Source: an uncultured Clostridia bacterium (GTDB lineage: Bacteria > Bacillota > Clostridia > Christensenellales > Borkfalkiaceae). From it: a DNA stretch of 64,000 bases. Within the stretch, counting starts at the first letter, position 1. Every line of letters begins with the position of its first letter. Below the pieces are notes generated by a model. It was not told the DNA's origin, searched no databases, and was given only the letters and a program-made list of their open reading frames with translations. The translations under genes were made by a program, and so were the position numbers. The DNA lies in the NCBI GenBank assembly GCA_944328445.1, contig CALVHO010000040.1, forward strand, positions 8,018-72,017. The letters are read 5' to 3'. Below are positions 1 to 64,000 of this stretch, piece after piece.

Positions 1-1146
1 CCAATACCACTTCTTAATTTTGTCTTTGATGTTGGTAATGGCAATCTTTTTTTCCTCGATAAGCAATGTGCACAATACCGCCATTGGAATAAATTGAGTT
101 GTATATGGTAAATCTCTGCTCAAAAAAATCCTTTCTTCTTGCAGAATCCTTTCGGCTTCCAAGAAGCCTTCTGTGAGCGAGTCCTTATATTTTTTGTAAT
201 CAGCAAGAGAAAGGTTCAAAACATCCTTTTTCTTGCAACTTACAGTACCTTTTTTCTTGTACGTGGAGAGTAGTGTACAAGCTGTCAGAAAGTCTGTAGC
301 ATCTACAACTGTGAGCAAGTCTTTGTTAAAATACTGTTCCTTGCGATCTTCCCAATCCTTTCGGAGTTCGAAATCGTCCATTGCAAAAATTGCAGTGACG
401 AGTTCGAATACGGTAAGAGAAACGCCTCCAGTATTAACATTTTCAAACACCTGACAAACAGCTTCTTTGGGAGTTTCCTTACCAAGAAGAATTACGGGGA
501 TTTTATATTGTATCGTAGGAATTACAAGCATCGTATTAAACTTCGTAAATTCTTGGATAATGGAAGCATCGTAATTGTAAAAAGCGTAATAATTATTTTG
601 CCAGTCTTGAATTTTCGCATAATCCAAAATGATATTCAGCGGGAACAGTTTGTTTTCGAATTCCTTTTCACGCGTAGAAACATTCAATTCTTCGACGCGT
701 CCGAAATTCGAAGTAACAATACGATTTTCGGGAACAGAAACGATTGCCTCCAGTCTATCTACATCAGAAGAAATAGCTTTTTCAATGTCTATGTAGTAAA
801 ATCTCTTGATTTTTTGTCCCTTGTCAGTAACAGTATCTACTGCTTTCTCGCTATATAGTGACGAGTACATAGACGTTAATCTCTGTTGTCCATCAAGAAT
901 AAGCTCAGAAGGAATTGCATTTTTAGCAGGAGCTCCTTCAATTACCCTATATTTGAAACGGATATTTTCATTTCCATATTCTAAAAACATTGCCGCACCA
1001 ATAGGAAAATTACTTGTAATACTGGCGATCAAAGCTCGAATACGATTATCATCCCAAACCCAACCCCTCTGAAAATCCGGTAATTGTGCTTTTCCTGTAT
1101 GAACATCTTTCATCAGTTCGCTAATCGGTCTATCATTTGTTTGCAT
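1..1146 (-). CDS. DUF262 (GmrSD-like, ParB/Srx fold) protein, 3' end runs off the window
   Basis: Not in the ORF track (no stop in window). Manual translation from ATG 1146 after a GGAGG RBS: MQTNDRPISELMKDVHTGKAQLPDFQRGWVW...LILDGQQRLTS...VFENVNTGGVSLT, matching the DUF262 PxFQR, DGQQR and FxxxN motifs. Confidence 0.8.
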   Translation of the reverse strand, partial: MQTNDRPISELMKDVHTGKAQLPDFQRGWVWDDNRIRALIASITSNFPIGAAMFLEYGNENIRFKYRVIEGAPAKNAIPSELILDGQQRLTSMYSSLYSEKAVDTVTDKGQKIKRFYYIDIEKAISSDVDRLEAIVSVPENRIVTSNFGRVEELNVSTREKEFENKLFPLNIILDYAKIQDWQNNYYAFYNYDASIIQEFTKFNTMLVIPTIQYKIPVILLGKETPKEAVCQVFENVNTGGVSLTVFELVTAIFAMDDFELRKDWEDRKEQYFNKDLLTVVDATDFLTACTLLSTYKKKGTVSCKKKDVLNLSLADYKKYKDSLTEGFLEAERILQEERIFLSRDLPYTTQFIPMAVLCTLLIEEKKIAITNIKDKIKKWYW

Positions 1147-1167
1147 ATCAATAGCCTCCTAATTTGA

Positions 1168-1524
1168 CTAAATATTCGTTTTTTCTTTCCAATCGCTTTC
1201 CTTAAAACCTACAAGGACAAAGCTATTACCGATAAGCAATGGGCGCTTAACGAGCATACCGTCGCTTGAGAGAAGACTCAGCATTTCGTCCTCGGACATA
1301 GTTGGAAGTTTGTTTTTGAGATCAAGAGATTTATACAAGAGTCCGCTTGTATTAAAAAACTTTTTGAGAGGTAAACCGCTTTTCTTGTACCATTCCGTTA
1401 ACTCATCGAGCGTGGGATTATCGAGCTTAATATCTCTAAATTCATATTCGACCTTGTTATCATCGAGCCACTTTTTTGCCTTTTGGCAAGTGGTACACTT
1501 AGGGTAACATATAAACTTAACCAT
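1168..1524 (-). CDS. ArsC/Spx family thioredoxin-fold protein
   Basis: CYPKCTTCQKAKKWL N-terminal CxxC and MLVKRPLL motif. Confidence 0.85.
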   Translation of the reverse strand: MVKFICYPKCTTCQKAKKWLDDNKVEYEFRDIKLDNPTLDELTEWYKKSGLPLKKFFNTSGLLYKSLDLKNKLPTMSEDEMLSLLSSDGMLVKRPLLIGNSFVLVGFKESDWKEKTNI

Positions 1525-1528
1525 TGTT

Positions 1529-2554
1529 TCACGCTCCTAACAAACTCTGATCAAACGCAAACAGAGCCTCATTGATTTCAAAAATATTGTAATTACCTTT
1601 GCTGATAAAATATTCGATGATAATATCGAACTTGTTGCTGTGAGATAACGCAAAGCCCGCCTTGCGAAGCATATCTTCGGTTTCAGCCAAGGAAAGCTCC
1701 AAGGATATTGCAAATGCAAGTGCGGTAGGCTTGCTCGGCTTATAGTGAACGTCGCTGCGAATTTTGGAGAACAGCTTGCGGTCAATGTTTGCCTTTTTAT
1801 AGCACTCGGCATCGGTCATACCTTTTTCATCGATTTTACGCAGAAGCATTTGCGAAAAGCTCTCGTCAATCTGCTTTAGCTTCGCATCAAGGTCATCTTC
1901 CGCAAGCATAGCCTTGCAATCGCACATTTTAAAAGAATCAATATCAGATTTCTTTTTCCTTGTGCGTGGAGCCATCGGTGGGAGCGCATTCATACGAATA
2001 CGTTCACGGCTGTAATCGGTATGCTCGTCCACGTAGTTATCGTCGATATATTCGGCAATATCCGAGATCAGCTTCTCGCTGATCTTGTATGCCGCCTTGT
2101 CGAAGATGACGATATAGACCGTCATTTCGTTTTCAAGAAGAAAGTCGCTGATGACGTCGATAGCAACCTTCAATGCTTGATCTTTGGGATATCCGTACAC
2201 ACCCGACGATATAAGCGGGAACGCCACGGTTTCGCATTGGTGCTCTTTCGCAAGGGCCAAAGACTCGCGGTAGCAGGATTCAAGCAACGCCTTTTCTCCG
2301 TGCTTACCGTCATTGTAGATAGGACCGACGGTATGTATTACATACTTCGCAGGCACATTATATCCGCCCGTGATCTTCGCCTTGCCCGTCTTGCAACCAC
2401 CAAGTGTTCTGCACTCGGCAAGCAATCCCGAGCCTGCGGCGCGGTGAATCGCACCGTCAACACCTCCACCGCCGAGCAAAGACTCATTGGCAGCATTGAC
2501 AATGGCATCTACCTTCATTTTTGTTATATCGTTTCTTACTATTTCAAGCGGCAT
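1529..2554 (-). CDS. Macrodomain (O-acetyl-ADP-ribose deacetylase-like) fused to C-terminal XRE-like HTH
   Basis: AIVNAAN[17 protein letters not shown], [20 protein letters not shown]; C-terminal [19 protein letters not shown]-like region. Confidence 0.85.
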
Positions 2555-2566
2555 GGGTGCACCTCC

Positions 2567-4414
2567 TTATATACAAATTATTTCTTCTTGGTTAAACCAA
2601 GTGTTATTTAACAGTGCAGAATACACTTTCTCGACATCATCTGTATAATAAACTATTGCCAAACTATCCATAGCTCTGCTACACGTTACATACAATAATC
2701 GTCTTGTACGATCGAGAGTAGTGTCTTTTCCTTCGGATTCATTTTTAATATCAGTGTCCGATTTGGGTTCGAATCCAAATAGTTTATCGTAGCTAAAAGT
2801 ATTGGAGCGTGCAGCACTATCATCAATTATTACCATCACGCGCTCAAATTCCAACCCTTTAACACCTTGATGCGTATCAAAACTTGCTTGTCCAGTGATA
2901 TATTCCCAATATCGTTCTACTTCCGAAAATGGAGAATTTAAAGCAGCAGACAAATTTGATATTTTTTGAAAATCTTCGTCACCTTCCGAGGGAGGATTTT
3001 CAAGCATTTGTTCAATGTCTTTTGAAAGCGAAAATATTTTTTTCTCATAAATAATACGTAATAACTCACAACAAGAAGGATCTTTCCCCGACCAACATGC
3101 CGATAAAGTATCCACGCTTGTTTGCAATTCTTGCAATAATTCATTAGTTAAGACAAAGTCTTTTTCCCTAAAAATTAAAGTATTTTCCTTTACAATTTTC
3201 GCTTTTTCAAATGGGTTATTACCTAAATCAGCTTGATGCAATGGTATTAAAATATGAGTTAATACCCCAACAACAGACAACGAGCCATCCATTAATCCCT
3301 GTCTGTATGATGGAACATTATGAAGTGATTCGTAGAAATTCTTGAAGCCTAAACGGCTTGCAGCCATTTTATGTTCAAGTGTTAACGCTTTTACATTTTT
3401 TATTTGCTCCCACTTAGCGTCGCCTGTAATCTGTGACATCTGAAGCAGAATGGATTGCTCCGTGTCATAAGGATTATTACGTGATGATACAAAGACCCGT
3501 ACAAATCCTCCCGGCTTATCTTCTCTTGACATTTGTTCAATATCGTCAACGCTTTTTCTTATTGAATTGCACAGATCAACAATTCTTTTGCGGCTACGAT
3601 GATTCATAATTTTTTTCGGAGTTTCCCAAGTGGTCGGAATAGATTTGTGTAGATCATCTTTTCCGTCCAAATAGATTCTCTGCATTATATCACCGAGCAA
3701 GCCAACGGAAAATCGTTCAGCATATTTTTCTTGGATCTGTAGAAACACGTTCATCAAATCCTTTTTGGTATCTTGACTTTCATCAATCAACAAAATGGGG
3801 TATTTGTCAACAAGTATCTTTTGTAATGTTTCCTTTTGGGATAAAAACTCAGCGGTGATTTTTATAACCTCAGCGTGATCTAAAGAATTGTTTTCTAAAT
3901 TGAGTCCATCGGGATTATAAATAAAGTGTTTAACTGAATCTAAATATTCAAGGCGTTGAGTTAATTTAGCAAGTTTCTTTTCGGTTTCGTTATACGTTTT
4001 CGTAGTTTTACGACTTGTAGCCAATTTTGTTTCTGCTTCTTCTTTTTTTACACTAATTTCTCGCTTCAGCCACTCACGAATATCGCAAGTATGGACACTG
4101 ATCAAATTCCAAGCGAAGCTATGGATAGTTGATATTTCAAACAAGGGATTATAGCGCGATCTGCGCTTTATCTCATCACGTGCGGCATTTGTATATGTAA
4201 TAACAGCTACATTTCTACCGTTTAATTTGAGTTCTCGCCCCATTTTTGCATTTATATATTCCAATGCAGAAACTAAACTGCGAGTTTTTCCACTGCCGGC
4301 ACCTGCGAATAAGAAAAAGCTTTTGGGATTTTTCAGATCAAAACAACTTTGGATAACGCTATCTGCATTACTATCTCTGTTATCATCAGTAACAACGCGA
4401 ATATCCTCCATCAT
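2567..4414 (-). CDS. UvrD/SF1A helicase, Gabija GajB-like
   Basis: Walker A AGAGSGKT, DESQD, THQGVKGLEFERV, RRLLYVTCSRA; start overlaps the OLD gene stop. Confidence 0.85.
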   Translation of the reverse strand: MMEDIRVVTDDNRDSNADSVIQSCFDLKNPKSFFLFAGAGSGKTRSLVSALEYINAKMGRELKLNGRNVAVITYTNAARDEIKRRSRYNPLFEISTIHSFAWNLISVHTCDIREWLKREISVKKEEAETKLATSRKTTKTYNETEKKLAKLTQRLEYLDSVKHFIYNPDGLNLENNSLDHAEVIKITAEFLSQKETLQKILVDKYPILLIDESQDTKKDLMNVFLQIQEKYAERFSVGLLGDIMQRIYLDGKDDLHKSIPTTWETPKKIMNHRSRKRIVDLCNSIRKSVDDIEQMSREDKPGGFVRVFVSSRNNPYDTEQSILLQMSQITGDAKWEQIKNVKALTLEHKMAASRLGFKNFYESLHNVPSYRQGLMDGSLSVVGVLTHILIPLHQADLGNNPFEKAKIVKENTLIFREKDFVLTNELLQELQTSVDTLSACWSGKDPSCCELLRIIYEKKIFSLSKDIEQMLENPPSEGDEDFQKISNLSAALNSPFSEVERYWEYITGQASFDTHQGVKGLEFERVMVIIDDSAARSNTFSYDKLFGFEPKSDTDIKNESEGKDTTLDRTRRLLYVTCSRAMDSLAIVYYTDDVEKVYSALLNNTWFNQEEIICI

Positions 4415-6618
4415 TCATCCTCCTTGTTCAAAAAGTCATTATTATCTTTCGACGAAATCTCTTTTTCCAACCATTCTAACGCCTCTGCTATGTATGCAGG
4501 TATCTCTATGCTTTGTGGATCTCTGTTGTATATCATATCCAATGCAAATTCAGCTTTTTTAGCAGTTGTACTTTCAACCGCACTATAAACAACGGTAGAT
4601 ATTTGAGTTTCATTTTCGGTCTTAAAAGCATTCTTGAATTTCTTTATCAGACCGTTACCTTTCATAGTTTTGAAACTGTCAAAATTGGTATATGCTAAAG
4701 AATCCTCAAATGTAGTAGGGATAAATTCATGCTCTGTTCCATCAGAAAAGGTGACATTTATAGGAGTCTGATAAGCCACTCTTGTTTTGGCATCGTCAAT
4801 ATGAGGATTAGATTCTACTTTGCTATCAAAGTCAAGATCAAGCAAATAGTCCAAATCCGTATTTTTAATTACCCAATTCTTGATTGTTGGATTAGATGAA
4901 AAGTATCCCTTGCCACGCTCGGGTAATATGCCTGTACCATGAGCGCCGTGAGCACTATCCAAATCAGCAATAACCAAACAAGAGATTCCTAACGTATCAA
5001 TCAGTGGTTTCAAATAATGTGCATATCGTCCGCCGATCTCTAAAACGGAAATATAAGCATCATCCAACACTTCATATTTGTTAAGGAAATAGGGCGTAAA
5101 CATTCTTTCGCCCGCACCCTCTATCAATATGGCAGCATCGGCAAAGAACAAATCACAATGAGTAGTTCTAAGATATCTTGTTACAAAACGAGAGGTCTGT
5201 GTTGATACTCCAAATACATTGGACAAATTGACAACCACTGAGATTGGTAATCCTTCAGCACTCTTAGTTCTTCTAAAATAACGGAGATTGGCAAATTCAC
5301 ACTCCAATGCAATGCTACTTGAATGAGTCGAAACAATCAATTGAGTACAGTAATTGCTTTTGTTTTTCAACAATGGATTGTTTCTTAGAATATCATACGC
5401 ATTCTTAATAAACACTTGCTGAACTTGAACGTGCAAATGTGCTTCGGGTTCTTCAATCAACACAAGATGAATGGGTTGTATAGCCTCGATTTCCTCTTCG
5501 TCCGCCTTACGTCTATCTCCGTTAATCCAAGAATCTCTAAAGCTCATCAATTTGAAAGACATAGAAATCAAATTTTGGTATCCCAAGCCGTTAAATTTTT
5601 CCGGGAGCTTGTACTTATTATCGCCATCTGAAAAAATCGGATATTTTACAACCGTACTATGGGATATGATATCACTTGTCTGTGTTTTGGCTTCGATCAC
5701 AATGCCCGGATTATACTTGCCGGGATATCCGAACTTCGCCAACTCATCCATAGCACTTTGAAAACGCTTAGAAATCTGTTTGTCAAACACTTCTTTGGCT
5801 GCTTGCATTTCAGTTAGTGCTCGTATATCAGATGCCGACGGTTTACGCTCGGGATCTAATTGTTTATCATAGTAATCTCTTAACTGTGCGGACAGTAGAT
5901 TACTTTCGATTGTGGAATCATTATCATCTTCGTTAGAGTCTTCAAGTCCTCGCTGCGCAGTAATGATATCTATTTTTATTAGCTTTTTGAACGGATCAAA
6001 ATCTAATGGAGAATTATTATAAGGCGTTTCTTGTGGTGAAGCAATACTATCTTCGGAAAGATCCATAAGCTTTGCGGGATCAAGAATATAGGCGTTCATA
6101 ACAAAATGAGTTTTCATTTTATTATGAAGATAGTCTGTAAAATTCAACGGCCATAATTTAGCCTTATCAGATCTTGTTCGTGCCAACTTGTATGCGGAAA
6201 CAAACTCTTGGAACAGTTTTGCCACATCTTTAGGCTCGTATATTAATCTCACACCTATCCTGCCGCTACGCCACGAAAGTGTAGGCAGAATATTAGCTAC
6301 ATATCTTAGCTCATCTTCACGAACCTCGAGCCAAACATCTATGAACGGACAGATTTCCTTCCAATCTTCAATGCTCGGCGTGACGGGTGCCGCTTCATCA
6401 ATATAACGCTCTCCCAAATGAGTAATAGCTGCCAAATTTGACAAAGTAAAATCTTCGACAACAAGTTGACGTTTCTTTAAGAATTTAACGAGTGCGAACA
6501 TTGCCGATGTTTTTCCACTATTATTTGCACCAACAAAAATAGTAGATTTAGGGCTTAAGTCAATTCTACAACTTTTTATTTTTCTAAAATTTTTAATTTC
6601 TACAAAGGCAATGTTCAT
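4411..6618 (-). CDS. OLD-family ATP-dependent endonuclease (ABC ATPase + TOPRIM), Gabija GajA-like
   Basis: GANNSGKT, LIEEPEAHLH, VSTHS, TOPRIM LIEGAGE and IADLD. Confidence 0.85.
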   Translation of the reverse strand: MNIAFVEIKNFRKIKSCRIDLSPKSTIFVGANNSGKTSAMFALVKFLKKRQLVVEDFTLSNLAAITHLGERYIDEAAPVTPSIEDWKEICPFIDVWLEVREDELRYVANILPTLSWRSGRIGVRLIYEPKDVAKLFQEFVSAYKLARTRSDKAKLWPLNFTDYLHNKMKTHFVMNAYILDPAKLMDLSEDSIASPQETPYNNSPLDFDPFKKLIKIDIITAQRGLEDSNEDDNDSTIESNLLSAQLRDYYDKQLDPERKPSASDIRALTEMQAAKEVFDKQISKRFQSAMDELAKFGYPGKYNPGIVIEAKTQTSDIISHSTVVKYPIFSDGDNKYKLPEKFNGLGYQNLISMSFKLMSFRDSWINGDRRKADEEEIEAIQPIHLVLIEEPEAHLHVQVQQVFIKNAYDILRNNPLLKNKSNYCTQLIVSTHSSSIALECEFANLRYFRRTKSAEGLPISVVVNLSNVFGVSTQTSRFVTRYLRTTHCDLFFADAAILIEGAGERMFTPYFLNKYEVLDDAYISVLEIGGRYAHYLKPLIDTLGISCLVIADLDSAHGAHGTGILPERGKGYFSSNPTIKNWVIKNTDLDYLLDLDFDSKVESNPHIDDAKTRVAYQTPINVTFSDGTEHEFIPTTFEDSLAYTNFDSFKTMKGNGLIKKFKNAFKTENETQISTVVYSAVESTTAKKAEFALDMIYNRDPQSIEIPAYIAEALEWLEKEISSKDNNDFLNKEDE

Positions 6619-6630
6619 CTTTGTTCTCCT

Positions 6631-7749
6631 TTACATTCTGTCGCCGTAAGGCAAGGATTTTATATAAGTCTCCATCCATTGCCAATCCGGAATATATCCT
6701 TTGGGTGAGTATTTGAGTGTCTTATCAATTATTGGTGTTCCATCAGTTTTCCGTTGTATTGGAAGAGTGAATCCAAAATCTGTCCTAATGTGCGTATTTA
6801 ATTCTCTACCAAAAGGAAAATACTTATATTTACTTTCGTTCATTATACAAGTCGTTATAAAAAGCTTTGTGGCATTAGATATTCCATCTTCAAATTCAAG
6901 TACGGATACGTTTTGTGAAGTATAAAAATCCTCAACTTGTAAGTATGAAGAACCCAGACTACCGCCAAGAGCAACCGTAATGCAACCTGCTTTATACGGC
7001 TTTATAACATTTCCTTTGTCGTCCAGAACATAATCGACTTTACCTGCGACGCCGTTGTTATCCGCAGATCTTCCTACAAAATTTACACTTGGATCATCCA
7101 TACTCATTACAGAATAATCCAGTTTATTTCCCATAGTTATCGTGCAAATATCCTTTAACAAAAAATATTCCCAATTGGAAGTGTCTAATTTGATACTTGT
7201 GTTGTCTGTGTTTTTAGTGGTTAGCGGATGATAATGTAATGACTTTATGTATTTTTCCATCCAGTCCCAATCAGGAATATATCCTTCATCGGAATATTTA
7301 CAAGTATCATCAATATATGGGGTGCCATCAGCATTGTGTCTAATGGGGAGATTGATGATCGTATCCTTCAAATGAGTTTTCCATTTTCGACCAAAGGAAT
7401 ACTTTGGTCTTTCTTGACACAATATGGTAGCAATAAATATTCCGTTATATGGATTAAGATTTTTGTTATATCCTGCTACAATATCCGTTGTTCCGATAAA
7501 ATCAACATCCATATAGTTGGCATAACCAACCGAGCCTTGTCCATTGCAGATGAATATAATGCAATTTCCTTTTTGCATGAGATCTATATCTTTAATGCAA
7601 TGAATCATAACACCATTATCATCTTTCTTTGCACCTACATAAAAGCACTCATTACCTTCTTCAAGCATTCCTTGATTAGCTTTTCCGTTTTCCAGTTTGA
7701 ATAATTTATGTATAACGAATCCTTTCCAATCAGCAATATTAAGATTCAT
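6631..7749 (-). CDS. Restriction-modification specificity subunit (two TRDs; BcgI beta-like)
   Basis: Two internally repeated halves, each ending GYIPDWxWMExYIKSL; overlaps the stop of the upstream methylase gene. Confidence 0.75.
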   Translation of the reverse strand: MNLNIADWKGFVIHKLFKLENGKANQGMLEEGNECFYVGAKKDDNGVMIHCIKDIDLMQKGNCIIFICNGQGSVGYANYMDVDFIGTTDIVAGYNKNLNPYNGIFIATILCQERPKYSFGRKWKTHLKDTIINLPIRHNADGTPYIDDTCKYSDEGYIPDWDWMEKYIKSLHYHPLTTKNTDNTSIKLDTSNWEYFLLKDICTITMGNKLDYSVMSMDDPSVNFVGRSADNNGVAGKVDYVLDDKGNVIKPYKAGCITVALGGSLGSSYLQVEDFYTSQNVSVLEFEDGISNATKLFITTCIMNESKYKYFPFGRELNTHIRTDFGFTLPIQRKTDGTPIIDKTLKYSPKGYIPDWQWMETYIKSLPYGDRM

Positions 7750-9664
7750 ATATTCTACCTTCTTTCATAAGGTATGCAAGATAATTGTTCAAAGATTGTT
7801 GGAAATCTTCTTCAGAAAGTTTGCTATAATCAGTTTTCATATAGGCTTCGCACAGCCATTCAGATGTGCCATCCACAATTGCTGTTGAAGATTTTCCGTC
7901 AAGTGCTTTTTTGTTATTAAACAAATACAGCCACTCATTCTCAATAACCTTCCATTTGGAATTGTTGTTTTCATCGAATTGTTCGATTCTTCCAAGATTC
8001 TTTTTCTTTTTGAATCCGTCCTCCTTACAATAGCCAAAAAATGTTTCGTTGACGGTGCCATCTGCTTTTTTGTGAGGCTTTCCTAATGTAAACAACATAC
8101 AACACGCACAAGCTGAAGCTCCCGGATAGAAGATTTCATTGGGAAGCGTAAATACTGCTTCAAGTGTGTTATTCTTAAGCATTTCTATTTTTTCATTTTC
8201 TATAATAGCACTTGTACCAATAGCAGCAGATACAGGTAACAAAACAGCAAGTTTAACGGTTTTTACCGGCTCATTCTTGTTTTCGCGTTCTTTATTCATT
8301 TCCGCTATAACATCAGATAAATAATGTATAAAAACTAATCCCTTGGTAGGATCTTCTTTTCCGTCTTTTGCTTTGCCCCAATCTTTTTTGTATCTTTCGG
8401 GAATACCAATCGGTTTTGCATTGTAAGGAGGATTCATCAAAACAATATCAGGATTAGCATTTTTTATAAAGGATTTGCAATCAAAACAACTTCCAAATTT
8501 AATGTTAGAATTGCCATCACCGTGAATAAGCATATTTGTAGTAGACAAGCCATACGCTTTTTCTTCGTTTTCAATACCATAAATATGCTCTTTTTTCACA
8601 ACATCTTGCAAAGCTTTTGCTTCTTCTTCGGTTTTGCCGCGGCTACAGTCAGCCAGTGCCTTTACCATCGCCTGAACCAAAAACGAACCGCTACCACAAG
8701 TTATATCAAGGACACGCTTTGTCCTATCCACTTCTGTCAGCCTGCACATAAATTCTGTAATGTGATCGGGAGTAAAAGCTTGGTTCTTATCAGCCTTACC
8801 GGTATATTTGTTAAAAGCAATAAAGAAAAGATTTAAGATGTCTTGTCCTTCAGAACTATTAGTATCAATATATTGATAAATATCCATAAGGATAGTATCT
8901 AAAATTTTAATCCAATGTGTAATAGTGAGCTTCTTAACTTTTTGATCGTTAAGAACATTCTTTTGAAGCAATTCTATCTTTTTAGCTTTGTTTTCGGAAC
9001 CATCAAGCAAACTATCCAATGTAGACTCGATAGCTGCACGAATTTGTTTTTCATCCATTACAGCCCAATGAGCATCAAGCTTTTTCTTGAGATTCTCGTC
9101 AATCTTCTTTGCTCCAAACTTTTCAACTAAATTTTTAAGATATAACAGAGTTGTTCCTACGAATTGGCTACGGAGTCTTTCATCAATATCCATTTTATGA
9201 AGCAATTCGTTTAGATCGTAGGTGTTTTTCAAAACTTTTTCTCTATCGTTTTGCTTACTTACATCAAACAACTTCTCGTAATGTTCCATTGTGTCAAGAA
9301 CGCTCTCATCAAAGAGGACAAATTTATCTTCAACAAATGATTTCCACACTTTTATTTTATCATTATTGGTGTTAGCAAGTATACAAATAATCTTCTTATT
9401 CTTGTGCAAAGCACGTTCTTCATCCAAATATTCAGCGAGCTGTGCTTCATCAGCTTTTTTGAATATTTGCTTAGTTTCAACAAGAATAACAATATCACCT
9501 TTTTCAAAACGAATATCCAATTTGAAATGGGTGATAGGATGTCCCACTGCCTTTTCAAGTGCTGACTTTGAACCCGCTTCTTGCACATAACTATATTCGC
9601 CGCCTTCAATGTTGGCTGTCAAGTATTGCTTACCGATTCTCTCTATCATATCATGACGTGTCAT
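7739..9664 (-). CDS. Fused restriction endonuclease-N6-adenine methyltransferase (type IIB/IIG, BcgI alpha-like)
   Basis: Start set at MTRHD (GGAG RBS); N-terminal DIRFEKGDIVILVETK PD-(D/E)xK-like motif; motif I VLDITCGSGSFL; motif IV NPPY. Confidence 0.8.
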   Translation of the reverse strand: MTRHDMIERIGKQYLTANIEGGEYSYVQEAGSKSALEKAVGHPITHFKLDIRFEKGDIVILVETKQIFKKADEAQLAEYLDEERALHKNKKIICILANTNNDKIKVWKSFVEDKFVLFDESVLDTMEHYEKLFDVSKQNDREKVLKNTYDLNELLHKMDIDERLRSQFVGTTLLYLKNLVEKFGAKKIDENLKKKLDAHWAVMDEKQIRAAIESTLDSLLDGSENKAKKIELLQKNVLNDQKVKKLTITHWIKILDTILMDIYQYIDTNSSEGQDILNLFFIAFNKYTGKADKNQAFTPDHITEFMCRLTEVDRTKRVLDITCGSGSFLVQAMVKALADCSRGKTEEEAKALQDVVKKEHIYGIENEEKAYGLSTTNMLIHGDGNSNIKFGSCFDCKSFIKNANPDIVLMNPPYNAKPIGIPERYKKDWGKAKDGKEDPTKGLVFIHYLSDVIAEMNKERENKNEPVKTVKLAVLLPVSAAIGTSAIIENEKIEMLKNNTLEAVFTLPNEIFYPGASACACCMLFTLGKPHKKADGTVNETFFGYCKEDGFKKKKNLGRIEQFDENNNSKWKVIENEWLYLFNNKKALDGKSSTAIVDGTSEWLCEAYMKTDYSKLSEEDFQQSLNNYLAYLMKEGRIYES

Positions 9665-9701
9665 AGTAATTCTCCTAATAAAAATTATGCTTTTCAATGC
9701 T

Positions 9702-10988
9702 TTATTTCACATATACTTTTTCACTTCCACGTCCAACGACTTTAATCAAGCCGTAATCTCGCATTTGCTTCGCAAGCGTGAAAGCGCGGGTTTTCTTAAG
9801 TCCGAGCAGGTCTTGGATTTCCAAATCGGTGATTTTTCCATTCTCGTCTATATAATCAAGAATCTTCTGCATTTGTGCAGTAATGCCCGTTCCGCTTTCT
9901 TTGGCGGTCGTACGATTCATATTGGGAAGAATGATTTTGAAGGTGTTGGAAGTAACCTCAATTCTCGGTTGCTCGGAGCAACTCGCATACAAATTATAAA
10001 TCTTACGAATACCCGTGCCGTAGGACTCAATCAAGTGCAGACGGTGGAAGATATCAGCAAGATTTTTGTTTCTCGGCTGAGAAATGCCGCTGCGAATATC
10101 GTCGGGAGAAAGACCGGGGAGAAGTCCGCCGATAGAAATAAACTCGATTTCCTTGTCATTTACGTTAATAATAATGCTGCCGCTAAAGCTGTAATCTCGG
10201 TGTACGAGCGCATTAAGCAATGCCTCGCGCAAAGCTTCTTCGGGATAGTCAACCTTTTCGATGCGCTCAAGACCTTTGAACGTAGCGGTTGTTTTATTGC
10301 AGAGGGCAAGATATGCGAAAGTGCTATCAAGCTGTTCAAAAATAGAACCACCGAACTCCTTGCTATCACGGAATTTTGTATTTGCTTCGTCCGCAAAAAC
10401 AGCTACCTTGGTGGTATGAGAGCATTGATCGGAAATGACAAGCGCCAAATTGCTATACATTTCTTCTGATTGAACGGTTACGCCCAATGCGCGATATTTA
10501 TTGGGCGCGAACTCTACGTTGTAACGGTCAAATGCTTTCTTTGCGCTATCGAACGTCAGCTCCTGCTCCATAGAACGCATACTCTCAAAGTTGTCACCGT
10601 CGGATTCCTTAATCATTGCTCTGATCTGCTCGGGAGAAGCAGGAACAGAGGACGTGCCTTGACGAACAAAAACGCCACTCGGCTTCAATCCTTTCGCTTT
10701 CAAATAGTAAGGCTTGAAAGAACCCTCGCTGACCTTAATGCGGATCGTTTGATTCTCTTGGAGCGTATATTTTACAAACATTGTAACGTCGGGCAAAATG
10801 GCATCTCGGATGCCGTTGGTGATACGGGTATATACCTCATCCACATTATCAAGCTCGGTTACGTTTCCTTCGTTATCAATTCCAATGTAAATAGTACCGC
10901 CATCGGTGTTTGCAAAAGCGATAACTTCCTTATAAAGCTCATCCGTAACTTGTGCCTTGAATTCAATATTTTCGGTTTCGAATTTCAT
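9702..10988 (-). CDS. Schlafen/AlbA_2 domain + HATPase_c_4-like + C-terminal wHTH protein
   Basis: Start MKFETENIEFK (GGAGG RBS); AFANTDGGTIYIGID; REALLNALVHRDY; ESYGTGI; C-terminal HTH. Confidence 0.85.
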   Translation of the reverse strand: MKFETENIEFKAQVTDELYKEVIAFANTDGGTIYIGIDNEGNVTELDNVDEVYTRITNGIRDAILPDVTMFVKYTLQENQTIRIKVSEGSFKPYYLKAKGLKPSGVFVRQGTSSVPASPEQIRAMIKESDGDNFESMRSMEQELTFDSAKKAFDRYNVEFAPNKYRALGVTVQSEEMYSNLALVISDQCSHTTKVAVFADEANTKFRDSKEFGGSIFEQLDSTFAYLALCNKTTATFKGLERIEKVDYPEEALREALLNALVHRDYSFSGSIIINVNDKEIEFISIGGLLPGLSPDDIRSGISQPRNKNLADIFHRLHLIESYGTGIRKIYNLYASCSEQPRIEVTSNTFKIILPNMNRTTAKESGTGITAQMQKILDYIDENGKITDLEIQDLLGLKKTRAFTLAKQMRDYGLIKVVGRGSEKVYVK

Positions 10989-11254
10989 ACCGATTCCTCC
11001 GCATAATATGATTTCTATTATTATACACCGAAAATTCGCTTTTGTCAAGCGAATAGAGCGAATATTCAGCGAATTTTCAAAAGAAAAATCAAATTTATAG
11101 CGATTTTTTTGAGTTTGCACACTAAAAGTGCAAGTTTGCACACTTGGATTCGTAGAATTATGCAAGAAAGAAAACTCAAAACAAGGCTTGAATTACACTT
11201 TTCTGGGCGAACTTTTACTATTCAACTACACTTTTCCGGACGAACTTTAATAGT

Positions 11255-11280
11255 AAAAGCGGCGAGAGCACTCCCGCCGC
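11255..11280 (-). terminator. Rho-independent terminator downstream of tnpV-DUF6809
   Basis: Minus strand GCGGCGGGAG-TG-CTCTCGCCGC-TTTT. Confidence 0.7.
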
Positions 11281-11286
11281 CGTGTG

Positions 11287-11553
11287 TTATTCAGTTATTG
11301 TTTCAATGGCAATCTGCATACCAAGTTTGAAAGCGTACTCAAAGATGGCTGCTTCTGCGAGGCTCATATACTCACTCCAACAATCGTGAAACTTTTCAAA
11401 GACTTCTTTTTGCTCGTCCGTGAAGCTCTTTTCCAAGTCCTCGTGGTGTCTTGCCATATAGCCAAGCAGTTCTTTCATCTCTTTGGAGTTGGTTCTGCTA
11501 TCTTCTTGCGGTATGATGTTTCCGTGCCAAAGCTCGTTGATGATCGACTTCAT
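11287..11553 (-). CDS. Small conserved mobile-element protein (DUF6809-like)
   Basis: MKSIINELWHGNIIPQE...AIFEYAFKLGMQI; ATGA overlap with tnpV; GGAGG RBS. Confidence 0.6.
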   Translation of the reverse strand: MKSIINELWHGNIIPQEDSRTNSKEMKELLGYMARHHEDLEKSFTDEQKEVFEKFHDCWSEYMSLAEAAIFEYAFKLGMQIAIETITE

Positions 11554-11915
11554 TGATAGATTACCTCCCGCAAAACGATTTCTTCCGCGCTTGCCTTGAT
11601 ATTGTTCATTTCTACTACCCAACGGAGCATATCCCGAGCCTTCATATTCTCGTCTATACCTCTTTCGGCAGTGAGGCTGGAGATAATGCTTTCAATCATC
11701 GTTTTTGCTTCAACATCAATCTCATAGAGCCGCTGATTGAGCGTACCTTCCGAGAGAAGATTGGTGTAACGCCCTTTGCGATGCGCTTTGAGATATTTGA
11801 GGTGCAATCTTCCGTACTTGCCGATCTCCTTTTGTTCGGGGAGTTCAAGCAAGGGGTAATATTGCTCGCCTCTGAGTTCGTAGGTAATTCCGTTTTGTTC
11901 AATGTACTTTTCCAT
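11550..11915 (-). CDS. tnpV: TnpV family transposon-encoded protein
   Basis: NGITYELRGEQYYPLL, IGKYGRLHLKYLK, WVVEMNNIKASAEEIVLREVI. Confidence 0.85.
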   Translation of the reverse strand: MEKYIEQNGITYELRGEQYYPLLELPEQKEIGKYGRLHLKYLKAHRKGRYTNLLSEGTLNQRLYEIDVEAKTMIESIISSLTAERGIDENMKARDMLRWVVEMNNIKASAEEIVLREVIYQ

Positions 11916-11988
11916 ATATTGCACCGTCCTTTCTTTTGGTGCTTTAAGTGTACTACAAAGGCGAAAATACTGCAAATGTACCGATTAG

Positions 11989-12025
11989 AAAATACGAGAA
12001 ACGTCCGAAAACGCTCTCGTATTTT
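11989..12025 (-). terminator. Terminator-like hairpin closing the polymerase operon
   Basis: AAAATACGAGA / TCTCGTATTTT inverted repeat just after the 12032 stop; T-run on both strands. Confidence 0.6.
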
Positions 12026-12031
12026 TTGTAT

Positions 12032-12871
12032 TTAGATATTTAATTTTACGCGGCTCACACCGTTGCTTACCTCACGCAAAAGGATGGCAGCAGGGATTTT
12101 GCTTAGCCACTTTTTGCTGAAATTCGTATTGCTATAATAGCAATCGAAGTTAGCAATCGGGAGTACCACCCAATCGGTATCGGTCGGCTTATTCGCTTCG
12201 CAATAGGCAATCACGTCGCATACGACCTCAAACGGAACACCGCCGAGGTCAAGCGCGGCAATAGCGTTTTCTCTTTCGGGAGGTAAAATATATTCCTCGG
12301 TTCGCAACGCGCCAAGCTCCAAGGCATCAGCAAGAATATCGTCGAAGCGCAATGCCCACGCGGCTTTGGTGTTGAGTGCGAAGATCGGCACTTGGAGCTG
12401 TCTCACCTTCTTTTTCCACTCGGTCTTAAAGCCTTTTACAATCAAAGCGACGGTCGTTTTCGCCTTTTCGCTTACAGCATCGGGGTTCTTTTTTACAAAC
12501 TTTACGATATTCTGCACGTGGCGGTAATACCATCCCTCTCCCTTGGCATTTACAAGCTCGGGAAAGTCCGAGGAAAACGCGCCGAAATTGGTAATCGGCT
12601 CGTCCTCATTTTTATCGGGAATACTGCACCAAGCACAGAGAGCCTTCCTTGCATATTCTACGCGCTCGTAAGGATTACCCCCGCGTAAGCTACCGTCTTG
12701 ATTGTGGAACAAATAGCCTCGTGCGATTATCGTCAGTATTCTACCGAATCCTTCGAAATCGGTGATGGTTTTGAAAGTGAACCTGCCAAGATAGGAGAGG
12801 TCATGCTTGCTTGCGGCAGAATAGGTCGGCTTCTTGATATATGCTTGGAATTCTAACCATTCATTCGTCAT
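12032..12871 (-). CDS. Hypothetical 279-aa protein translationally coupled to the RdRP-like polymerase
   Basis: ATG 12871 overlaps the TGA (12868-12870) of the upstream gene (ATGA), GGAGG RBS; no motif recognised. Confidence 0.75.
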   Translation of the reverse strand: MTNEWLEFQAYIKKPTYSAASKHDLSYLGRFTFKTITDFEGFGRILTIIARGYLFHNQDGSLRGGNPYERVEYARKALCAWCSIPDKNEDEPITNFGAFSSDFPELVNAKGEGWYYRHVQNIVKFVKKNPDAVSEKAKTTVALIVKGFKTEWKKKVRQLQVPIFALNTKAAWALRFDDILADALELGALRTEEYILPPERENAIAALDLGGVPFEVVCDVIAYCEANKPTDTDWVVLPIANFDCYYSNTNFSKKWLSKIPAAILLREVSNGVSRVKLNI

Positions 12872-15800
12872 TTCCATAACCTCCATTTCTTCTTTTTTGG
12901 TTCTTCCACCATAAAGATGTGGCTTCGGTCGAGAGTCAGGTCAAGTACGGTAGCTGGTAACACCTCCAACGCGAACTGTCGCTTACCAAGAGCAACCGCG
13001 CATTTTACGACCTCATCGAAATCAAGCGCGCCACGCCTGCTCGGTGGGCAAATAACGTTGATACAGTTGCGGATAATCTGCGCTTTGTAATCGTCGGCGC
13101 GTTCTATACCCGAAAGCATTGTTTGCAAATCCTTACTATCACCTTTTTGCTTGGTGATATTTGTCTTTATGCCTTTATTTCGGTGCATATCGTCAAGGTC
13201 ACAGATAATATCACCGACGATTCTATAACCTCCGTGGCTGAAATCGCAAAGAACGTCCAAATAGTCGGATAATCCCATAACACCCGTAAGTGCGTAAAGC
13301 AAATGCTGCCGTTCTTCCGGTGGGGCAAGATGCCAACGAGAATCCTCCAAGCCGTGCCGCGCTTTGCGACCTTGTTGAGGTGACATATTCTCAAATAGTG
13401 AATATAGCTCATCGACCGAATAATCATTCTCCTGCCCGCGAGCGTAAAGAATACGGTAAATATCCCCTTTGCGCTTCATTTCGGACGGAATATGATTGAT
13501 ATAGCGGATACGCTGTAACGCAGTTTCATAGTCGCGGATAATAGATGCCACGCGGTCAAGCGTTGTTTTATCAAGCCGTTCTTTCCAATTGGGCAATTGA
13601 GCGAACACGAATAAGTATTCATCACTTACGGGAGAGGTTTTAACCTTTTCGGTTGTATGCTCCAGCATATATGCAAAATACGGGAGCTTTTCAAGGTTGG
13701 AGCTGATGGAGTTCCAATCTACACTCTCAAAATACTTTTTAAGTCGCGCGTTTTTTGTCGGCTCATACCACTTGTGTGCCTCGTCACTCTCGGCAATCGT
13801 TTTATAGCGCAAGAAGATACTGCGGCGCGCTCTTTTATTTTCGATATACTCGGAGAGATCGGGCTTGATGCCGCTTTTAGAGGAGTCAATTTCAAGTCCC
13901 GTGAGGATAGCAAGGGTTTCCACATCTTGGTTGTAATGCACCTTGTCCTCGCTCTTAGTATTTTCATCGTAGGCGAGAACACCGCGGTTGAGTGCGGCAT
14001 TACTGATCTGACCAACGCGAGAGGAAAAGGTGTTCCTTACGGTGACAAATCGGGCATACCAATCGTTCGCATCCGAGATCAGCGGCTCTGCGGTAGGTAT
14101 TTTCAAAAGCGGTAGCTCGGTGCTACTTCGAATCACACATTGGTTGATAAGTGGATCGGCAATGGTTTTGACCATATCACCGTCGAAGTCAGCACCTCCG
14201 AGCCGTTCGGGAATGAGCGAACGGGAGTCCACCATTATTACGTAGCCGAGGTGCGAAAAATATTTCTCACGCAACGCGCCCGGTTTAATTGGCTTTACAA
14301 GTGCTTCTTCGTTTCTTGCAATATGTGGGCTACGAAGCACGGTGTAAAATTCACTTTCGGCATAACTCGGAAGCGGAGCGTATATCTCGTTTCCACTTAT
14401 AAATTCAGCTTCAAGGCGGCGGTAAATATCGTCGCCCTTTTCTTTTAGCGTATCTTTTACAATAAACGCGATCAAGCGCAAAAGGTCATCGGACAGATAG
14501 CGGTTATCTCCCGTGACCAAGAGCTTTCCTACCGCGTACTTGGAGAGAATATTCTCAGCACGGTCGGATAGTTCCTTTGCAAATATCGGCTCGTCGATAA
14601 ACATTCCGTTTTTGGCAATCAGCTCCGCACGGTACTGTCGGCGCTCGGCTGCTATCTCTACGTCCTGCAAGTCGTCAAGGAAGTATTTGCGGCGAGCGCC
14701 ATTGTCAGCGACGAGGCGATAATAGGCAACCTCGGTGGTTTTCGTAATCCAATTACGGCTATCGTACTCGGGAGAGTCGCGCCAACCGAGAGGCAGCTCC
14801 TTTGGACGAAATTCCTCGTCAGTGATGGAGAGGGTGTTCAAGAACTGATAGTTCAGCTCGGTCGTATCTTGTGCGCCAAGCTTATCCTTACCCGACACGT
14901 AGAGTGCGTGACCGTATCTCGCACAGCGATCAAGATATTCTCTCCAAGAGAGGTTGTTACTTTCCATCCACTTGCGACCTTTGAACATACTGTCTGTCAA
15001 GATAATATCCACGTCGGTAGGATCGTGGCGCTCGCCCCACATATCTACGATATACGGAACTCCAAGCTCGGTGAACAATCCTGCAAAATCAACCTTATGC
15101 ACAACGCCCTTGATATAGGGCATACGAATCTGAAAGGAATTATGCTCGCGTCCAAGTGCTTCGGCAAGGCGCGGTGAAATAAAGCCCTCACCGTCAAACT
15201 CGGTAACCGTAATATCCGTCGTTTTCTCCACGCGGGAATATTTGCGCATCGGGTTATCCGTTCCATCGTCCTCCACCGTGATAACGTTTACGTTCTCGAT
15301 GGTAGATTGCGGATTTTTAATTACGATGATTTTCTTATCCGAGAGGATGCTCGTATTGCTATATCTCGCTCCGCTTGTAAAAAGGAGCGCGTTGTAGGCG
15401 TAGAGCTTACTGAGTTGGCAATCTCCGATATTCATATCGAGCATCATACGCTCCCGAAGCGGCTCGTACACGTCGGCACGAACGAAGGCAAGGCGGTTCT
15501 CGCGGCTCATCGAAGCCGAGCGTTCAAAAGCAATATATACGTGATCCTCTTTGCCGAAATTCATTATTCCTTCGGGGCGGAACATATACTCGGCAATCCT
15601 TTGATGCTCCAACACTCTGCCCACGGGCTTGCGGTCAAAAATACCCGAAAAGTCGATATATACGAATATGTCGCTTAACGCGTCTGATATAACATCGTTA
15701 TCGGGGTTCTTGCCTAAAGCAAGCATTGCTTGATAGAAGATCGGGCAATCGTCCTGCAAGGTTCTTTCCACCAAATATTCCTTTGAGGGATCGGTGGTAT

Positions 15801-15894
15801 CAAAATAAAAGCGATATCCGTCATCCGTCTGCCGCGCGGAAGCAAGAATACTTTGCGCCGATATTTCGGGAATGATATATTTTTTGTTTCTCAT
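12868..15894 (-). CDS. Single-subunit two-barrel RNA polymerase, eukaryotic RdRP (QDE-1/RDR) / phage SPbeta YonO-like
   Basis: Motifs in the expected order: FERSASMSR, TEFDGEGFIS, FQIRMPYIKG, LTDSMFKG, LRSPHIARNE, RLGGADFDGD (DxDGD metal site), VGQISN, AILTGLEIDSSK. Confidence 0.8.
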   Translation of the reverse strand: MRNKKYIIPEISAQSILASARQTDDGYRFYFDTTDPSKEYLVERTLQDDCPIFYQAMLALGKNPDNDVISDALSDIFVYIDFSGIFDRKPVGRVLEHQRIAEYMFRPEGIMNFGKEDHVYIAFERSASMSRENRLAFVRADVYEPLRERMMLDMNIGDCQLSKLYAYNALLFTSGARYSNTSILSDKKIIVIKNPQSTIENVNVITVEDDGTDNPMRKYSRVEKTTDITVTEFDGEGFISPRLAEALGREHNSFQIRMPYIKGVVHKVDFAGLFTELGVPYIVDMWGERHDPTDVDIILTDSMFKGRKWMESNNLSWREYLDRCARYGHALYVSGKDKLGAQDTTELNYQFLNTLSITDEEFRPKELPLGWRDSPEYDSRNWITKTTEVAYYRLVADNGARRKYFLDDLQDVEIAAERRQYRAELIAKNGMFIDEPIFAKELSDRAENILSKYAVGKLLVTGDNRYLSDDLLRLIAFIVKDTLKEKGDDIYRRLEAEFISGNEIYAPLPSYAESEFYTVLRSPHIARNEEALVKPIKPGALREKYFSHLGYVIMVDSRSLIPERLGGADFDGDMVKTIADPLINQCVIRSSTELPLLKIPTAEPLISDANDWYARFVTVRNTFSSRVGQISNAALNRGVLAYDENTKSEDKVHYNQDVETLAILTGLEIDSSKSGIKPDLSEYIENKRARRSIFLRYKTIAESDEAHKWYEPTKNARLKKYFESVDWNSISSNLEKLPYFAYMLEHTTEKVKTSPVSDEYLFVFAQLPNWKERLDKTTLDRVASIIRDYETALQRIRYINHIPSEMKRKGDIYRILYARGQENDYSVDELYSLFENMSPQQGRKARHGLEDSRWHLAPPEERQHLLYALTGVMGLSDYLDVLCDFSHGGYRIVGDIICDLDDMHRNKGIKTNITKQKGDSKDLQTMLSGIERADDYKAQIIRNCINVICPPSRRGALDFDEVVKCAVALGKRQFALEVLPATVLDLTLDRSHIFMVEEPKKKKWRLWK

Positions 15895-15923
15895 ACGGTT
15901 CTCCTTTGATAGAGAGTGGTTTA

Positions 15924-15952
15924 ATTATACAATATTTCCTCCAAAAAGTCAA
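15924..15952 (-). promoter_or_regulatory. Sigma-A promoter of the polymerase operon
   Basis: TTGACT-17 bp-TATAAT with extended TG, followed by an AAAGGAG RBS before ATG 15894. Confidence 0.75.
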
Positions 15953-16040
15953 TATGCAATTATTTGATAACTGCCCCCACAAATTTAAAAAAGTGTGAGG
16001 AACTTACGTTATCAAATTCGAGAAAAAGGAGGAAAAAGCT

Positions 16041-16271
16041 ATGCTGAAAATCACACCAAGGCAAGCGGAAAGAGTCAACCGTCTTGTGTCAGAGTTATGC
16101 GCCAACTGTGACCAAGACGGTAACTGCGTTCTGCTTGACGACGGCGAAGCACATCGCTGTGTGCAACTCATTTCCGTATACGGCATCTACTGCAATTATT
16201 TCAAAAATGCGGTACTGCCTGCGGACAAAGAACTACACGAAGAAATCCAAAAACAAAATCACAAACAGTAA
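16041..16271 (+). CDS. Cys-rich VLP-domain protein of conjugative/mobilisable elements
   Basis: CANCDQDGNC...C...YCNYFKNAVLPAD pattern; AGGAGG RBS. Confidence 0.7.
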   Translation: MLKITPRQAERVNRLVSELCANCDQDGNCVLLDDGEAHRCVQLISVYGIYCNYFKNAVLPADKELHEEIQKQNHKQ

Positions 16272-16288
16272 AAAGGAGAAATGAAAGT

Positions 16289-17215
16289 ATGAAGAAAATG
16301 AACCAAATCTATCTCATCGGTATCGACCACGGCTACGGCAATATGAAAACGGCAAACTGCTGCTTTCCCACGGGTGTGCTGAAAAGCGATACCGAACCCA
16401 CCTTTGTATCCGACCTGCTTGTATGGAACGAAAAGTATTATTCTATCGGTGTCGGGCACAAGGAGTTCAAAGCCGACAAATTCAACGACGAGGATTATTA
16501 CGTCCTCACCCTTGCCGCGATTGCGCGGGAGCTTTGGCGAGAGCGCATCACCGAAGCCGACGTTTATATTGCGGCAGGTCTGCCTCTTACTTGGGTAAGT
16601 GAGCAGAAAAGCGATTTTAAGAACTATCTGCTTCAAAACAGTGAGGTCGTATTTACCTTCCGCGAGGTGGAATACCGCATCAACATCGTAGGCGCGGAGG
16701 TTTACCCGCAGGGGTTCGCCGCTATAGTCAATAATCTGCCGAGCTTTACGGGGGTTACGATGCTCTGCGATATTGGAAACGGCACGATGAACCTGCTCCG
16801 CATCGTCAACAAGAAACCCGACGCACAGAGGATGTTTACTGAGAAATACGGCACTCATCAGTGTGCGCTTCTTATCCGTGAGGAAATGATGAAGGTACAC
16901 CACGCGAGCCTCGACGATGCTATCGTTACGGAAATCTTGAAGAAAGGCACGGCAGAGATCGACGGCGCTTATCTTGAAACCGTCGTAAAGACCGCCAAGA
17001 ACTACACGGCGGGCATCTTCCGCCGTCTGCGTGAGCACGAATACGATCCCAAGCTAATGAAGCTCTACGTGGTAGGCGGAGGCGGTTGCCTTATCCGCAA
17101 TTTTGCCGATTACGATGAGAGCCGTGTGACCGTCAATGACGATATTTGCGCTACTACAAAGGGATACGAGCGTATGCTTGAAATGCAACTGCTCCGTGGC
17201 GGTGGTCGCGTATGA
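16289..17215 (+). CDS. ParM/StbA family actin-like segregation ATPase
   Basis: IGIDHGYGNMK, DIGNGT, VVGGGG actin-fold motifs. Confidence 0.85.
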   Translation: MKKMNQIYLIGIDHGYGNMKTANCCFPTGVLKSDTEPTFVSDLLVWNEKYYSIGVGHKEFKADKFNDEDYYVLTLAAIARELWRERITEADVYIAAGLPLTWVSEQKSDFKNYLLQNSEVVFTFREVEYRINIVGAEVYPQGFAAIVNNLPSFTGVTMLCDIGNGTMNLLRIVNKKPDAQRMFTEKYGTHQCALLIREEMMKVHHASLDDAIVTEILKKGTAEIDGAYLETVVKTAKNYTAGIFRRLREHEYDPKLMKLYVVGGGGCLIRNFADYDESRVTVNDDICATTKGYERMLEMQLLRGGGRV

Positions 17216-17490
17216 CGATAAAACGGTTTAGTCTGCGCTTCAATTTAGATAACGAAGCAGAGCGCAAAGCTTGGGAACATCTGCAACCCGTTACAGACTC
17301 AAAGAACAAGACGATTATCACCGCGATAAACGCTTATTTTGAAACCGACGGGAGGATGGAAACGATCATAAGAGAAACTATCAGAGAGTGCCTAAAGGAT
17401 ATATCCGTTGTGAAAACGGAAGAAACATCCGCCGAGAAAATATCCGAGGAAGAGAATATCCTTATGGACTCGCTTGATATGTTTATGTAA
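17212..17490 (+). CDS. Probable ParR-like adaptor / RHH DNA-binding protein
   Basis: ATGA overlap with parM; N-terminal RFSLRFNL strand then helices, acidic tail. Confidence 0.55.
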   Translation: MTIKRFSLRFNLDNEAERKAWEHLQPVTDSKNKTIITAINAYFETDGRMETIIRETIRECLKDISVVKTEETSAEKISEEENILMDSLDMFM

Positions 17491-17580
17491 CGTGGCATTA
17501 CGGTGATGCCGCTTTTTTATTGCTCAAAACGAGTGCGGCATCACTTTGGCATTATGAAAATTTTAGGAGGAAAGATTTAT

Positions 17581-17889
17581 ATGAAAGCTTATTCATTCAG
17601 ACAAATGCAGGACGCGGGCATCCGCGTTGACAACTATAAGGCAAACGAGCGCGAGGGCGTATTTATCGCAACGCTTGACGTAAAGCGTTGGGGTAAAGGC
17701 AGAAACATCGTTGCCTATTTCACGTTTGAGGACGGTAGCAAGATTATGGCTGCCGCTTGGCAGAATACGGGCTATCTCGGTATCCCCGACATCGAAGAAG
17801 GAGCGCGCTTAAAGCTCACGTTTGAAAGAGCAAAGAACGGCAACTCATATCTGCGAAAAGTTGAGAGATACGAGTGTCTTACACCGTAA
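17581..17889 (+). CDS. Hypothetical protein, possibly OB-fold
   Basis: AGGAGG RBS then ATG 17581; beta-rich, aromatic/basic pattern; family not recognised. Confidence 0.6.
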   Translation: MKAYSFRQMQDAGIRVDNYKANEREGVFIATLDVKRWGKGRNIVAYFTFEDGSKIMAAAWQNTGYLGIPDIEEGARLKLTFERAKNGNSYLRKVERYECLTP

Positions 17890-17896
17890 CAAGCAG

Positions 17897-17964
17897 GACG
17901 TTTGTGTGCCAAACGTCGCACCGCCACAAGGGGGTTGTGGCAGAGATTTTAGGGGATGCCCCTA
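17897..17964 (+). other. Putative oriT region
   Basis: Three consecutive perfect hairpins (GACGTTTG/CAAACGTC, GCCACAA/TTGTGGC, TAGGGG/CCCCTA) immediately upstream of mobC-relaxase. Confidence 0.55.
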
Positions 17965-17989
17965 ATACCCCGAATGAAAGGATGGTTTT

Positions 17990-18315
17990 ATGAAAAAAGA
18001 AGATATAAGAATCGTTGCCCGAGTGACGAAAAAGAAAAGGAGCGTATCAACTCCATAGCCGAGAAATGCGGGCTAAGCACAACAGAATATATCCGTCAAA
18101 GAGCGTTGGGATTTGAACCGAGATCGGTTCCGACCGGCGCTCTTTTTGCTTTCTGCGAGAAATTGGATGCGCTCGTCGAGCCACCGTTCTCCGCAGAGGT
18201 CAACGCGGCGGCGCTCGCATTGCTAAAGGATATATCTAACACTTTGATCGCGCCGAGAAAGGAGAATATGCGTAAATGGCAACCACAGGATTCTGGCCCG
18301 TCAAAGGACGGTTAA
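17990..18315 (+). pseudogene. mobC: mobC-like RHH relaxosome protein, frameshifted
   Basis: RBS-preceded ATG 17990 reads MKKEDIRIVARVTKK then stops; adding one A in the A-run near 18028-18032 joins it to EKERINSIAEKCGLSTTEYIRQRALG. Confidence 0.65.
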
Positions 18316-19649
18316 AAGAAGTGATCGACTATGCGAACAATCCCGACAAGACCACGGCGAAGGAATACCTTGACGAGGACTTGTATGCGGCAATTCGCTA
18401 TGTGGAGAACGATAACAAGACCGATCATACGGCATTCGTCACGGGCATCAACTGCTCCAAGCATAACGCTTATCACGAAATGGTTGCCGTAAAACGCCGC
18501 TTCGATAAGCGTGGGAAGAATATTGCCTATCACGGATACCAAAGCTTTGCCGAAGGTGAGGTTACTCCCGAAGAAGCGCATCAGATCGGCGTGGAAACCG
18601 CGCGGAAGATGTGGGGCGCGAAATACCAAGTGGTCGTCACCACCCATCTCAATACCGATAACATCCACAACCATTTTGTAATCAATAGCGTTTCTTTTAC
18701 CGACGGGAAGAAATTCCGCAACAGTATTGGCGACCGTTTGGAGCTTAGAAAGATCCCCGACGCTATCTGCGCCGAGCGAAGCAAATCGGTCATTCAAAGC
18801 CACAAATTTTATAGCAACAAGAAGGCGTATTGGGCGCAAAAGGCGGGACACGTTACCCACCGTGAAATGCTGCGGCGCGACGTGGAGGAAGCTTTATCAC
18901 AGTGCATCAACCATATTGAGTTTATGGCATATCTCAAAGCGCTTGGCTACACCTTTACGCGAAATTTTGATTATGAACATCCCGCCGTTATTTCGGCGGG
19001 GTGGTCACGCTCCGTTCGCCTTAGCAACTTGAATGACAAATATACGAAGGAAAATCTCTACAAGCGTTTTCGTTGGAATCACGATCATATGGAGCAGATC
19101 AAATACCGACCGCCGAAAATGAAGCGTAAGCCTATGCTTGATTTTGAACGTCAAATGCGAGAAGCGGCACAAATGGACGGGCTTCAACTCTTGTTTGCCA
19201 TTATCGTTGAGATGTTTAAGATCTGTACGGGCAATAACGTACAAGAAGCGGATAGCCGTCCCGTATCTCCGATGATAAGAACCGAGGCATCGAAAGCCGA
19301 CAAATATATGGAAGAATATTAGCTCTTGCGCGACCACTATATCGAGTCGCCGCAGGAGCTTTTGTCATTTCAGCAGAATACGGCGACTCGTATTGCCGAG
19401 TTAGATCAGAAACGTTATGAATTACGCTTACGGATTCGCCGCGTGAAAACGTCAGAGGAAGAAGCGTCACTCAAAGAACAATGCAAGGCGCTGACAAAGG
19501 AAATGACTCCCTTGCGCAAACAATTAAAGATTTCTCTGCGCATCGAACAGCACACCCCGCGTATCAAAGAATTGCTTGATGCCGAGCGAGAAATTGAACT
19601 AAAGAACAACGGATTTATCCAAAAGAAAGATAAAACAAGAACGAGGTAA
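18276..19649 (+). pseudogene. MOBP (MobA/VirD2-type) relaxase with in-frame amber stop at 19320-19322
   Basis: IDYANNPDKT, YHGYQSF, HLNTDNIHNHFVIN motifs; the frame continues after TAG (LLRDHYIES...) to 19649. Confidence 0.8.
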
Positions 19650-19655
19650 AATGAT

Positions 19656-20505
19656 ATGAAAAACACGAAAAATATATTGATTGAAAAATTACACGCATTT
19701 GAAAACCACCCTTACAAGGTGCAAGATAACGAGGAAATGGAACGACTTGCCGAAAGCATTCGTGAGCACGGCGTTCTATCTCCCATTATCGTTCGCCCCA
19801 AGGAGAACACCGAAGATGAATACGAGATCATATCCGGTCACAGACGGGTTATGGCAAGCAAGAAGGCAGGGATTACGGAAGTCCCTGCCTTAATCGTTTC
19901 TCTCGACCGTGATGCTGCGGCAATCGTATTGGTGGATAGCAACCTCCACCGCGAGCACATTCTGCCGAGCGAGAAAGCTTTTGCTTATAAGATGAAAGCG
20001 GATGCAATGGCTCATCAAGGTTGGAGGTCTGATTTAACTTCGTGCCAAGTTGGCGCGAAGTTGAGAACAGACGAGCAAATTGCCGCTGATACCAATGAAA
20101 GTGCAAGACAAGTCCAACGCTATATCCGTCTTACCAACCTTATCCCCGAAATCCTTGAATACGTGGACGAGGGGCGCATTTCCTTTACTCCCGCCGTGGA
20201 GCTTTCCTATCTCAATGAACAAGAGCAATACGACCTCTTGGAGCAGATGGAGATCAACGATTGCACTCCGTCGCTCTCGCAGGCTTGCCGCTTCAAGAAG
20301 ATCAGCTATGAGCAAGGCTTGACACCCGAAATCATTGCCGAGATTATGAGCGAGGAAAAGGCAAATCAGAAGGAGATGTTCAAGGTGCCGATGGATTCGA
20401 AAGTATATCCCCAAAGGCAATGCCAAACAAACCGAGGACTTCGTGCTGAAAGCCTGCGAGCATTACTACAAAGTCCTTCAGCGCAAAAAAGAGCGAAGCT
20501 TATAA
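19656..20505 (+). pseudogene. parB: ParB/Spo0J-family protein with a frameshift near the C-terminus
   Basis: LSPIIVRP, EIISGHRR, DSNLHRE; near 20395 the +1 frame gives IRKYIPKGNAKQTEDFVLKACEHYY...RSL-TAA(20503-05), followed directly by the next RBS. The track ORF to 20567 has an aberrant tail. Confidence 0.65.
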
Positions 20506-20517
20506 GGAGGACTGCCT

Positions 20518-20664
20518 ATGACCAAACGCCAAAAGATCGACGTTGCGCTCCCCGAAGAACTGCTTAATTCCTTTGTCAAAGCCTTAGTGCCTGAGATACG
20601 CGCGTTTTACGACAGCGACGAGGGCAAAACCTACTTTGAAAAGTGGCTCGCTAAGCATCCCTAA
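20518..20664 (+). CDS. Small 48-aa hypothetical protein upstream of the recombinase
   Basis: GGAGG RBS; MTKRQKIDVALPEELLNSFVKALVPEIRAFYDSDEGKTYFEKWLAKHP; below the ORF-track cutoff. Confidence 0.55.
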   Translation: MTKRQKIDVALPEELLNSFVKALVPEIRAFYDSDEGKTYFEKWLAKHP

Positions 20665-20677
20665 TACCAGAAAAAGC

Positions 20678-20704
20678 CACCCGATGCTCGCGCGTCGGGT
20701 GTTT
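20678..20704 (+). terminator. Possible terminator before the recombinase gene
   Basis: CACCCGATGC-TCGC-GCGTCGGGTG-TTT hairpin. Confidence 0.45.
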
Positions 20705-20774
20705 CCGTATCGGTACAATCGACTTATCAAGAGAAATAATTATAATTATATTAGGACGAATAGGAGGTATTACA

Positions 20775-22298
20775 ATGAACGTAGTAATATACGCTCGATT
20801 TTCAAGCCATAGTCAGACCGAGCAATCCATCGAAGGTCAGTTAAAGGTCTGTTACGAATATGCTGAATCTCACAATTACACCATTGTGGGTGAATATATC
20901 GACCGCGCACAAAGCGGTAAGTTTGATAACCGCGCCGATTTCCAAAGAATGATTGCGGATAGCGACAAGCATACCTTTGAGGGTGTGCTTGTCTATCAGC
21001 TTGACCGCTTTGCCCGTAACCGTTACGACAGCGCGATCTACAAAGCCAAGCTAAAGAAGAACGGAGTTAGGGTTATGTCCGCCAAAGAGAATATCTCGGA
21101 CGATGCGTCGGGTATTCTTATCGAGGGCGTTCTTGAAAGTATGGCGGAATACTATTCCGTAGAGCTTGCACAGAAGATTAACCGAGGTATGGCAATCAAC
21201 GCAGAGAAATGTCTATCCAACGGCAGCAATCCCGGACTTGGTTACAAGGTAAACAAAGACCGCACCTTTTCGGTTGACGAGGAAGAAGCGGCAATCGTCC
21301 GCGAAATCTACGAGCGTTATGCAAGTGGTGAAACCAAAGCCGATATTGTCAAGGACTTGCAACGAAGGAAGGTCAAGACTTCAATCGGTAACGAGTTTAC
21401 CTGCAACAGCCTCAGCCATCTTCTTAAGAACAAACGCTATATCGGCATATATTTATACAAAGGAGTTGAAACGCCCGGTGGAATGCCGCGTATTATGGAC
21501 GACGACTTATTCTATCGGGTACAAGCGCTTATGAACAAGAACAAATCCGCACCCGCGCGGACTCGCGGCGAAAACGAATATCTATTGACAACCAAGCTTT
21601 TCTGCGGTCATTGCAAGGAAATGATGGTCGGCTACGGCGGCACGGGCAAGTCTGGCAGACAGTACCATTATTACAAGTGCAAGAACTCTCGCAAAAACAA
21701 ATGCGATAAGAAGGTTGTCGGCAAGGAGTATATTGAAAACCGCGTAATCGAGGTGTGTCTGCAAATACTCACCGACGATAAGATACGCTATATTGCCAAG
21801 CGTGTTGCGGAGGAATGCAACAAGAGTCCCGACAACCTTTCGATAAAGGAAATTAAGAAAGCCATCAAAGAGGTCGATACCGCGATTGAGAACCTTTGGA
21901 AAGGTATTGAGCAAGGACAAGCGGTTGATATGCTGACCGAGCGTTTGAACCGTCGCCAAGCCGAGAAAGCGGAATTAGAAGCGCAGCTCGCCATTGAGAA
22001 TAACAAGAAGATCTGTCTGACCGAAGCGCAGATATACGCCTTTCTCGATTTTATCTGTGAAATGCCGATGGACGACGTCAATAAGCGCAGAGCACTCATA
22101 AACATCTTCGTACACTCGATCTATCTGTACGATGACCATTTCACTATAATCATCAACGCAAGCAAGAAGCCTTTGAGCATTGACAATATCCCGCTTGACG
22201 AGATTGAAGAAGCTTTTGAAGGCGAAAATGAAGGAAAGGAGGGGTGTTCGTCTATGACGACACCTGCTCCACCAGCTTGGCGGCAAAGCGCCGTCTGA
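20775..22298 (+). CDS. Large serine recombinase (resolvase + recombinase + Zn ribbon)
   Basis: VIYARFSS catalytic Ser, LVYQLDRFARN, GYKVNKD, LFCGHC...YYKC...C zinc ribbon, coiled coil. Confidence 0.92.
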   Translation: MNVVIYARFSSHSQTEQSIEGQLKVCYEYAESHNYTIVGEYIDRAQSGKFDNRADFQRMIADSDKHTFEGVLVYQLDRFARNRYDSAIYKAKLKKNGVRVMSAKENISDDASGILIEGVLESMAEYYSVELAQKINRGMAINAEKCLSNGSNPGLGYKVNKDRTFSVDEEEAAIVREIYERYASGETKADIVKDLQRRKVKTSIGNEFTCNSLSHLLKNKRYIGIYLYKGVETPGGMPRIMDDDLFYRVQALMNKNKSAPARTRGENEYLLTTKLFCGHCKEMMVGYGGTGKSGRQYHYYKCKNSRKNKCDKKVVGKEYIENRVIEVCLQILTDDKIRYIAKRVAEECNKSPDNLSIKEIKKAIKEVDTAIENLWKGIEQGQAVDMLTERLNRRQAEKAELEAQLAIENNKKICLTEAQIYAFLDFICEMPMDDVNKRRALINIFVHSIYLYDDHFTIIINASKKPLSIDNIPLDEIEEAFEGENEGKEGCSSMTTPAPPAWRQSAV

Positions 22299-22579
22299 CA
22301 GGTACGGGCCATTCGGCCCGTGCCTTTGTCTTGGCGCTTGCCGCCTGCGCCGTCTTTCGCAAAAAGTTTTGGGCTGCGCCCAAATACGTTTTTGCGAGGC
22401 TGAGGACAAAAAGTATTATTTTAGTTTTTTAAGGTAGATATTATGGTGGCAAAGCGCCGTCTGACAGGCACGGGCCATTCGGCCCGTGCCTTCGTCTTGG
22501 CGCTTGCCGCCTGCGCCTCCTTTCGCAAAAAGTTTTGGGCTTACGCCCAAATACGTTTTTGCGAGGCTGAGGACAAAAG
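22279..22579 (+). repeat. Tandem ~135-bp direct repeat (22279-22413 and 22445-22579)
   Basis: GGC(G/T)GCAAAGCGCCGTCTGACAGG...GAGGCTGAGGACAAAAG occurs twice with few mismatches. Confidence 0.9.
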
Positions 22580-22624
22580 CAATCGCTGTCATCCCGAACC
22601 TGACGCAAGGCGCCCTGGCGAGCG

Positions 22625-23215
22625 TTTGCGAATGTAGAATGTAAAGTGTAGAGTGTAGAATTTAGGACAAACCTTATGTCCTCCCGAGCCGCCGCCGAGG
22701 GGGCTCATCGCGGGCTTTGCTATGGGCGGGCGAGTGAGATCCTTCGACTGCGCTTCGCTCCGCTCAGGATGACAAGGGGCGCCCACCCCTACCGTCATCC
22801 CGAGCTTGTCGAGGGATCTCATTGTCGAGCTCTGCCGAATGTAGAATGTAAAATGTAAAATGTAGAGTGTAGAATTGAGGATACACTTTATGTCATCCCG
22901 AGCCGCCACCGAGGGATCTCATTTCTATAAATATGACCAAAGCTCTCACGAAAAATCGCAGGGCGAAGCCCGAGATTTTTGTGAAGAAAGCGGCGGAGCC
23001 GAGGCGGAAGCGAGCGGCCGCCCGCACGGGCGGCCGTGAGAAACCAGCCTCGGGCGGAGCCGCCGTCGAGGGATCTCATTGTCGAGCTCTGCCGAATGTA
23101 GAATGTAAAATGTAAAGTGTAGAATTTAGGACAAACCTACTGTCATCCCGAGCCTTTTGTGAAAGAAAAACGGCCGCCCGTGCGGGCGGCCGAAAAACTT
23201 GCCGCGGGCGGGGTG
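22625..23215. repeat. Composite repeat locus: three heptamer arrays + REP-like palindromes
   Basis: GAATGTAGAATGTA(A/G)A(A/G)TGTAGA... arrays ending AATT(G/T)AGGA; GTCATCCCGAGC..GAGGGATCTC units. Confidence 0.9.
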
Positions 23216-23267
23216 CAAAGATGCGCCCTGCCCGCGGTCCCCTCCGCTTGCAGAGAGGGCAAGACCC

Positions 23268-24173
23268 TCAGAAGCGGAAAGGAGTGACCTGGTATACGTA
23301 ATAGTTGAGCCAGTTGGTGTAAAAGAGGTTGGCCGCGCCCGACCAGGTGACGCGCACGCGGGTGTGCGTGTCGTCGGTAAAGTAGTTGTACGGCGGGCGG
23401 ATGGGCAGGCCCTTGGCCACGTCTCGCTCGTATTCCTTTTTGAGGGTGTCGCGGTCGTACTCCATGTGGCCGGTCAGAAAGATCTTTTTGTTGTCCTTCG
23501 ACTTGGCGATCGAAAGGCCCGTCGCCTCCGTTTCGCTGAGCACGATGAGGTCCTCCGTGCGGCGCACGTCCTCCATGTCGACGGCGGTGTGCCGCGAATG
23601 GGGCATGAAGAACACGTCGTCCATGCCCTTGAAGAGGGGCTCGTGCCGCTCGGGGTCGACGGCGTGCGGGAAGATGCCGAACAGCTTTGTGGGCAGCAGG
23701 TGTTTGCGGACGCCGTAGTGGTAGTACAGCGCGGCCTGCGCCCCCCAGCAGATGTAGATGGTGCTGGTCACGTTGCGGTCGGCAAAGTCGAAGATCTTTG
23801 TCAGTTCCTGCCAGTACGCCACCTCTTCAAAGGGCATGGTCTCCACGGGCGCGCCCGTGATGATCATGCCGTCGAAGTGCTTGTCCTTGATGTCGTCGAA
23901 CTTTTTGTAAAAGCGCTCCAAATGCGCGGCCGCCGTGTTCTTGCTCTTGTACGACTCGGTGTACACGAGCGTGACGTTGACTTGCAGCGGCGAATTGGAC
24001 AAGAGCCGCATGAACTGCGTTTCTGTTTCCACCTTGGTGGGCATGAGATTCAAAATGGCGATCTCCAACGGGCGGATGTCCTGCGTGAAGGCGCGTTCGT
24101 CGCTCATCACGAAGATGTTTTCATGCTGCAAGGCGGAATAGGCGGGAATGTCTTTGGAAATGACGATGGGCAT
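23268..24173 (-). CDS. metA: Homoserine O-acyltransferase, predicted acetyl-specific
   Basis: ILNLMPTK, GAPVE (Glu predicts acetyl-CoA use), ICWGAQA, PHSRHT, GHMEYD; start set at MPIVI after a GAGGT RBS. Confidence 0.92.
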   Translation of the reverse strand: MPIVISKDIPAYSALQHENIFVMSDERAFTQDIRPLEIAILNLMPTKVETETQFMRLLSNSPLQVNVTLVYTESYKSKNTAAAHLERFYKKFDDIKDKHFDGMIITGAPVETMPFEEVAYWQELTKIFDFADRNVTSTIYICWGAQAALYYHYGVRKHLLPTKLFGIFPHAVDPERHEPLFKGMDDVFFMPHSRHTAVDMEDVRRTEDLIVLSETEATGLSIAKSKDNKKIFLTGHMEYDRDTLKKEYERDVAKGLPIRPPYNYFTDDTHTRVRVTWSGAANLFYTNWLNYYVYQVTPFRF

Positions 24174-24185
24174 AAAATACCTCTG

Positions 24186-24404
24186 GTTCACGAAATTTTT
24201 TCAAAAGAGATGAAAAAATTTCCGTGATTTGAAAGACAACCGAATGTTCGCCGCGATAATACGCGGCTCTGCATTCGTTTTTCTCTCTGCGGCGCGCGCC
24301 AAATGCTCTCGATCATAAGCGCGCCGCATTCACTCTTTCCTTATAAGCCGCAAGTTTGCGGCAAATTGGGTGCGCTTAGGCAAAAGTGTGATTTTGCCAC
24401 GCGC
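24186..24404 (-). repeat. Five-hairpin structured repeat, copy 3
   Basis: Reverse complement aligns module by module with 36500-36714 and 58524-58747. Confidence 0.8.
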
Positions 24405-24479
24405 GATAGGATCCTTTTAAGCGGGCGAAAATTCACCCTCTTCCCCTACACCGCTCGTGCGGCGTCGTACGATCCTTGC

Positions 24480-25751
24480 TTACACCTTTGCAAGAGCCTG
24501 TTCGAGGTCGGCGATGATGTCCTCGGGGGCCTCGATGCCGACGGAGAGGCGCACGAGGTTTTCGGGCACGCCCGCCTCTTCGAGCTCCGCTTTGGTGAGC
24601 TGGCGGTGGGTGGTCGACGCGGGGTGCAGCACGCAGCTGCGCACGTCGGCCACGTGCGTTTCCTGGGTGATCAGTTGCAGCGCCTCCATAAAGCGCGCGG
24701 CCTGCTTCACGTCCCCTTTGATGCCGAAGCTGAGCATGCCGCCCTGCCCCTTGGGCATGTACTTTTCGGCCAGGGCGTGGTACTTGTTACCGGGCAGCGA
24801 GGCGTGCCAGACCCAATCGATCTTGGGATGCGCGGCGAGGTAGGCGGCCACCTTCTGCGCGTTGGAGGAATGCCGCTCCATGCGCAGCGCCAGCGTGTCG
24901 GCGCCCAGCCAGCTCAAAAAGGCGTTCTGCGGGCTCATCATGGCGCCCATGTCGCGCATCATCTGCGCGCGGCACTTGGTGGCGAAGGCGGCCGCGGGCA
25001 GGTCGGCATAGACGAGGCCGTGGTAGCTCTCGTCGGGCTCGTTGAACGAGGGATAGCGCGGGTTGCCCTTGAAGGGGAACTTGCCGCCGTCGACGATCAT
25101 GCCGCCGAGCGCCGCCGCGTGGCCGTCCATGTACTTGGACGTGGAATGGATGACGAGGTCCGCCCCCCACTCGAAGGGACGGCACAGCACGGGCGTGGCC
25201 AGCGTGTTGTCCACCGCGAACAGCACGCCGTGCTTTTTGGCGATGCCCGACAGCTTTTCAAAGTCCAATACCTTGATGGAGGGGTTGGCCACCGTTTCGC
25301 CGAAGATGAGCTTCGTCCTGCCGTCGACGAGCTTTTCGATCTCCTCCGCGGGCGCGTCGGGGTCGAAAAAGCGGGTCTCGATGCCGAGCTTGGGCAGCGT
25401 GACGGCAAAGAGGTTGAAGGTGCCGCCGTAGATGGCCGAGGAGGAGACGATGTTGTCCCCCGCGCCGCAGACGGTAAAGGCCGTGAGCGTGGTGGCGGCC
25501 ATGCCCGAGGAGCAGCCGATGCCCGCCACGCCACCTTCCAGAGCGGCCACCTTGCCTTCAAAGGCGGCGACGGTGGGGTTGGCAAGGCGGGTGTAGAAGT
25601 AGCCGTCCGCTTTGAGGTCGAACAGGTCGGCCATGTCCTGCGTCTTTTCGTAAAAATAGGTCGTGCTCTGCGAGATCGGCGGGATGCGCTCCTCGCCGGA
25701 CTTGGGGCGGTAGCCCCCCTGCACGCAGATGGTGTCCGTTTTGTATGCCAT
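24480..25751 (-). CDS. metY: O-acetylhomoserine sulfhydrylase (PLP)
   Basis: YTRLANPT, ETVANP, VDNTLATP, HSTSKY PLP lysine, HPASTTHRQL. Confidence 0.9.
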   Translation of the reverse strand: MAYKTDTICVQGGYRPKSGEERIPPISQSTTYFYEKTQDMADLFDLKADGYFYTRLANPTVAAFEGKVAALEGGVAGIGCSSGMAATTLTAFTVCGAGDNIVSSSAIYGGTFNLFAVTLPKLGIETRFFDPDAPAEEIEKLVDGRTKLIFGETVANPSIKVLDFEKLSGIAKKHGVLFAVDNTLATPVLCRPFEWGADLVIHSTSKYMDGHAAALGGMIVDGGKFPFKGNPRYPSFNEPDESYHGLVYADLPAAAFATKCRAQMMRDMGAMMSPQNAFLSWLGADTLALRMERHSSNAQKVAAYLAAHPKIDWVWHASLPGNKYHALAEKYMPKGQGGMLSFGIKGDVKQAARFMEALQLITQETHVADVRSCVLHPASTTHRQLTKAELEEAGVPENLVRLSVGIEAPEDIIADLEQALAKV

Positions 25752-25853
25752 GGTTCGTTCTCCTTGCCGAAAAATTTTTCCGATCCTTTCGGGAACGCGC
25801 CCGCCTTTTTATGCGGCCGTTCCCCCTCTTGTCCGCGCGGACCGAAGGCCCGT

Positions 25854-26309
25854 TCACGTATATTCCTTGATCCTGCGCTCGGCCTCGCGTTTGAGGTCCT
25901 TTTCTTTGAGGGCCTGCTTTTTGTCGTAGGTGTGCTTGCCGCGGCAGAGCGCCACCTCCGCCTTGACGAGCGCGCCCGAAAAATAGACCTTCAACGGCAC
26001 GAGGGTGTAGCCCTTTTCGTTGACTTTGCCGCAGATCTTGGCGATCTCCGCCTTGTGCAGGAGCAATTTGCGGTCGCGGCGCGCGTCGCGGGTGTTGAAG
26101 GCGCCGCTCTTGTCGTAGACGGCGATGTGCATGTTTTTGATGATGACCTCGCCGCCGCGGACGAAGCAAAAGCTGTCGGAAAGGTTGCAGTTCCCGCGGC
26201 GGATGGACTTGACTTCGCTGCCTTCGAGCACGATGCCCGCCTCGAACTTTTCTTCGATGAAATATTCAAACGACGCCGATTTGTTGAGCGCGACGATCTT
26301 TACCGCCAT
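25854..26309 (-). CDS. smpB: SsrA-binding protein
   Basis: EAGIVLEGSEVKSIR, RDRKLLLHK, RGKHTYDKKQ. Confidence 0.95.
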   Translation of the reverse strand: MAVKIVALNKSASFEYFIEEKFEAGIVLEGSEVKSIRRGNCNLSDSFCFVRGGEVIIKNMHIAVYDKSGAFNTRDARRDRKLLLHKAEIAKICGKVNEKGYTLVPLKVYFSGALVKAEVALCRGKHTYDKKQALKEKDLKREAERRIKEYT

Positions 26310-26821
26310 GTCTCTTCTCCCCGAAGCAGGCCGTACAGGCAGCTGTCGTGCAACCGATCGTTTTTCCAGACGCTCCTGCGCAGAGCCCCTTCCTGCACAA
26401 ACCCGCACTTTTCCAGCACCCGCCGTGAAGCGGCGTTGTCCGCAAACGGCTCGGCGAAGATGCGGCAGATATCCCACCGCGCAAACCCTTCTTTGCACAG
26501 GCGCGACGCGGCTTCCGTCATGATGCCGCGGCCCCAGTACGCGGGCGCCAGCCAGTAGCCCAGTTCCGCGCTTTTACGGTATACGTCGTCCTGTTTTTCG
26601 AGCGAAACGCCTCCCACGGCGCGCCCTTCCACGACGATCGCGCGCAGCAGCGTGTGCGCCTCGTCCGCGCCCGCGGCGAAGGCGATGAACCCGTCCGCAT
26701 CGGCGCGCGTATACGGGTGCGGGAAAGCGTCCCGCAGCCACGCGGCGATGCGGCCGTCGGCCGCGTTCTCCGCCAGCGAAGGCGCAAGCGCGGCGTTCCA
26801 CCGTTCCAAAGAAAATTCCAT
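26300..26821 (-). CDS. GNAT acetyltransferase (RimJ/RimL-like)
   Basis: AELGYWLAPAYWGRGIMTEA, NAASRRVLEKCGF. Confidence 0.88.
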   Translation of the reverse strand: MEFSLERWNAALAPSLAENAADGRIAAWLRDAFPHPYTRADADGFIAFAAGADEAHTLLRAIVVEGRAVGGVSLEKQDDVYRKSAELGYWLAPAYWGRGIMTEAASRLCKEGFARWDICRIFAEPFADNAASRRVLEKCGFVQEGALRRSVWKNDRLHDSCLYGLLRGEETWR

Positions 26822-26838
26822 CGCGATCCCTCCGCGGA

Positions 26839-29088
26839 CTACTTTTTGCGCCGCCTGCCCGGCCGGCGCTTGGCGGGGGCGTGCCCGCCGCCCTTTTTTG
26901 CTCGGGTGCCCTTTTTCCCGCGGCCGCCCGCGGGGTGCTTGCCGCCCTTATGGGCGGGCTTTTCCGCGCCCTTGCGGGCCCTTTCGGCGGGCGCGGCGCT
27001 TTTTTGCCCCGCATTGCCGGCCGCCTCCGCGGGCAGGAAGGTGCAGCGGCGGGCGCCCACATCGCACCCCGCCACGACGATCTCCATGACGTCGCCGAGG
27101 CGGTAGGAGCGCAGCCTGCCCTGCAAGAGGGAATGCGCCTCGTCAAAGGCGTAGTCGTCGGGCGGCAGGTCCTCGATGCGGATGCGCCCCTCGACGGTGT
27201 TTTCCAGCTCCACGAACAGCGCGGAGGCCGTCACGCCCGAAACGGTGCCCGTGAACGCCTCGCCGATGTGGCCGCGCATGTAAAAGACTTTGTACAATTC
27301 GTCGACGTCGCGCTCGGCATCGTCGGCGCGGCGCTCGCATTCCGAGCAGGCCGGGCCCGCGTTTTTGACGAAGGAAGAAAAGCTCTCCGCGCGTTCCGCG
27401 TCGCCGTCTAAAATGCAGCCGAGGATGCGGTGGACGACGAGGTCGGGATAGCGGCGGATGGGCGACGTGAAATGGCAGTAGCAGCGCGACGCCAGCCCGA
27501 AGTGGCCGCCGTTTTCGGCGGAGTATTTGGCCTTGGCCATCGAGCGCAGCATGACCTTGCAGGCGGCGCTCCGCGCGGGCGTGCCCTCCAATTTTTCGAG
27601 CACGCGCGCGTAGTCCTTCGGGCGCACGTTTTCGGGGCGCAGCCCCGCGGCGACGCCCAGCCCCGCCAGGTAGGCGAGGAAGGCGGACGCCTTTTCGGCG
27701 GACGGCTTTTCGTGGACGCGGTACAAAAAGGGAAGTTTGAAGGAGGTGACGTATTCGGCCACGCATTCGTTGGCGGTGACCATGAACTCCTCGATGAGCC
27801 GTTCGGCGGGGCCGCGGGCACGCGGCGCTAAGGCGATGGCGCCGTCGCGGAGGGTGATCTCCGCTTCGGGCAGGGCCAGATCGAGCCCGCCCCGTTCCCT
27901 GCGCTTTGCCGACAGGACGTCGGCGAGGGCGCGCATGTCTTCGAGCATGGGCACGAGGGCGGCGTAGCGTTCACGCAGCGAGCCGTCCCCCGCCAGAATG
28001 GCGTTGACGGCCGCGTAGGTCATGCGGGCGGCCGAGCGGATGACGCCGCGCACGACCTCACAGCCCGTGACCTTCCCGCGCGCGTCCAGCGAAATGAGGC
28101 AGGACAGCGTGTAGCGCGGCTCCCCCTCGTTGAGCGAGCACGCGCCGTTGGAGAGCGATTCGGGCAGCATGGGCAGGACGCGGTCGGGAAAATACACGCT
28201 GGTGCCGCGGGCGTAGGCCTCGTTGTCGAGGGTGCCGCCCCGCTTTACGTAGTGCGAAACGTCGGCGATGTGCACGCCGAGGCGGTAGCCCTCCCCCGTG
28301 CGGGCGAGGGTGACGGCGTCGTCGAAGTCGCGCGAGTCGTCCCCGTCGATGGTGATGACGGTCTCGCCCGTGAAGTCTCTCCGCCGCCCCGCCACGACGG
28401 GTTCGGCGGCCGCCTTTTCGGCCTCGCGCAGGGCGGCGGGAGAAAAAGCCACGGGCAGACCGCAGGCGCGGATGGCGGCTTCCTCCTCCACGGCGAGCTC
28501 GCCGCTTTGGCCGAGGATCTCCTCCACGCTGCCTTCGGGGCTCTTGCCGTCGGGATAGGCGGTGATGCGCACGATGACCTTTTCGCCGCTCGCCGCGCGC
28601 AGGCCGCCGACGACGCGCACCTCGCCGCACAGCCGCCGCTCGTCCGGCTCGACGACGGCGCCGCGCTTGTCCCGGAAATAGGTGCCCGGAACGCGCACCA
28701 TGCCGCGGCGCACGACCGCGTACACGGCGGCCTCGTCTCCGCGGTCTCCGCCGATGAGGCGGGCCAGCACCACGTCCTTGTGCAGCGCGCCGTGCAAGGA
28801 CCTGTGCGGGATGTACCAATCGGGCCCTTCCGCGCGCTTCAAAAAGGCGAAGCCGCGTTCGCTGCCCTGCACGGTGCCGAGGACGAGGCCGAGCTTTTCG
28901 GGCGTGACGAAGCGCCCGCGCTCGTCCCGCACGATCTCGCCCCGCCCTTCGGCCTCCTCCAACAGTCGGTAGAGCGCGTCACGCCCGCCGCGGGAGGAAA
29001 CGCCGAGAAGGCGCGCGATCTCGTTCTTTTTTTTGTATTGCAGCTCGCCCGAACGGATGCGTTCCAAAAGCTCTTCGGCTGCGATCAT
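26839..29088 (-). CDS. rnr: Ribonuclease R
   Basis: TIDGDDSRDFDDA, IEEFMVTANE, HFTSPIRRYPDL, S1 domain, basic tail. Confidence 0.93.
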   Translation of the reverse strand: MIAAEELLERIRSGELQYKKKNEIARLLGVSSRGGRDALYRLLEEAEGRGEIVRDERGRFVTPEKLGLVLGTVQGSERGFAFLKRAEGPDWYIPHRSLHGALHKDVVLARLIGGDRGDEAAVYAVVRRGMVRVPGTYFRDKRGAVVEPDERRLCGEVRVVGGLRAASGEKVIVRITAYPDGKSPEGSVEEILGQSGELAVEEEAAIRACGLPVAFSPAALREAEKAAAEPVVAGRRRDFTGETVITIDGDDSRDFDDAVTLARTGEGYRLGVHIADVSHYVKRGGTLDNEAYARGTSVYFPDRVLPMLPESLSNGACSLNEGEPRYTLSCLISLDARGKVTGCEVVRGVIRSAARMTYAAVNAILAGDGSLRERYAALVPMLEDMRALADVLSAKRRERGGLDLALPEAEITLRDGAIALAPRARGPAERLIEEFMVTANECVAEYVTSFKLPFLYRVHEKPSAEKASAFLAYLAGLGVAAGLRPENVRPKDYARVLEKLEGTPARSAACKVMLRSMAKAKYSAENGGHFGLASRCYCHFTSPIRRYPDLVVHRILGCILDGDAERAESFSSFVKNAGPACSECERRADDAERDVDELYKVFYMRGHIGEAFTGTVSGVTASALFVELENTVEGRIRIEDLPPDDYAFDEAHSLLQGRLRSYRLGDVMEIVVAGCDVGARRCTFLPAEAAGNAGQKSAAPAERARKGAEKPAHKGGKHPAGGRGKKGTRAKKGGGHAPAKRRPGRRRKK

Positions 29089-29227
29089 GCGCCCTCCCTT
29101 TGCCCCGCGCCGTCCGCGGGGCGGTACGGCCGCACAGAGACCGCGGCCGACTTCCTTGAAATAACATTATAAACAAAGGCGGCTATTCCTGGAATAACCG
29201 CCCTTTCCCGTCGTAAAACGCTTGCTA

Positions 29228-29566
29228 TTAGCCGGTGATGCCCCACACCGCGTTGAGCTGCAAAATGAAGAACACGATGGCCAGCACTGCCAGCGTGATG
29301 AGGCAGATGATGGTCCACCTCTTCATCTTGCTCTCCATCGAGCGGCCCTTGTTCTTGCCGAAGAAGGTCTCGCTCGAACCGCCGAGGGCGTCGATACCGG
29401 TCGAGTTGCCGGGCTGGAAGAGCACGATGACGATGGCCGCCACCGCACAGATCAGCATCGCGATCAACAAGATCAGGCAGATGATATGGTATGCCAATTC
29501 GGACGCTTCCGAATTGAAGGCCCCGCCGATCAGCAGGCCGGACAACATTCGCATCGACTCGAACAT
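29228..29566 (-). CDS. secG: Preprotein translocase subunit SecG (start uncertain)
   Basis: Two TM helices flanking LFQPGNSTG...ETFFGKNKGR; position upstream of rnr. Confidence 0.85.
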   Translation of the reverse strand: MFESMRMLSGLLIGGAFNSEASELAYHIICLILLIAMLICAVAAIVIVLFQPGNSTGIDALGGSSETFFGKNKGRSMESKMKRWTIICLITLAVLAIVFFILQLNAVWGITG

Positions 29567-29627
29567 CTTTTACTCCAAGCAATGATTTCCAGCGCCGTGC
29601 CGTACCATAACGGCATACAGCCTATAC

Positions 29628-29656
29628 AGTATACCATACCGCGCGGGATTTTTCAA
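29628..29656 (-). promoter_or_regulatory. Sigma-A promoter of secG-rnr-GNAT-smpB
   Basis: TTGAAA-17-TATACT with TG extension. Confidence 0.6.
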
Positions 29657-29721
29657 CCGTTTTTTTGCGCGTGAACAAACTTTTTCGCGGCGGCGCGAAC
29701 TTTTTTGGCGTTTTGCGCCGC

Positions 29722-31260
29722 TCAGCGCACGATCAGGCTCTTGCCCGTCATCTCGGCGGGCACGGGGATGCCCATCATGTCCAACAAGGTGGGCGCGAGG
29801 TCGGCAAGCACGCCGCCTTCGCGCAGTTTCACGCCTTTGAGCGCGTCGCACACCAGCACGACGGGCACGGGGTTGGTGGTGTGCGCGGTGAAGGGCGAAC
29901 CGTCCTCGGCGATCATCTTGTCCGCGTTGCCGTGGTCGGCCGTGAGCAGCGCGCCGCCGCCCATCTCCAAGATCTTTTTGAGGACGCGGTCCACGCATTC
30001 GTCGACGGCGGCCACGGCCTTTTCGGCCGCTTCCAGAACGCCCGTGTGGCCGACCATGTCGCAGTTGGCGAAGTTGAGGATCATCGCGTCGTACTCGCCC
30101 GTGGAGAGCTGCTCGATGACCTTGTCCGTCACCTCGTAGGCGCTCATTTCGGGTTTGAGATCGTAGGTGGCCACCTTGGGGGAAGGCACCAGCACGCGCA
30201 CCTCGTTCGGGTTGGGCGCCTCCACGCCGCCGTTGAAGAAGAAGGTGACGTGCGCGTACTTCTCCGTTTCGGCGATGCGCAGCTGTTTTTTGCCCAAGGA
30301 CGCGAGGTATTCGCCGAGGGTGTTTTTCAGGCTCTGCGGCTTGAACGCGACCCGCACGTGGGAGAAGGTGGCGTCGTACTGCGTGAAGCAGACGTAATCG
30401 GGCGCGAGGTAGCCCGTTTTGCGTTCAAAGCCGTCAAAATCGGGCTCGGTGAAGGCGCGGGTGATCTCGCGGGCGCGGTCGGGGCGGAAGTTGAAGAACA
30501 CGACGCTGTCCCCCTCCTCGACGAGCGCCACGGGCTTGCCGCCTTTGACGACGTTGGTGGGCAGGATAAATTCGTCGGTGACGTCCTTTTTATAGGACTC
30601 TTCGATGGCGGCGGCGGGGTCCTCGGCGGGGATGCCGTTGCCGAGGGTGAGCATCTCATAGGCTTTGGAGACGCGCTCCCAGCGGTTGTCACGGTCCATG
30701 GCGTAATAGCGGCCGCACACCGAGGCGACGGTGCCGAAGGAGAGCTTGTCCATCTCTTTTTGCAGGTCGCGCACGAAGCCCGCGCCCGAGGTGGGAGATA
30801 CGTCTCGCCCGTCCATGAAGCAGTGCACGTAGGCGTTTTCCAGCCCCTGCCGCTTGCACATTTCCAGCAGCGCGTACAGGTGGGTGTTGTGGCTGTGCAC
30901 GCCGCCGTCGGACAACAGCCCCCAGATGTGCAGCTTTTTGCCCTTTTGTTTGGCGCTGTTCATCGCCCAGAGCAGCGCTTCGTTTTCAAAAAACTCGCCG
31001 TCTTGGATCTCTTTGGTGATCTTGGTAAGTTCCTGGTAGACGATGCGGCCGGCACCCATGTTCAGGTGCCCCACTTCGGAGTTGCCCATCTGCCCGTCGG
31101 GAAGCCCCACGCTCATGCCCGAAGCGCCCAGCTGCGAAGAAGGGTACTCGCGCTCGTAGCGCTTGACGTTGGGGCTGCCTTCCAGCTCGATGGCGTTGCC
31201 CTCTTTGCTTTGGTTTATGCCGTAGCCGTCCATGATGACGATCGCATAAGGTTTTTTCAT
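29722..31260 (-). CDS. gpmI: 2,3-bisphosphoglycerate-independent phosphoglycerate mutase
   Basis: MDGYG, GQMGNSEVGH, ETEKYAHVT, DMVGHTG, TADHGN. Confidence 0.96.
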   Translation of the reverse strand: MKKPYAIVIMDGYGINQSKEGNAIELEGSPNVKRYEREYPSSQLGASGMSVGLPDGQMGNSEVGHLNMGAGRIVYQELTKITKEIQDGEFFENEALLWAMNSAKQKGKKLHIWGLLSDGGVHSHNTHLYALLEMCKRQGLENAYVHCFMDGRDVSPTSGAGFVRDLQKEMDKLSFGTVASVCGRYYAMDRDNRWERVSKAYEMLTLGNGIPAEDPAAAIEESYKKDVTDEFILPTNVVKGGKPVALVEEGDSVVFFNFRPDRAREITRAFTEPDFDGFERKTGYLAPDYVCFTQYDATFSHVRVAFKPQSLKNTLGEYLASLGKKQLRIAETEKYAHVTFFFNGGVEAPNPNEVRVLVPSPKVATYDLKPEMSAYEVTDKVIEQLSTGEYDAMILNFANCDMVGHTGVLEAAEKAVAAVDECVDRVLKKILEMGGGALLTADHGNADKMIAEDGSPFTAHTTNPVPVVLVCDALKGVKLREGGVLADLAPTLLDMMGIPVPAEMTGKSLIVR

Positions 31261-31437
31261 GCATGTGCCCTCGCTGTTTTATTCCTTATCTATTATAGCG
31301 CAACGGGCGCCGTTTTGCAACTTTCCGAAGGCGCACGTCCAAATTTTTCGGCGACGTTCCCGCAAAACGGTGTGTGAACGTTTCGCTGTCTAATCGATAA
31401 AAAAGTAACGATTTATGGTTTTTATTGGAATATTTGC

Positions 31438-31466
31438 TTGACAAGAAAGGCACAACGTGCTATATT
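31438..31466 (+). promoter_or_regulatory. Sigma-A promoter of the XRE pair
   Basis: TTGACA-17-TATATT. Confidence 0.6.
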
Positions 31467-31538
31467 ATGTGCAGGTATACGCAATATGATATTTTTGCGC
31501 TGTAATGACAGAGTGCAAAGTTTTGTTGCGGGGAAAGT

Positions 31539-31772
31539 ATGGGTAAAGCTGAATTGTACGCGAAAGCGATCCGCCATCGCTTGCAGGAAGCCATCCGTTC
31601 CTGCGGGATGAGCCAAAAAGAGATCGCCAAACAGACGGGCATCAGCCCTTCCACTGTGAGCAAATATGCCCGCATGGAAAAAACACCTTCCATCGATACA
31701 TTCGCGCAGCTGTGCCGCGTGCTCGGCGTTTCTTCCGATGCGATCCTCGGTCTGGACCGCGGCGGGGAATGA
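31539..31772 (+). CDS. XRE-family HTH protein
   Basis: SQKEIAKQTGISPSTVSKY..PSIDTF..LC.VLGVS. Confidence 0.85.
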   Translation: MGKAELYAKAIRHRLQEAIRSCGMSQKEIAKQTGISPSTVSKYARMEKTPSIDTFAQLCRVLGVSSDAILGLDRGGE

Positions 31773-31864
31773 ACGTGCACCGTACAGCGGCGGATCGTCA
31801 TCAAGCTCGGCGACCGCCACGGCCCCTGCCGCGGTAATCCACAGCGCCGAAAAAGAGTTGTATT

Positions 31865-32188
31865 ATGTTTTCCAAGATCCTCAAAACCATGCGTAAAGAG
31901 AACGACACGACGCAGGTCGAACTGGCCGAAAAGCTCGGCGTCAAGCAGTCCACCGTCAGCAGCTGGGAGATCGGCCGCTCGCGCCCGACGTTTGAACAGG
32001 TGATCGAGATCTCCAACATCTTCGGTTGCTCTACCGATTATCTCCTCGGCAAGTCTGACAACGACAACAACTACGTCTACACCGACAACAAGACGCTGCA
32101 AAACTTCTACGTCGATTTCAGCAAGCTGTCCAAGACCGAGCAGCAATTCCTCGTCAAGGCCGTCAAGGCGTACGTCGAACAGAAATAA
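31865..32188 (+). CDS. XRE-family HTH regulator
   Basis: TQVELAEKLGVKQSTVSSWEIGRSRP...STDYLLG. Confidence 0.9.
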   Translation: MFSKILKTMRKENDTTQVELAEKLGVKQSTVSSWEIGRSRPTFEQVIEISNIFGCSTDYLLGKSDNDNNYVYTDNKTLQNFYVDFSKLSKTEQQFLVKAVKAYVEQK

Positions 32189-32312
32189 CTTTCTCCGACG
32201 GGAACACGGTGCGCGCCTCCGCGGCGCCCCTCCCCTGCCCGCACCCGAACAGAGCGCGGGCGTGTTTCCTTTCCAAATAGTTAACACGATTAACTATTAA
32301 CGGTATAAATAT

Positions 32313-32340
32313 CCGCCGCACCGATGGTGCGGCGGTTTTT
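32313..32340 (+). terminator. Rho-independent terminator
   Basis: CCGCCGCACC-GAT-GGTGCGGCGG-TTTTT. Confidence 0.8.
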
Positions 32341-32347
32341 GGTTGCA

Positions 32348-32872
32348 AGCAGAATGCAGAATGTAAAATGTAGAGTGTAGAATTGAGGAAGGATCCCCTG
32401 CCGCCGAGGGGCCTCATGGCGGGCTCGGGCGAATGTAGAATGTAGAGTGTAGAGTGTAGAATTGAGGAAATAATCTATATTCACAAAAACCGCGGGCTGA
32501 TGCGTGCCGAATGTAGAGTGTAGAATGTAGAGTGTAGAATGTAGAGTGTAGAATGTAGAATGTAGAATTGAGGATGTATCATTATGTCATCCCGAGCCTG
32601 CCGAGGGATCTCATTGTCGGGCCTTCCTGTGGGCGGGCAAGTGAGATCCTTCGACTGCGCTTCGCTCCGCTCAGGATGACAGAGCGGTGCGCCCTCTCTC
32701 TGTCATCCCGAGCTTGCCGAGGGATCTCATTGGCGGGCTCGGGCGAATGTAGAATGTAGAGTGTAGAGTGTAGAATTGAGGACAAAACTTATATCATCCC
32801 GAGCCCGACACAAGGCGCCCAGGCGGGCGTTTGCGAATGTAGAATGTAGAGTGTAGAGTGTAGAATTGAGGA
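32348..32872. repeat. Composite repeat locus: five heptamer arrays + REP-like palindromes
   Basis: Arrays of TGTAGA(A/G) ending AATTGAGGA; GAGATCCTTCGACTGCGCTTCGCTCCGCTCAGGATGACA identical to the copy near 22735. Confidence 0.9.
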
Positions 32873-32931
32873 ATGCCCCCTTAAAACCCTTTTCGGGTAG
32901 TAAGGGGGCAGAATGTGGGCCGATGAAGGCG

Positions 32932-35301
32932 TTACCGTTTGGCGACGGCTGCCGCGCGCATGGCTTTGAGGACGGCATCGGCAATGGCGCTCATGCCGCG
33001 GGCGCCCGGGTGGAGGGTCTGCGTCGTGTCCGCGCCGAAATAGTCCTCCATGTTTTCCTCGGTGATGCCGCTGTCGCGGTAGAGGTCGGCCACATCGTAC
33101 CCGAAACGGAGCGCCAGGGCGCGGATGATGTTGTTGAACTCTTCCAGCGCCACCACGCCGCCCTCGCGCATGCAGCCGTTGGGCAGCAGCGTGCAGCAGA
33201 ACACCTCGGCATCGGGGTAACGGTTTTGGATCTTATCCAGCATCACGGCGTAGTAATCGGCAAAGGTATCGGGGTCGCCGTAGCCGCTTTCTTGGATGAG
33301 CGCGCCCCAATCGATCTCGTCGACGGCGCCGGGATCCAAATAGTACCCGTCGTTTTGCGCATACGCATTGAAGTTGTTGATGCCGATGTACACGACGATG
33401 ACGTCGGGATCTTTTCCGCTATTGACGCCCGCGTCCGCGTGCAGCTGCACGCAGCGGTCCAGCACCCTCCGACCGAAACGGTCGCCCGACCAGGCGTTGT
33501 CGACGAGCACGTTCATGCCCGCCGCGTCCGCCACCTTTTTCCACCAGGTATCGCGCACGTCGTACACGTCAAAAGTATTCACGTTCCCATAATACAATAC
33601 ATTGTCCCCGATGGTGCTGTTGGTATCGGGGTTGTTGGAATAACCGGGATAGGTGGAGATGCTGTCCCCGAGGATGGAGACGTATTTGCCCGCGTACGCC
33701 GCCGCAAACTCCGCCTCCTCCAAGGCCTGCCAATGCTCGGCAAAGGAATGCGCTTCGCCCATGCCGTATTCGTAGTAAATGTCGAACACGAGGTTGTCTT
33801 CATTATTGGGGGCGCCATCGTTGAGGAGGAATTGCCCCTCCGCAAAGCCTCCCCACGCTTTGTAGCCCCATACCACCGTGTCCCCCGACACGCCGACGGC
33901 CAGGCGCTCGTCCTCTCCGCACTCGATGCGGCAGTCTACGTACACGTATTCGTTCGTGAAATTTTCGTGCGGGAGGTGCAGTTCGTATTTTTCGACGTAG
34001 TTGTTTGCGAAATCGCTTTTCTGCGAGACTTTGACCTTGTAGACGGTGACGACGGGGCAGGCGGCTTCGTTCACGCTCTTGACGGGGATACCGATGCGCG
34101 TGATGGTTTTGCCCGCGAACAGGTCCTCGTCCGCATAGGCAAAGGGCGCCACGCCGTAGGCGACATCGCTCAGCGCGCCCACTTCGCCCGCATCCTCTCG
34201 GATATCCGGATACAGCGGCGCGCTGCCCGCGGCGTAAAACTCGGCGCGGACCTGCACCGCGAGGGTATCCGCGAGGCCGTTCTGCTCGCTGAGGACGCCT
34301 GCGGACAGCCTGGCAAAGTTGCCGTCCTCGTCGTCTGCGGGAACGGAAGGCGCGTAATACAGGCCCACCGAGCCGCTGCCGCCGAGCACGAGCGTTTCGT
34401 CCGCGGCGACTGTGAGGCGGAGCCCGATGGTGTTGGCCCCCTCGCTCACGGTATAGGCCTGCGTGTTTGCCTCGGCCGTTTGGGCGGCGACGTCCGCCAC
34501 CTTGGCGGTGCCGATGTGCAGCTGCCCCGCGCTTTGGGCGATGACCCGCAGCTCGGTGACGATGGTGTTGCCGTACTGCGTGCGCTGCGACGCGGGCATG
34601 TACCCCGCCCAGAGCGCGACGGGATCGGAGGAGAGGTCGAGATACCCGCCCGGGTAGTACTTGCTCATGGTGCCTTCGAGCCCGAGGGTGCTTTCGGCCA
34701 CATCCTCGCCCAAAGACGAGCCCGCCGCGTATTCCGTGCGCTCGGCGCCGTTCCAGAAATACCCGTCGTACCCGACGTAGAGGGTCTGGCCGTCTTCGCC
34801 GTCCTCGCCGTCCTCACCGTCCTGGCCGTCCTGGCCCGCGGGGCCCTGCGGGCCTTGGAGGCCCGTATCGCCCTGGTCGCCCTTGTCGCCCTGCGCGCCC
34901 TTGATGTTGCCGATCTTCTCCCAGCCGCTCTCGCCGCGCCGGTAGAGATCGTAAGTCTGCGTGTCGAGGTAAAAATCGCCGACGGCGCCCGCCGTGCCCG
35001 TCGAAGGCACGCCCGCGCCCGTGTACCACGCTGCGCCGTTTTGGCCGTCCTGGCCGTCCTGGCCGTCCTGGCCCGCGGGACCCTGTTCGCCCGCGGGGCC
35101 CTGCGGGCCCGTATCGCCCTTGTCGCCCTTGTCGCCCTTTTCACCCTGTTCGCCTTGGATGCCCTGCTCGCCCTGCGGGCCTTGGGGGCCGGCGGGGCCC
35201 TGCGTTTCGTCGCAGGCGGCAAACAGGGCCGCGCAGCAAAGCAAAACGGCCGCCAGCAACACGACGGCGACGCGCTTACAGATCTTTTGCAGTGTGGTCA
35301 T
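32932..35301 (-). CDS. Lipoprotein with collagen-like repeats and C-terminal SGNH/GDSL hydrolase
   Basis: Lipobox LFAAC; two Gly-X-Y runs; SGNH blocks GDSIS, NAWSG, GINN, TLHP; start at MTTLQK after GGAGG. Confidence 0.82.
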   Translation of the reverse strand: MTTLQKICKRVAVVLLAAVLLCCAALFAACDETQGPAGPQGPQGEQGIQGEQGEKGDKGDKGDTGPQGPAGEQGPAGQDGQDGQDGQNGAAWYTGAGVPSTGTAGAVGDFYLDTQTYDLYRRGESGWEKIGNIKGAQGDKGDQGDTGLQGPQGPAGQDGQDGEDGEDGEDGQTLYVGYDGYFWNGAERTEYAAGSSLGEDVAESTLGLEGTMSKYYPGGYLDLSSDPVALWAGYMPASQRTQYGNTIVTELRVIAQSAGQLHIGTAKVADVAAQTAEANTQAYTVSEGANTIGLRLTVAADETLVLGGSGSVGLYYAPSVPADDEDGNFARLSAGVLSEQNGLADTLAVQVRAEFYAAGSAPLYPDIREDAGEVGALSDVAYGVAPFAYADEDLFAGKTITRIGIPVKSVNEAACPVVTVYKVKVSQKSDFANNYVEKYELHLPHENFTNEYVYVDCRIECGEDERLAVGVSGDTVVWGYKAWGGFAEGQFLLNDGAPNNEDNLVFDIYYEYGMGEAHSFAEHWQALEEAEFAAAYAGKYVSILGDSISTYPGYSNNPDTNSTIGDNVLYYGNVNTFDVYDVRDTWWKKVADAAGMNVLVDNAWSGDRFGRRVLDRCVQLHADAGVNSGKDPDVIVVYIGINNFNAYAQNDGYYLDPGAVDEIDWGALIQESGYGDPDTFADYYAVMLDKIQNRYPDAEVFCCTLLPNGCMREGGVVALEEFNNIIRALALRFGYDVADLYRDSGITEENMEDYFGADTTQTLHPGARGMSAIADAVLKAMRAAAVAKR

Positions 35302-35480
35302 ACTTTCCTCCATACCAAAAACGCCGCGGGGCCCGAAGACGGGAGGATGTTCCCGCAGCTTTCCTTATTATTATAACGCAAAACAGGCGCCCCGTAAATG
35401 GACGCCTGTAACCGCTCAATGGAATTTTGTTAGAAAATCCCCGCCGCGGGCCGCGGCGGGGAGCTTGGTTTTGTAACGGC

Positions 35481-36227
35481 TTACTTGTCGTAATTGACGA
35501 TGAAGGCGAAGTCCTCCGCTTTGAGGGAGGCGCCGCCGATGAGGCCGCCGTCGATCTCGGGCATGGCCATCAGGTCCTTGCAGTTTTTGGCGTTCATGCT
35601 GCCGCCGTACTGGATGCGCACCTTTGCGGCGCAGGCGGGGCAGAACACCTCGGCGCACTTTTTGCGGATGAAGCCGATGGTCTCATTCGCCTGTTCGGAC
35701 GTGGCTGTTTTGCCCGTGCCGATGGCCCAGACGGGCTCGTAGGCGATGACGATCTTGGAAACGTCGTCCAGGCCTTTGAGGCCTTCGGCGATCTGCACGG
35801 CGAGCACTTCCTCGGTCTTGCCCGTCTCGCGCTGTTCGAGCGTTTCGCCCACGCAGACGATGGGCGTGAGCCCCGCCGCCAGCGCCGCGTGCATGCGCTT
35901 GTTCACCGTTTCATCCGTCTCGCCGAAGTACTGGCGCCGTTCGCTGTGGCCGATGATGACGTACTCCACGCCGAACTCTTTGAGCATCGCCGCCGAGATC
36001 TCGCCCGTGTAGGCGCCCTTTTCGGCAAAGTGCACGTTCTGCGCGCCGAGCTTGACGTTGCTCCCCTTGACCGCCGCGGAAACGGCGGGGATGGCCGTGA
36101 ACGGAACGCACACGACGACGTCGCACGAGGCGTCTTTGACCAGCGGTTTGAGCGCCTCGACGAGGGCCGCGCCCTCGGCGGCGGTGTTGTTCATCTTCCA
36201 GTTGCCTGCAATGATGGCCTTACGCAT
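35481..36227 (-). CDS. tpiA: Triosephosphate isomerase
   Basis: [35 protein letters not shown]. Confidence 0.98.
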
Positions 36228-36244
36228 ATGTTGTCTCCCGAAAT

Positions 36245-36480
36245 GCAGAAATAATGTAGAATGTAAAATGTAGAGTGTAGAATTTAGGACAAATCCTATA
36301 ATCTACTGCGCGCGCAAAAATCACACTTTTTGCAAGCGCACCCGCGGCTCCGCACGAGGCCGGTTTCTCGCGGCCGCCCGTACGGGCAGCCGCTCGCTTC
36401 CGCCTCGGCTCCGCCTCTTTCTTCACAAAAATCTCGGGCTGCGCCCTGCGATTTTTCGTGAGGCTGAGGACAAAAAGTTT
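36245..36480. repeat. Heptamer array plus inverted copy of the 22945-23063 module
   Basis: TGTAGAATGTAAAATGTAGAGTGTAGAATTTAGGA; 36345-36477 is the reverse complement of 22945-23063 and ends GAGGCTGAGGACAAAAAG. Confidence 0.85.
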
Positions 36481-36499
36481 TTATTTTTTATAACTTTCT

Positions 36500-36910
36500 G
36501 CGCGTGGCAAAACCACGCTTTTGCCTAAGCGCCCTCAATTTGCCGAAAACTTTCGGCCAAGGGAAAGGGGTGAAGCCGCGGCATTTTTATAATAGGTGTG
36601 CCCCAAAAGATGCCGCGGCGAGGGGAAAAACGCCGCAGAGCGTAAGCGAACGGCGGTTGTCCCCTCAAAATCACGACTTTTTCTTTTGTCAGCTCAAAAG
36701 AAAAAGTGTGAACACGTTAGGGCACCCTGAAAAAGCGGAAATCACACTTTTCGCTTTTTCACCTTGCGCCGCAAAGCGGCGAACGGATGGGGTGAACGCG
36801 CGCGATTTATAGACTTTGAAGCCGAAATACATCGCGCGCGGAGGGGAAAGCCGCTCGGGTTTCCCCTCCGACTCGCGCAAACCGCAGCATCTCTTTTGCG
36901 AGGTTTGCGC
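36500..36910 (+). repeat. Five-hairpin structured repeat, copies 1 (36500-36714) and 4 (36728-36910) in tandem
   Basis: Same linker motifs and hairpin order as 58524-58747 and 24186-24404. Confidence 0.8.
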
Positions 36911-37044
36911 AAAATTCTTTTCGGCAAGCAGCCGCCCGCAAGACGAGGAAGGCAAGCCCCTGCAAGGGGAGCGTATACAGACATACGTGACCCGCGCAGG
37001 GGCGACGCCTGACACTGTATTGCGGGATGGATGCGAACCGAAAA

Positions 37045-38361
37045 TTACTTGTCGTTCAGGCAGGCGATGCCGGGCAGCACTTTCCCCTCCATCAGTTCGA
37101 GGGAGGCGCCGCCGCCCGTGGAGATGTGGGTCATCTTGTCGGCATAGCCGAGCTGCTGGACGGCCGCGGCGCTGTCTCCGCCGCCGATGATGGTCGTGGC
37201 ACCCTTCGCTTCGGCCATGGCCTGGGCGATGGCCTTGGTGCCCTCGGCGAGGATGGGGTTCTCGAACACGCCCATCGGGCCGTTCCACACCACCGTTTTG
37301 GCGCCCTTGATGGCCTCGGCGAACAGCTTGCGGGACGCTTCGCCGATGTCGAGCGCTTCCATGTCGGCAGGGATGGCGTCGATCTTGACCGTTTTGACTT
37401 CGATGGGAGCGTCGATGGGATCGGGGAAGGACGCGGCGATGACGGCGTCGACGGGCAGGAGCAGCTTTTTGCCGAGCTCCTTGGCCTTGGCCATCATGTC
37501 CTTGCAGTAGCCGATCTTTTCATCGTCGACGAGCGATTTGCCGATCTCGTAGCCCAGCGCCTTGACGAAGGTGTAGGCCATGCCGCCGCCGATGATGAGG
37601 GTATCGCACTTGTTGAGGAGGTTGGAGATGACGTTGAGCTTGTCCGCCACCTTCGCGCCGCCCAAGACCGCCACGAAGGGACGGACGGGGTTTTCGAGGC
37701 TGTTGGCCATGACGTCGATCTCCTTCTGGATGAGGAAACCGCAGACGGCCGTTTTGACCAGGCCGTATTCGACGATGGCGGCCGTCGAGGCGTGCGAGCG
37801 GTGCGCCGTGCCGAATGCGTCGTTCACGTAAATATCGCAGTAGGAAGCGAGCTTTTTGCAAAATTCGAGGTCCTTGCCCTCTTCGCCCGCGTAGAAGCGC
37901 AGGTTTTCGAGCAGGACGCACTCCCCTTCCTTGCAGGCGGCGACTTTGGCCTCCGCGTCGGGCCCGATGACGTCGGCCGCAAAGGCGACTTTGCCGCCCA
38001 GAAGCTCGTTGAGGCGGTCGGCCACGGGTTTGAGGGTGAGCTTGACGGGGTCGTTCTTCTTTGCCTTGGCGATGTATTCGGCGGTGGCCGCTTCGCGCTC
38101 GGCTTCGGGGAGGGCTTCGACGGCCTTTTTCTCCTTTTTGTTGAGCTTGACCTTGGCGTCAAAGATGTTGTGCGGCTTGCCCATGTGCGAGCAAAGCACC
38201 ACTTTCGCGCCGTGCTCCATCAAATATCGGATGGTGGGCAGGGCGCCCATGATGCGGTTTTCGTCGGTGATCTTGCCGTCCTTCATCGGGACGTTGAAAT
38301 CGCAGCGGACGAGAACGCGCTTGCCTTTGACATCGACATCGGTAACAGACATCTTGTTCAT
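37045..38361 (-). CDS. pgk: Phosphoglycerate kinase
   Basis: [42 protein letters not shown]. Confidence 0.97.
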
Positions 38362-38403
38362 AACACTACACTCCTTATCTTGCTCGGTTTTTCACCAAAC
38401 AAT

Positions 38404-38432
38404 ATGGTATACTATTTTTCGGCGTTTGTCAA
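38404..38432 (-). promoter_or_regulatory. Sigma-A promoter of pgk
   Basis: TTGACA-17-TACCAT. Confidence 0.55.
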
Positions 38433-38479
38433 GGAAATGGGCATTTTTGCGCGGCAAAGCGCAAATTTGCGGGGCGGGT

Positions 38480-38968
38480 TCACGCTTTCCCGCGGAGGGC
38501 GCCCTGAAAGAGCGCGCCGCCGAAGCCGTTTTGCCGCCACGCCTCGTACACGGCCACCGCCACGGAGTTGGCCAGGTTGAGCGAGCGGATGCCGCCGAGC
38601 ATGGGGATGCGCGCGCATTGGTCGTAGCGCTCCGCCAACAGCGCCTCGGGCAGGCCCGCCGTCTCCTTGCCGAACACCAAAAAATCGCCCGCGCGGTAGC
38701 GCACCTCGCTGTGCGTTCTGGCGGCCTTGGTGGAAAAAAAGGTGAACGCGGCCTGCGGGTATTTCGCGAACAGCTCTTCGATGCCGTCGTAATAGGCGAT
38801 GTCGACAAACGGCCAGTAATCGAGGCCGGCGCGCTTTAAGTACTTGTCGCTAACCTCGAAGCCGAGCGGGCGCACGAGGTGAAGGCGGCAGCCCGTGGCC
38901 GCGCAGGTGCGGGCGATGTTGCCCGTGTTTTGCGGTATCTCGGGCTCGACGAGGACGATATTGAACAC
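38480..38968 (-). CDS. trmL: tRNA (cytidine34-2'-O)-methyltransferase, SPOUT
   Basis: PEIPQNTGNIARTC, KRAGLDYW, VFGKETAGLP, RSLNLANS. Confidence 0.93.
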   Translation of the reverse strand: MFNIVLVEPEIPQNTGNIARTCAATGCRLHLVRPLGFEVSDKYLKRAGLDYWPFVDIAYYDGIEELFAKYPQAAFTFFSTKAARTHSEVRYRAGDFLVFGKETAGLPEALLAERYDQCARIPMLGGIRSLNLANSVAVAVYEAWRQNGFGGALFQGALRGKA

Positions 38969-39100
38969 AAAACCCCTCCTTTACATCCATTTATGCGCAT
39001 TCTGCGGCAAAACGGCGCGAAAATGCTTTGCAAACCAAAAAATTGTTTCGTTTTTTTTTGAAGAACGCACAAAAAATGCTCAGATTTCTGACAAACGTAC

Positions 39101-39129
39101 TTGACTTTTGACGACCGATGGAGTATACT
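39101..39129 (+). promoter_or_regulatory. Orphan sigma-A promoter with no downstream CDS
   Basis: TTGACT-17-TATACT facing a non-coding stretch and the convergent valS. Confidence 0.55.
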
Positions 39130-39254
39130 TGAACGGAACAAAGATTGCACAGCGTGCCTGCGCGATCGTGGAAACGCTCATACTCACTACCCATATTTTT
39201 TCTCATTTGTTTTAGGAGAACGGCTCGCCGTGAGGCGCGCCGTTCTTCTAATTA

Positions 39255-39370
39255 TGTTCACACTTTTTCTTTTGAGCCGACAAAAGAAAAAGCCGTGATT
39301 TTTGCGCACGCAGGGTGCTAAGAAAATTTTTTCCTAAATTCTACACTCTACATTTTACATTCTACATTCC
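39255..39370 (-). repeat. Internally deleted structured repeat plus heptamer array
   Basis: Reverse complement: heptamer array-AATTTAGGA...CTGCGTGCGCAAAAATCACGGCTTTTTCTTTTGTCGGCTCAAAAGAAAAAGTGTGAACA, matching 36668-36714. Confidence 0.8.
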
Positions 39371-39457
39371 GACGCGGCCGTACGGCTGCGCCGCTTGCAT
39401 TGCCGCCGACGGCATACCAAAGGCCCGAAATCGTTCGGGCCTTGTTTGCGGGGTAAT

Positions 39458-42085
39458 TCAGCCTTCGAGGTCGCGGATCTGCTTTTCGATCTTCTGCTTC
39501 ATCTCGATGAATTTTTCCAGTTTGGCGCGTTCGGCGTCGACGAGGGCGCGGGGAGCCTTTTCGACAAAGCCGCGGTTTTGCAGCTTGCCGTCGGCGCGGC
39601 CGATCTCCCCCACCACGCGCTCCAACTCCTTGCCGAGGCGTTCACGTTCCTTTTCGACGTCGACGAGCTCGCCGAGCGGCACGAACACCGTGCACGTTTC
39701 GGTGACCTGCGAAAGCGTCTTTTCGCCGAGGTCGCCGCTCTCTACAAATTCGATGCCGCTCGCGCCCGCCAGCCGCGCGATGGCGCCCGCGTTGAGCGAG
39801 AGCATCCGGCGGTTCGCCGCAGCGATGTACAGGCGCACCTTTTTGGCGGGCGGGCAGCCCACCTGCGCCTTGATGTTGCGCACCGTTTTGATGACGTCCA
39901 TCACGGGCTCGAAGGCCTTGGCCTCCTTTTTGTAAGCGAGCTTGGAATCGTACCGCGGGAAGGAAGCGACCATGATGCCGCCCTCCGTGCCCGGGATGTT
40001 GCGCCAGATCTCGTCCGTGATGAAGGGAACGAAGGGGTGCAGCAGGCGCAGCGCGTTGTCGAGCACGAAGCAAAGCACCGAGAGGGTGGCCGTCTTTTTG
40101 GCCTTGTCCTGCCCGTAGAGGGCGCTTTTGGCCAGTTCGATGTACCAATCGCAGAAGTCGCTCCACAAAAAGTCGTACAGGGCGCCCGCGGCGATGCCCA
40201 GTTCGAACTTGCCCATGTTGAGCGTCACTTCGCGGATGCAGCCTTCCAGCCGCGAGACGATCCACTTGTCGGCGGGGCCGAGCTTGACGGCGGACAGGGG
40301 CGGGATGGCTTCGCCCTCGCAGTTCATCAGCACGAAGCGCGAAGCGTTCCAGACCTTGTTCATGAAGTTGCGCGCCGCCTCGACTTTGCCCTTGCTGTAA
40401 CGGCTGTCGTTGCCGGGCGCCACGCCCGTGACGAGGGAGAAGCGCAGGGAATCGGCGCCGTATTCCTCCACCACTTCGAGCGGGTCGATGCCGTTGCCCA
40501 GCGATTTGGACATCTTCCTCCCCTGCTCGTCGCGCACGATGCCGTGCAGGAGCACGTCGCGGAAGGGGACCTTGCCCGTGTGCTCGATGCCCGAAAAGAT
40601 CATGCGGGCCACCCAGAAAAAGATGATGTCGTACCCGCAGGAGAGCACGTCGGTGGGGTAAAAATAGTCGTAGTCTTCGGTCTTTTCGGGGTAGCCGAGG
40701 GTGGAAAAGGGCCAAAGCGCCGAGGAGAACCAGGTATCGAGCACGTCCTCGTCCTGGCGGATGTTCTTGCCGTGGCAGTGGGCGCATTCGCAAGGGTCGG
40801 TCTTGGAGACGGTCATTTCGCCGCAGTCGTCGCAATACCAAACGGGGATGCGGTGCCCCCACCAGAGCTGGCGGGAGATGCACCAGTCCTTGATGCCCTC
40901 CATCCAGTTGAAATAGATCTTGGAGAAGCGTTCGGGCGTGAACTTGATCTTGTTGCGCGCCACCGCATCGATGGCGGGCTTGGCGAGCGGGGCCATCTTC
41001 ACGAACCATTGCTTGGAAACGATGGGCTCCACCGTGTTGTGGCAGCGGTAGCAGTGCCCGACGTTGTGGCTGTGCGGCTCCACCTTGATGAGCGCGCCGC
41101 AGGCTTTGAGGTCCTCCACCACCTTGTCGCGGGCGGCGTAGCGGTCGAGCCCCGCGTAGGCCGCGCCCGCGTTTTCGTTCATGGTGCCGTCGTCGTTCAT
41201 GACGCGGATGACGGGCAGGCCGTGGCGCAGGCCCACCTCGAAGTCGTTGGGGTCGTGTGCGGGGGTGATCTTCACGGCGCCCGAGCCGAACTCCATGTCC
41301 ACGTATTCGTCGGCGACGACGGGGATCTCCCTCCCTACGAGGGGCAAAACGAGGGTCTTGCCCACCATGTGCGCGTAACGCCCGTCCTTGGGGTTGACGG
41401 CCACGGCCGTGTCGCCGAGCATGGTCTCGGGGCGGGTGGTGGCGACGACGATGCTCTCGTCGCTGTCCTTGACGGGGTATTTCAGGTGCCAGAAAAAGCC
41501 CGCGTCCTCGCTGTACTCCACCTCCGCGTCCGAAAGCGCCGTCTTGCAGCCGGGGCACCAGTTGATGATGCGGTCGCCGCGGTAGATGAGGCCCTTTTCA
41601 TAGAGGTTGACGAACACTTCGCGCACGGCGCGGGAGCAGTTTTCGTCCATCGTGAACGCGAGGCGGGACCAGTCCGCCGAGACGCCGATCTTTTTGAGCT
41701 GCTCGACGATGCGCCCGCCGAATTTTTCCTTCCACTGCCAGGCGCGGGCCAGAAACCCTTCGCGGCCCGTGTCCTTTTTGGTCAGGCCTTCCTTTTTCAT
41801 CTCCTCGACGATCTTCACCTCGGTGGCGATGGAGGCGTGGTCGCAGCCGGGAAGGTAGAGGGCGGAATAGCCCTGCATGCGCTTGAAGCGGATGAGGGCG
41901 TCGATGATGGTGTTGTCGAGGGCGTGCCCCAGGTGCAGCTGCCCCGTGATGTTGGGGGGCGGGATGACGATGGTGAACGGGATCTTGGCGGGGTCGCGCT
42001 CGGCGCGGAAATAGCCCTTTTCCGTCCACTCGGCATACAGTTTGTCCTCAAACGTCCTGGGGTCGTAATTTTTTTGCATTTCCAT
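39458..42085 (-). CDS. valS: Valyl-tRNA synthetase
   Basis: [13 protein letters not shown] (HIGH), [18 protein letters not shown]-terminal coiled coil. Confidence 0.97.
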
Positions 42086-42157
42086 GATCGTACCTTCCCC
42101 GCCGCCCCTCTCGCCTGCGGGCGGCGCACACTTCCCTATTGTAATGCTGTGCCCTAT

Positions 42158-42187
42158 ATTATAGACGAGGCGGGCGCGGCTTGTCAA
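42158..42187 (-). promoter_or_regulatory. Sigma-A promoter of valS
   Basis: TTGACA-18-TATAAT about 70 nt upstream of the start. Confidence 0.55.
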
Positions 42188-42318
42188 TCAAAACCGAGGG
42201 GGAAAAGCACCTTCCTTCCCCGCCCCTTGCGGCGGCCGCGCGGCGCTCCCTTGGGGCAAGACCGTTCCCTGCCGCATACAATGGGAGTATTGAAATCCAC
42301 TTTCACGGAGATCTTCCC

Positions 42319-43329
42319 ATGAAAAAATTTTTGGCGGCGGTGCTGTGCGCCCTCTTCGCGCTCGTGCCCCTTGCAGCCTGCGGGCAGGGCGAAGGCGGAC
42401 TGACCCGCGTGCGCGTCAACGAAGTGACGCATTCCGTCTTTTACGCGCCCATGTACGCGGCCGACGCGCTCGGCTATTTCGCGGAAGAGGGCATCGAGAT
42501 CGAACTGACCAACGGCGGCGGCGCCGACAACGTGATGGCGGCCGTGCTCTCGGGCAATGCGGACATCGGCTTCTGCGGGCCCGAGGCGGCGCTGTACGTG
42601 CTCATCGGCGGCTCGGACAACGTGCCGACGGTGTTCGGGCAGCTGACCAAGCGCGACGGGTCCTTCCTCGTTTCGCGCGTGGACGAAAAGGAGAGCTTCG
42701 ACTGGGCCGAAAGCCTGCAAGGAAAAGAGATCCTGGCAGGCCGCAAGGGCGGCGTGCCCGCGATGACCTTTGAAAAGATCCTCAACGAGCACGGCCTGTA
42801 CGACGGGCAGAACGTGTTCATGAACTATGACATCAACTTCGACTACATGACGGCGGCCTTTGAATCGGGCACGGCCGACTACTGCACGATGTTCGAGCCC
42901 GTGGCCTCCGAATACGAAAAGGCGGGCAAGGGCTACGTGGTGGCCGCCGTGGGCGAGGCCTCGGGCGAGGTGCCCTACACCTGCTACATCGCCCGCGAAA
43001 ACTACATCGCCGAGAACGAGGAGCTGATCGAGGGATTTTTGCGGGCCGTGATGCGCGGCATCGCCTACGTCAACGGCAGCGGCAGCGAGGAAGCGGCCGG
43101 ACTGCTTTTGCCCTACTTCGACGGGACGGAGCTCTCCTCCGTGCAGGCTTCGCTGGACAGCTACAAGGCCGTCGACGCCTGGCAGGAGGACATGACCATG
43201 ACCGAAGCCGCCTTCGGGCGCCTGCAAGACATCATCGAAAACGCGGGCGAACTGGAAAAGCGCGCCGATTTTTCCGCCCTGGTCGACACCTCGTATTCTT
43301 CCGCGGTCTACGCCGCGCTGCAAAGCTGA
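42319..43329 (+). CDS. ABC transporter substrate-binding lipoprotein (NMT1/SsuA-like)
   Basis: Lipobox LAAC; FYAPMY; GYFAEEGIEIE. Confidence 0.85.
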   Translation: MKKFLAAVLCALFALVPLAACGQGEGGLTRVRVNEVTHSVFYAPMYAADALGYFAEEGIEIELTNGGGADNVMAAVLSGNADIGFCGPEAALYVLIGGSDNVPTVFGQLTKRDGSFLVSRVDEKESFDWAESLQGKEILAGRKGGVPAMTFEKILNEHGLYDGQNVFMNYDINFDYMTAAFESGTADYCTMFEPVASEYEKAGKGYVVAAVGEASGEVPYTCYIARENYIAENEELIEGFLRAVMRGIAYVNGSGSEEAAGLLLPYFDGTELSSVQASLDSYKAVDAWQEDMTMTEAAFGRLQDIIENAGELEKRADFSALVDTSYSSAVYAALQS

Positions 43330-43421
43330 ACGCCCGCCCCGCCCGCCGCGGCGGGCGGGGCGCGGCTACAAAACAAGGGGCGCGCGTTCACGGCGCGGCG
43401 AGCCACGAAGAGGAAACACCT

Positions 43422-44201
43422 ATGCAGACACAGACGCGGGCGCCCGTGCTCGAATTTGACGACGTGCGCCTTACCTACCACACCGCCGCGGGGGAAACGA
43501 CGGCGGCAGAACACCTGACGTTTTCCGTCGGGGCGGGCGAATTTATCGCCGTCATCGGGCCTTCGGGCTGCGGCAAGACCACCCTTTTGTCCCTGGCGGC
43601 GGGGCTTTTGGCACCCTCGGCGGGGCAGGTGCGCATGCACGGCGCGCCCGTGCGGTGCGGGCGCGGCGTGGGCTACATGCTGCAAAAGGACGAACTGTTC
43701 CCCTGGCGGACCGTCGAGGAGAACATCGTGCTGCCCTTGGAGATCGCGGGGCAGAACACGCCGCAGCAGCGCAAACGGGCGCTGGAACTGGCCGAAAAAT
43801 ACGGCCTGGGCGGCTTTTTGAAGCACGGCCCCGACCAGCTCTCGGGCGGGATGCGGCAGCGCGCCGCGCTCATCCGCACGCTGGCCGCGCGGCCGCAGCT
43901 TTTGCTCCTGGACGAACCGTTTTCCGCCCTCGATTACCAGACCCGCCTTTCGGTGTGCGACGACGTGTACAACATCATCCGCGCCGAGAACAAGACGGCG
44001 CTTTTGGTCACGCACGACATCTCGGAGGCCATCTCGGTGGCCGACCGCGTGCTCGTGCTCACGGCGCGGCCCGCGCGGGTGGCCGCCGCGCACGCGCTCG
44101 GCTTCGGCAGGGCCGTGCCCCTCGAACGGCGCAAGGACGCGCGCTTCGCGCGCTGGTTCGACGTGCTGTGGCAGGAACTCAACGGCAAGGCCGCCCCGTA
44201 G
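43422..44201 (+). CDS. ABC ATPase (SsuB/TauB-like)
   Basis: GPSGCGKT, LSGGMRQR, LLDEPFSALD. Confidence 0.92.
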   Translation: MQTQTRAPVLEFDDVRLTYHTAAGETTAAEHLTFSVGAGEFIAVIGPSGCGKTTLLSLAAGLLAPSAGQVRMHGAPVRCGRGVGYMLQKDELFPWRTVEENIVLPLEIAGQNTPQQRKRALELAEKYGLGGFLKHGPDQLSGGMRQRAALIRTLAARPQLLLLDEPFSALDYQTRLSVCDDVYNIIRAENKTALLVTHDISEAISVADRVLVLTARPARVAAAHALGFGRAVPLERRKDARFARWFDVLWQELNGKAAP

Positions 44202-44271
44202 CGCGGGCCGCAGAAAAAAGCGCGGCGCGCGGCACAACATTTTGCACCTTCACGGACAAGGAGAAAAACGC

Positions 44272-45099
44272 ATGAAAAACAAAACGGACGGGGCGGGCGT
44301 GCCCGCCGCGGCGTGCTCGCCCGAGCACGCGCTGTACCTGAAAAAGCGCCGCCGCGAAGGGCTGCTCGTGCAGATCGCGCGCTTTTCGCTGCTGGTGGCG
44401 CTGTTCGGGGCGTGGGAGCTCGTTGCGGCGGTCAAACTCGTCGACCCGTTCATCATCAGCTCGCCCTCGCGCATCGCCGTGCAGATCGCGGCGCTGGCGG
44501 CGGACGGTTCCCTCTTTTACCACATCGGCGTGACGCTGTGGGAGACGCTCGCGGGCTTTGCCATCGCCGTGGCGCTGGGCACGGGCACGGCGCTGCTGCT
44601 GTGGTGGAGCGAACGGCTGCGGCGCGTCCTCGAACCGTACATCGTGGTGCTCAACAGCCTGCCCAAGATCGCGCTCGGGCCGGTCATCATCATCTGGTTC
44701 GGGACGGGCTCGGCGGCCATCGTGTTCATCACCGTGCTCATCGGCGTCATCATCGCCACCATGCAGATGCTCGGCGGCTTTCTGGCCACCGACAAAAACA
44801 AGATCCTGCTGCTGCGCTCGATGGGCGCGAACAAGCGGCAGATCCTGCAAAAACTCGTGCTGCCCTCCGCCCTGCCCCAGTTCGTGGGCATGTTGAAGAT
44901 CTGCGTCGGCATGGCCTGGATCGGCTCGATCATGGGCGAATACATCGTCTCCAAGGCGGGGCTGGGGTACCTGATCGTCTACGGCGGGCAGGTGTTCAAG
45001 CTCGATCTGGTGATGGCGGCGACGGTCATCCTCTGCGCGCTGGCCGCGGGCATGTACGCGCTGGTGGCGCTGGCCGAGCGCCTGCTCGTGCGGCGCTGA
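44272..45099 (+). CDS. ABC permease (SsuC-like)
   Basis: LPKIALGP, EYIVSKAGLGY, multiple TM helices. Confidence 0.9.
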   Translation: MKNKTDGAGVPAAACSPEHALYLKKRRREGLLVQIARFSLLVALFGAWELVAAVKLVDPFIISSPSRIAVQIAALAADGSLFYHIGVTLWETLAGFAIAVALGTGTALLLWWSERLRRVLEPYIVVLNSLPKIALGPVIIIWFGTGSAAIVFITVLIGVIIATMQMLGGFLATDKNKILLLRSMGANKRQILQKLVLPSALPQFVGMLKICVGMAWIGSIMGEYIVSKAGLGYLIVYGGQVFKLDLVMAATVILCALAAGMYALVALAERLLVRR

Positions 45100-45150
45100 A
45101 CGGCGGGGCACGCCGTGAACAAAGCGGCAAAAAAGTGAAACGGACGGCAT

Positions 45151-46269
45151 TCAGGGGCGCCCCGCCGCGTGCGGAGCGCCCTTTTCGCGCGCGGCGCGGA
45201 CGAGGCGCGCGCCCTCCCCGGCTGCAAGCACGGCGAAAAAGAGGAGCCCCGCCCCGCCGAGCCAGGGATAGACGGCGCCGACGATGCCGCCCATCCCCCA
45301 CCGCGAGAGTGCAAAGGCGGCGGCAGGCACCGCGAAGCGCACGGCGCGGGCGCGCTTTGCGGCCGCCGCGTGCAGCGGGTAGTAGGAGGAAAAGAGGGTG
45401 GTGACGATGCCGCAGGCGCTGACGAGGGAGAAGGCGCGCGCCAGGGCCTGCGTCTTCCCCACGGCGGCCAGGAAGGGCAGTTCGGCGCCGAGTGCGTTCG
45501 CCCCTTCGCGCGCGACGGCGGCCAGCACCGCCGCGGCGCACACGCCGATGACGGCGGCCGCCGCGAAACAGCCCCCGCATCCCCCGCCCGCCGCGCCCGC
45601 GTCGCAAGCGACGGGCGCGGCGAGGAAGGCGTTCATGCCCGCGTACAGCAGGGCGCCGCCGAGGGCGGAAAAGGCGTCCGCGGGGGCCGCGAGCGGGGTC
45701 ACGGCCAGCGCGGGAAGGGCGGAGGCGAAAAAGGCGAGCATGCACGGCACCAGCGCCAGGTTGAGCGCGGCAAGACCCTTCACGCCCCGCCGCGACAGCG
45801 CGTACAGCAGCGGCAAAAGGAGCAGCGACAGCGGCAGGCGCACCCCGAAGCCGTCCGCCGCCACCGCGTCGAAACCCGCGAGCATGGCGGCCGTGACCGC
45901 GAAGGAGCACGCGAGCATGAACAGGCGCACCGCCCCCGCCGCGCGGCCGAAGCGGGCGCGCAGGACGCCCTGCCAGCCGCCGTACGCCGCGCCGAGGCGG
46001 CAGAGCGCGAAAAAGCAGAGCGCGAACACCCCCGCCGCCACCGCCAGGCAGGGCAAAAAACCTTCGTGCGGGAAAAAGCGCACCAGCTCCGCGCCCGAAA
46101 CGAACCCCGCCCCCACCACCGTGCCCACGAGCGTGGCCGCAAGCCGCAGCCCCGCCCCCGCCCGCACAACGCCGCGGGCCGCAAGGACGGAGCGCGCCGC
46201 CGCGCGCGAAGCGCATCCTCTCCCGTCTGCCCGCGCGCAGGCCGCGCGCGCCCCTTGTGACCGTACCAT
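45151..46269 (-). CDS. YkvI-like membrane protein (true start likely GTG near 46167)
   Basis: VGTVVGAGFVSGAEL motif and many TM segments. Confidence 0.7.
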   Translation of the reverse strand: MVRSQGARAACARADGRGCASRAAARSVLAARGVVRAGAGLRLAATLVGTVVGAGFVSGAELVRFFPHEGFLPCLAVAAGVFALCFFALCRLGAAYGGWQGVLRARFGRAAGAVRLFMLACSFAVTAAMLAGFDAVAADGFGVRLPLSLLLLPLLYALSRRGVKGLAALNLALVPCMLAFFASALPALAVTPLAAPADAFSALGGALLYAGMNAFLAAPVACDAGAAGGGCGGCFAAAAVIGVCAAAVLAAVAREGANALGAELPFLAAVGKTQALARAFSLVSACGIVTTLFSSYYPLHAAAAKRARAVRFAVPAAAFALSRWGMGGIVGAVYPWLGGAGLLFFAVLAAGEGARLVRAAREKGAPHAAGRP

Positions 46270-46353
46270 ACCGCATTGTATGACGCAGCCGCCGCGGCTA
46301 TGCCGCGGCGGCTGCGTTGTTGCGTTCGGAAAAATTGGAAAACGGTCTGCCGT

Positions 46354-47865
46354 TTATTCGAGCCGCACCTCTTCCAGCTCTTTGGGCGGGATGGCGGAGG
46401 TGGAGCTTTCAACGGTCTTTTTGACGAGGGCCGCCGCCTTGCCGATGGCGATGTTGGTGCCCGCCCCCGCCACGCACCCGCCGGGGCAGCCCATGCCCTC
46501 GATGAGCTCGCCGTTGAGCCTGCCCATCTTGGCAAGGAGCAGCACTTTGCGGCAGTCTTCCAGCCCCTCGACGTGGCGGATGTTCACCTCGGTGCCGGGG
46601 TAATAGGCGGCGATGCACTTTTCGATGGCGCCCGCAACCCCGCCCGCGCAGGCGTAGCCGCGGCCCGCGCCGCTGGCGTCGTGCATGCCCCCTTCCTCCG
46701 CGAAGGCGTCAAAATCGATGCCTTTGGCCTCGAAGATGGCCGAAAGTTCCTCAAACGTGATGACGAAGTCGACGTCGCTGCGCACGGTGCGGCGGGAGGC
46801 TTCCAGCTTTTTGGCCGCGCAGGGGCCGATGAACACGACGCGGCAGTCGGGATACTTCTGTTTGATGGTGCGCGCGGTGGCCACCATGGGCGTGAGCGTG
46901 CGCGAGATCTTGTCCGCCGATTCGGGGAAGTAGCGACGGATGAGCATGGCCCAGGCGGGACAGCAGGAGGTGAGCATGAACGGGATCTTGCCCGTTTTGA
47001 CCTCGGTGGCGTAGTGGTGCGCCTCGATGGCGGCGCCCATGTCGGCGCCCAGGGCCACTTCAAACACGTCGGCAAAGCCGAGGGCGCGCAGCGCCGCCTT
47101 GACCTTGCCCGGGGTCGCCTTGTCCCCGAACTGCCCCACATAGGAGGGCGCGACTTCGGCGACGATCTTATCCCCCCGCCGCAGGGCGCGGATGAGCTGG
47201 AAAAACTGCGATTTGTCGGCGATGGCGCCGAAGGGGCAGTTCACCATGCACATGCCGCAGGAGACGCATTTATCGGGGTTGATCTTGGCGCGGCCGAGCT
47301 CGTCGGACTCGATGGCCTTGACGCCGCAGGCCTCGGCGCAGGGGCGGGTGTGGTGGGCGATGGCGTCGTACGGGCAGGCGGCCTTGCACTTGCCGCAGCG
47401 GATGCATTTGCTTTGGTCGATGACCGAGCGCCCGTTCACGATGGAGACGGCGCCCTTGGGGCAGACCGTGGTGCACGGGTGCGCCACGCAGCCGCGGCAG
47501 TTGTCGGTGACCTTGTACATATCGGGCGCGCAGGCGGCGCAGGCCGAAGGGATGACCTGCATCAGCGGCGGCTCATAATACTTGTCGGCGATGTCGCTGC
47601 CCGAAAGCCCCGCCGTGACGTGAACGGGCCTGTCCTCGGGGCGCAGCGACAGCCCCATCGACAGCCGCACGCGCTCCGCACAGATGGCGCGTTCGCGCCA
47701 GATGCTCTCGCGGTACAGCGGCTTGTCCCCCGGGGTGATCTTGTACGGCACGCCTTCGACGGCGTCGATGATCTTGTCGCGGTCGGTCTCGAAGGCGATG
47801 CGCGCCATCTCCACGAATACCTGGCGGCGCAGTTTTTTGAGCGGTGTCAAAAGTCCTCTTTCCAT
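46354..47865 (-). CDS. Monomeric [FeFe]-hydrogenase with ferredoxin domains (group B-like)
   Basis: H-cluster motifs TSCCPAW, IGPCAAKKLEA, EGMGCPGGC; several CxxCxxCxxxC clusters. Confidence 0.88.
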   Translation of the reverse strand: MERGLLTPLKKLRRQVFVEMARIAFETDRDKIIDAVEGVPYKITPGDKPLYRESIWRERAICAERVRLSMGLSLRPEDRPVHVTAGLSGSDIADKYYEPPLMQVIPSACAACAPDMYKVTDNCRGCVAHPCTTVCPKGAVSIVNGRSVIDQSKCIRCGKCKAACPYDAIAHHTRPCAEACGVKAIESDELGRAKINPDKCVSCGMCMVNCPFGAIADKSQFFQLIRALRRGDKIVAEVAPSYVGQFGDKATPGKVKAALRALGFADVFEVALGADMGAAIEAHHYATEVKTGKIPFMLTSCCPAWAMLIRRYFPESADKISRTLTPMVATARTIKQKYPDCRVVFIGPCAAKKLEASRRTVRSDVDFVITFEELSAIFEAKGIDFDAFAEEGGMHDASGAGRGYACAGGVAGAIEKCIAAYYPGTEVNIRHVEGLEDCRKVLLLAKMGRLNGELIEGMGCPGGCVAGAGTNIAIGKAAALVKKTVESSTSAIPPKELEEVRLE

Positions 47866-47959
47866 ACGGTGTTCCTTATTTTATGCGTCGTGTGCGGGCG
47901 TTTCTAAGACCGCACGGGCCGTTTTGCCTATGTACAGGATGTGCCGCGGCGGGGGCGTT

Positions 47960-49498
47960 TCATGCGCGGCCGCCCGCGCGGCCCCACTTTTGCAGCAGGG
48001 AGCGGCAGGCTTCGGCGGCCGAGCGGGGCATGGCGCGGGTGAGGCGGAAGCGCCAGTTGCCCTCGGGCACCGACGGCACGTTCATGCGCGCGTCTCCGCC
48101 CAGCAGCAGGATGTCCTGCACGGGCAAAACGCACAGCTGCGCCCGCGTCGAGAGGGCGAGGGCGCGCAGCGCCGCGGCCGTCTGCCTGTCGCTGCCGAGC
48201 CGCGCGGGGATGCCCGCCGCCCGCAAAAGCGGGCGCAGGATGGCGTGCAGGTTGTTCCGTTCCCAATCCTGCATGGCGGACAAAAAGCCGACGAGGGTGT
48301 CGTTGTCGTGCGTGCCCGTGTAGCAGACGGCGTTGACGCCGATGTTGGCGGGCAGGTACGGGTTTTGCGGGCTGCCGTCGAAGGCGAACTGGATGACCTT
48401 CATGCCGGGGTAGCCCGTCCTGCGCAGCAGGCGGTACACCCCCTCGTCCAGCGTGCCGAGGTCCTCGGCGATGAAAGAAAGTTCGCCCAAGGCCGCGCGC
48501 GCGGCGTCGAACAGGGCCGCGCCGGGGCCTTTTTTCCACTGCCCGTTCATGGCCGTTTCTTCGTGGGCGTCGATCTCGAAATAGCGGTCAAAGCCGCGGA
48601 AATGGTCGATGCGCACCACGTCGTAGAGGTCGAAGGCGCGGCGGATGCGGTCGATCCACCAGGCGTAGCCCTCCGCCTTGTGGCGGGGCCAGTCGTACAC
48701 GGGATTGCCCCAAAGCTGGCCCGTGGCCGAAAAGTAATCGGGCGGCACGCCCGCCACCTTGCGGCGGGTCAGGTCCTTGTTGAGCTTGAACAGGTGCGGG
48801 TTGGCCCACACGTCGGCCGAATCGTAGGCCATGTACAGGGGGATATCCCCCACGATGCGGATGCCGAGGCCGTTCACGTATTCTTTGAGCGCGCGCCATT
48901 GTTTGAAAAAGATGAACTGCACGAACAGCCAAAATCCGATTTCTTCGGCGCACTCGCCGCGGAAGGCGGCCAGCGCCGCGGGGTCGCGGCGGCGCAGCGG
49001 CTTCGGCCAGCGGAAAAACCCGGCGCCGTATTTTTCGCGCAGCGCCATGAAGAGGGCGTAGTCCTCCATGCCGCCGTCGGCGGCAAACGCGCGGAAGGCG
49101 GGGTCGGAGCGGTCAAAGCGGGCATAGGCGCGACGCAAAAGCGCGGCGTGGTTTTGCCGCAAAAAGCCGTAGTCCGCCTGCCCGCCGTTCGGGCGGCGGA
49201 AGGCGGCGAGCTCGCTCTTTTTCAACAACCCTTCGGCCGCGAGCGCGTCGGGGTCGATGAGGTACGGGTTGCCCGAAGAGGCGTACACCGATTGGTAAGG
49301 AGAATCGCCGTGATCGGTCTGCACGAGGGGCAGCACCTGCCAATAGGCAAAGCCCGCGCCGCGCAAAAAATCGGCGAACCTGCGCGCCTGTTCCCCCATC
49401 GTGCCGATGCCGTACGGCCCCGGCAATGAGGAGATGTGCATCAGCACCCCCGCCGTGCGGCGCGGGAACACCGCGCAGCCCTTGTCTTTTCCGCCCAT
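47960..49498 (-). CDS. malQ: 4-alpha-glucanotransferase (GH77)
   Basis: GVLMHISSLPGPYGIG, WGNPVYDW, RIDHFRG, EDLG, YTGTHDNDT. Confidence 0.93.
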   Translation of the reverse strand: MGGKDKGCAVFPRRTAGVLMHISSLPGPYGIGTMGEQARRFADFLRGAGFAYWQVLPLVQTDHGDSPYQSVYASSGNPYLIDPDALAAEGLLKKSELAAFRRPNGGQADYGFLRQNHAALLRRAYARFDRSDPAFRAFAADGGMEDYALFMALREKYGAGFFRWPKPLRRRDPAALAAFRGECAEEIGFWLFVQFIFFKQWRALKEYVNGLGIRIVGDIPLYMAYDSADVWANPHLFKLNKDLTRRKVAGVPPDYFSATGQLWGNPVYDWPRHKAEGYAWWIDRIRRAFDLYDVVRIDHFRGFDRYFEIDAHEETAMNGQWKKGPGAALFDAARAALGELSFIAEDLGTLDEGVYRLLRRTGYPGMKVIQFAFDGSPQNPYLPANIGVNAVCYTGTHDNDTLVGFLSAMQDWERNNLHAILRPLLRAAGIPARLGSDRQTAAALRALALSTRAQLCVLPVQDILLLGGDARMNVPSVPEGNWRFRLTRAMPRSAAEACRSLLQKWGRAGGRA

Positions 49499-49740
49499 AG
49501 TCCACCTCTGCGGGAGGTCCGCCCGCATCGCGGCCGCGCCGTCCGCGCGCCGCTCCCTCTTTCCCTCTATTTTACCATAAATCTGCGCTTTTTCAAGCGG
49601 TTTTCCGCTATTTTTTCGCGCGGCGGGGCTGTTTTTTGCGGGCGGGGCGGGCGGCGGCGGAAAAACGCTTGCCCGCGGCCGCGTTTTGCCGTATAATGGG
49701 CGAAAAAAGCCGCCCGCACGGGCGGGCGAGGGAGGGCGGC

Positions 49741-50199
49741 ATGCTCGTACAGATCCGCCATGAAAAGGGCGCGCGGCGGCACGACGTGCTCTTTGCGGGC
49801 AAAAAACTGAAAAGCGGCGAGGAGTACGACCTGCCCGAAGGCGCCGAACTGACGCTGGCGGAATACAACCCGATGCTGAGCCCCTTCCGCTTTTTCCTCT
49901 TTGCGGGGAATTTCCTGGCGGGGATCGTGCGCGGGAAGTTCGGGGAGATGGACGAAGTGCGGCGGGTGCGGCACGTGGCGCGCGTGCGCCTCGGCGCGGC
50001 CAGCGAGGACGAGATCGGCATCGTCTTTTCGGAGGGCGGCTGGCGCATCGAGGGCGCGCCCGCCGAGACCTTGCAGGACGAGGAACTCCCCTGCCCCGCA
50101 GCGGAAAAGCGGGTGCGCCGCTACAAGGCAGCCGTCGTGGCGCTGTCCTTGGCGGCGCTGGCGGGGGTGCTGGCGCTGCTGGTCTTTGCCGTTATATAA
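49741..50199 (+). CDS. Hypothetical protein with C-terminal TM helix
   Basis: GGAGG RBS near 49730; hydrophobic C-terminus. Confidence 0.55.
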   Translation: MLVQIRHEKGARRHDVLFAGKKLKSGEEYDLPEGAELTLAEYNPMLSPFRFFLFAGNFLAGIVRGKFGEMDEVRRVRHVARVRLGAASEDEIGIVFSEGGWRIEGAPAETLQDEELPCPAAEKRVRRYKAAVVALSLAALAGVLALLVFAVI

Positions 50200-50289
50200 T
50201 GAGCGAACCGCACGGCACGGCGCGAAGCAGACGGCCGCGGGGCGCCCGTACGGGCGTCCCGCGGCCGCTTTATGCGCATGAGCGCACCT

Positions 50290-50877
50290 TCATTGTTCCG
50301 CGAGGGCGACAAAGCGCTGCGGCTTGTGGAAGGTCGGGCACAAGGTGGGGCAAAGCGCCAAAAGCCGCTGCTTGCCCGCGGCGGAGCCGCAGAGGCAGAA
50401 GGCGTTGAAGCGCATCGCGGCCGCGTCGAAGCCCGCAAGAGCCGCGAGCGGCAGGCAGATCTCGGCCTCGTACCCGCCCGCCGCGAGGCGCGTTGCGGCC
50501 GTGAAGGCGGGCGCGGTCTTGTCCGCGCGCGGCAGGCGGCGCCCGTCGCAGGCGATGTCTGCATAAAAGCGGACGCCGTAGGGCGAAACTTCGAGCTCCT
50601 TGTAGTGGTCCGGGCAGCCGTCCGGGGAGAGGAACACCTCCACCGCGTCGGCCTGCCAGATGTCCTCGTTGTCCTCCCGGAAGGGGCTGTACGGCGCGGC
50701 GTTCACGCAAAAGCGGAAGTGCAGCGCGCCGCCTTCGAGGCGGACGGAAAAGCGGCAGGTGCCGTCCTCGGCGCCCGTCACGTTTTCGCGCAGGAAGTAT
50801 GTACGGCCCTGCACGCAGCGGGGCACGGAGCCCCGCCCGCCCGCGGCGGGCTCCAAAAAAAACGCTTTTGTATCCAC
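50290..50877 (-). CDS. CBM9-like / DOMON-like sugar-binding protein
   Basis: DIWQADAVEVFLSPDG...YKELEVSPYG...EICLPLAAL...FHKP pattern; GTG start. Confidence 0.65.
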   Translation of the reverse strand: MDTKAFFLEPAAGGRGSVPRCVQGRTYFLRENVTGAEDGTCRFSVRLEGGALHFRFCVNAAPYSPFREDNEDIWQADAVEVFLSPDGCPDHYKELEVSPYGVRFYADIACDGRRLPRADKTAPAFTAATRLAAGGYEAEICLPLAALAGFDAAAMRFNAFCLCGSAAGKQRLLALCPTLCPTFHKPQRFVALAEQ

Positions 50878-51157
50878 GCAACGACCTCGTCTTATAAAAA
50901 TCGGTACCTTACCATTGTACCGCATGCGCGGCGGCTTGTCAAGCGCGGAAAAGGCGCAACGCTTTCCCCGCCGCCCCCTTCCGCACTCCGCACCCTTCCG
51001 CGCCGGTGTGCTTTGCCTTAAATTTTTATTTCGGAACAATTGTTGCATTTGACCGCGGAATATGGTATCGTGATCATGCAACGGTTTATAGCCATTCCCT
51101 ATTACGAGCGGCATAACCAAAATTTACACTTTCGCCTTGCCATAAGGAGACAAATCG

Positions 51158-52501
51158 ATGAGAATAATACGTGCTTTGAGATCGGTAAATTATAGACTTT
51201 GGCTTGCAATACTTGCGACAATGTTGTTGCCGACCGTATACCAAACGGTGAGAATATTTTTTCTCGGCGACATGCCGAGCGACAGCGGCATCAATATCGC
51301 GAGCCAATTGCAGTGGGTAAATTTGTTTTATGAAGTGGTGCAAGAAGCGTTGATCTTGCCACTGTTTTTTCTGCTCGGGAAATCGCTTGACGACAACAAA
51401 GAGTTTTCAAACAAAGTCCGCACGGGGCTTGCCGTTACGGGCGGAATATATTTGATCGTTTCCGTGATCATGATCGCTTGCGCCCGTCCGCTCGTTCTGT
51501 TTATGCAGCAAGATGCGGCGCTCGTTGAACAAACCGTTGTTTATGTCCGTTTGGAAACGACGGCGGCGCTGTTTTCTACGCTGTGGCGCTTCATGTCGGT
51601 CGTGCTTGTGACTTTGAAGCGAGACAACTATATGTACATACTCCTCGGGGCACAAATGCTGTTATCCGTTCTTTTGGACACTTTTTTGATCAGCGACCTC
51701 CCCGTTTCCGCAAAAATAGGCGTCAACGGAATTGCCATCAACAACATCACCGTAAACTTGATCGTCCTTGCCATTTCGGTCGCGCTCTTATACCGTGAAA
51801 ATATTCCGCTGTTTGCAAAAGAAAAATGGGATTTCGCCTGGCTGAAAGATTGGTTCAAGGTGGGGAAATTTTCGGGGATCGAATCCCTGCTCCGAAACCT
51901 TGTTTTTATGGTCATGGTCGTGCGCATGGTCAATATTGTCGCGGAACAAGGCAACTATTGGATCGCAAACAACTTTATTTGGAACTGGCTTTTGCTCCCG
52001 GGGCTCGCATTGGCCGATCTGGTCAAGAAAGAAACCGGTGAAAATAAAGAGGCCGTACGCACAAAAACGTTCGGCTATATTTTGTTGGCAAGTATCTTTG
52101 CGGCGGCATGGCTTATCAGCATACCGTTGTGGAAACCGTTTTTGAAGAACGTCATGAACGTTGCCGAATATGAAACCGTATTTAAGATAGTACTCATCGA
52201 AACGGGCTTTTACATCACCTTTCTGTTCAACAGCTGCATTTTTGACAGCACGTTTTACGGGTTGGGCAAAACGAATTATATGCTTATCCAATCGCTGTGT
52301 ATCGACGGCTTGTATTACGGAATAATGTTTATTCTTTACGTAACAGGCGTATTTGTGCCTACACTTTTGGGAATCGCGCTTATGTTCGGTATCGGTATGG
52401 CGCTCGATTTTATTCCTACGCTCATCCTGTACATCAGGCTTTTGAAAAAGGAAAACTTAAAAATAGATCTCAACTTGCTGCCCGATGGCAACTTTGAATA
52501 A
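51158..52501 (+). CDS. MATE-family exporter, AT-richer than flanks
   Basis: About 12 TM segments in two halves; AGGAG RBS; codon usage differs from neighbours. Confidence 0.7.
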   Translation: MRIIRALRSVNYRLWLAILATMLLPTVYQTVRIFFLGDMPSDSGINIASQLQWVNLFYEVVQEALILPLFFLLGKSLDDNKEFSNKVRTGLAVTGGIYLIVSVIMIACARPLVLFMQQDAALVEQTVVYVRLETTAALFSTLWRFMSVVLVTLKRDNYMYILLGAQMLLSVLLDTFLISDLPVSAKIGVNGIAINNITVNLIVLAISVALLYRENIPLFAKEKWDFAWLKDWFKVGKFSGIESLLRNLVFMVMVVRMVNIVAEQGNYWIANNFIWNWLLLPGLALADLVKKETGENKEAVRTKTFGYILLASIFAAAWLISIPLWKPFLKNVMNVAEYETVFKIVLIETGFYITFLFNSCIFDSTFYGLGKTNYMLIQSLCIDGLYYGIMFILYVTGVFVPTLLGIALMFGIGMALDFIPTLILYIRLLKKENLKIDLNLLPDGNFE

Positions 52502-52687
52502 AATCGCCGAACCGTTCTGCAACGGCCGGGCAAGCCGGACGCCCCTTCCACCGCTGCGCCGGGCCCCGCACTTTGGCCCATAACTCTTCCGCACATAAAG
52601 CGCAAGGCGGCCACTCCGCCCCCGCGCGTTCACGCGCGTGCAAAACCCCGGGGCATTGCCCCGGGGCGTTCGTTTCCGTTCAGGCGT

Positions 52688-53221
52688 TCAGCGGCGCGCT
52701 TTGCGCGGGATCAGCAGGCCGATATCCCCGTTGGCGCGCAGGTACACCACGCGCACCTCGCCCGTTTCCGCGTCCTGGAAGATGTAAAAGCTGTGGCCGA
52801 GCAGGTCGAGCTGTTCGGCGGCCTCGTCCGAGGTCATGGGCGTGAGGTCGAAGGTCTTGGTCTTGACCAGCTTGCTCTCGGGCAAAAAGTCGTCGCCGAA
52901 AAAGAGCTGGCCCTGCGCGAAGGCGTCCTTTTTGAGCTGGCTTTCCAGCTTGCCCTTGTGCTTGTAGATCTGCTTTTCGATCTTGGGGAGCACGTCGTCG
53001 ATGCAGTCGTAAAAATTGTCACCGAGCACTTCGGCGCGCACCATGTTGCCCTTGTAGTAGACGGTGATCTCCGTCTTGCAGCGCTTGCCGTCCTGTTTGA
53101 GGTAGACCGAGCAGACGGCGTCTTCGTCGAAATACTTATCCAGCCGCGCCACCTTTTTGGTGACGACGCCCGTCAGCTTTTCGCCTGCCCTGCAATTTTT
53201 TTCGCTGATTTCGATACGCAT
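52688..53221 (-). CDS. hpf: Ribosome hibernation promoting factor (long HPF)
   Basis: KKVARLDKYF, IDDVLPKIEKQIYKHK, PMTSDEAAEQLDLLGHSFYIF. Confidence 0.9.
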   Translation of the reverse strand: MRIEISEKNCRAGEKLTGVVTKKVARLDKYFDEDAVCSVYLKQDGKRCKTEITVYYKGNMVRAEVLGDNFYDCIDDVLPKIEKQIYKHKGKLESQLKKDAFAQGQLFFGDDFLPESKLVKTKTFDLTPMTSDEAAEQLDLLGHSFYIFQDAETGEVRVVYLRANGDIGLLIPRKARR

Positions 53222-53334
53222 GTTTTTTTCCTCCTTACGATCGTTATGCGTGCGGGCGCAGCGTGTGCCCGCTCTTTTTCCGTCCGTGAACGCGCCCGCA
53301 GCGCCGCGCGGGCCCGCCCCTCTTTGCGCCCGCG

Positions 53335-55794
<2,460 letters not shown>

Positions 55795-55883
55795 GTTGTC
55801 TTGGCTCCGTAAAAACCGGGCGCGCGGCTCCGTTTTTGGGTGTACGTATGGTGTTTTTTCGTCCGCGGCGCAGGGGCGCTCTT

Positions 55884-56906
55884 TCAGCCCTCGGGCGGGA
55901 TGCGCACGCCCGCCAGCGCGCTGCGGCAGGCGGCGGCGCGGCGCTTGTCTCGTTCGGCGGCTTCGGAAGCGCCGTCGAAGCGCAGGTCGATGTTCGCGGG
56001 CCGCACGGCGGCGCTGAGCCTGTCCAGTGCGGAAAAGTCGTCCGCCTGCAAAAATCCGAGGGCGGCGCCCAGCTTCACGTCCGAAACGCGCTGCAAAAAT
56101 TCGCTGTACGAGATGCGGTAGCAGGTCTGCAAGATGCCGAGGGCGCGGCGGCAGGCGTCGCGCACGCCGTCGTCCTCGCGGAAGGCCTTGCGCGCCTGCG
56201 CTTCGAGGTTGACGATCTCCAAAGCGGTGTTGTGCACCTCGGCGAGGATGTACTCCTCGTCGACGCCGAGCGTCACCTCGTTGCTGACCTGGTACATGTA
56301 GCCCTCGGCCGCGCTGCCCTCCCCGTACACGCCGCGCACGGCGTGGCCGAGGCGGGAAATTTCGCGGATGAGCGCGTCCATCTTGTTGCGGCGGGTCAGG
56401 CCCGGCAAAAAGAGCATGACCGAGGCGCGCATGCCCGTGCCGAGGTTGGTGGGACAGGCCGTCAGGTACCCCCAATGCGCGTCGAAGGCGAAGCGCAGCG
56501 CCCGCGACAGGCCGTCGTCGACGGCGGAGATGCGGCGGTAGGCGGGCGAAAGGCTGAGCCCGGGCAGGATGCACTGCTCGCGCAGATGGTCCTCCTCGTT
56601 GATCATGATGGAGAGTTTGCCCTCGCCGCTTTCCTCGTCGATGAGCGCGGCGCCGCAGCGGTTGGCCGCGAGCTCGGTGCTGATGAGGTGGTCGTCGCAG
56701 ATGGCCTGGGCCACTACCCCGGAGATCTCCTCCATGCGGTAGAGCTTGAAGGAGCCGAGGCCGCTGGCCGCGGCGTCGACGGCGTTGACGATCTCCCGCG
56801 CCTCGGCGGCGCCGAGGCGGTTGGGGAAGGGATGCCCCGCCAGGTTGCGCGCCAGGCGCACGCGGGTGGAGACGACGGTCGTTTCGATGTTGTTGGGCGC
56901 GCGCAT
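55884..56906 (-). CDS. mcsB: Protein arginine kinase
   Basis: [35 protein letters not shown]. Confidence 0.93.
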
Positions 56907-56907
56907 C

Positions 56908-57393
56908 TCAGCCCTCCCCGCCGTAATCGTCGCGGTACAGCATGCGGCTGATGTCGCGGATGTCGCGGTTGATGCGTTCGGCGTCCTTCATGCGCTTTTC
57001 GCGCACGGCGCGCTCCAATTCGCCGCGCAGGCGCTTGCGCTCGTCCAAAAGTTCGTACATCTTGCCGTCGCCGCAGGGGTGCTTGCCCGTGTGCACGGTG
57101 CGGCCGTGGATGCGGCGCACCGCGGGGCGCAGCTGCTCGCGGAAGGCCTCGTAGCACTCCGCGCAGCCCAACAGCCCCGTGCGGGCGTAGTCGGACAGGG
57201 CGGTGCCGCAGGCGGGGCACACGCCCTCGGACGTTTCCGGCTGCATGAAGGAGACGAACAGCCCCGCGTCGCTGCCGAAATACCCCGCGGCCTCCCCGAG
57301 GCGGGCGAAGCAGTCGTCGCACAGCGGAGGCAGTCCGTCCTCCCCGTCCACGCCGTGCGTGGCTTCCTTGTTGTGGCAATGTGAACAAAGCAT
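56908..57393 (-). CDS. mcsA: McsB activator McsA
   Basis: Four CxxC motifs, LGCAECYEAF, HTGKHP, C-terminal UVR-like helix. Confidence 0.88.
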   Translation of the reverse strand: MLCSHCHNKEATHGVDGEDGLPPLCDDCFARLGEAAGYFGSDAGLFVSFMQPETSEGVCPACGTALSDYARTGLLGCAECYEAFREQLRPAVRRIHGRTVHTGKHPCGDGKMYELLDERKRLRGELERAVREKRMKDAERINRDIRDISRMLYRDDYGGEG

Positions 57394-57482
57394 AGTATGA
57401 ATGCGGGCGCGGGGGCGGAGTGTCCGCCGCGGCAGGCCGCCGCGCGGCCGCGCATGCGCCGTGGTAACGTTTTGTTTTCCTT

Positions 57483-57511
57483 ATTATACCACGCGCGGCG
57501 GCCGTTGTAAA
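57483..57511 (-). promoter_or_regulatory. Sigma-A promoter of mcsA-mcsB-clpC
   Basis: TTTACA-17-TATAAT with TG extension. Confidence 0.6.
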
Positions 57512-57556
57512 CACTTTTTCCGAAAATTAACCGCGGGGCGAAGGCGCGGGGCGCGT

Positions 57557-58255
57557 TCACGCATAGTCGCCGCGGTCCATGCAGGCGCGCACCTTTTCGA
57601 CGGCGCGCTTTTCGATGCGGGAGATGTAGGAGCGGGAGATCTTCAAAAACGCGGCCACCTCGCGCTGGGGCATGGGCGCGCCGCCCTTCAAGCCGTAGCG
57701 CAGGCAAAGCACCGTGAACTCGCGTTCGGTGAGCGCGTTTTGCAAAACGTGCATGAATTTCTCCTTCACCATGCGCTGTTCCACCGCCTTGAACACGCCC
57801 TCCTCCTTTTCGTACAAAAGGTCCATGAGCGTGAGTTCGTTCCCCTCCTTATCTACGCCGACGGGGTCGGAAAGGTACACGGTGTTGCGGTGCTTTTTGT
57901 TGCTGCGGATGAGCATGAGGATCTCGTTTTCGATGCAGCGGGCGGTGTAGGTGGCCAGCTGCGTGCCCCGCCCCTCGCGGTAGGTGTTGACGGCCTTGAT
58001 CAGCCCGATGCTGCCCACCGAGATGAGGTCGTCCGTCTCGGCGGCGCCGCTGTACTTTTTGACGATGTGCGCCACCAGCCGCATGTTGTGGCGGATGAGT
58101 TTATCTTTGGCCTCCTTGTCTCCCTCGCGCGCCAGGCGCAGGCAGCGCGCCTCCTCCTCGGGCGGGAGCGGGCGCGGGAAGGAGCCCTTCCCGCCCACGG
58201 CTGCGGTAAAGAAAACCAGTTTCCCGAACAGGGCACACAAAAAATCGAACAACAT
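57557..58255 (-). CDS. sigK: Sporulation sigma factor SigK (pro-sigma, uninterrupted)
   Basis: Hydrophobic pro-sequence, SFPRPL, HNMRLVAHIVKKY, LATYTARCIENEILM, ISRSYISRIEK. Confidence 0.82.
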   Translation of the reverse strand: MLFDFLCALFGKLVFFTAAVGGKGSFPRPLPPEEEARCLRLAREGDKEAKDKLIRHNMRLVAHIVKKYSGAAETDDLISVGSIGLIKAVNTYREGRGTQLATYTARCIENEILMLIRSNKKHRNTVYLSDPVGVDKEGNELTLMDLLYEKEEGVFKAVEQRMVKEKFMHVLQNALTEREFTVLCLRYGLKGGAPMPQREVAAFLKISRSYISRIEKRAVEKVRACMDRGDYA

Positions 58256-58461
58256 ACGGCCGCCTCGCAAAGGGATTGCCGCGGCGCACCGCGGCACCCC
58301 TACTCTATGCCCGCCGCGGCTTGTACTATGCCCCGCGCCCTCCCTCCGCCCGCGAAAGGATATGGGGGCAACGTGAAAAGGCTTGCGCCGCCCGCGCGGC
58401 ATGGCCGCGGCAACGCAAAAAGGCGCAGCCGTACGGCCGCACCCGAATGGAAAGTGTAGTT

Positions 58462-58747
58462 TGCGAATGTAGAATGTAAAATGTAGAGTGTAGAATTGAG
58501 GATGAAAATTTCTATAATCCCCTGCGCGTGGCAAAACCACGCTTTTGCCTAAGCGCCCTCAATTTGCCGAAAACATTCGGCTGCGGGAAAGGGGTGAATT
58601 TCGCGCACTCAAATAATAGGTGTGCCCTAAAAAGTGCGCGAAAGAGGGGAAAACCGTTGCAGAGCATTGCCACGCAATGCGAACAACGGTTCTCCCCTCA
58701 AACTCACGGAAAATTTTTTCATCAGCTTGAAAAAATTTTCGTGAACA
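58462..58747 (+). repeat. Heptamer array followed by five-hairpin structured repeat, copy 2 (58524-58747)
   Basis: First ~55 nt of the copy nearly identical to 36500 onward; later stems covary. Confidence 0.85.
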
Positions 58748-58750
58748 CTT

Positions 58751-60181
58751 TTAATACGCCCGCGCGAACAGCACGACGTGCTTGGCTTCCTTGCCGCAGC
58801 AGACGCACTTTCCGGCATGTTCGCCCTCGACGAGCACGCGGGCGGAGGCGGCGGTCTGTTCCTTGATCTTGTCCTCGCATTCGCGGCAGCCGCACCAGCC
58901 CGCCTTGACGAAGTTTCCGCCTTCCACGCCCTGCAACAGCCCGTTCATGTCCTCGGCGGTCACGACGCGCTCCTCTTTGCGCTTGCGGGCGCGCTCCAAA
59001 AGGTTCGCCTGCACGCTGCCGAGCAGCGCCTGCACCGCGGCGGGGGCCGCCTGCAAGGGCGCTTCCGACTTTTCGTGCGTGTCCCTGCGGACGAGCACGA
59101 TCTTGCCGGCCTCGATGTCGCGCGGGCCGATCTCGATGCGGACGGGCACGCCCTTCATCTCCCATTCGTTGAACTTCCAGCCCGGGCTGTTGTCCGAAAA
59201 ATCGGCCTCGGCGCGGATGCCCGCAGCGCAGAGTTCGGCTTTGAGCGCGGCCGCCGCCTCGACGACGCCCTCCTTTTTGGCCGCGATGGGCACGATGACG
59301 GCCTGCACGGGCGCGACGACGGGCGGCAGCACCAGCCCGCGCGCGTCGCCGTGGGCCATGATGAGCGCGCCGATGAGGCGCGTGGAGACCCCCCACGAGG
59401 TGGTGTAGGCGTACTTGTGGGTGCCGTCCTTGTCCAAAAATTTGATGTCGAAGGCCTTGGCGAAGTTCTGCCCGAGGTAGTGCGAGGTACCCGCCTGCAA
59501 GCTCTTGCCGTCGTGCATCATGGCTTCCATGCCGAAGGTGGCCACGGCGCCCGCAAACTTTTCCTTTTCCGTTTTGCGGCCCGTGAACACGGGGATGGCG
59601 AGGCAGGTCTCGGCGAATTCTTTGTAGACGCCGAGCATCTTCATCGTCTCCTCCATCGCCTCCTCCTCGGTGGCGTGGGCGGTGTGGCCTTCCTGCCACA
59701 AAAATTCGCTGGTGCGAAGGAAAGGACGGGTGGTCTTTTCCCAGCGCACGACGTTGGCCCACTGGTTGATGAGGATGGGCAGGTCGCGGTACGATTGCAG
59801 CCACTTGGAGTACATCTCGCCGATGACCGTTTCACTGGTCGGGCGGATGACCAGGGGTTCGGCGAGCGTTTCGCCGCCGCCGACGGTGACGACGGCCACT
59901 TCGGGCGCGAACCCTTCCACGTGCTCGGCTTCGCGCGTCATGAAGCTGTACGGGATGAGCAGCGGGAAATAGGCGTTTTTGTGCCCCGTGGCCTTGAAGC
60001 GGGCGTCCAGCTCGCGCTGGATGTTCTCCCAGATGGCGTACCCGTACGGGCGGATGACCATGGTGCCCTTGACGGGGCCGTAGTCGACGAGCTCGGTCTT
60101 GACCACCACGTCGGTATACCAACGGGGGAAGTCCGTTTCGATGTCAGCGATCTGATTGACGAAAGCATTGTCCTTAGCCAT
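58751..60181 (-). CDS. proS: Prolyl-tRNA synthetase (archaeal/eukaryotic type)
   Basis: RPTSET, RPFLRTSEFLWQEGHT, QAGTSHYLGQNF, C-terminal Zn-binding Cys. Confidence 0.95.
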   Translation of the reverse strand: MAKDNAFVNQIADIETDFPRWYTDVVVKTELVDYGPVKGTMVIRPYGYAIWENIQRELDARFKATGHKNAYFPLLIPYSFMTREAEHVEGFAPEVAVVTVGGGETLAEPLVIRPTSETVIGEMYSKWLQSYRDLPILINQWANVVRWEKTTRPFLRTSEFLWQEGHTAHATEEEAMEETMKMLGVYKEFAETCLAIPVFTGRKTEKEKFAGAVATFGMEAMMHDGKSLQAGTSHYLGQNFAKAFDIKFLDKDGTHKYAYTTSWGVSTRLIGALIMAHGDARGLVLPPVVAPVQAVIVPIAAKKEGVVEAAAALKAELCAAGIRAEADFSDNSPGWKFNEWEMKGVPVRIEIGPRDIEAGKIVLVRRDTHEKSEAPLQAAPAAVQALLGSVQANLLERARKRKEERVVTAEDMNGLLQGVEGGNFVKAGWCGCRECEDKIKEQTAASARVLVEGEHAGKCVCCGKEAKHVVLFARAY

Positions 60182-60327
60182 GGATGACCTCTCTCTGCGT
60201 GAAAAGACGCAAAAAAATGGATATACTCAAAGCAGTATACCACATTCTTCTTGTTTGGGCAAACGCTTTGAGGGGCGCGTGCGCGTTTGCCGCGATATTT
60301 TTGCCGTGAACGGGCCGCGCGGGCGGT

Positions 60328-61212
60328 TCAGCGGCGCTCCGCGCGGGAAAACCAGCCCATGCCCACCGCGTCCGGCCCCAGGTGCGAGCCGATGACGGGC
60401 CCCATGATGGAGATCTCGGGGGCGCGGCCGTACGCCTCCTGCACGAGGGCGGCCAGTTCGCCCGCCGCACGCTCGGCGTCGGTATGCACGATGACGATGC
60501 GGCCGTGGTCGGGATCGGGCGGGAACTTCTGCAACTCGGAAAGGGCGAAGGCGTAGGCCTTTTTCATGCCGCGGCACTTTTCGACGACGGCCAGCGTGCC
60601 CGCGCGGGTGAAGTTGAGCACGGGCTTGACTTGCAACAGCGTGCCCGCCACCGCCGCCACCGCCGAGACCCTGCCGCCCCGTTTGAGGTAGTACAGGTCC
60701 CCCGCCACGATGACGTACTGCTGGTGCATGCGCAGCGCGTTGAGGGCGGCCGCCGCCTCGGCCGCGGGCAGGCCCGCGTCGCGCAAGGCGAGCGCCTCCT
60801 TGACCAGCGCGCCGCTGCCCGCGGTGGCGCCCAGGCTGTCGACGACGAAGGCGCGGCAGCCGGGGTACTTTTCCTCGGCGGCTTTGGCGGCCTCGGCCGC
60901 CACGTCGGCCGTGGGCGAAAGCCCGCCCGATAGGCTCACGTGCACGAGCTCGCGCGCGCCCTCTTCAAAGATGCGCGAAAAATGGGCCAGGTGCTGCTCG
61001 AAGTTGAGCATCGAGGTGCGCGAAAAGGCGCCCGCGCGCAGTTCGTTGAAAAACGCCGCGTACTGCGAATAGGCGGTAAAGGCGTCCTTGTATTCGGTCA
61101 GCACGCCGCCCTTTTCCACGGTAAAGCGCATGGGCGCGATGCGGATACCGTTTTCGCGCGCAAATCCGGCGTAGAGGTCACAGGTCGAATCGGCCGAAAG
61201 AACGAATTGCAT
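60328..61212 (-). CDS. DegV-family fatty-acid-binding protein
   Basis: DSTCDL, SLSGGLS, YLKRGGRVS, IGSHLGP. Confidence 0.9.
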   Translation of the reverse strand: MQFVLSADSTCDLYAGFARENGIRIAPMRFTVEKGGVLTEYKDAFTAYSQYAAFFNELRAGAFSRTSMLNFEQHLAHFSRIFEEGARELVHVSLSGGLSPTADVAAEAAKAAEEKYPGCRAFVVDSLGATAGSGALVKEALALRDAGLPAAEAAAALNALRMHQQYVIVAGDLYYLKRGGRVSAVAAVAGTLLQVKPVLNFTRAGTLAVVEKCRGMKKAYAFALSELQKFPPDPDHGRIVIVHTDAERAAGELAALVQEAYGRAPEISIMGPVIGSHLGPDAVGMGWFSRAERR

Positions 61213-61302
61213 GGTCACTACCCCACTCGTTTCCGCCACGCGCCGCCGCGCGGGCAAAGGAACGCGCCCGCACGCCCGCAGCAAGGGCGAAGCCGCAAAC
61301 GC

Positions 61303-62193
61303 TTAATCGTTGCGCTCCTGCTGCGTCTTCCACAGCACGGCGACGGCGCCCGGCCCCACGTGCGCGCCGATGACGGGCCCGAGGATGGAGATCTCGGGCT
61401 TGAAGCCCCAGCGGTTTTCGATGGCGGCGGCGAGCTCGGCCGCATCCTTTTCGGAATCGGAATGGACGACGTGGATGACCCTGCCCTCCTCGACGGGGCG
61501 CAGGCGCTCCATCTTTTCGAGGGCGTAGGCGATGACGCGCTTCATGCCGCGGACCTTGTCGACGACGGCGAGCTTGCCGTCGCGCGTGAAGGTGATCACG
61601 GGTTTGACGCCCAGCGCCGTGCCCACGATGGCCGAGGCCGCCGATACCCTTCCTCCGCGCTGCAAATAGAACAAATCGTTGGCGGCGATCACGTACTGGA
61701 AGTGCAGCGGCAGCGCCGTGACGGCGTCGTAGGCCTCGGAAAGGGTCTTGCCCGCGTCGCGCAGGCGCACCGCTTCATAGACCAGTTCCCCCTGCCCGAT
61801 GGTGGCCGCCAGCGAATCGACGGCTTTGAGGTTGAAGGCGGGGAACTCCTTTTTCACGTCCTCCGCCGCCTGGCGCGCCACGTTGATGGTGGAGGCCAGG
61901 CCGCTGGAAATGGTGAAGTGCAGCACGTCCTTCGCGCCCTCTTCGGCCATCTTGCGGAAATGGCGGTAGTGGCTCTCGTAATTGAGCATGGAGGTGCGCG
62001 CCGTCGCCTTGGCGCGCAGCTGCGCAAAGAAGCCGACGTACTGCGAATACTCGGTAAAATCGTCCGTGTACTCGGTCATGACGCCGCCCTTTTCGATGGT
62101 GAAGGTCAAGGGGGCGAGGCGAACGTCGTGTTCACGCACGTAATCCGCGTACAGGTCGGCGGTGGAATCGGTAGAGACGATGAAATTTGCCAT
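61303..62193 (-). CDS. DegV-family fatty-acid-binding protein (paralog)
   Basis: DSTADL, TISSGLAS, YLQRGGRVS, IGAHVGPG. Confidence 0.9.
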   Translation of the reverse strand: MANFIVSTDSTADLYADYVREHDVRLAPLTFTIEKGGVMTEYTDDFTEYSQYVGFFAQLRAKATARTSMLNYESHYRHFRKMAEEGAKDVLHFTISSGLASTINVARQAAEDVKKEFPAFNLKAVDSLAATIGQGELVYEAVRLRDAGKTLSEAYDAVTALPLHFQYVIAANDLFYLQRGGRVSAASAIVGTALGVKPVITFTRDGKLAVVDKVRGMKRVIAYALEKMERLRPVEEGRVIHVVHSDSEKDAAELAAAIENRWGFKPEISILGPVIGAHVGPGAVAVLWKTQQERND

Positions 62194-62421
62194 AATAACC
62201 TCGTTTTTCTGCGGCGGGCCCGCGGGGGCGCGGGCCGTGTCCTTAGCATGATTATATCACAAAACGGGCGCGGGCGCAACCAAATGCGCCCGAATGCGCC
62301 GCGGCGCCGATTTTTGGCGGAAAACGTCGGAAAAACGCGGAAAACCGCGCGGCGGCGGCCGCATTTTGCACGCGGCGCCGTGAAGAATTTCCGTTTTGTG
62401 CACGTTTTTTTCAAAAAGGAC

Positions 62422-62450
62422 TTGAAAAGCGGCCGCGGATGAAGTATAAT
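62422..62450 (+). promoter_or_regulatory. Sigma-A promoter of the phosphohexomutase gene
   Basis: TTGAAA-17-TATAAT; GGAGG RBS before ATG 62484. Confidence 0.6.
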
Positions 62451-62483
62451 GGATAAGTAAGAGAACTGCCACGGGAGGAAAGA

Positions 62484-64000
62484 ATGGAGCAAAAAGACTG
62501 GATGGATCTCAAAAGCGGGACGGACGTGCGCGGCACGGCGCTCGAAGGCGTCGAGGGCGAGCACGTGGACCTGACCGACGAGGCCGTGCGCGGCATCGCC
62601 GGGGCGTTCTGCTTTTGGCTGAGCAAAAAGCTCGGCAAGGGCGCGCTCACCGTCGCCATCGGGCACGATTCGCGCCTGTCGGCAAAGCGCATCGAAAAGG
62701 CCGCGGCGGAGGCCGTTGCCGCGAGCGGCGGCACCGCCCTCCTGACGGGGCTGTCCTCCACGCCCTCGATGTTCATGCTCTTGCAGGAAAAGGACATCGG
62801 CGCGGACGCCTCGATCATGATCACGGCGAGCCACCTGCCCTACAACAAGAACGGGCTGAAATTCTTCACCAAAGAGGGCGGGCTGGAAGGCAAGGACATC
62901 GCAGAGATCTTGACGCTGGCCGCCGAGGGCAAGGCGCTTGCGGGCAAGGGCTGCGTAAAGGAGAAGTCCTACATCGGCCGTTACTGCGAGGGGCTCGTCG
63001 CCTTCGTGCGGGAAAAGACGGGCCGCAAGCGCCCCCTCGAAGGCAAAAAGATCGTCGTCGACGCGGGCAACGGCGCGGGCGGCTTTTACGTGGACAAGGT
63101 GCTCGTGCCCCTGGGCGCGGACACCGCGGGCAGCCAGTTCCTCGACCCCGACGGCAGGTTCCCCAACCACATCCCCAACCCCGAGGACAAGGGCGCCATG
63201 CGCTCGGTGTGCGAGGCGGTCAAGCGGGCGAAGGCGGACTTCGGCATCATCTTCGACACCGACGTGGACCGCGCGGGCGCGGTGGACAAGAGCGGCGAGG
63301 AGATCAACCGCAACCGCCTGATCGCGCTCATCTCGGCCATCCTGCTCGAAGAGGAGCCCGGGGCGACCATCGTGACCGACTCGGTCACTTCGGACGGGCT
63401 GGCTCAGTTCATCGCCGCGCGCGGCGGCAGGCACTGCCGCTACAAGCGCGGGTACCGCAACGTCATCGACAAGGCCAAAGAGCTCAACGCGCAGGGGATC
63501 TCCTCCCCCCTGGCCATCGAGACGAGCGGGCACGCCGCCCTGCGGGAAAATTATTTCCTCGACGACGGCGCCTACCTGGTGACGCGGCTGCTCATCTCCC
63601 TGGCCAAGCTCGCCGAAGAGGGCAAGGACATCGCCTCGCTCATCGAGGGGCTGCCCGAACCCGCGGAAGCGGCCGAGGTGCGCCTCGGATTCACCGAAGA
63701 GGGCAAAAAGGACTTCAAGGCCTTCGGCAAGGCGGCCATCGAAGGGGTGCAGCGGGCCGTGGCGGGGATGCAGGGCGCATCCCTCGCGCCCGACAACTTC
63801 GAGGGCGTGCGCATCAACTTCGCCAAGGAGCGCGGGGACGGCTGGGCGCTCATCCGCATGAGCCTGCACGAACCCATCGTGCCCGTCAATTTTGAAAGCA
63901 ACGCCGCGGGCGGCTGCAAGGCCATCGCCGAGAGCCTTTTGGAACTGCTCGCCCCCTATGCGGCGCACATCGACCTCACCAAACTGCGCAAATATGCGGG
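62484..64000 (+). CDS. Phosphoglucomutase/phosphomannomutase family, runs off the window
   Basis: Manual translation MEQKDWMDLKSGTDVRG...ITASHLP...IFDTDVDR...AIETSGH; absent from the track because there is no stop in the window. Confidence 0.9.
   Translation, partial: MEQKDWMDLKSGTDVRGTALEGVEGEHVDLTDEAVRGIAGAFCFWLSKKLGKGALTVAIGHDSRLSAKRIEKAAAEAVAASGGTALLTGLSSTPSMFMLLQEKDIGADASIMITASHLPYNKNGLKFFTKEGGLEGKDIAEILTLAAEGKALAGKGCVKEKSYIGRYCEGLVAFVREKTGRKRPLEGKKIVVDAGNGAGGFYVDKVLVPLGADTAGSQFLDPDGRFPNHIPNPEDKGAMRSVCEAVKRAKADFGIIFDTDVDRAGAVDKSGEEINRNRLIALISAILLEEEPGATIVTDSVTSDGLAQFIAARGGRHCRYKRGYRNVIDKAKELNAQGISSPLAIETSGHAALRENYFLDDGAYLVTRLLISLAKLAEEGKDIASLIEGLPEPAEAAEVRLGFTEEGKKDFKAFGKAAIEGVQRAVAGMQGASLAPDNFEGVRINFAKERGDGWALIRMSLHEPIVPVNFESNAAGGCKAIAESLLELLAPYAAHIDLTKLRKYA

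Follow-up and report, generated by a model that had tools for sequence, protein, structure and literature searches.

Known two-barrel polymerases

YonO of the SPbeta prophage is a processive DNA-dependent RNA polymerase (PMC5467207). Two-barrel polymerases have an active-site signature of eight invariant residues in the order D; R/K...K; R-x-P; D-x-D-x-D (PMC2919709). [quoted passage not shown] 2017 and Iyer et al. 2021, nothing is said of their gene context, partner, motif or function. Our literature search returned no paper linking two-barrel polymerases with relaxase-bearing elements.

The polymerase described here, POL, is followed by a partner gene on a 64,000-nt stretch of DNA from an uncultured Clostridia bacterium (the window; Table 1). 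A preliminary description of this DNA called the characterised bacterial examples phage-borne. This was right, but because chromosomal and transposon YonO-like genes were already in the literature, the context of POL is less unprecedented than that description implied. The POL-partner module is a variant of these relatives, and POL itself very probably belongs to the set that had been noticed and left uncharacterised. What is new is the pairing with the partner, the exchange of the slot that both genes occupy with sigma-70-like cassettes, and a co-oriented 26-nt motif linked to POL.

Table 1. Coordinates of the module, its signals and its neighbours in the window
Feature	Position	Strand	Remarks
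POL, 1008-aa single-chain two-barrel (YonO/RdRP-like) polymerase	12868..15894	-	ORF, Pfam, homolog alignment
Partner, 279 aa, no known family	12032..12871	-	start overlaps POL stop (ATGA)
RBS AAAGGAG of POL	15901-15907	-	position before POL
Sigma70-like host-type promoter TTGACT-17-TATAAT of POL-partner operon	15924..15952	-	11/12 matches
POL-linked 26-nt motif	15960..15985	-	single copy in window; candidate cognate promoter or partner-binding site
Imperfect palindrome around motif	15962..16017	.	outer arms perfect, inner arms imperfect
Intrinsic-terminator hairpin 3' of partner gene	11989..12025	-	-16.6 kcal/mol, z -4.35, then UUUUCU
TnpV	11550-11975	-	co-directional with POL, directly downstream of module
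DUF6809	11287-11622	-	co-directional with POL
Terminator closing TnpV-DUF6809 unit	11281..11258	-	
Perfect sigma70 promoter of cargo array	11048..11020	-	
Cargo array: Schlafen/AlbA_2, N6-methylase + HsdS, OLD-type AAA_15-TOPRIM + UvrD (Gabija-like pair), Macro, ArsC	1168..11165	-	
Divergent backbone operon	16041..22298	+	family matches
Cys_rich_VLP	16041-16271	+	
ParM-like	16289-17215	+	
Two small ORFs	17212-17889	+	
NikA-like	17956-18315	+	1.7e-9
MobA/VirD2 relaxase	18276-19322	+	PF03432, 6.6e-38
107-aa ORF	19326-19649	+	no family match
ParB	19656-20567	+	
Large serine recombinase	20775-22298	+	Resolvase + Recombinase + Zn_ribbon_recom

Family assignment of the polymerase

The two-barrel motifs that had been read from the ORF are all present in the order claimed: DGEG (residues 234–237), FQIR (254–257), KG (262–263), SMFK (302–305), RSPH (521–524) and GGADFDGD (566–573). 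Three comparisons place the resemblance beyond chance. POL matches Pfam PF05183 (RdRP) over residues 519–711 with 41.1 bits (E 1.3e-10; curated cut-off 23.8 bits), a family annotated in all 120 POL homologs among the matches listed; it finds SPbeta yonO by tblastn (2e-9); and hhalign aligns POL 112–593 with YonO 132–560 over 410 columns that cover both barrel regions (98.4 %, E 5.5e-15), with the motifs in register (TEFDGEG/EHTDGCG, SFQIRMPYIKGV/SFMVRLPWVKGL, LRSPHIAR/LRSPHLFR and ADFDGD/DNDGD). D234, R257 and K262 in the beta-like barrel and R521, P523, D569, D571 and D573 in the beta'-like barrel (ADFDGD) are invariant in an alignment of 33 POL homologs of 63–100 % identity. These residues carry the eight-residue signature and align with the corresponding YonO motifs; judged from its sequence, the active site is intact.

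The AF2 model of POL is poor (mean pLDDT 61, pTM 0.43), above all in the catalytic half, with pLDDT <50 at residues 500–755. Its top four structural matches in a Foldseek search of the PDB are the eukaryotic RNAi polymerases QDE-1 (1.3e-4) and RDR2 (6.5e-4, 2e-3), at TM-scores of just 0.13–0.17. Membership in the YonO/QDE-1 two-barrel family, as originally proposed, thus holds by sequence and weakly by structure. POL shares with QDE-1 and RDR2 the family PF05183 and the same eight active-site residues, which follow one another in equal order (PMC2919709), but its PF05183 match is confined to the C-terminal catalytic part, and it has no RNAi context.

POL and YonO are homologous over ~410 columns, with both barrels and all catalytic motifs aligned, and each is a single polypeptide whose gene lies on a mobile element and leads a co-directional gene array. 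They differ, however, in several respects: identity is ~26 %; POL has 1008 aa against 839 aa in YonO and possesses a clade-specific helical C-terminal region of ~400 residues; ADFDGD stands in place of DNDGD; and the partner lies 3' of POL, whereas an HU-like gene lies 3' of yonO. The POL-linked motif is absent from the SPbeta yonO-yonK region. By analogy with YonO, POL is most likely a DNA-dependent RNA polymerase. The nearest annotated relatives of POL are YonO-like 'RdRP' genes of gut phages (Thomasclavelia phage TR-TP1/TP2 and uncultured Bacteriophage sp.; tblastn 3e-53 to 7e-42, 26–28 % identity), and POL matches PHROG 8308 at 6e-52. Unlike POL, these genes reside in phage genomes next to holin, endolysin and exonuclease genes, and gp4 (209 aa), whose gene comes next after the polymerase gene in TR-TP1, bears no relation to the partner (hhalign probability 1.3 %).

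The mobilisable element and its cargo

From its gene content, with a relaxase, a NikA-like accessory protein and a recombinase at one end, the gut-bacterial host of the module is an integrative mobilisable element (IME) of the serine-recombinase type. This agrees with the non-phage mobilisable element of the preliminary description, which had listed relaxase, ParM, tnpV, serine recombinase and defence genes as neighbours. Annotation of 1–24 kb revealed no virion genes, and that of 1–22.3 kb no T4SS or coupling-protein families. A role of POL as a phage late-gene RNA polymerase was rejected, given the neighbouring TnpV, ParM, NikA, relaxase, ParB and serine recombinase genes and no virion gene; SPbeta yonO differs from POL in this context. 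On the right, homology to 20 copies of the element stops at 22274, where GC climbs from 47 % to ~60 %; on the left, homology to one other locus (L008) reaches 2841, and the left end probably lies outside the window. The survey of homolog neighbourhoods that had been recommended found the mobilisation backbone again in most POL loci with enough flank.

The defence cargo, in contrast, varies between loci and is not conserved with POL. The suggestion that POL transcribes this cargo finds no support in the window: the array has its own perfect sigma70 promoter, and two terminators separate it from the module. The cargo also bears on whether POL might copy RNA, as the eukaryotic QDE-1/RDR enzymes do, and be an RNA-dependent RNA polymerase or defence effector whose dsRNA or antisense products are directed at phages or rival elements; RNA or dsRNA synthesis in defence had been raised in the preliminary description. 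Such a role would suit the match to a eukaryotic RdRP family and the Gabija-like pair, RM components and Schlafen-like gene in the window, yet PADLOC matched no family to POL or the partner at E up to 1, no Argonaute-like or Dicer-like neighbours were seen in the window or the Pfam-annotated loci, POL aligns better with DNA-dependent YonO than with RdRPs, and it is the relaxase/ParB/recombinase backbone, not the defence cargo, that is kept with POL across loci. We find no support for a defence role and consider it very improbable.

Exchange with sigma-70-like cassettes

About 19–23 sister loci share the Cys_rich_VLP-ParM-NikA-relaxase-ParB-serine recombinase backbone and hold, in equal orientation where POL and partner sit, DUF6076 followed by a divergent sigma-70. 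Approximately 5–7 further loci have a protein with weak likeness to sigma region 4, and some elements hold POL together with a weak sigma-like gene. The slot is exchanged between POL-partner and sigma-70-like cassettes. The two cassettes agree in slot, orientation and backbone and have no sequence relationship; presumably they share the job of redirecting transcription for the element, although a sigma factor makes use of the core enzyme of the host and POL would replace it. Because the sister slot holds a sigma-70-like cassette and because a POL-linked, co-oriented motif exists, the earlier idea of a dedicated element polymerase is favoured. The module may well provide the element with transcription machinery of its own.

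Operon structure and partner protein

The host-type promoter had been given as TTGACT-17-TG-TATAAT. Its hexamers and spacing were recovered, but the 'TG' abuts the -10 hexamer and is therefore not a canonical extended -10 (the promoter tool scores 'no'). Since promoter-like matches in the region are no commoner than in shuffled sequence, the assignment rests on position and on conservation in other loci. The closing hairpin was found as described. The partner ORF is listed with 284 aa, but because its homologs mostly have 279 aa the start was placed at 12871, which bears out the ATGA coupling. The two-gene module is kept throughout: wherever a surveyed locus still has sequence 3' of the polymerase gene, the partner is there, at polymerase identities as low as 41 %. 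Of the ~70 loci in which both genes could be delimited, nearly all have the partner start between -26 and +10 nt relative to the POL stop; one fragmented locus (L038) is the exception.

The partner has no Pfam or NCBIfam match, and the phage collection holds no homologs. Its AF2 model is confident (pLDDT 90.6, pTM 0.88) and predicts a helical domain at the N-terminus and a winged-helix-like one at the C-terminus (~residues 214–277), where the order of elements is H-S-H-H-S-S and agrees with the H-S-H-H-S-W-S topology. The model matched no solved or viral fold save for a weak C-terminal likeness to winged-helix domains of CodY, ArsR-type, Cdt1, Sso10a and IBP39 proteins (Foldseek E 1.7–6.7, probability <=0.25). 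Assignments of the partner to the sigma-70 family (hhalign probability 0.07 % to the sister sigma-like protein) and to DUF6076 (0.5 %) were rejected.

The 26-nt motif and the function of the module

The motif, AATTTGTGGGGGCAGTTATCAAATAA, precedes the POL start by ~86 nt in essentially every clade with 47 % identity or more, including those with a different gene upstream, and is absent from the 45 %-identity POL clade. PWM matches of at least 14 bits in POL loci number 77, every one on the POL strand (77:0) and 68 of them intergenic. Sister loci with sigma-70-like cassettes have no match of at least 10 bits, save one of 16 bits far from the slot (L118); in L135 and L141, where the upstream slot is not resolved, the motif scores 24–25 bits. 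Most clades have one copy per element, but several elements contain 2–4 co-oriented copies heading gene arrays, and such extra copies head other co-directional units without sigma70 -35/-10 elements. The window itself shows no target regulon, because the motif is single-copy, the divergent mobilisation operon is free of it and the cargo has its own sigma70 promoter; here it heads POL-partner alone, or TnpV-DUF6809 too should transcription pass the terminator. The surrounding palindrome has perfect outer arms, ATTTGATAAC (16008–16017) and GTTATCAAAT (15962–15971), and imperfect inner arms (CCTCACA / TGTGGGG); compensatory changes occur in some clades, not all, and many motif copies have a weak upstream inverted repeat or none.

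[quoted passage not shown] POL and partner belong to one operon, in which stop and start overlap, and the partner, as initiation or specificity factor, would form a complex with POL, holding it by the helical N-terminal domain while the winged-helix-like domain reads the motif a short way 5' of the operon. Expression would begin with the host RNA polymerase at the adjacent sigma70-like promoter; POL and partner would next fire from the motif, and the unit would reinforce its own transcription independently of host sigma factors. The motif would in that case be a promoter on which the genes behind it depend, further units of elements with extra copies would be driven alike, and the module would stand in for the DUF6076 and sigma-70-like cassette of the sister elements.

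The motif would fit an operator of the sigma70 promoter, or a priming site or origin, just as well. As an ordinary regulator of transcription, the partner might bind the motif as its operator next to the host-type promoter of POL, in an autoregulatory arrangement with the template and start sites of POL elsewhere. In POL-proximal copies the motif stops ~8 nt short of the -35 hexamer on its 5' side, where activators or repressors classically sit, the partner's modelled C-terminus is winged-helix-like, and the motif is single-copy in the window. Extra copies, however, lack a sigma70-like promoter at equal spacing, the N-terminal domain, with 200 residues, is bigger than expected of a simple repressor, and a plain regulator would need neither strict start-stop overlap nor co-inheritance with POL over 41–100 % identity. 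We regard this arrangement as unlikely.

The main rival, which we consider doubtful though less so than the operator, is that POL, with the partner, makes RNA at the motif to prime DNA synthesis of the excised or transferred element; primer synthesis had been among the functions offered in the preliminary description. Priming could serve the complementary strand once relaxase-driven rolling-circle replication or conjugative entry has left single-stranded DNA, or transcription could prime initiation, as it does at the origins of ColE1, T7 or mitochondria; the motif would act in cis as a priming signal adjoining its initiator gene. QDE-1 is able to copy single-stranded DNA. The ParM-like and ParB genes imply that the element spends a phase outside the chromosome, yet it has no recognisable Rep or primase. 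Moreover, the motif adjoins the POL gene, is strictly on one strand and single-copy in most clades, and lies inside a partial hairpin with compensatory changes in some of them, and in distant clades the neighbour of POL is an AAA_25 RepA-like ATPase or a P-loop protein of 605 aa, or else POL follows iteron-like TGATGTCAY repeats. What speaks for transcription instead is that in sister elements sharing the ParM/ParB/relaxase backbone the slot houses a sigma-70-like cassette and not a replication gene, that 2–4 co-oriented copies head gene arrays in several elements, that many copies have little or no inverted repeat, and that YonO, the sole characterised bacterial relative, is a processive transcriptase (PMC5467207).

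A more specific form of the transcriptional reading, tentative and rather less likely than its general form, is that POL and partner constitute a minimal two-protein promoter-specific holoenzyme whose factor, of a previously unseen fold, reads a 26-nt promoter. If true, the partner would correspond, without homology, to sigma or TFB in the service of an ancestral-type two-barrel enzyme, and mobilisable elements of gut Clostridia would use such a holoenzyme instead of an element-encoded sigma factor. The single-subunit RNA polymerases of T7 and N4 have short specific promoters and are expressed early by the host enzyme. The logic proposed for POL resembles theirs in the dedicated polymerase, the oriented promoter of ~20–26 nt and the early expression by the host enzyme, but their fold is unrelated (right-hand Pol I-like versus two-barrel), and T7 RNA polymerase works without a separate specificity factor.

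Identity of the Polymerase

The 1008-aa open reading frame attributed to a two-barrel polymerase (POL) in a preliminary description of the sequence is confirmed by translation, and all motifs proposed there are present in the proposed order: DGEG (residues 234–237), FQIR (254–257), KG (262–263), SMFK (302–305), RSPH (521–524), and GGADFDGD (566–573). In Pfam, POL falls into the family RdRP (PF05183) with a score of 41.1 bits, where the curated cut-off is 23.8, and PHROG 8308, to which no function is assigned, matches it at 6e-52; NCBIfam and PADLOC gave no match. Using tblastn, POL finds the gene of YonO, the single-chain RNA polymerase of the Bacillus prophage SPbeta (2e-9), and genes annotated as "RNA-dependent RNA polymerase" in gut phages (Thomasclavelia phages TR-TP1/TP2) are closer to POL than yonO (7e-42). 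A profile of 33 POL homologs aligns with YonO over 410 columns (98.4% probability, E 5.5e-15), with the motif pairs TEFDGEG/EHTDGCG, SFQIRMPYIKGV/SFMVRLPWVKGL, LRSPHIAR/LRSPHLFR, and ADFDGD/DNDGD (POL/YonO) in register. According to Ruprich-Robert and Thuriaux (PMC2919709), eight residues are invariant throughout the two-barrel polymerases; all eight active-site counterparts in POL (D234, R257, K262, R521, P523, D569, D571, and D573) are unchanging across the family alignment. The AlphaFold model of POL, based on an alignment of 63–100% identity, is poor (pLDDT 61, below 50 for residues 500–755) and was used solely for ranking Foldseek matches, among which only QDE-1 and plant RDR2 in the PDB reach E ≤ 2e-3. 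PDB sequence searches with POL and its profile returned nothing meaningful. Judged by its sequence, POL belongs to the YonO/RdRP branch of two-barrel polymerases.

Operon Structure

POL is directly followed by the gene of a 279-aa protein (the partner), whose ATG overlaps the POL stop codon in the ATGA arrangement described earlier. The promoter proposed for the pair is borne out in its hexamers and spacing (TTGACT-17-TATAAT), but the TG abuts the −10 hexamer and there is no canonical extended −10; TGnTATACT is present in related clades. The predicted closing hairpin has a folding energy of −16.6 kcal/mol with z −4.35; together with the UUUUCU after it, it indeed ends the pair. A second terminator and a perfect sigma70 promoter lie between DUF6809 and the defence cargo. 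The two terminators and this promoter weaken both the earlier suggestion that POL transcribes cargo and, more specifically, the idea that all 15 kb of the co-directional cargo array are its template. The cargo promoter falls within the 5′ extension listed for the Schlafen/AlbA_2 ORF, whose true start is probably the methionine of MKFETENIEFK. Scanning the window for Rfam families and tRNAs gave no match.

Features of the window discussed in the text, ordered by position
Feature	Position	Strand	Remarks
N6-methylase with HsdS; OLD-type AAA_15-TOPRIM with UvrD helicase (Gabija-like); Macro; ArsC		POL strand	Further downstream of the pair
AAA_15 + TOPRIM protein and UvrD-like helicase	2567–6618	−	The Gabija-like pair listed above; 735 and 615 aa, overlapping
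TnpV; DUF6809; Schlafen/AlbA_2 protein		POL strand	Downstream of the pair
Probable Schlafen/AlbA_2 start	near 10988
Cargo promoter	11048..11020	−	TTGACA-17-TATAAT
Second terminator	11258–11281	−	GC-rich, after DUF6809
Closing hairpin	11989–12025
Partner	12032..12871	−	Start set at 12871 because homologs of this ORF mostly have 279 aa
POL	12868..15894	−	1008 aa
POL promoter	15952..15924		TTGACT-17-TATAAT
26-nt motif	15960–15985	−	About 8 nt ahead of the −35 hexamer
Cys_rich_VLP; ParM-like actin; NikA-like; MobA/VirD2 relaxase; ParB; large serine recombinase		Opposite to POL	Divergent from POL
End of homology to twenty other element copies	22274
134-nt direct repeat	22278–22411 and 22444–22578		88–95% identity, spacing 166

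Distribution and Genomic Context

At 90% identity the POL family comprises >1,500 and the partner family about 2,000 protein clusters, none of which is named. The 78 genome loci recovered all stem from gut Clostridia, mostly Oscillospirales (e.g., Acutalibacteraceae, Ruminococcaceae, Oscillospiraceae, and Faecousia). The start of the partner lies −26 to +10 nt from the stop of POL in nearly all loci that allow both genes to be delimited, and this spacing holds for POL identities between 93% and 41%; the sole outlier, L038, has a fragmented partner match. Divergently upstream of POL lies a backbone encoding a ParM-like protein, MobC/NikA, a relaxase (PF03432, or MobA_MobL in one clade), ParB, and a serine recombinase, and the cargo after the partner varies between loci. 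Neighbors in distant POL clades include an AAA_25 RepA-like ATPase, a 605-aa P-loop protein, tyrosine integrases, and toxin-antitoxin pairs. As no phage structural genes were seen in the POL loci surveyed, homologs are not confined to clear prophages and the non-phage mobilisable context originally proposed stands. Judged by this context, POL is not a phage late-gene polymerase. Plasmids gave no nucleotide-level match, and the protein matches obtained are distant and on plasmid records typed non-mobilisable.

Ruminococcaceae bacterium FB2012 carries two diverged POL–partner modules on separate contigs (L065 and L068); its record is not labeled as a metagenome-assembled genome, and this organism could serve as an experimental host. 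Several independent Logan assemblies (L090 and P0081–P0086) yielded contigs of near-identical length, about 20,564 bp (20,563–20,565 bp), with POL, partner, ParM, MobA_MobL, ParB, TnpV, and an nSTAND NTPase; this is a hint that the element in question may have a discrete and perhaps circular form.

The Partner Protein

The partner has no match in Pfam, NCBIfam, PHROGs, or PADLOC, no tblastn match among 50,697 phage records, and, searched as a profile against PDB sequences, nothing meaningful. A partner homolog beside phage YonO-like genes was also sought at the TR-TP1 polymerase, where the following gene (gp4) is unrelated. A HMMER pass over 1.84 billion representatives retrieved 732 relatives; many of the best 150 are shorter fragments, the longest has 334 aa, and none of these 150 carries an added domain. 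In the AlphaFold model (pLDDT 90.6, pTM 0.88; alignment of 46 sequences with 44–95% identity), the N-terminal domain is helical, and the C-terminal unit (residues 214–277), built as helix-strand-helix-helix-strand-strand, has winged-helix topology. Against PDB and BFVD, Foldseek gave no significant match of the model, and its weak local matches (E 1.7–6.7) are to winged-helix DNA binders. That the partner is a plain repressor appears less likely to us than a role in DNA recognition on behalf of POL. Its putative recognition helix (KKWL vs. KKRL) covaries with motif presence in one clade only and is not counted as evidence.

An Oriented DNA Motif Linked to the Polymerase

When the regions upstream of POL from different clades were aligned, a conserved 26-nt motif emerged, AATTTGTGGGGGCAGTTATCAAATAA, with the core GTGGGGGCAGT. 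In clades of at least 47% identity, essentially all loci have the core (GTGG[GT][GA]GCAGT) ~86 nt ahead of the start of POL, some positions being shifted by over-extended ORF calls, and the position is kept even where the gene upstream of POL differs. A weight-matrix scan of the POL loci gave 77 matches of at least 14 bits, 77/77 on the POL strand and 68 of them intergenic. The motif occurs once in the window (41.6 bits, next best 0.4). Some elements contain two to four co-oriented copies heading other gene runs; such an extra copy follows the partner stop by about 90 nt in L028, L031, L049, and L071, and further loci noted for the motif are L077, L079–81, L060–62, and L070. None of the extra copies is followed by a sigma70-like promoter. 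In the clade with 42% identity, the POL-containing array is headed by a diverged copy, and the motif is absent from the 45% clade and from the SPbeta yonO–yonK region.

The location between POL and the mobilisation operon, together with an inverted repeat upstream of the motif, would also suit an origin of transfer (oriT). This was dropped as the main reading because the motif accompanies POL at loci whose relaxase lies elsewhere (L028, L042, and L079), because of the two to four co-oriented copies, and because sister elements with homologous relaxases lack the motif. The inverted repeat shows compensatory changes in some clades and is weak or absent at many copies. In L063, L065, L068, and L082 of the 42% clade, the approximately 330 nt preceding POL contain three to four iteron-like direct repeats of TGATGTCAY, with a 9-nt period, which lie upstream of the promoter.

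Exchange with Sigma-70-Like Cassettes

A search of genomes with the ParM-like protein for sister elements yielded 63 loci, many of which have the backbone Cys_rich_VLP–ParM–NikA–relaxase–ParB–serine recombinase (ParM identity 62–83%) without POL and partner. In about 19–23 loci, their place is taken by a 382-aa DUF6076 protein (6.8e-53) and, after it, a 300-aa divergent member of the sigma-70 family, which matches NCBIfam RpoS, SigB/F/G, RpoH, and FliA over residues 58–238 at 1e-8 to 4e-10, all below the curated cut-offs; in about 5–7 loci the slot holds a 298-aa protein with weak likeness to sigma region 4. Since these cassettes occupy the same slot, divergently upstream of Cys_rich_VLP/ParM and oriented as POL-then-partner, POL–partner and a transcription-initiation cassette alternate in one backbone. 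From sequence comparison, this is the strongest hint that the business of the module may be transcription, although it is no proof of equal function. Neither POL nor partner is kin to the DUF6076 or sigma-like proteins on direct comparison, and the elements L084–87 have POL and a weak sigma-like gene together.

Sister loci with a sigma-70-like cassette have no motif of at least 10 bits, except a 16-bit match far from the slot in L118; L135 and L141, where the upstream slot is not resolved, score 24–25 bits. In sister elements with sigma-70-like cassettes (L108–L133), a sequence situated about 290 nt ahead of NikA is conserved, TAGTGGAACC...TTAGTGGGGGCAATTCCTTTGGATAT. It has the G-rich core of the POL motif, yet it scores <10 bits; it may be the oriT of these elements or a promoter for their sigma-like protein.

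Transcription or Priming

The best-supported reading is a three-part device consisting of a YonO-type DNA-dependent RNA polymerase, a DNA-recognizing partner, and an oriented promoter motif. The first POL and partner molecules would be made from a host sigma70-type promoter; the partner, produced with POL from one operon, would then supply DNA recognition, and the cognate motif would be the promoter for POL. A defense RdRP we regard as less likely than this device. The weak point of the three-part device is the target of POL: in the window the motif heads only POL–partner, plus TnpV–DUF6809 on terminator read-through, the divergent mobilisation operon has no motif, and the defence cargo has a promoter of its own behind the second terminator. 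This leaves room for the main rival, in which DNA synthesis of the excised or transferred element would start from RNA that is made at the motif. Such a role would fit the lack of a recognisable Rep or primase gene despite ParM and ParB, a signal that is single, strand-specific, partly hairpinned, and beside its gene, and the helicase-like neighbors in distant clades, but it is at odds with the exchange of POL for sigma-like proteins and with the elements carrying multiple motif copies.

Relation to Previous Work

Previous papers already mention YonO-like genes that lie in Firmicute "main genomes," as well as RdRP "transposon relatives" (PMC2919709, PMC5467207, PMC7824862), and the searched text of these papers gives neither context nor function for them. 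The literature searched contained no link of such polymerases to relaxase-bearing elements, DUF6076, or the partner protein. We believe that the obligate partner without a significant fold match, the cognate motif, the backbone of an integrative mobilisable element, and the exchange with sigma-70-like cassettes are new. Forrest et al. (2017; PMC5467207) left open the role of YonO-like polymerases outside phages. The POL clade makes such a role testable, as it offers a two-gene operon, a candidate 26-nt site, natural "swap" controls in the sister elements, and carriers like FB2012. Should the partner act as an initiation factor, it would be without known precedent among single-chain two-barrel polymerases and would bear on the origin of promoter recognition in the lineage to cellular RNA polymerases; such a pair might also be developed into a compact orthogonal transcription system. 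Mobilisable elements, like phages, could bring their own transcription (or priming) enzyme, which may ease establishment in hosts with other sigma or promoter repertoires. Naming the large POL family would improve the annotation of gut metagenomes.

Element Ends, Composition, and Cargo

At the point where homology to the other element copies ends, GC content climbs from 47% to about 60%; thus, the right end of the element lies inside the window and the left end outside. The 134-nt direct repeat starts at this point, overlaps the last serine-recombinase codons, and may be related to the insertion site. GC content is 35–40% in positions 1–9700 (ArsC, Macro, Gabija-like pair, and methylase/HsdS), 43–48% in 10000–22300 (element backbone including POL), and 56–71% in the flanking genome (22300–64000). 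In base composition the element is foreign to its host; the cargo may be a further acquisition. Within this cargo, the AAA_15-TOPRIM/UvrD pair resembles Gabija GajA/GajB in gene arrangement, and L008 holds a 92%-identical copy of it.

Follow-up and report, generated by a model that had tools for sequence, protein, structure and literature searches.

We found that the window, the whole 64,000-nucleotide stretch of DNA analysed here, carries four full copies of an element of ~190-230 nt in which five hairpins (P1-P5) are joined by conserved purine-rich linkers, and that this repeat family reaches very high abundance in the Borkfalkia/Christensenellales gut lineage. Its structure, conservation, modularity, placement and strain polymorphism are directly observed. 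We assign a probability of about 0.5 to the reading that it is a non-autonomous element of the REP/BIME, BOX or Correia kind, that would serve as a portable module of leader and 3' hairpin; its putative function is probably that of a portable transcript-end module.

Copies and architecture of the element

Covariance model R1 located the four copies at 36497-36715 (copy A, plus strand, with a long form of P4; 204.9 bits), 36726-36916 (copy B, plus strand, with a short form of P4; 99.8 bits), 58521-58748 (copy C, plus strand; 199.5 bits) and 24184-24407 (copy D, minus strand; 182 bits), so that all four full copies fall within the 42 kb of the window that are native DNA. An earlier note on this DNA had described four copies at these places, and the stems and linkers that it quoted are present in the sequence. 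Chance is excluded as their source, since the P1 core motif and the pattern GTGAA-N30-60-GAGRGRAAA each occur four times in the window against 0.03 expected. The folds were also far more stable than those of shuffled sequences, with z-scores of -7.1 (A), -7.9 (B), -9.0 (C, as RNA) and -7.6 (D). R1 detected two further pieces that the earlier note had missed: a decayed copy upstream of A (36305-36465, plus strand, 26.1 bits), which retains P1 (CTGCGCGCGCAAAAATCACACTTTTTGCAAGCGC) and a P5-like hairpin at about 36423-36461, and a solitary P5-type hairpin (39258-39301, minus strand, 33.5 bits, model positions 175-218 only), which is conserved in strains L114-L116.

The copies differ in their relation to neighbouring genes, as had been claimed: D is co-directional, and A, B and C are antisense. 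Copy A occupies the spacer between tpiA and pgk, antisense to both genes, and copy B follows in tandem 10 nt later, likewise antisense. Copy C is antisense and convergent to proS, with its 3' end 3 nt from the proS stop codon (58751). Copy D lies in the metY-metA spacer, directly followed by the ribosome-binding site and the metA ATG (24173).

Beyond this window, more than 112 stretches from species-representative genomes carry the element, and the hosts are almost all Ca. Borkfalkia, Ca. Gallimonas or uncultured Clostridia/Christensenella from the chicken, human and mouse gut. In 732 kb of sequence taken from about 60 related gut genomes, the covariance model matched 236 times. Comparison with Rfam, a check proposed in the earlier note, identified the element with no known family: the whole window had no match in Rfam 15 at the gathering threshold, and at E values up to 10 copies A and B gave chance-level matches only, of which the best reached 21.5 bits where the threshold is 77. 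In this comparison the family corresponds to no described RNA family.

Copy C illustrates the architecture (all coordinates on the plus strand), and pairing frequencies refer to 150 aligned copies. P1 (58524-58556) folds into an outer GCGC stem and an inner GGCAAAA/TTTTGCC stem, topped by an N-CAC-N' apical pair plus one unpaired C, a nearly invariant arrangement in which the pair itself reads CG 75, TA 64. Pairing reaches 95-99.6% at positions 4-7/38-41 and 12-16/28-32. P2 (58566-58581; helix 3) is the fold GCCGAA..TTCGGC, 94.6% paired with double changes in 4/4 pairs. P3 (58599-58643; helix 4) has an invariant GTGAA before a hypervariable 10-11-bp stem and a semi-conserved loop (..ATAATAGGTGTGCCCTAAAA..); it is 97.4% paired with double changes in 10/10 pairs, and 69 distinct 5' arms occur among the 150 copies. 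P4 (58644-58699) comprises the outer stem GAGGGGA/TCCCCTC, an inner stem, an internal loop CAGA/GAA rich in purines, and a tip that varies, with helices 5 and 6 paired at 90.5% and 98.8%, respectively. The CAGA..GAA loop is present in three copies, in agreement with the earlier note, and missing from B because there the fourth hairpin is the short form. P5 (58704-58744; helix 7) is a 41-nt hairpin of 17 pairs, 95.2% paired and bracketed by TCACG..CGTGA; on the minus strand, its equivalent in copy A scored as terminator-like. GTGA(A) closes the unit, and the sequence shared by near-identical copies stops 2-3 nt before the end of the model. Linkers and loop nucleotides are conserved, including across genera, whereas stems vary.

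Covariation, hairpin exchange and strand

Covariation was scored in an alignment of the 150 copies fitted to a covariance model built in this analysis. We found that 95.6% of cells pair, compared with 68.6% after shuffling and 43-54% with slid partners, and that double changes occur at 47 of the 51 pairs. The covariation score reached 0.637 (0.180 shuffled, 0.10-0.14 with slid partners) in an alignment that is itself fitted to the model and whose modules are inherited as units. The strong covariation reported in the earlier note holds on these 150 copies, with pairing far beyond chance. Much of it, a point that the note had missed, is passed on in whole hairpin modules that are shuffled between copies, so that not every double change is an independent compensatory one.

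This shuffling is seen throughout the family: copies are mosaics whose hairpins have been exchanged at the conserved linkers. Copies A and C are 100% identical in P1 and 94% in P2, but only 58-67% in P3-P5. Of 11175 copy pairs, 1622 combine one or more hairpins of at least 90% identity with another below 60%, and only 7 are alike from end to end. P3 has been swapped between strains at the proS site and duplicated in L114, some copies are truncated, P1 or P5 modules also stand alone, and P3 loops harbour other small nested repeats.

Pairing is almost purely Watson-Crick, with G·U in 1.2% and A·C in 0.6% of cells (87 versus 46); structured RNAs usually tolerate far more G·U. By z-score, RNA, DNA and the opposite strand fold equally well (copy C: -9.0, -9.8 and -8.5, respectively). 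The forward strand nevertheless folds lower by 1.7 kcal/mol (84 versus 65 copies; p = 8e-4), GNRA loops outnumber their complement by 40 to 10, and the J2/3 purine co-varies with a P4 pair (340/515) across shuffled P3, independent of the P1 type. The GNRA loops, the purine-rich internal loops and the J2/3-P4 co-variation look like folded RNA of one strand, and overall the signals weakly favour RNA of the forward strand over single-stranded DNA.

These data bear on an alternative that we consider unlikely: that the copies encode structured small RNAs of the forward strand, a multi-copy family in which each member would be transcribed independently, with its own -10 box and 3' hairpin, and would act in trans, for example in protein binding or titration, the hypervariable P3 stem serving as a specificity tag. 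The constancy of linkers and loop nucleotides while stems vary, the near-invariant apical pair and unpaired C of P1, the GNRA loops and lower forward fold, the excess of G·U over A·C and the J2/3-P4 co-variation all argue for such RNAs, while the scarcity of G·U and the equal folding of the opposite strand argue against them. Doubtful, too, is the bolder proposal that the elements are genes for a new abundant class of structured RNA, perhaps numbering around a hundred or more in each genome when extrapolated from the window, in which a protein of the host or encoded by an element would bind the linker core and the exchangeable, perfectly paired P3 (and P1, P5) stems would form a combinatorial address or specificity code. 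If true, this would be a modular RNA system of a kind undescribed in bacteria, as opposed to passive repeats.

The same pairing would suit a single-stranded-DNA element, an IS200/IS605-type derivative or REP-like unit in which P1 and P5 serve as subterminal hairpins for an HUH (Y1) transposase elsewhere, and whose interior might serve as a TnpB/IscB-type guide-RNA scaffold. Stems restricted to Watson-Crick pairs, as expected for DNA hairpins, and the strong DNA fold favour this reading, as do hairpins at both ends of a sharply bounded unit; five hairpins with conserved linkers, however, would far exceed what transposase ends need, and we rate the reading as rather improbable. For the portable module that we prefer, the almost purely Watson-Crick pairing would be accounted for if the element has to fold whichever way it is read, or as DNA. 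Conserved linkers with variable stems are the opposite of what neutral decay would make of a selfish repeat, and they point to a specific function or partner.

Placement, and gain and loss between strains

All 150 copies lie between genes. Head-to-head partners were found for 46 of them, about 18-20 nt apart with a spacer of ATTATT..AATAAT, and tandem partners for 25. We classed the 3'-side neighbours of the 150 copies, 110 of which are gene-flanked. In 75 cases the 3' end lies a median of 3 nt from a convergent stop codon; in 35 it lies a median of 16 nt (8-30 nt) upstream of a co-directional start codon, with only a ribosome-binding site between; and in 25 it lies a median of 12 nt from the next copy in tandem. 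Opposite orientation to the neighbouring gene thus exceeds same orientation by about 2 to 1, a bias that would fit a single-stranded-DNA element. From their N-terminal sequences, we take the genes after co-directional copies to include hisS, cysS, metK, metA and a leuA-like gene; others are fabF, dnaX, plsX and rsmI.

The 35 copies before start codons, several at amino-acid-related genes of this list (hisS, cysS, metK, metA, leuA-like), and the possibility that J2/3 (A-G-R-G) pairs instead with the 3' arm of P4 would speak for a cis-acting leader responding to a common signal, be it a riboswitch, a T-box-like leader or an attenuator. Placement largely refutes this idea, which we regard as very improbable: 75 of the 110 copies with gene neighbours point at a convergent gene's 3' end, the co-directional genes also include fabF, dnaX, plsX and rsmI, neither a terminator/antiterminator pair nor an Rfam match was found, and strains with identical MetA occur without the leader. 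The argument against a riboswitch in the earlier note is therefore borne out, as only 35/110 precede a co-directional gene.

On the 5' side, we read a TATAAT box from the sequence 5 nt upstream of P1 in copy C (58513-58518, plus strand) and a TATAAC box upstream of P1, behind a T-rich run, in copy A (36489-36494, plus strand). Family-wide, a TATAAT-like box matching at 5/6 or better lies within 18 nt upstream of 48-65% of solo or first copies, compared with 3.5% of background windows, and of 12% of second tandem copies. This enrichment, and the loss of the box from second copies that co-transcription predicts, favour the small-RNA alternative; against it, no -35 or TG element accompanies the box across the family, and in one third of copies the ribosome-binding site directly after P5 leaves no room for a terminator or second promoter. 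Terminator features are moderate, with AAA before P5 in 55-77% and TTTT after P5 in 23-35% of copies.

The earlier note had proposed a search for insertion polymorphism, and copy number indeed differs between strains whose flanking proteins are identical: with TpiA, ProS or MetA unchanged, a given site holds 0, 1 or 2 copies. Copy D is missing in L128 and L131 despite identical MetA, other strains have B-type copies at the proS locus, and in L124 a copy B' sits exactly at the end of C', a position of new copies that would also be expected of a single-stranded-DNA element. Filled and empty metY-metA alleles differ along the entire spacer, a pattern that suits allele replacement better than clean insertion. 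Where ~90%-identical copies occur in different contexts, the shared sequence is confined to P1 (or the AT box) through GTGA(A). One 400-nt block, ribosome-binding site and ATG included, stands before plsX in one species and before hisS in a second. The orthologous copies in the hisS leader show 95% identity, compared with 60% at four-fold sites of hisS, as small RNAs would predict, but the copy at this site in a third species is 55% identical, and to come and go between strains with identical neighbours would be unusual for essential RNAs.

A linked HUH transposase or reverse transcriptase, which the earlier note had raised, did not emerge. The 577 proteins flanking 112 loci fell into 400 groups, and the first residues of the 25 largest, inspected without domain search, revealed no recurrent transposase- or RT-like group and no tnpA, tnpB, iscB or RAYT; the native part of the window likewise has no transposase gene. 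Terminal inverted repeats were not found, the 5' end (AT box and P1 foot) not being the reverse complement of the 3' ..CGTGAA, and neither was target duplication at the pgk, proS and metA junctions nor an empty/filled pair with otherwise identical flanks among the strains. That neither inverted repeats nor target duplications were seen would suit a single-stranded-DNA element. The missing transposase group, the unmatched Rfam models for IS605/TnpB and HEARO/IscB (for A and B even at E up to 10) and the lack of an evident conserved tetranucleotide target at the 5' junction would not; the frequent head-to-head pairs, seen in 8-kb draft-genome pieces, also argue against a strict replication-strand bias. 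No GTAG/GTGG head was present at the stem feet.

The element fills the space between genes right up to coding boundaries, solo, in tandem or head to head; strains gain, lose and rebuild it, and it diversifies by whole-hairpin exchange at the conserved linkers. In the portable-module reading, it would be retained because it works as portable transcript punctuation. On its own strand it would often start behind a -10-like box and form the whole 5' leader of about one third of neighbouring genes; on the other strand, a convergent gene would have its stop codon followed at once by the strong P5 hairpin and then by further hairpins, an arrangement that could terminate or stabilise that gene's mRNA. 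Transcription, any terminator, stabiliser or promoter activity, and the way of spreading are what we infer here. We counted against this reading the failure to find a transposase, inverted repeat or target duplication, and with them a mechanism of mobility, the allele-replacement pattern at metY-metA, the conserved linkers, the one-strand RNA features, the moderate terminator features and the box without a -35 element.

Comparison with known systems

T-box leaders are similar in length (about 200-250 nt), in being multi-copy in Firmicutes genomes, in conserved linkers with variable co-varying stems and in the position of some copies upstream of aminoacyl-tRNA synthetase and amino-acid genes. 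Unlike them, most copies here are not upstream of a gene, and no T-box sequence, specifier loop, terminator/antiterminator or Rfam match was found. A riboswitch or T-box leader was rejected on the lack of consistent upstream placement (35 co-directional versus 75 convergent).

IS200/IS605 elements and TnpB/IscB scaffolds are comparable in that neither inverted repeats nor target duplications were seen here, and in structured ends (here P1 and P5, at the unit ends) and a multi-copy, multi-stem form of 150-250 nt. In contrast to these, the IS605-orfB and HEARO models are unmatched, no tnpA, tnpB or iscB was seen nearby, and copies within a genome are highly divergent mosaics rather than near-identical. 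A cut-and-paste derivative (MITE) was set aside for want of terminal inverted repeats.

REPs often lie very near stop codons and affect termination and mRNA stability. REP/BIMEs of enterobacteria and pseudomonads are RAYT-associated (Nunvar et al. 2010, PMC2817692). Like them, the 150 copies are high-copy, strictly extragenic, mosaic hairpin clusters in tandem or alternating arrangement, with strain-variable copy number. Unlike a REP, a single imperfect palindrome of 20-40 nt with a GT(A/G)G head, the element here spans ~215 nt, joins five distinct hairpins by linkers that are long and conserved, and has no such head, and no RAYT was seen among the flanking proteins. A single-palindrome REP/BIME unit was ruled out by the five different hairpins over 190-230 nt and by the headless stem feet.

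BOX elements of Streptococcus pneumoniae have the form boxA-boxB(n)-boxC, with modules that vary in number and combination; to our knowledge, base-pair covariation of this depth has not been reported for them. Correia elements (NEMIS) of Neisseria are small intergenic repeats whose promoter- or terminator-like signals alter neighbouring transcript ends. Both families are reviewed by Delihas (2008, PMC2229807). Correia elements differ in having terminal inverted repeats, a TA duplication and one long hairpin, none of which was seen in the element here, and BOX elements bear no sequence relation to it, their modules being conserved in sequence whereas the element here has hypervariable stems and conserves only its linkers. 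The family nevertheless matches BOX as a modular intergenic repeat of Firmicutes that has a stable predicted structure, adjoins genes and shows no transposase of its own, and matches Correia elements as a small intergenic repeat that would bring promoter-like and terminator-like signals to the 5' or 3' ends of neighbouring transcripts. In its behaviour this lineage-specific, high-copy family resembles the mosaic repeats (REP/BIME, BOX and Correia) of other bacteria.

A five-hairpin repeat and its copies

The repeat under study, which we call the element, is intergenic, about 190-230 nt long and composed of five hairpins (P1 to P5). Its 5' edge often carries a T-rich run and an (A/T)ATAAT box. 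P1 is a 13-14-bp stem with the tip N-CAC-N' plus an unpaired C, the apical N/N' pair being CG in 75 copies and TA in 64; CACCCAATTT connects it to P2, a short hairpin in which a GNRA loop is often present. The linker J2/3, GGAAAG-R-GTGAA, leads to P3, a hypervariable 10-11-bp stem with a semi-conserved loop. P4 follows immediately, opening with GAG-R-G-R-AAA and closing with Y-C-Y-CTC, and has a short form (about 28 nt) and a long form (about 50 nt) with a CAGA/GAA purine loop. After AAATC comes P5 (about 41 nt), bracketed by TCNCG..CGNGA, and the unit ends with GTGA(A).

An earlier note had claimed four copies in the window, and all four are present, with the stems and linkers it described, at 36497-36715 (A), 36726-36916 (B, with a short P4) and 58521-58748 (C) on the forward strand and at 24184-24407 (D) on the reverse strand. 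Each of two short descriptors of the element matches precisely these four copies (0.03 expected in shuffled sequence), and every copy folds better than its own dinucleotide shuffles (z -7.1 to -9.0). According to ORF lists with gene names assigned from sequence reading, copy D lies between metY, the O-acetylhomoserine sulfhydrylase gene, and metA on the gene strand, with the metA RBS and ATG directly 3'. The spacer between tpiA and pgk contains copies A and B, on the strand opposite to the genes; copy C, also on the opposite strand, separates a sporulation-type sigma-factor gene from proS, its 3' end 3 nt from the proS stop codon. Copies A and C are identical in P1, 94% identical in P2 and 58-67% identical in P3-P5.

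Aligning 93 copies with plain MAFFT led to a poor consensus fold (-16 kcal/mol), and that alignment was replaced by a 32-sequence seed of long-P4 copies and model-based alignment. In these 32 copies, compensatory changes affect 36 of the 47 pairs of the consensus fold, and on this alignment we based a covariance model, R1. With every position of the window scored, R1 gave the four copies 100-205 bits and also found a decayed copy (36305-36465) and a lone fifth hairpin (39258-39301); element density in the window is about 1 per 10 kb.

When species-representative genomes were scanned with a pattern that fixes loop and linker bases only, at least 112 stretches matched. Nearly all matches listed belong to Candidatus Borkfalkia, Candidatus Gallimonas or uncultured Clostridia or Christensenella, from chicken, human and mouse gut; NCBI taxonomy places Borkfalkia within Christensenellales. 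One match falls within an Ignavibacteria gene and looks like chance. Across 100 sources totalling 732 kb, R1 returned 236 matches at E < 1e-5. The earlier note had proposed a comparison with Rfam, and the element matches no Rfam family: Rfam 15 gave no match for the whole window at gathering thresholds and nothing meaningful for copies A and B at E values up to 10. Viral contigs searched for the element yielded no match, and a description of it was not found in literature on Borkfalkia repeats, Christensenellales non-coding RNA or mosaic intergenic repeats.

A larger variant of about 250-280 nt occurs in DNA pieces (L003, L007, L011, L015, L028, L069, L070, L073) from two 'Christensenella-like' genomes, MGBC120929 and SRR14411246_bin.13. 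It has a longer P2 and P5 and flanking motifs of its own (..CCTGGCGGTTA and ATGCYCCGCAGG..), forms tandem arrays, and reaches no more than 35-70 bits under R1.

Pairing, strand and an RNA reading

The covariation claimed from the window copies extends to the 150 best copies, aligned by R1. In this alignment, which is fitted to R1 and whose copies are related and inherit modules as units, a standard pair fills 95.6% of 7242 cells, against 68.6% with 3' partners shuffled and 43-54% with partners slid by 1-3 columns, and 47 of 51 pairs change on both sides. The stems are nearly pure Watson-Crick, with G·U-type pairs in 1.2% and A·C-type pairs in 0.6% of cells. This near absence of G·U would follow from selection to fold both ways or as DNA. 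For copy C, RNA, DNA and opposite-strand RNA fold equally well, with z-scores of -9.0, -9.8 and -8.5, respectively. The strand signals weakly favour the strand that reads P1 to P5: its fold is lower by a mean of 1.7 kcal/mol (84 copies versus 65, p = 8e-4), 40 GNRA tetraloops compare with 10 of the complementary sequence, and G·U exceeds A·C by about 2:1.

Beyond the stems, the J2/3 purine (G-R-GTGAA) matches the GAG-R purine of P4 and the pyrimidine paired with it (GG-C in 100 copies, AA-T in 41); this coupling spans the shuffled P3 and is independent of P1 type. It could reflect an alternative 3-4-bp helix, a base triple or an old subfamily linkage. In a mutual-information search for pseudoknots, only the apical P1 pair and this coupling were conspicuous; the idea that the P1 loop or the P3-loop GCCC pairs with GRGTGAA was dropped because it showed no covariation. 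The coupling, the conserved linkers, the invariant P1 tip and the GNRA loops are what a stand-alone RNA family might display, and such a family would be large, new and unusually clean in its structural support. We regard this reading as unlikely.

Mosaic copies and variation among strains

Compared hairpin by hairpin, 1622 of 11175 copy pairs have at least one hairpin at least 90% identical and another less than 60% identical; similarity across all five is limited to 7 pairs. The 150 copies carry 69 distinct P3 arms and 53 distinct P1 arms. The limits of the unit are defined by copies about 90% identical in differing contexts, because the sequence they share starts at P1 (or the AT box) and stops 2-3 nt short of the end of the model. 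Upstream of hisS, a copy is 95% identical between two species whose hisS four-fold sites are only 60% identical, and in a third species, at equal distance, the copy in this position is 55% identical. Recent exchange would produce this pattern, as would strong constraint combined with replacement. A block of about 400 nt, comprising a head-to-head partner, spacer, element, RBS and ATG, is 92.5% identical before the unrelated genes plsX (L013) and hisS (L094/L072) of different species; it behaves like a movable promoter-leader cassette.

Smaller units also vary. About 300 nt upstream of plsX, L077 carries a tandem array of three units of P1-only modules plus AT-rich spacer; therefore, single hairpin modules can amplify alone. 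At L114:2478-2730, a B-type copy contains an exact internal duplication of its J2/3-P3 segment (GAACGGATGGGGTGAA + P3, twice), evidence of slippage or unequal exchange at conserved linkers.

Strains were compared through contigs encoding exactly the TpiA, ProS or MetA of the window, whose spacers were read and scored with R1. The pgk-tpiA spacer (143-817 nt) holds no full copy in L115, one in L116 and L114, and two in L113 and the window; the proS-sigma spacer (495-821 nt) holds one or two, and the metY-metA spacer (306 or 59 nt) one or none. Thus, the polymorphism that the earlier note had suggested seeking exists as same-site copy numbers of 0, 1 or 2 among strains identical in one of these proteins. 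The L124 proS copy is copy C with the P3 of A, and a B-type copy is inserted exactly at its 3' end; in L123 the second proS-sigma copy is truncated. Around copy D, L074 is 99.8% identical to the window. The two metY-metA alleles look like a replacement, because they differ throughout the spacer and in the metY end. Target duplications and inverted terminal repeats were sought in all three spacers and none was seen; nor was a clean empty site with target duplication found, the alleles differing by replacement or neighbouring repeats.

A linked transposase or reverse transcriptase, which the earlier note had suggested looking for, gained no support. Among 577 proteins from 112 loci, sorted into 400 groups of which the first residues of the 25 largest were inspected, no such group recurred; all recurrent flanking groups inspected were housekeeping (plsX, synthetases, smc, dnaK/J, dnaX, fabF). 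An HUH-type single-stranded-DNA mechanism would fit spread without inverted repeats or duplications, Watson-Crick-only stems and end-to-end insertion. We consider it improbable. Were the repeat a DNA element, it would represent a new non-autonomous architecture and would imply a mobilising enzyme.

Other repeats share these spacers. A second family (13 copies) is built from tandem heptamers (GAATGTA, GAGTGTA, AAATGTA) and terminates in GAATTGAGGA; it lies at 22630-23150, 32352-32891, 36252-36308 and 58465-58521, directly upstream of copies A and C, and a promoter-like site, TGGAAA-16-TAGAAT, was called inside it at 58448-58475. A third family (..GTCATCCCGAGCC..CGAGGGATCTCAT..), at 22589-23154 and 32311-32872 and in the L115 and L116 pgk-tpiA spacers, is often joined to the heptamer repeat and fills the pgk-tpiA spacer in strains without the five-hairpin element. 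Small P5-like hairpins (AAAAATCTCG..GC..CGATTTTT), often bracketed by CACG/CGTG, lie at 22361-22411, 22528-22578 and 36425-36475; they are found singly, ahead of the AT box in many copies, or nested in P3 loops (L004, L120). Window positions 1-22300 form a low-GC segment (35-48% versus about 62% elsewhere) that ends with a 507-aa serine recombinase gene (20775-22298), adjoined by 98-nt direct repeats, 95% identical, at 22278-22375 and 22444-22541. No recombinase adjoins metA in L128, where MetA is identical, and the segment looks like a strain-variable integrated element. The reverse-strand gene at 32932-35313 shows 9-nt periodic DNA repeats and encodes a collagen-like protein of Gly-X-Y repeats with a GDSL-lipase domain; this protein ranges from 589 to 805 residues among strains with identical TpiA.

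Placement and proposed role

Genes were called by third-position GC, which reproduced the obvious window genes, and the neighbours of the 150 best copies were classified. On the 3' side, 75 copies face the stop codon of a convergent gene at a median of 3 nt (10th-75th percentile -9 to 7), 35 precede a co-directional gene at a median of 16 nt, with the RBS alone before the ATG, and 25 are followed by a tandem copy at a median of 12 nt. On the 5' side, 46 have a head-to-head partner (median 20 nt), across a near-palindromic ATTATT..AATAAT spacer, and 63 a gene (median 150-180 nt). The preponderance of convergent over co-directional neighbours upholds the earlier argument, drawn from varying orientation, against a riboswitch. 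These placement statistics led us to reject the T-box/riboswitch reading prompted by copy D before metA, and a classic regulatory leader is largely excluded. Named from their N-termini, the genes directly downstream, among them hisS, cysS, metK, metA, a leuA-like gene, fabF, plsX, dnaX, rsmI and rbgA, form no single regulon.

A TATAAT match of at least 5/6 lies within 18 nt upstream of 48-65% of solo, first or head-to-head copies, compared with 12% of second tandem copies and 3.5% of background windows. The AT box sits about 5 nt before P1; neither a -35 hexamer nor a TG extension gave a signal upstream of it. AAA precedes P5 in 55-77% of copies, TTTT follows within 12 nt in 23-35%, and P5 of copy A scored as terminator-like on the pgk/tpiA strand. 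On this evidence, promoter and terminator roles are plausible but not strong. The AAA/TTTT frequencies gave only moderate support to P5 as a strong bidirectional terminator, which we set aside, as we did an element-specific RBS (GGAG..TTTT..ATG), whose style recurs at element-free genes.

The element is real, abundant, structured, modular and dynamic. We favour, at a probability of about one half, a non-autonomous repeat that genomes would retain for its use as portable transcript punctuation. Genes in one orientation would receive a leader from it, frequently one with a -10-like box; in the opposite orientation, a hairpin array would come to lie directly behind a stop codon; and selection would act on folding in both orientations, or as DNA. 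Its transcription, its part in termination or stabilisation, and its mode of spread are what we infer here.

Borkfalkia and its relatives are common gut bacteria, mostly uncultured and known mainly from assembled metagenomes. The element appears to take up a large share of their intergenic DNA: it makes up the whole 5' leader of hisS, cysS, metK, metA, plsX and fabF, among other housekeeping genes, and lies within a few bases of the stop codons of many further genes. It bears on how transcripts start, end and are stabilised in these genomes, on gene calling and on assembly, because contigs break at its repeats, and on how a repeat family shuffles five hairpins yet keeps them perfectly paired. 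R1 could be used directly for annotation. The element fails the tests that define a REP, a MITE, a T-box and every Rfam family. In behaviour it is like the mosaic extragenic repeats REP/BIME, BOX and Correia, but it differs from them in sequence and architecture.
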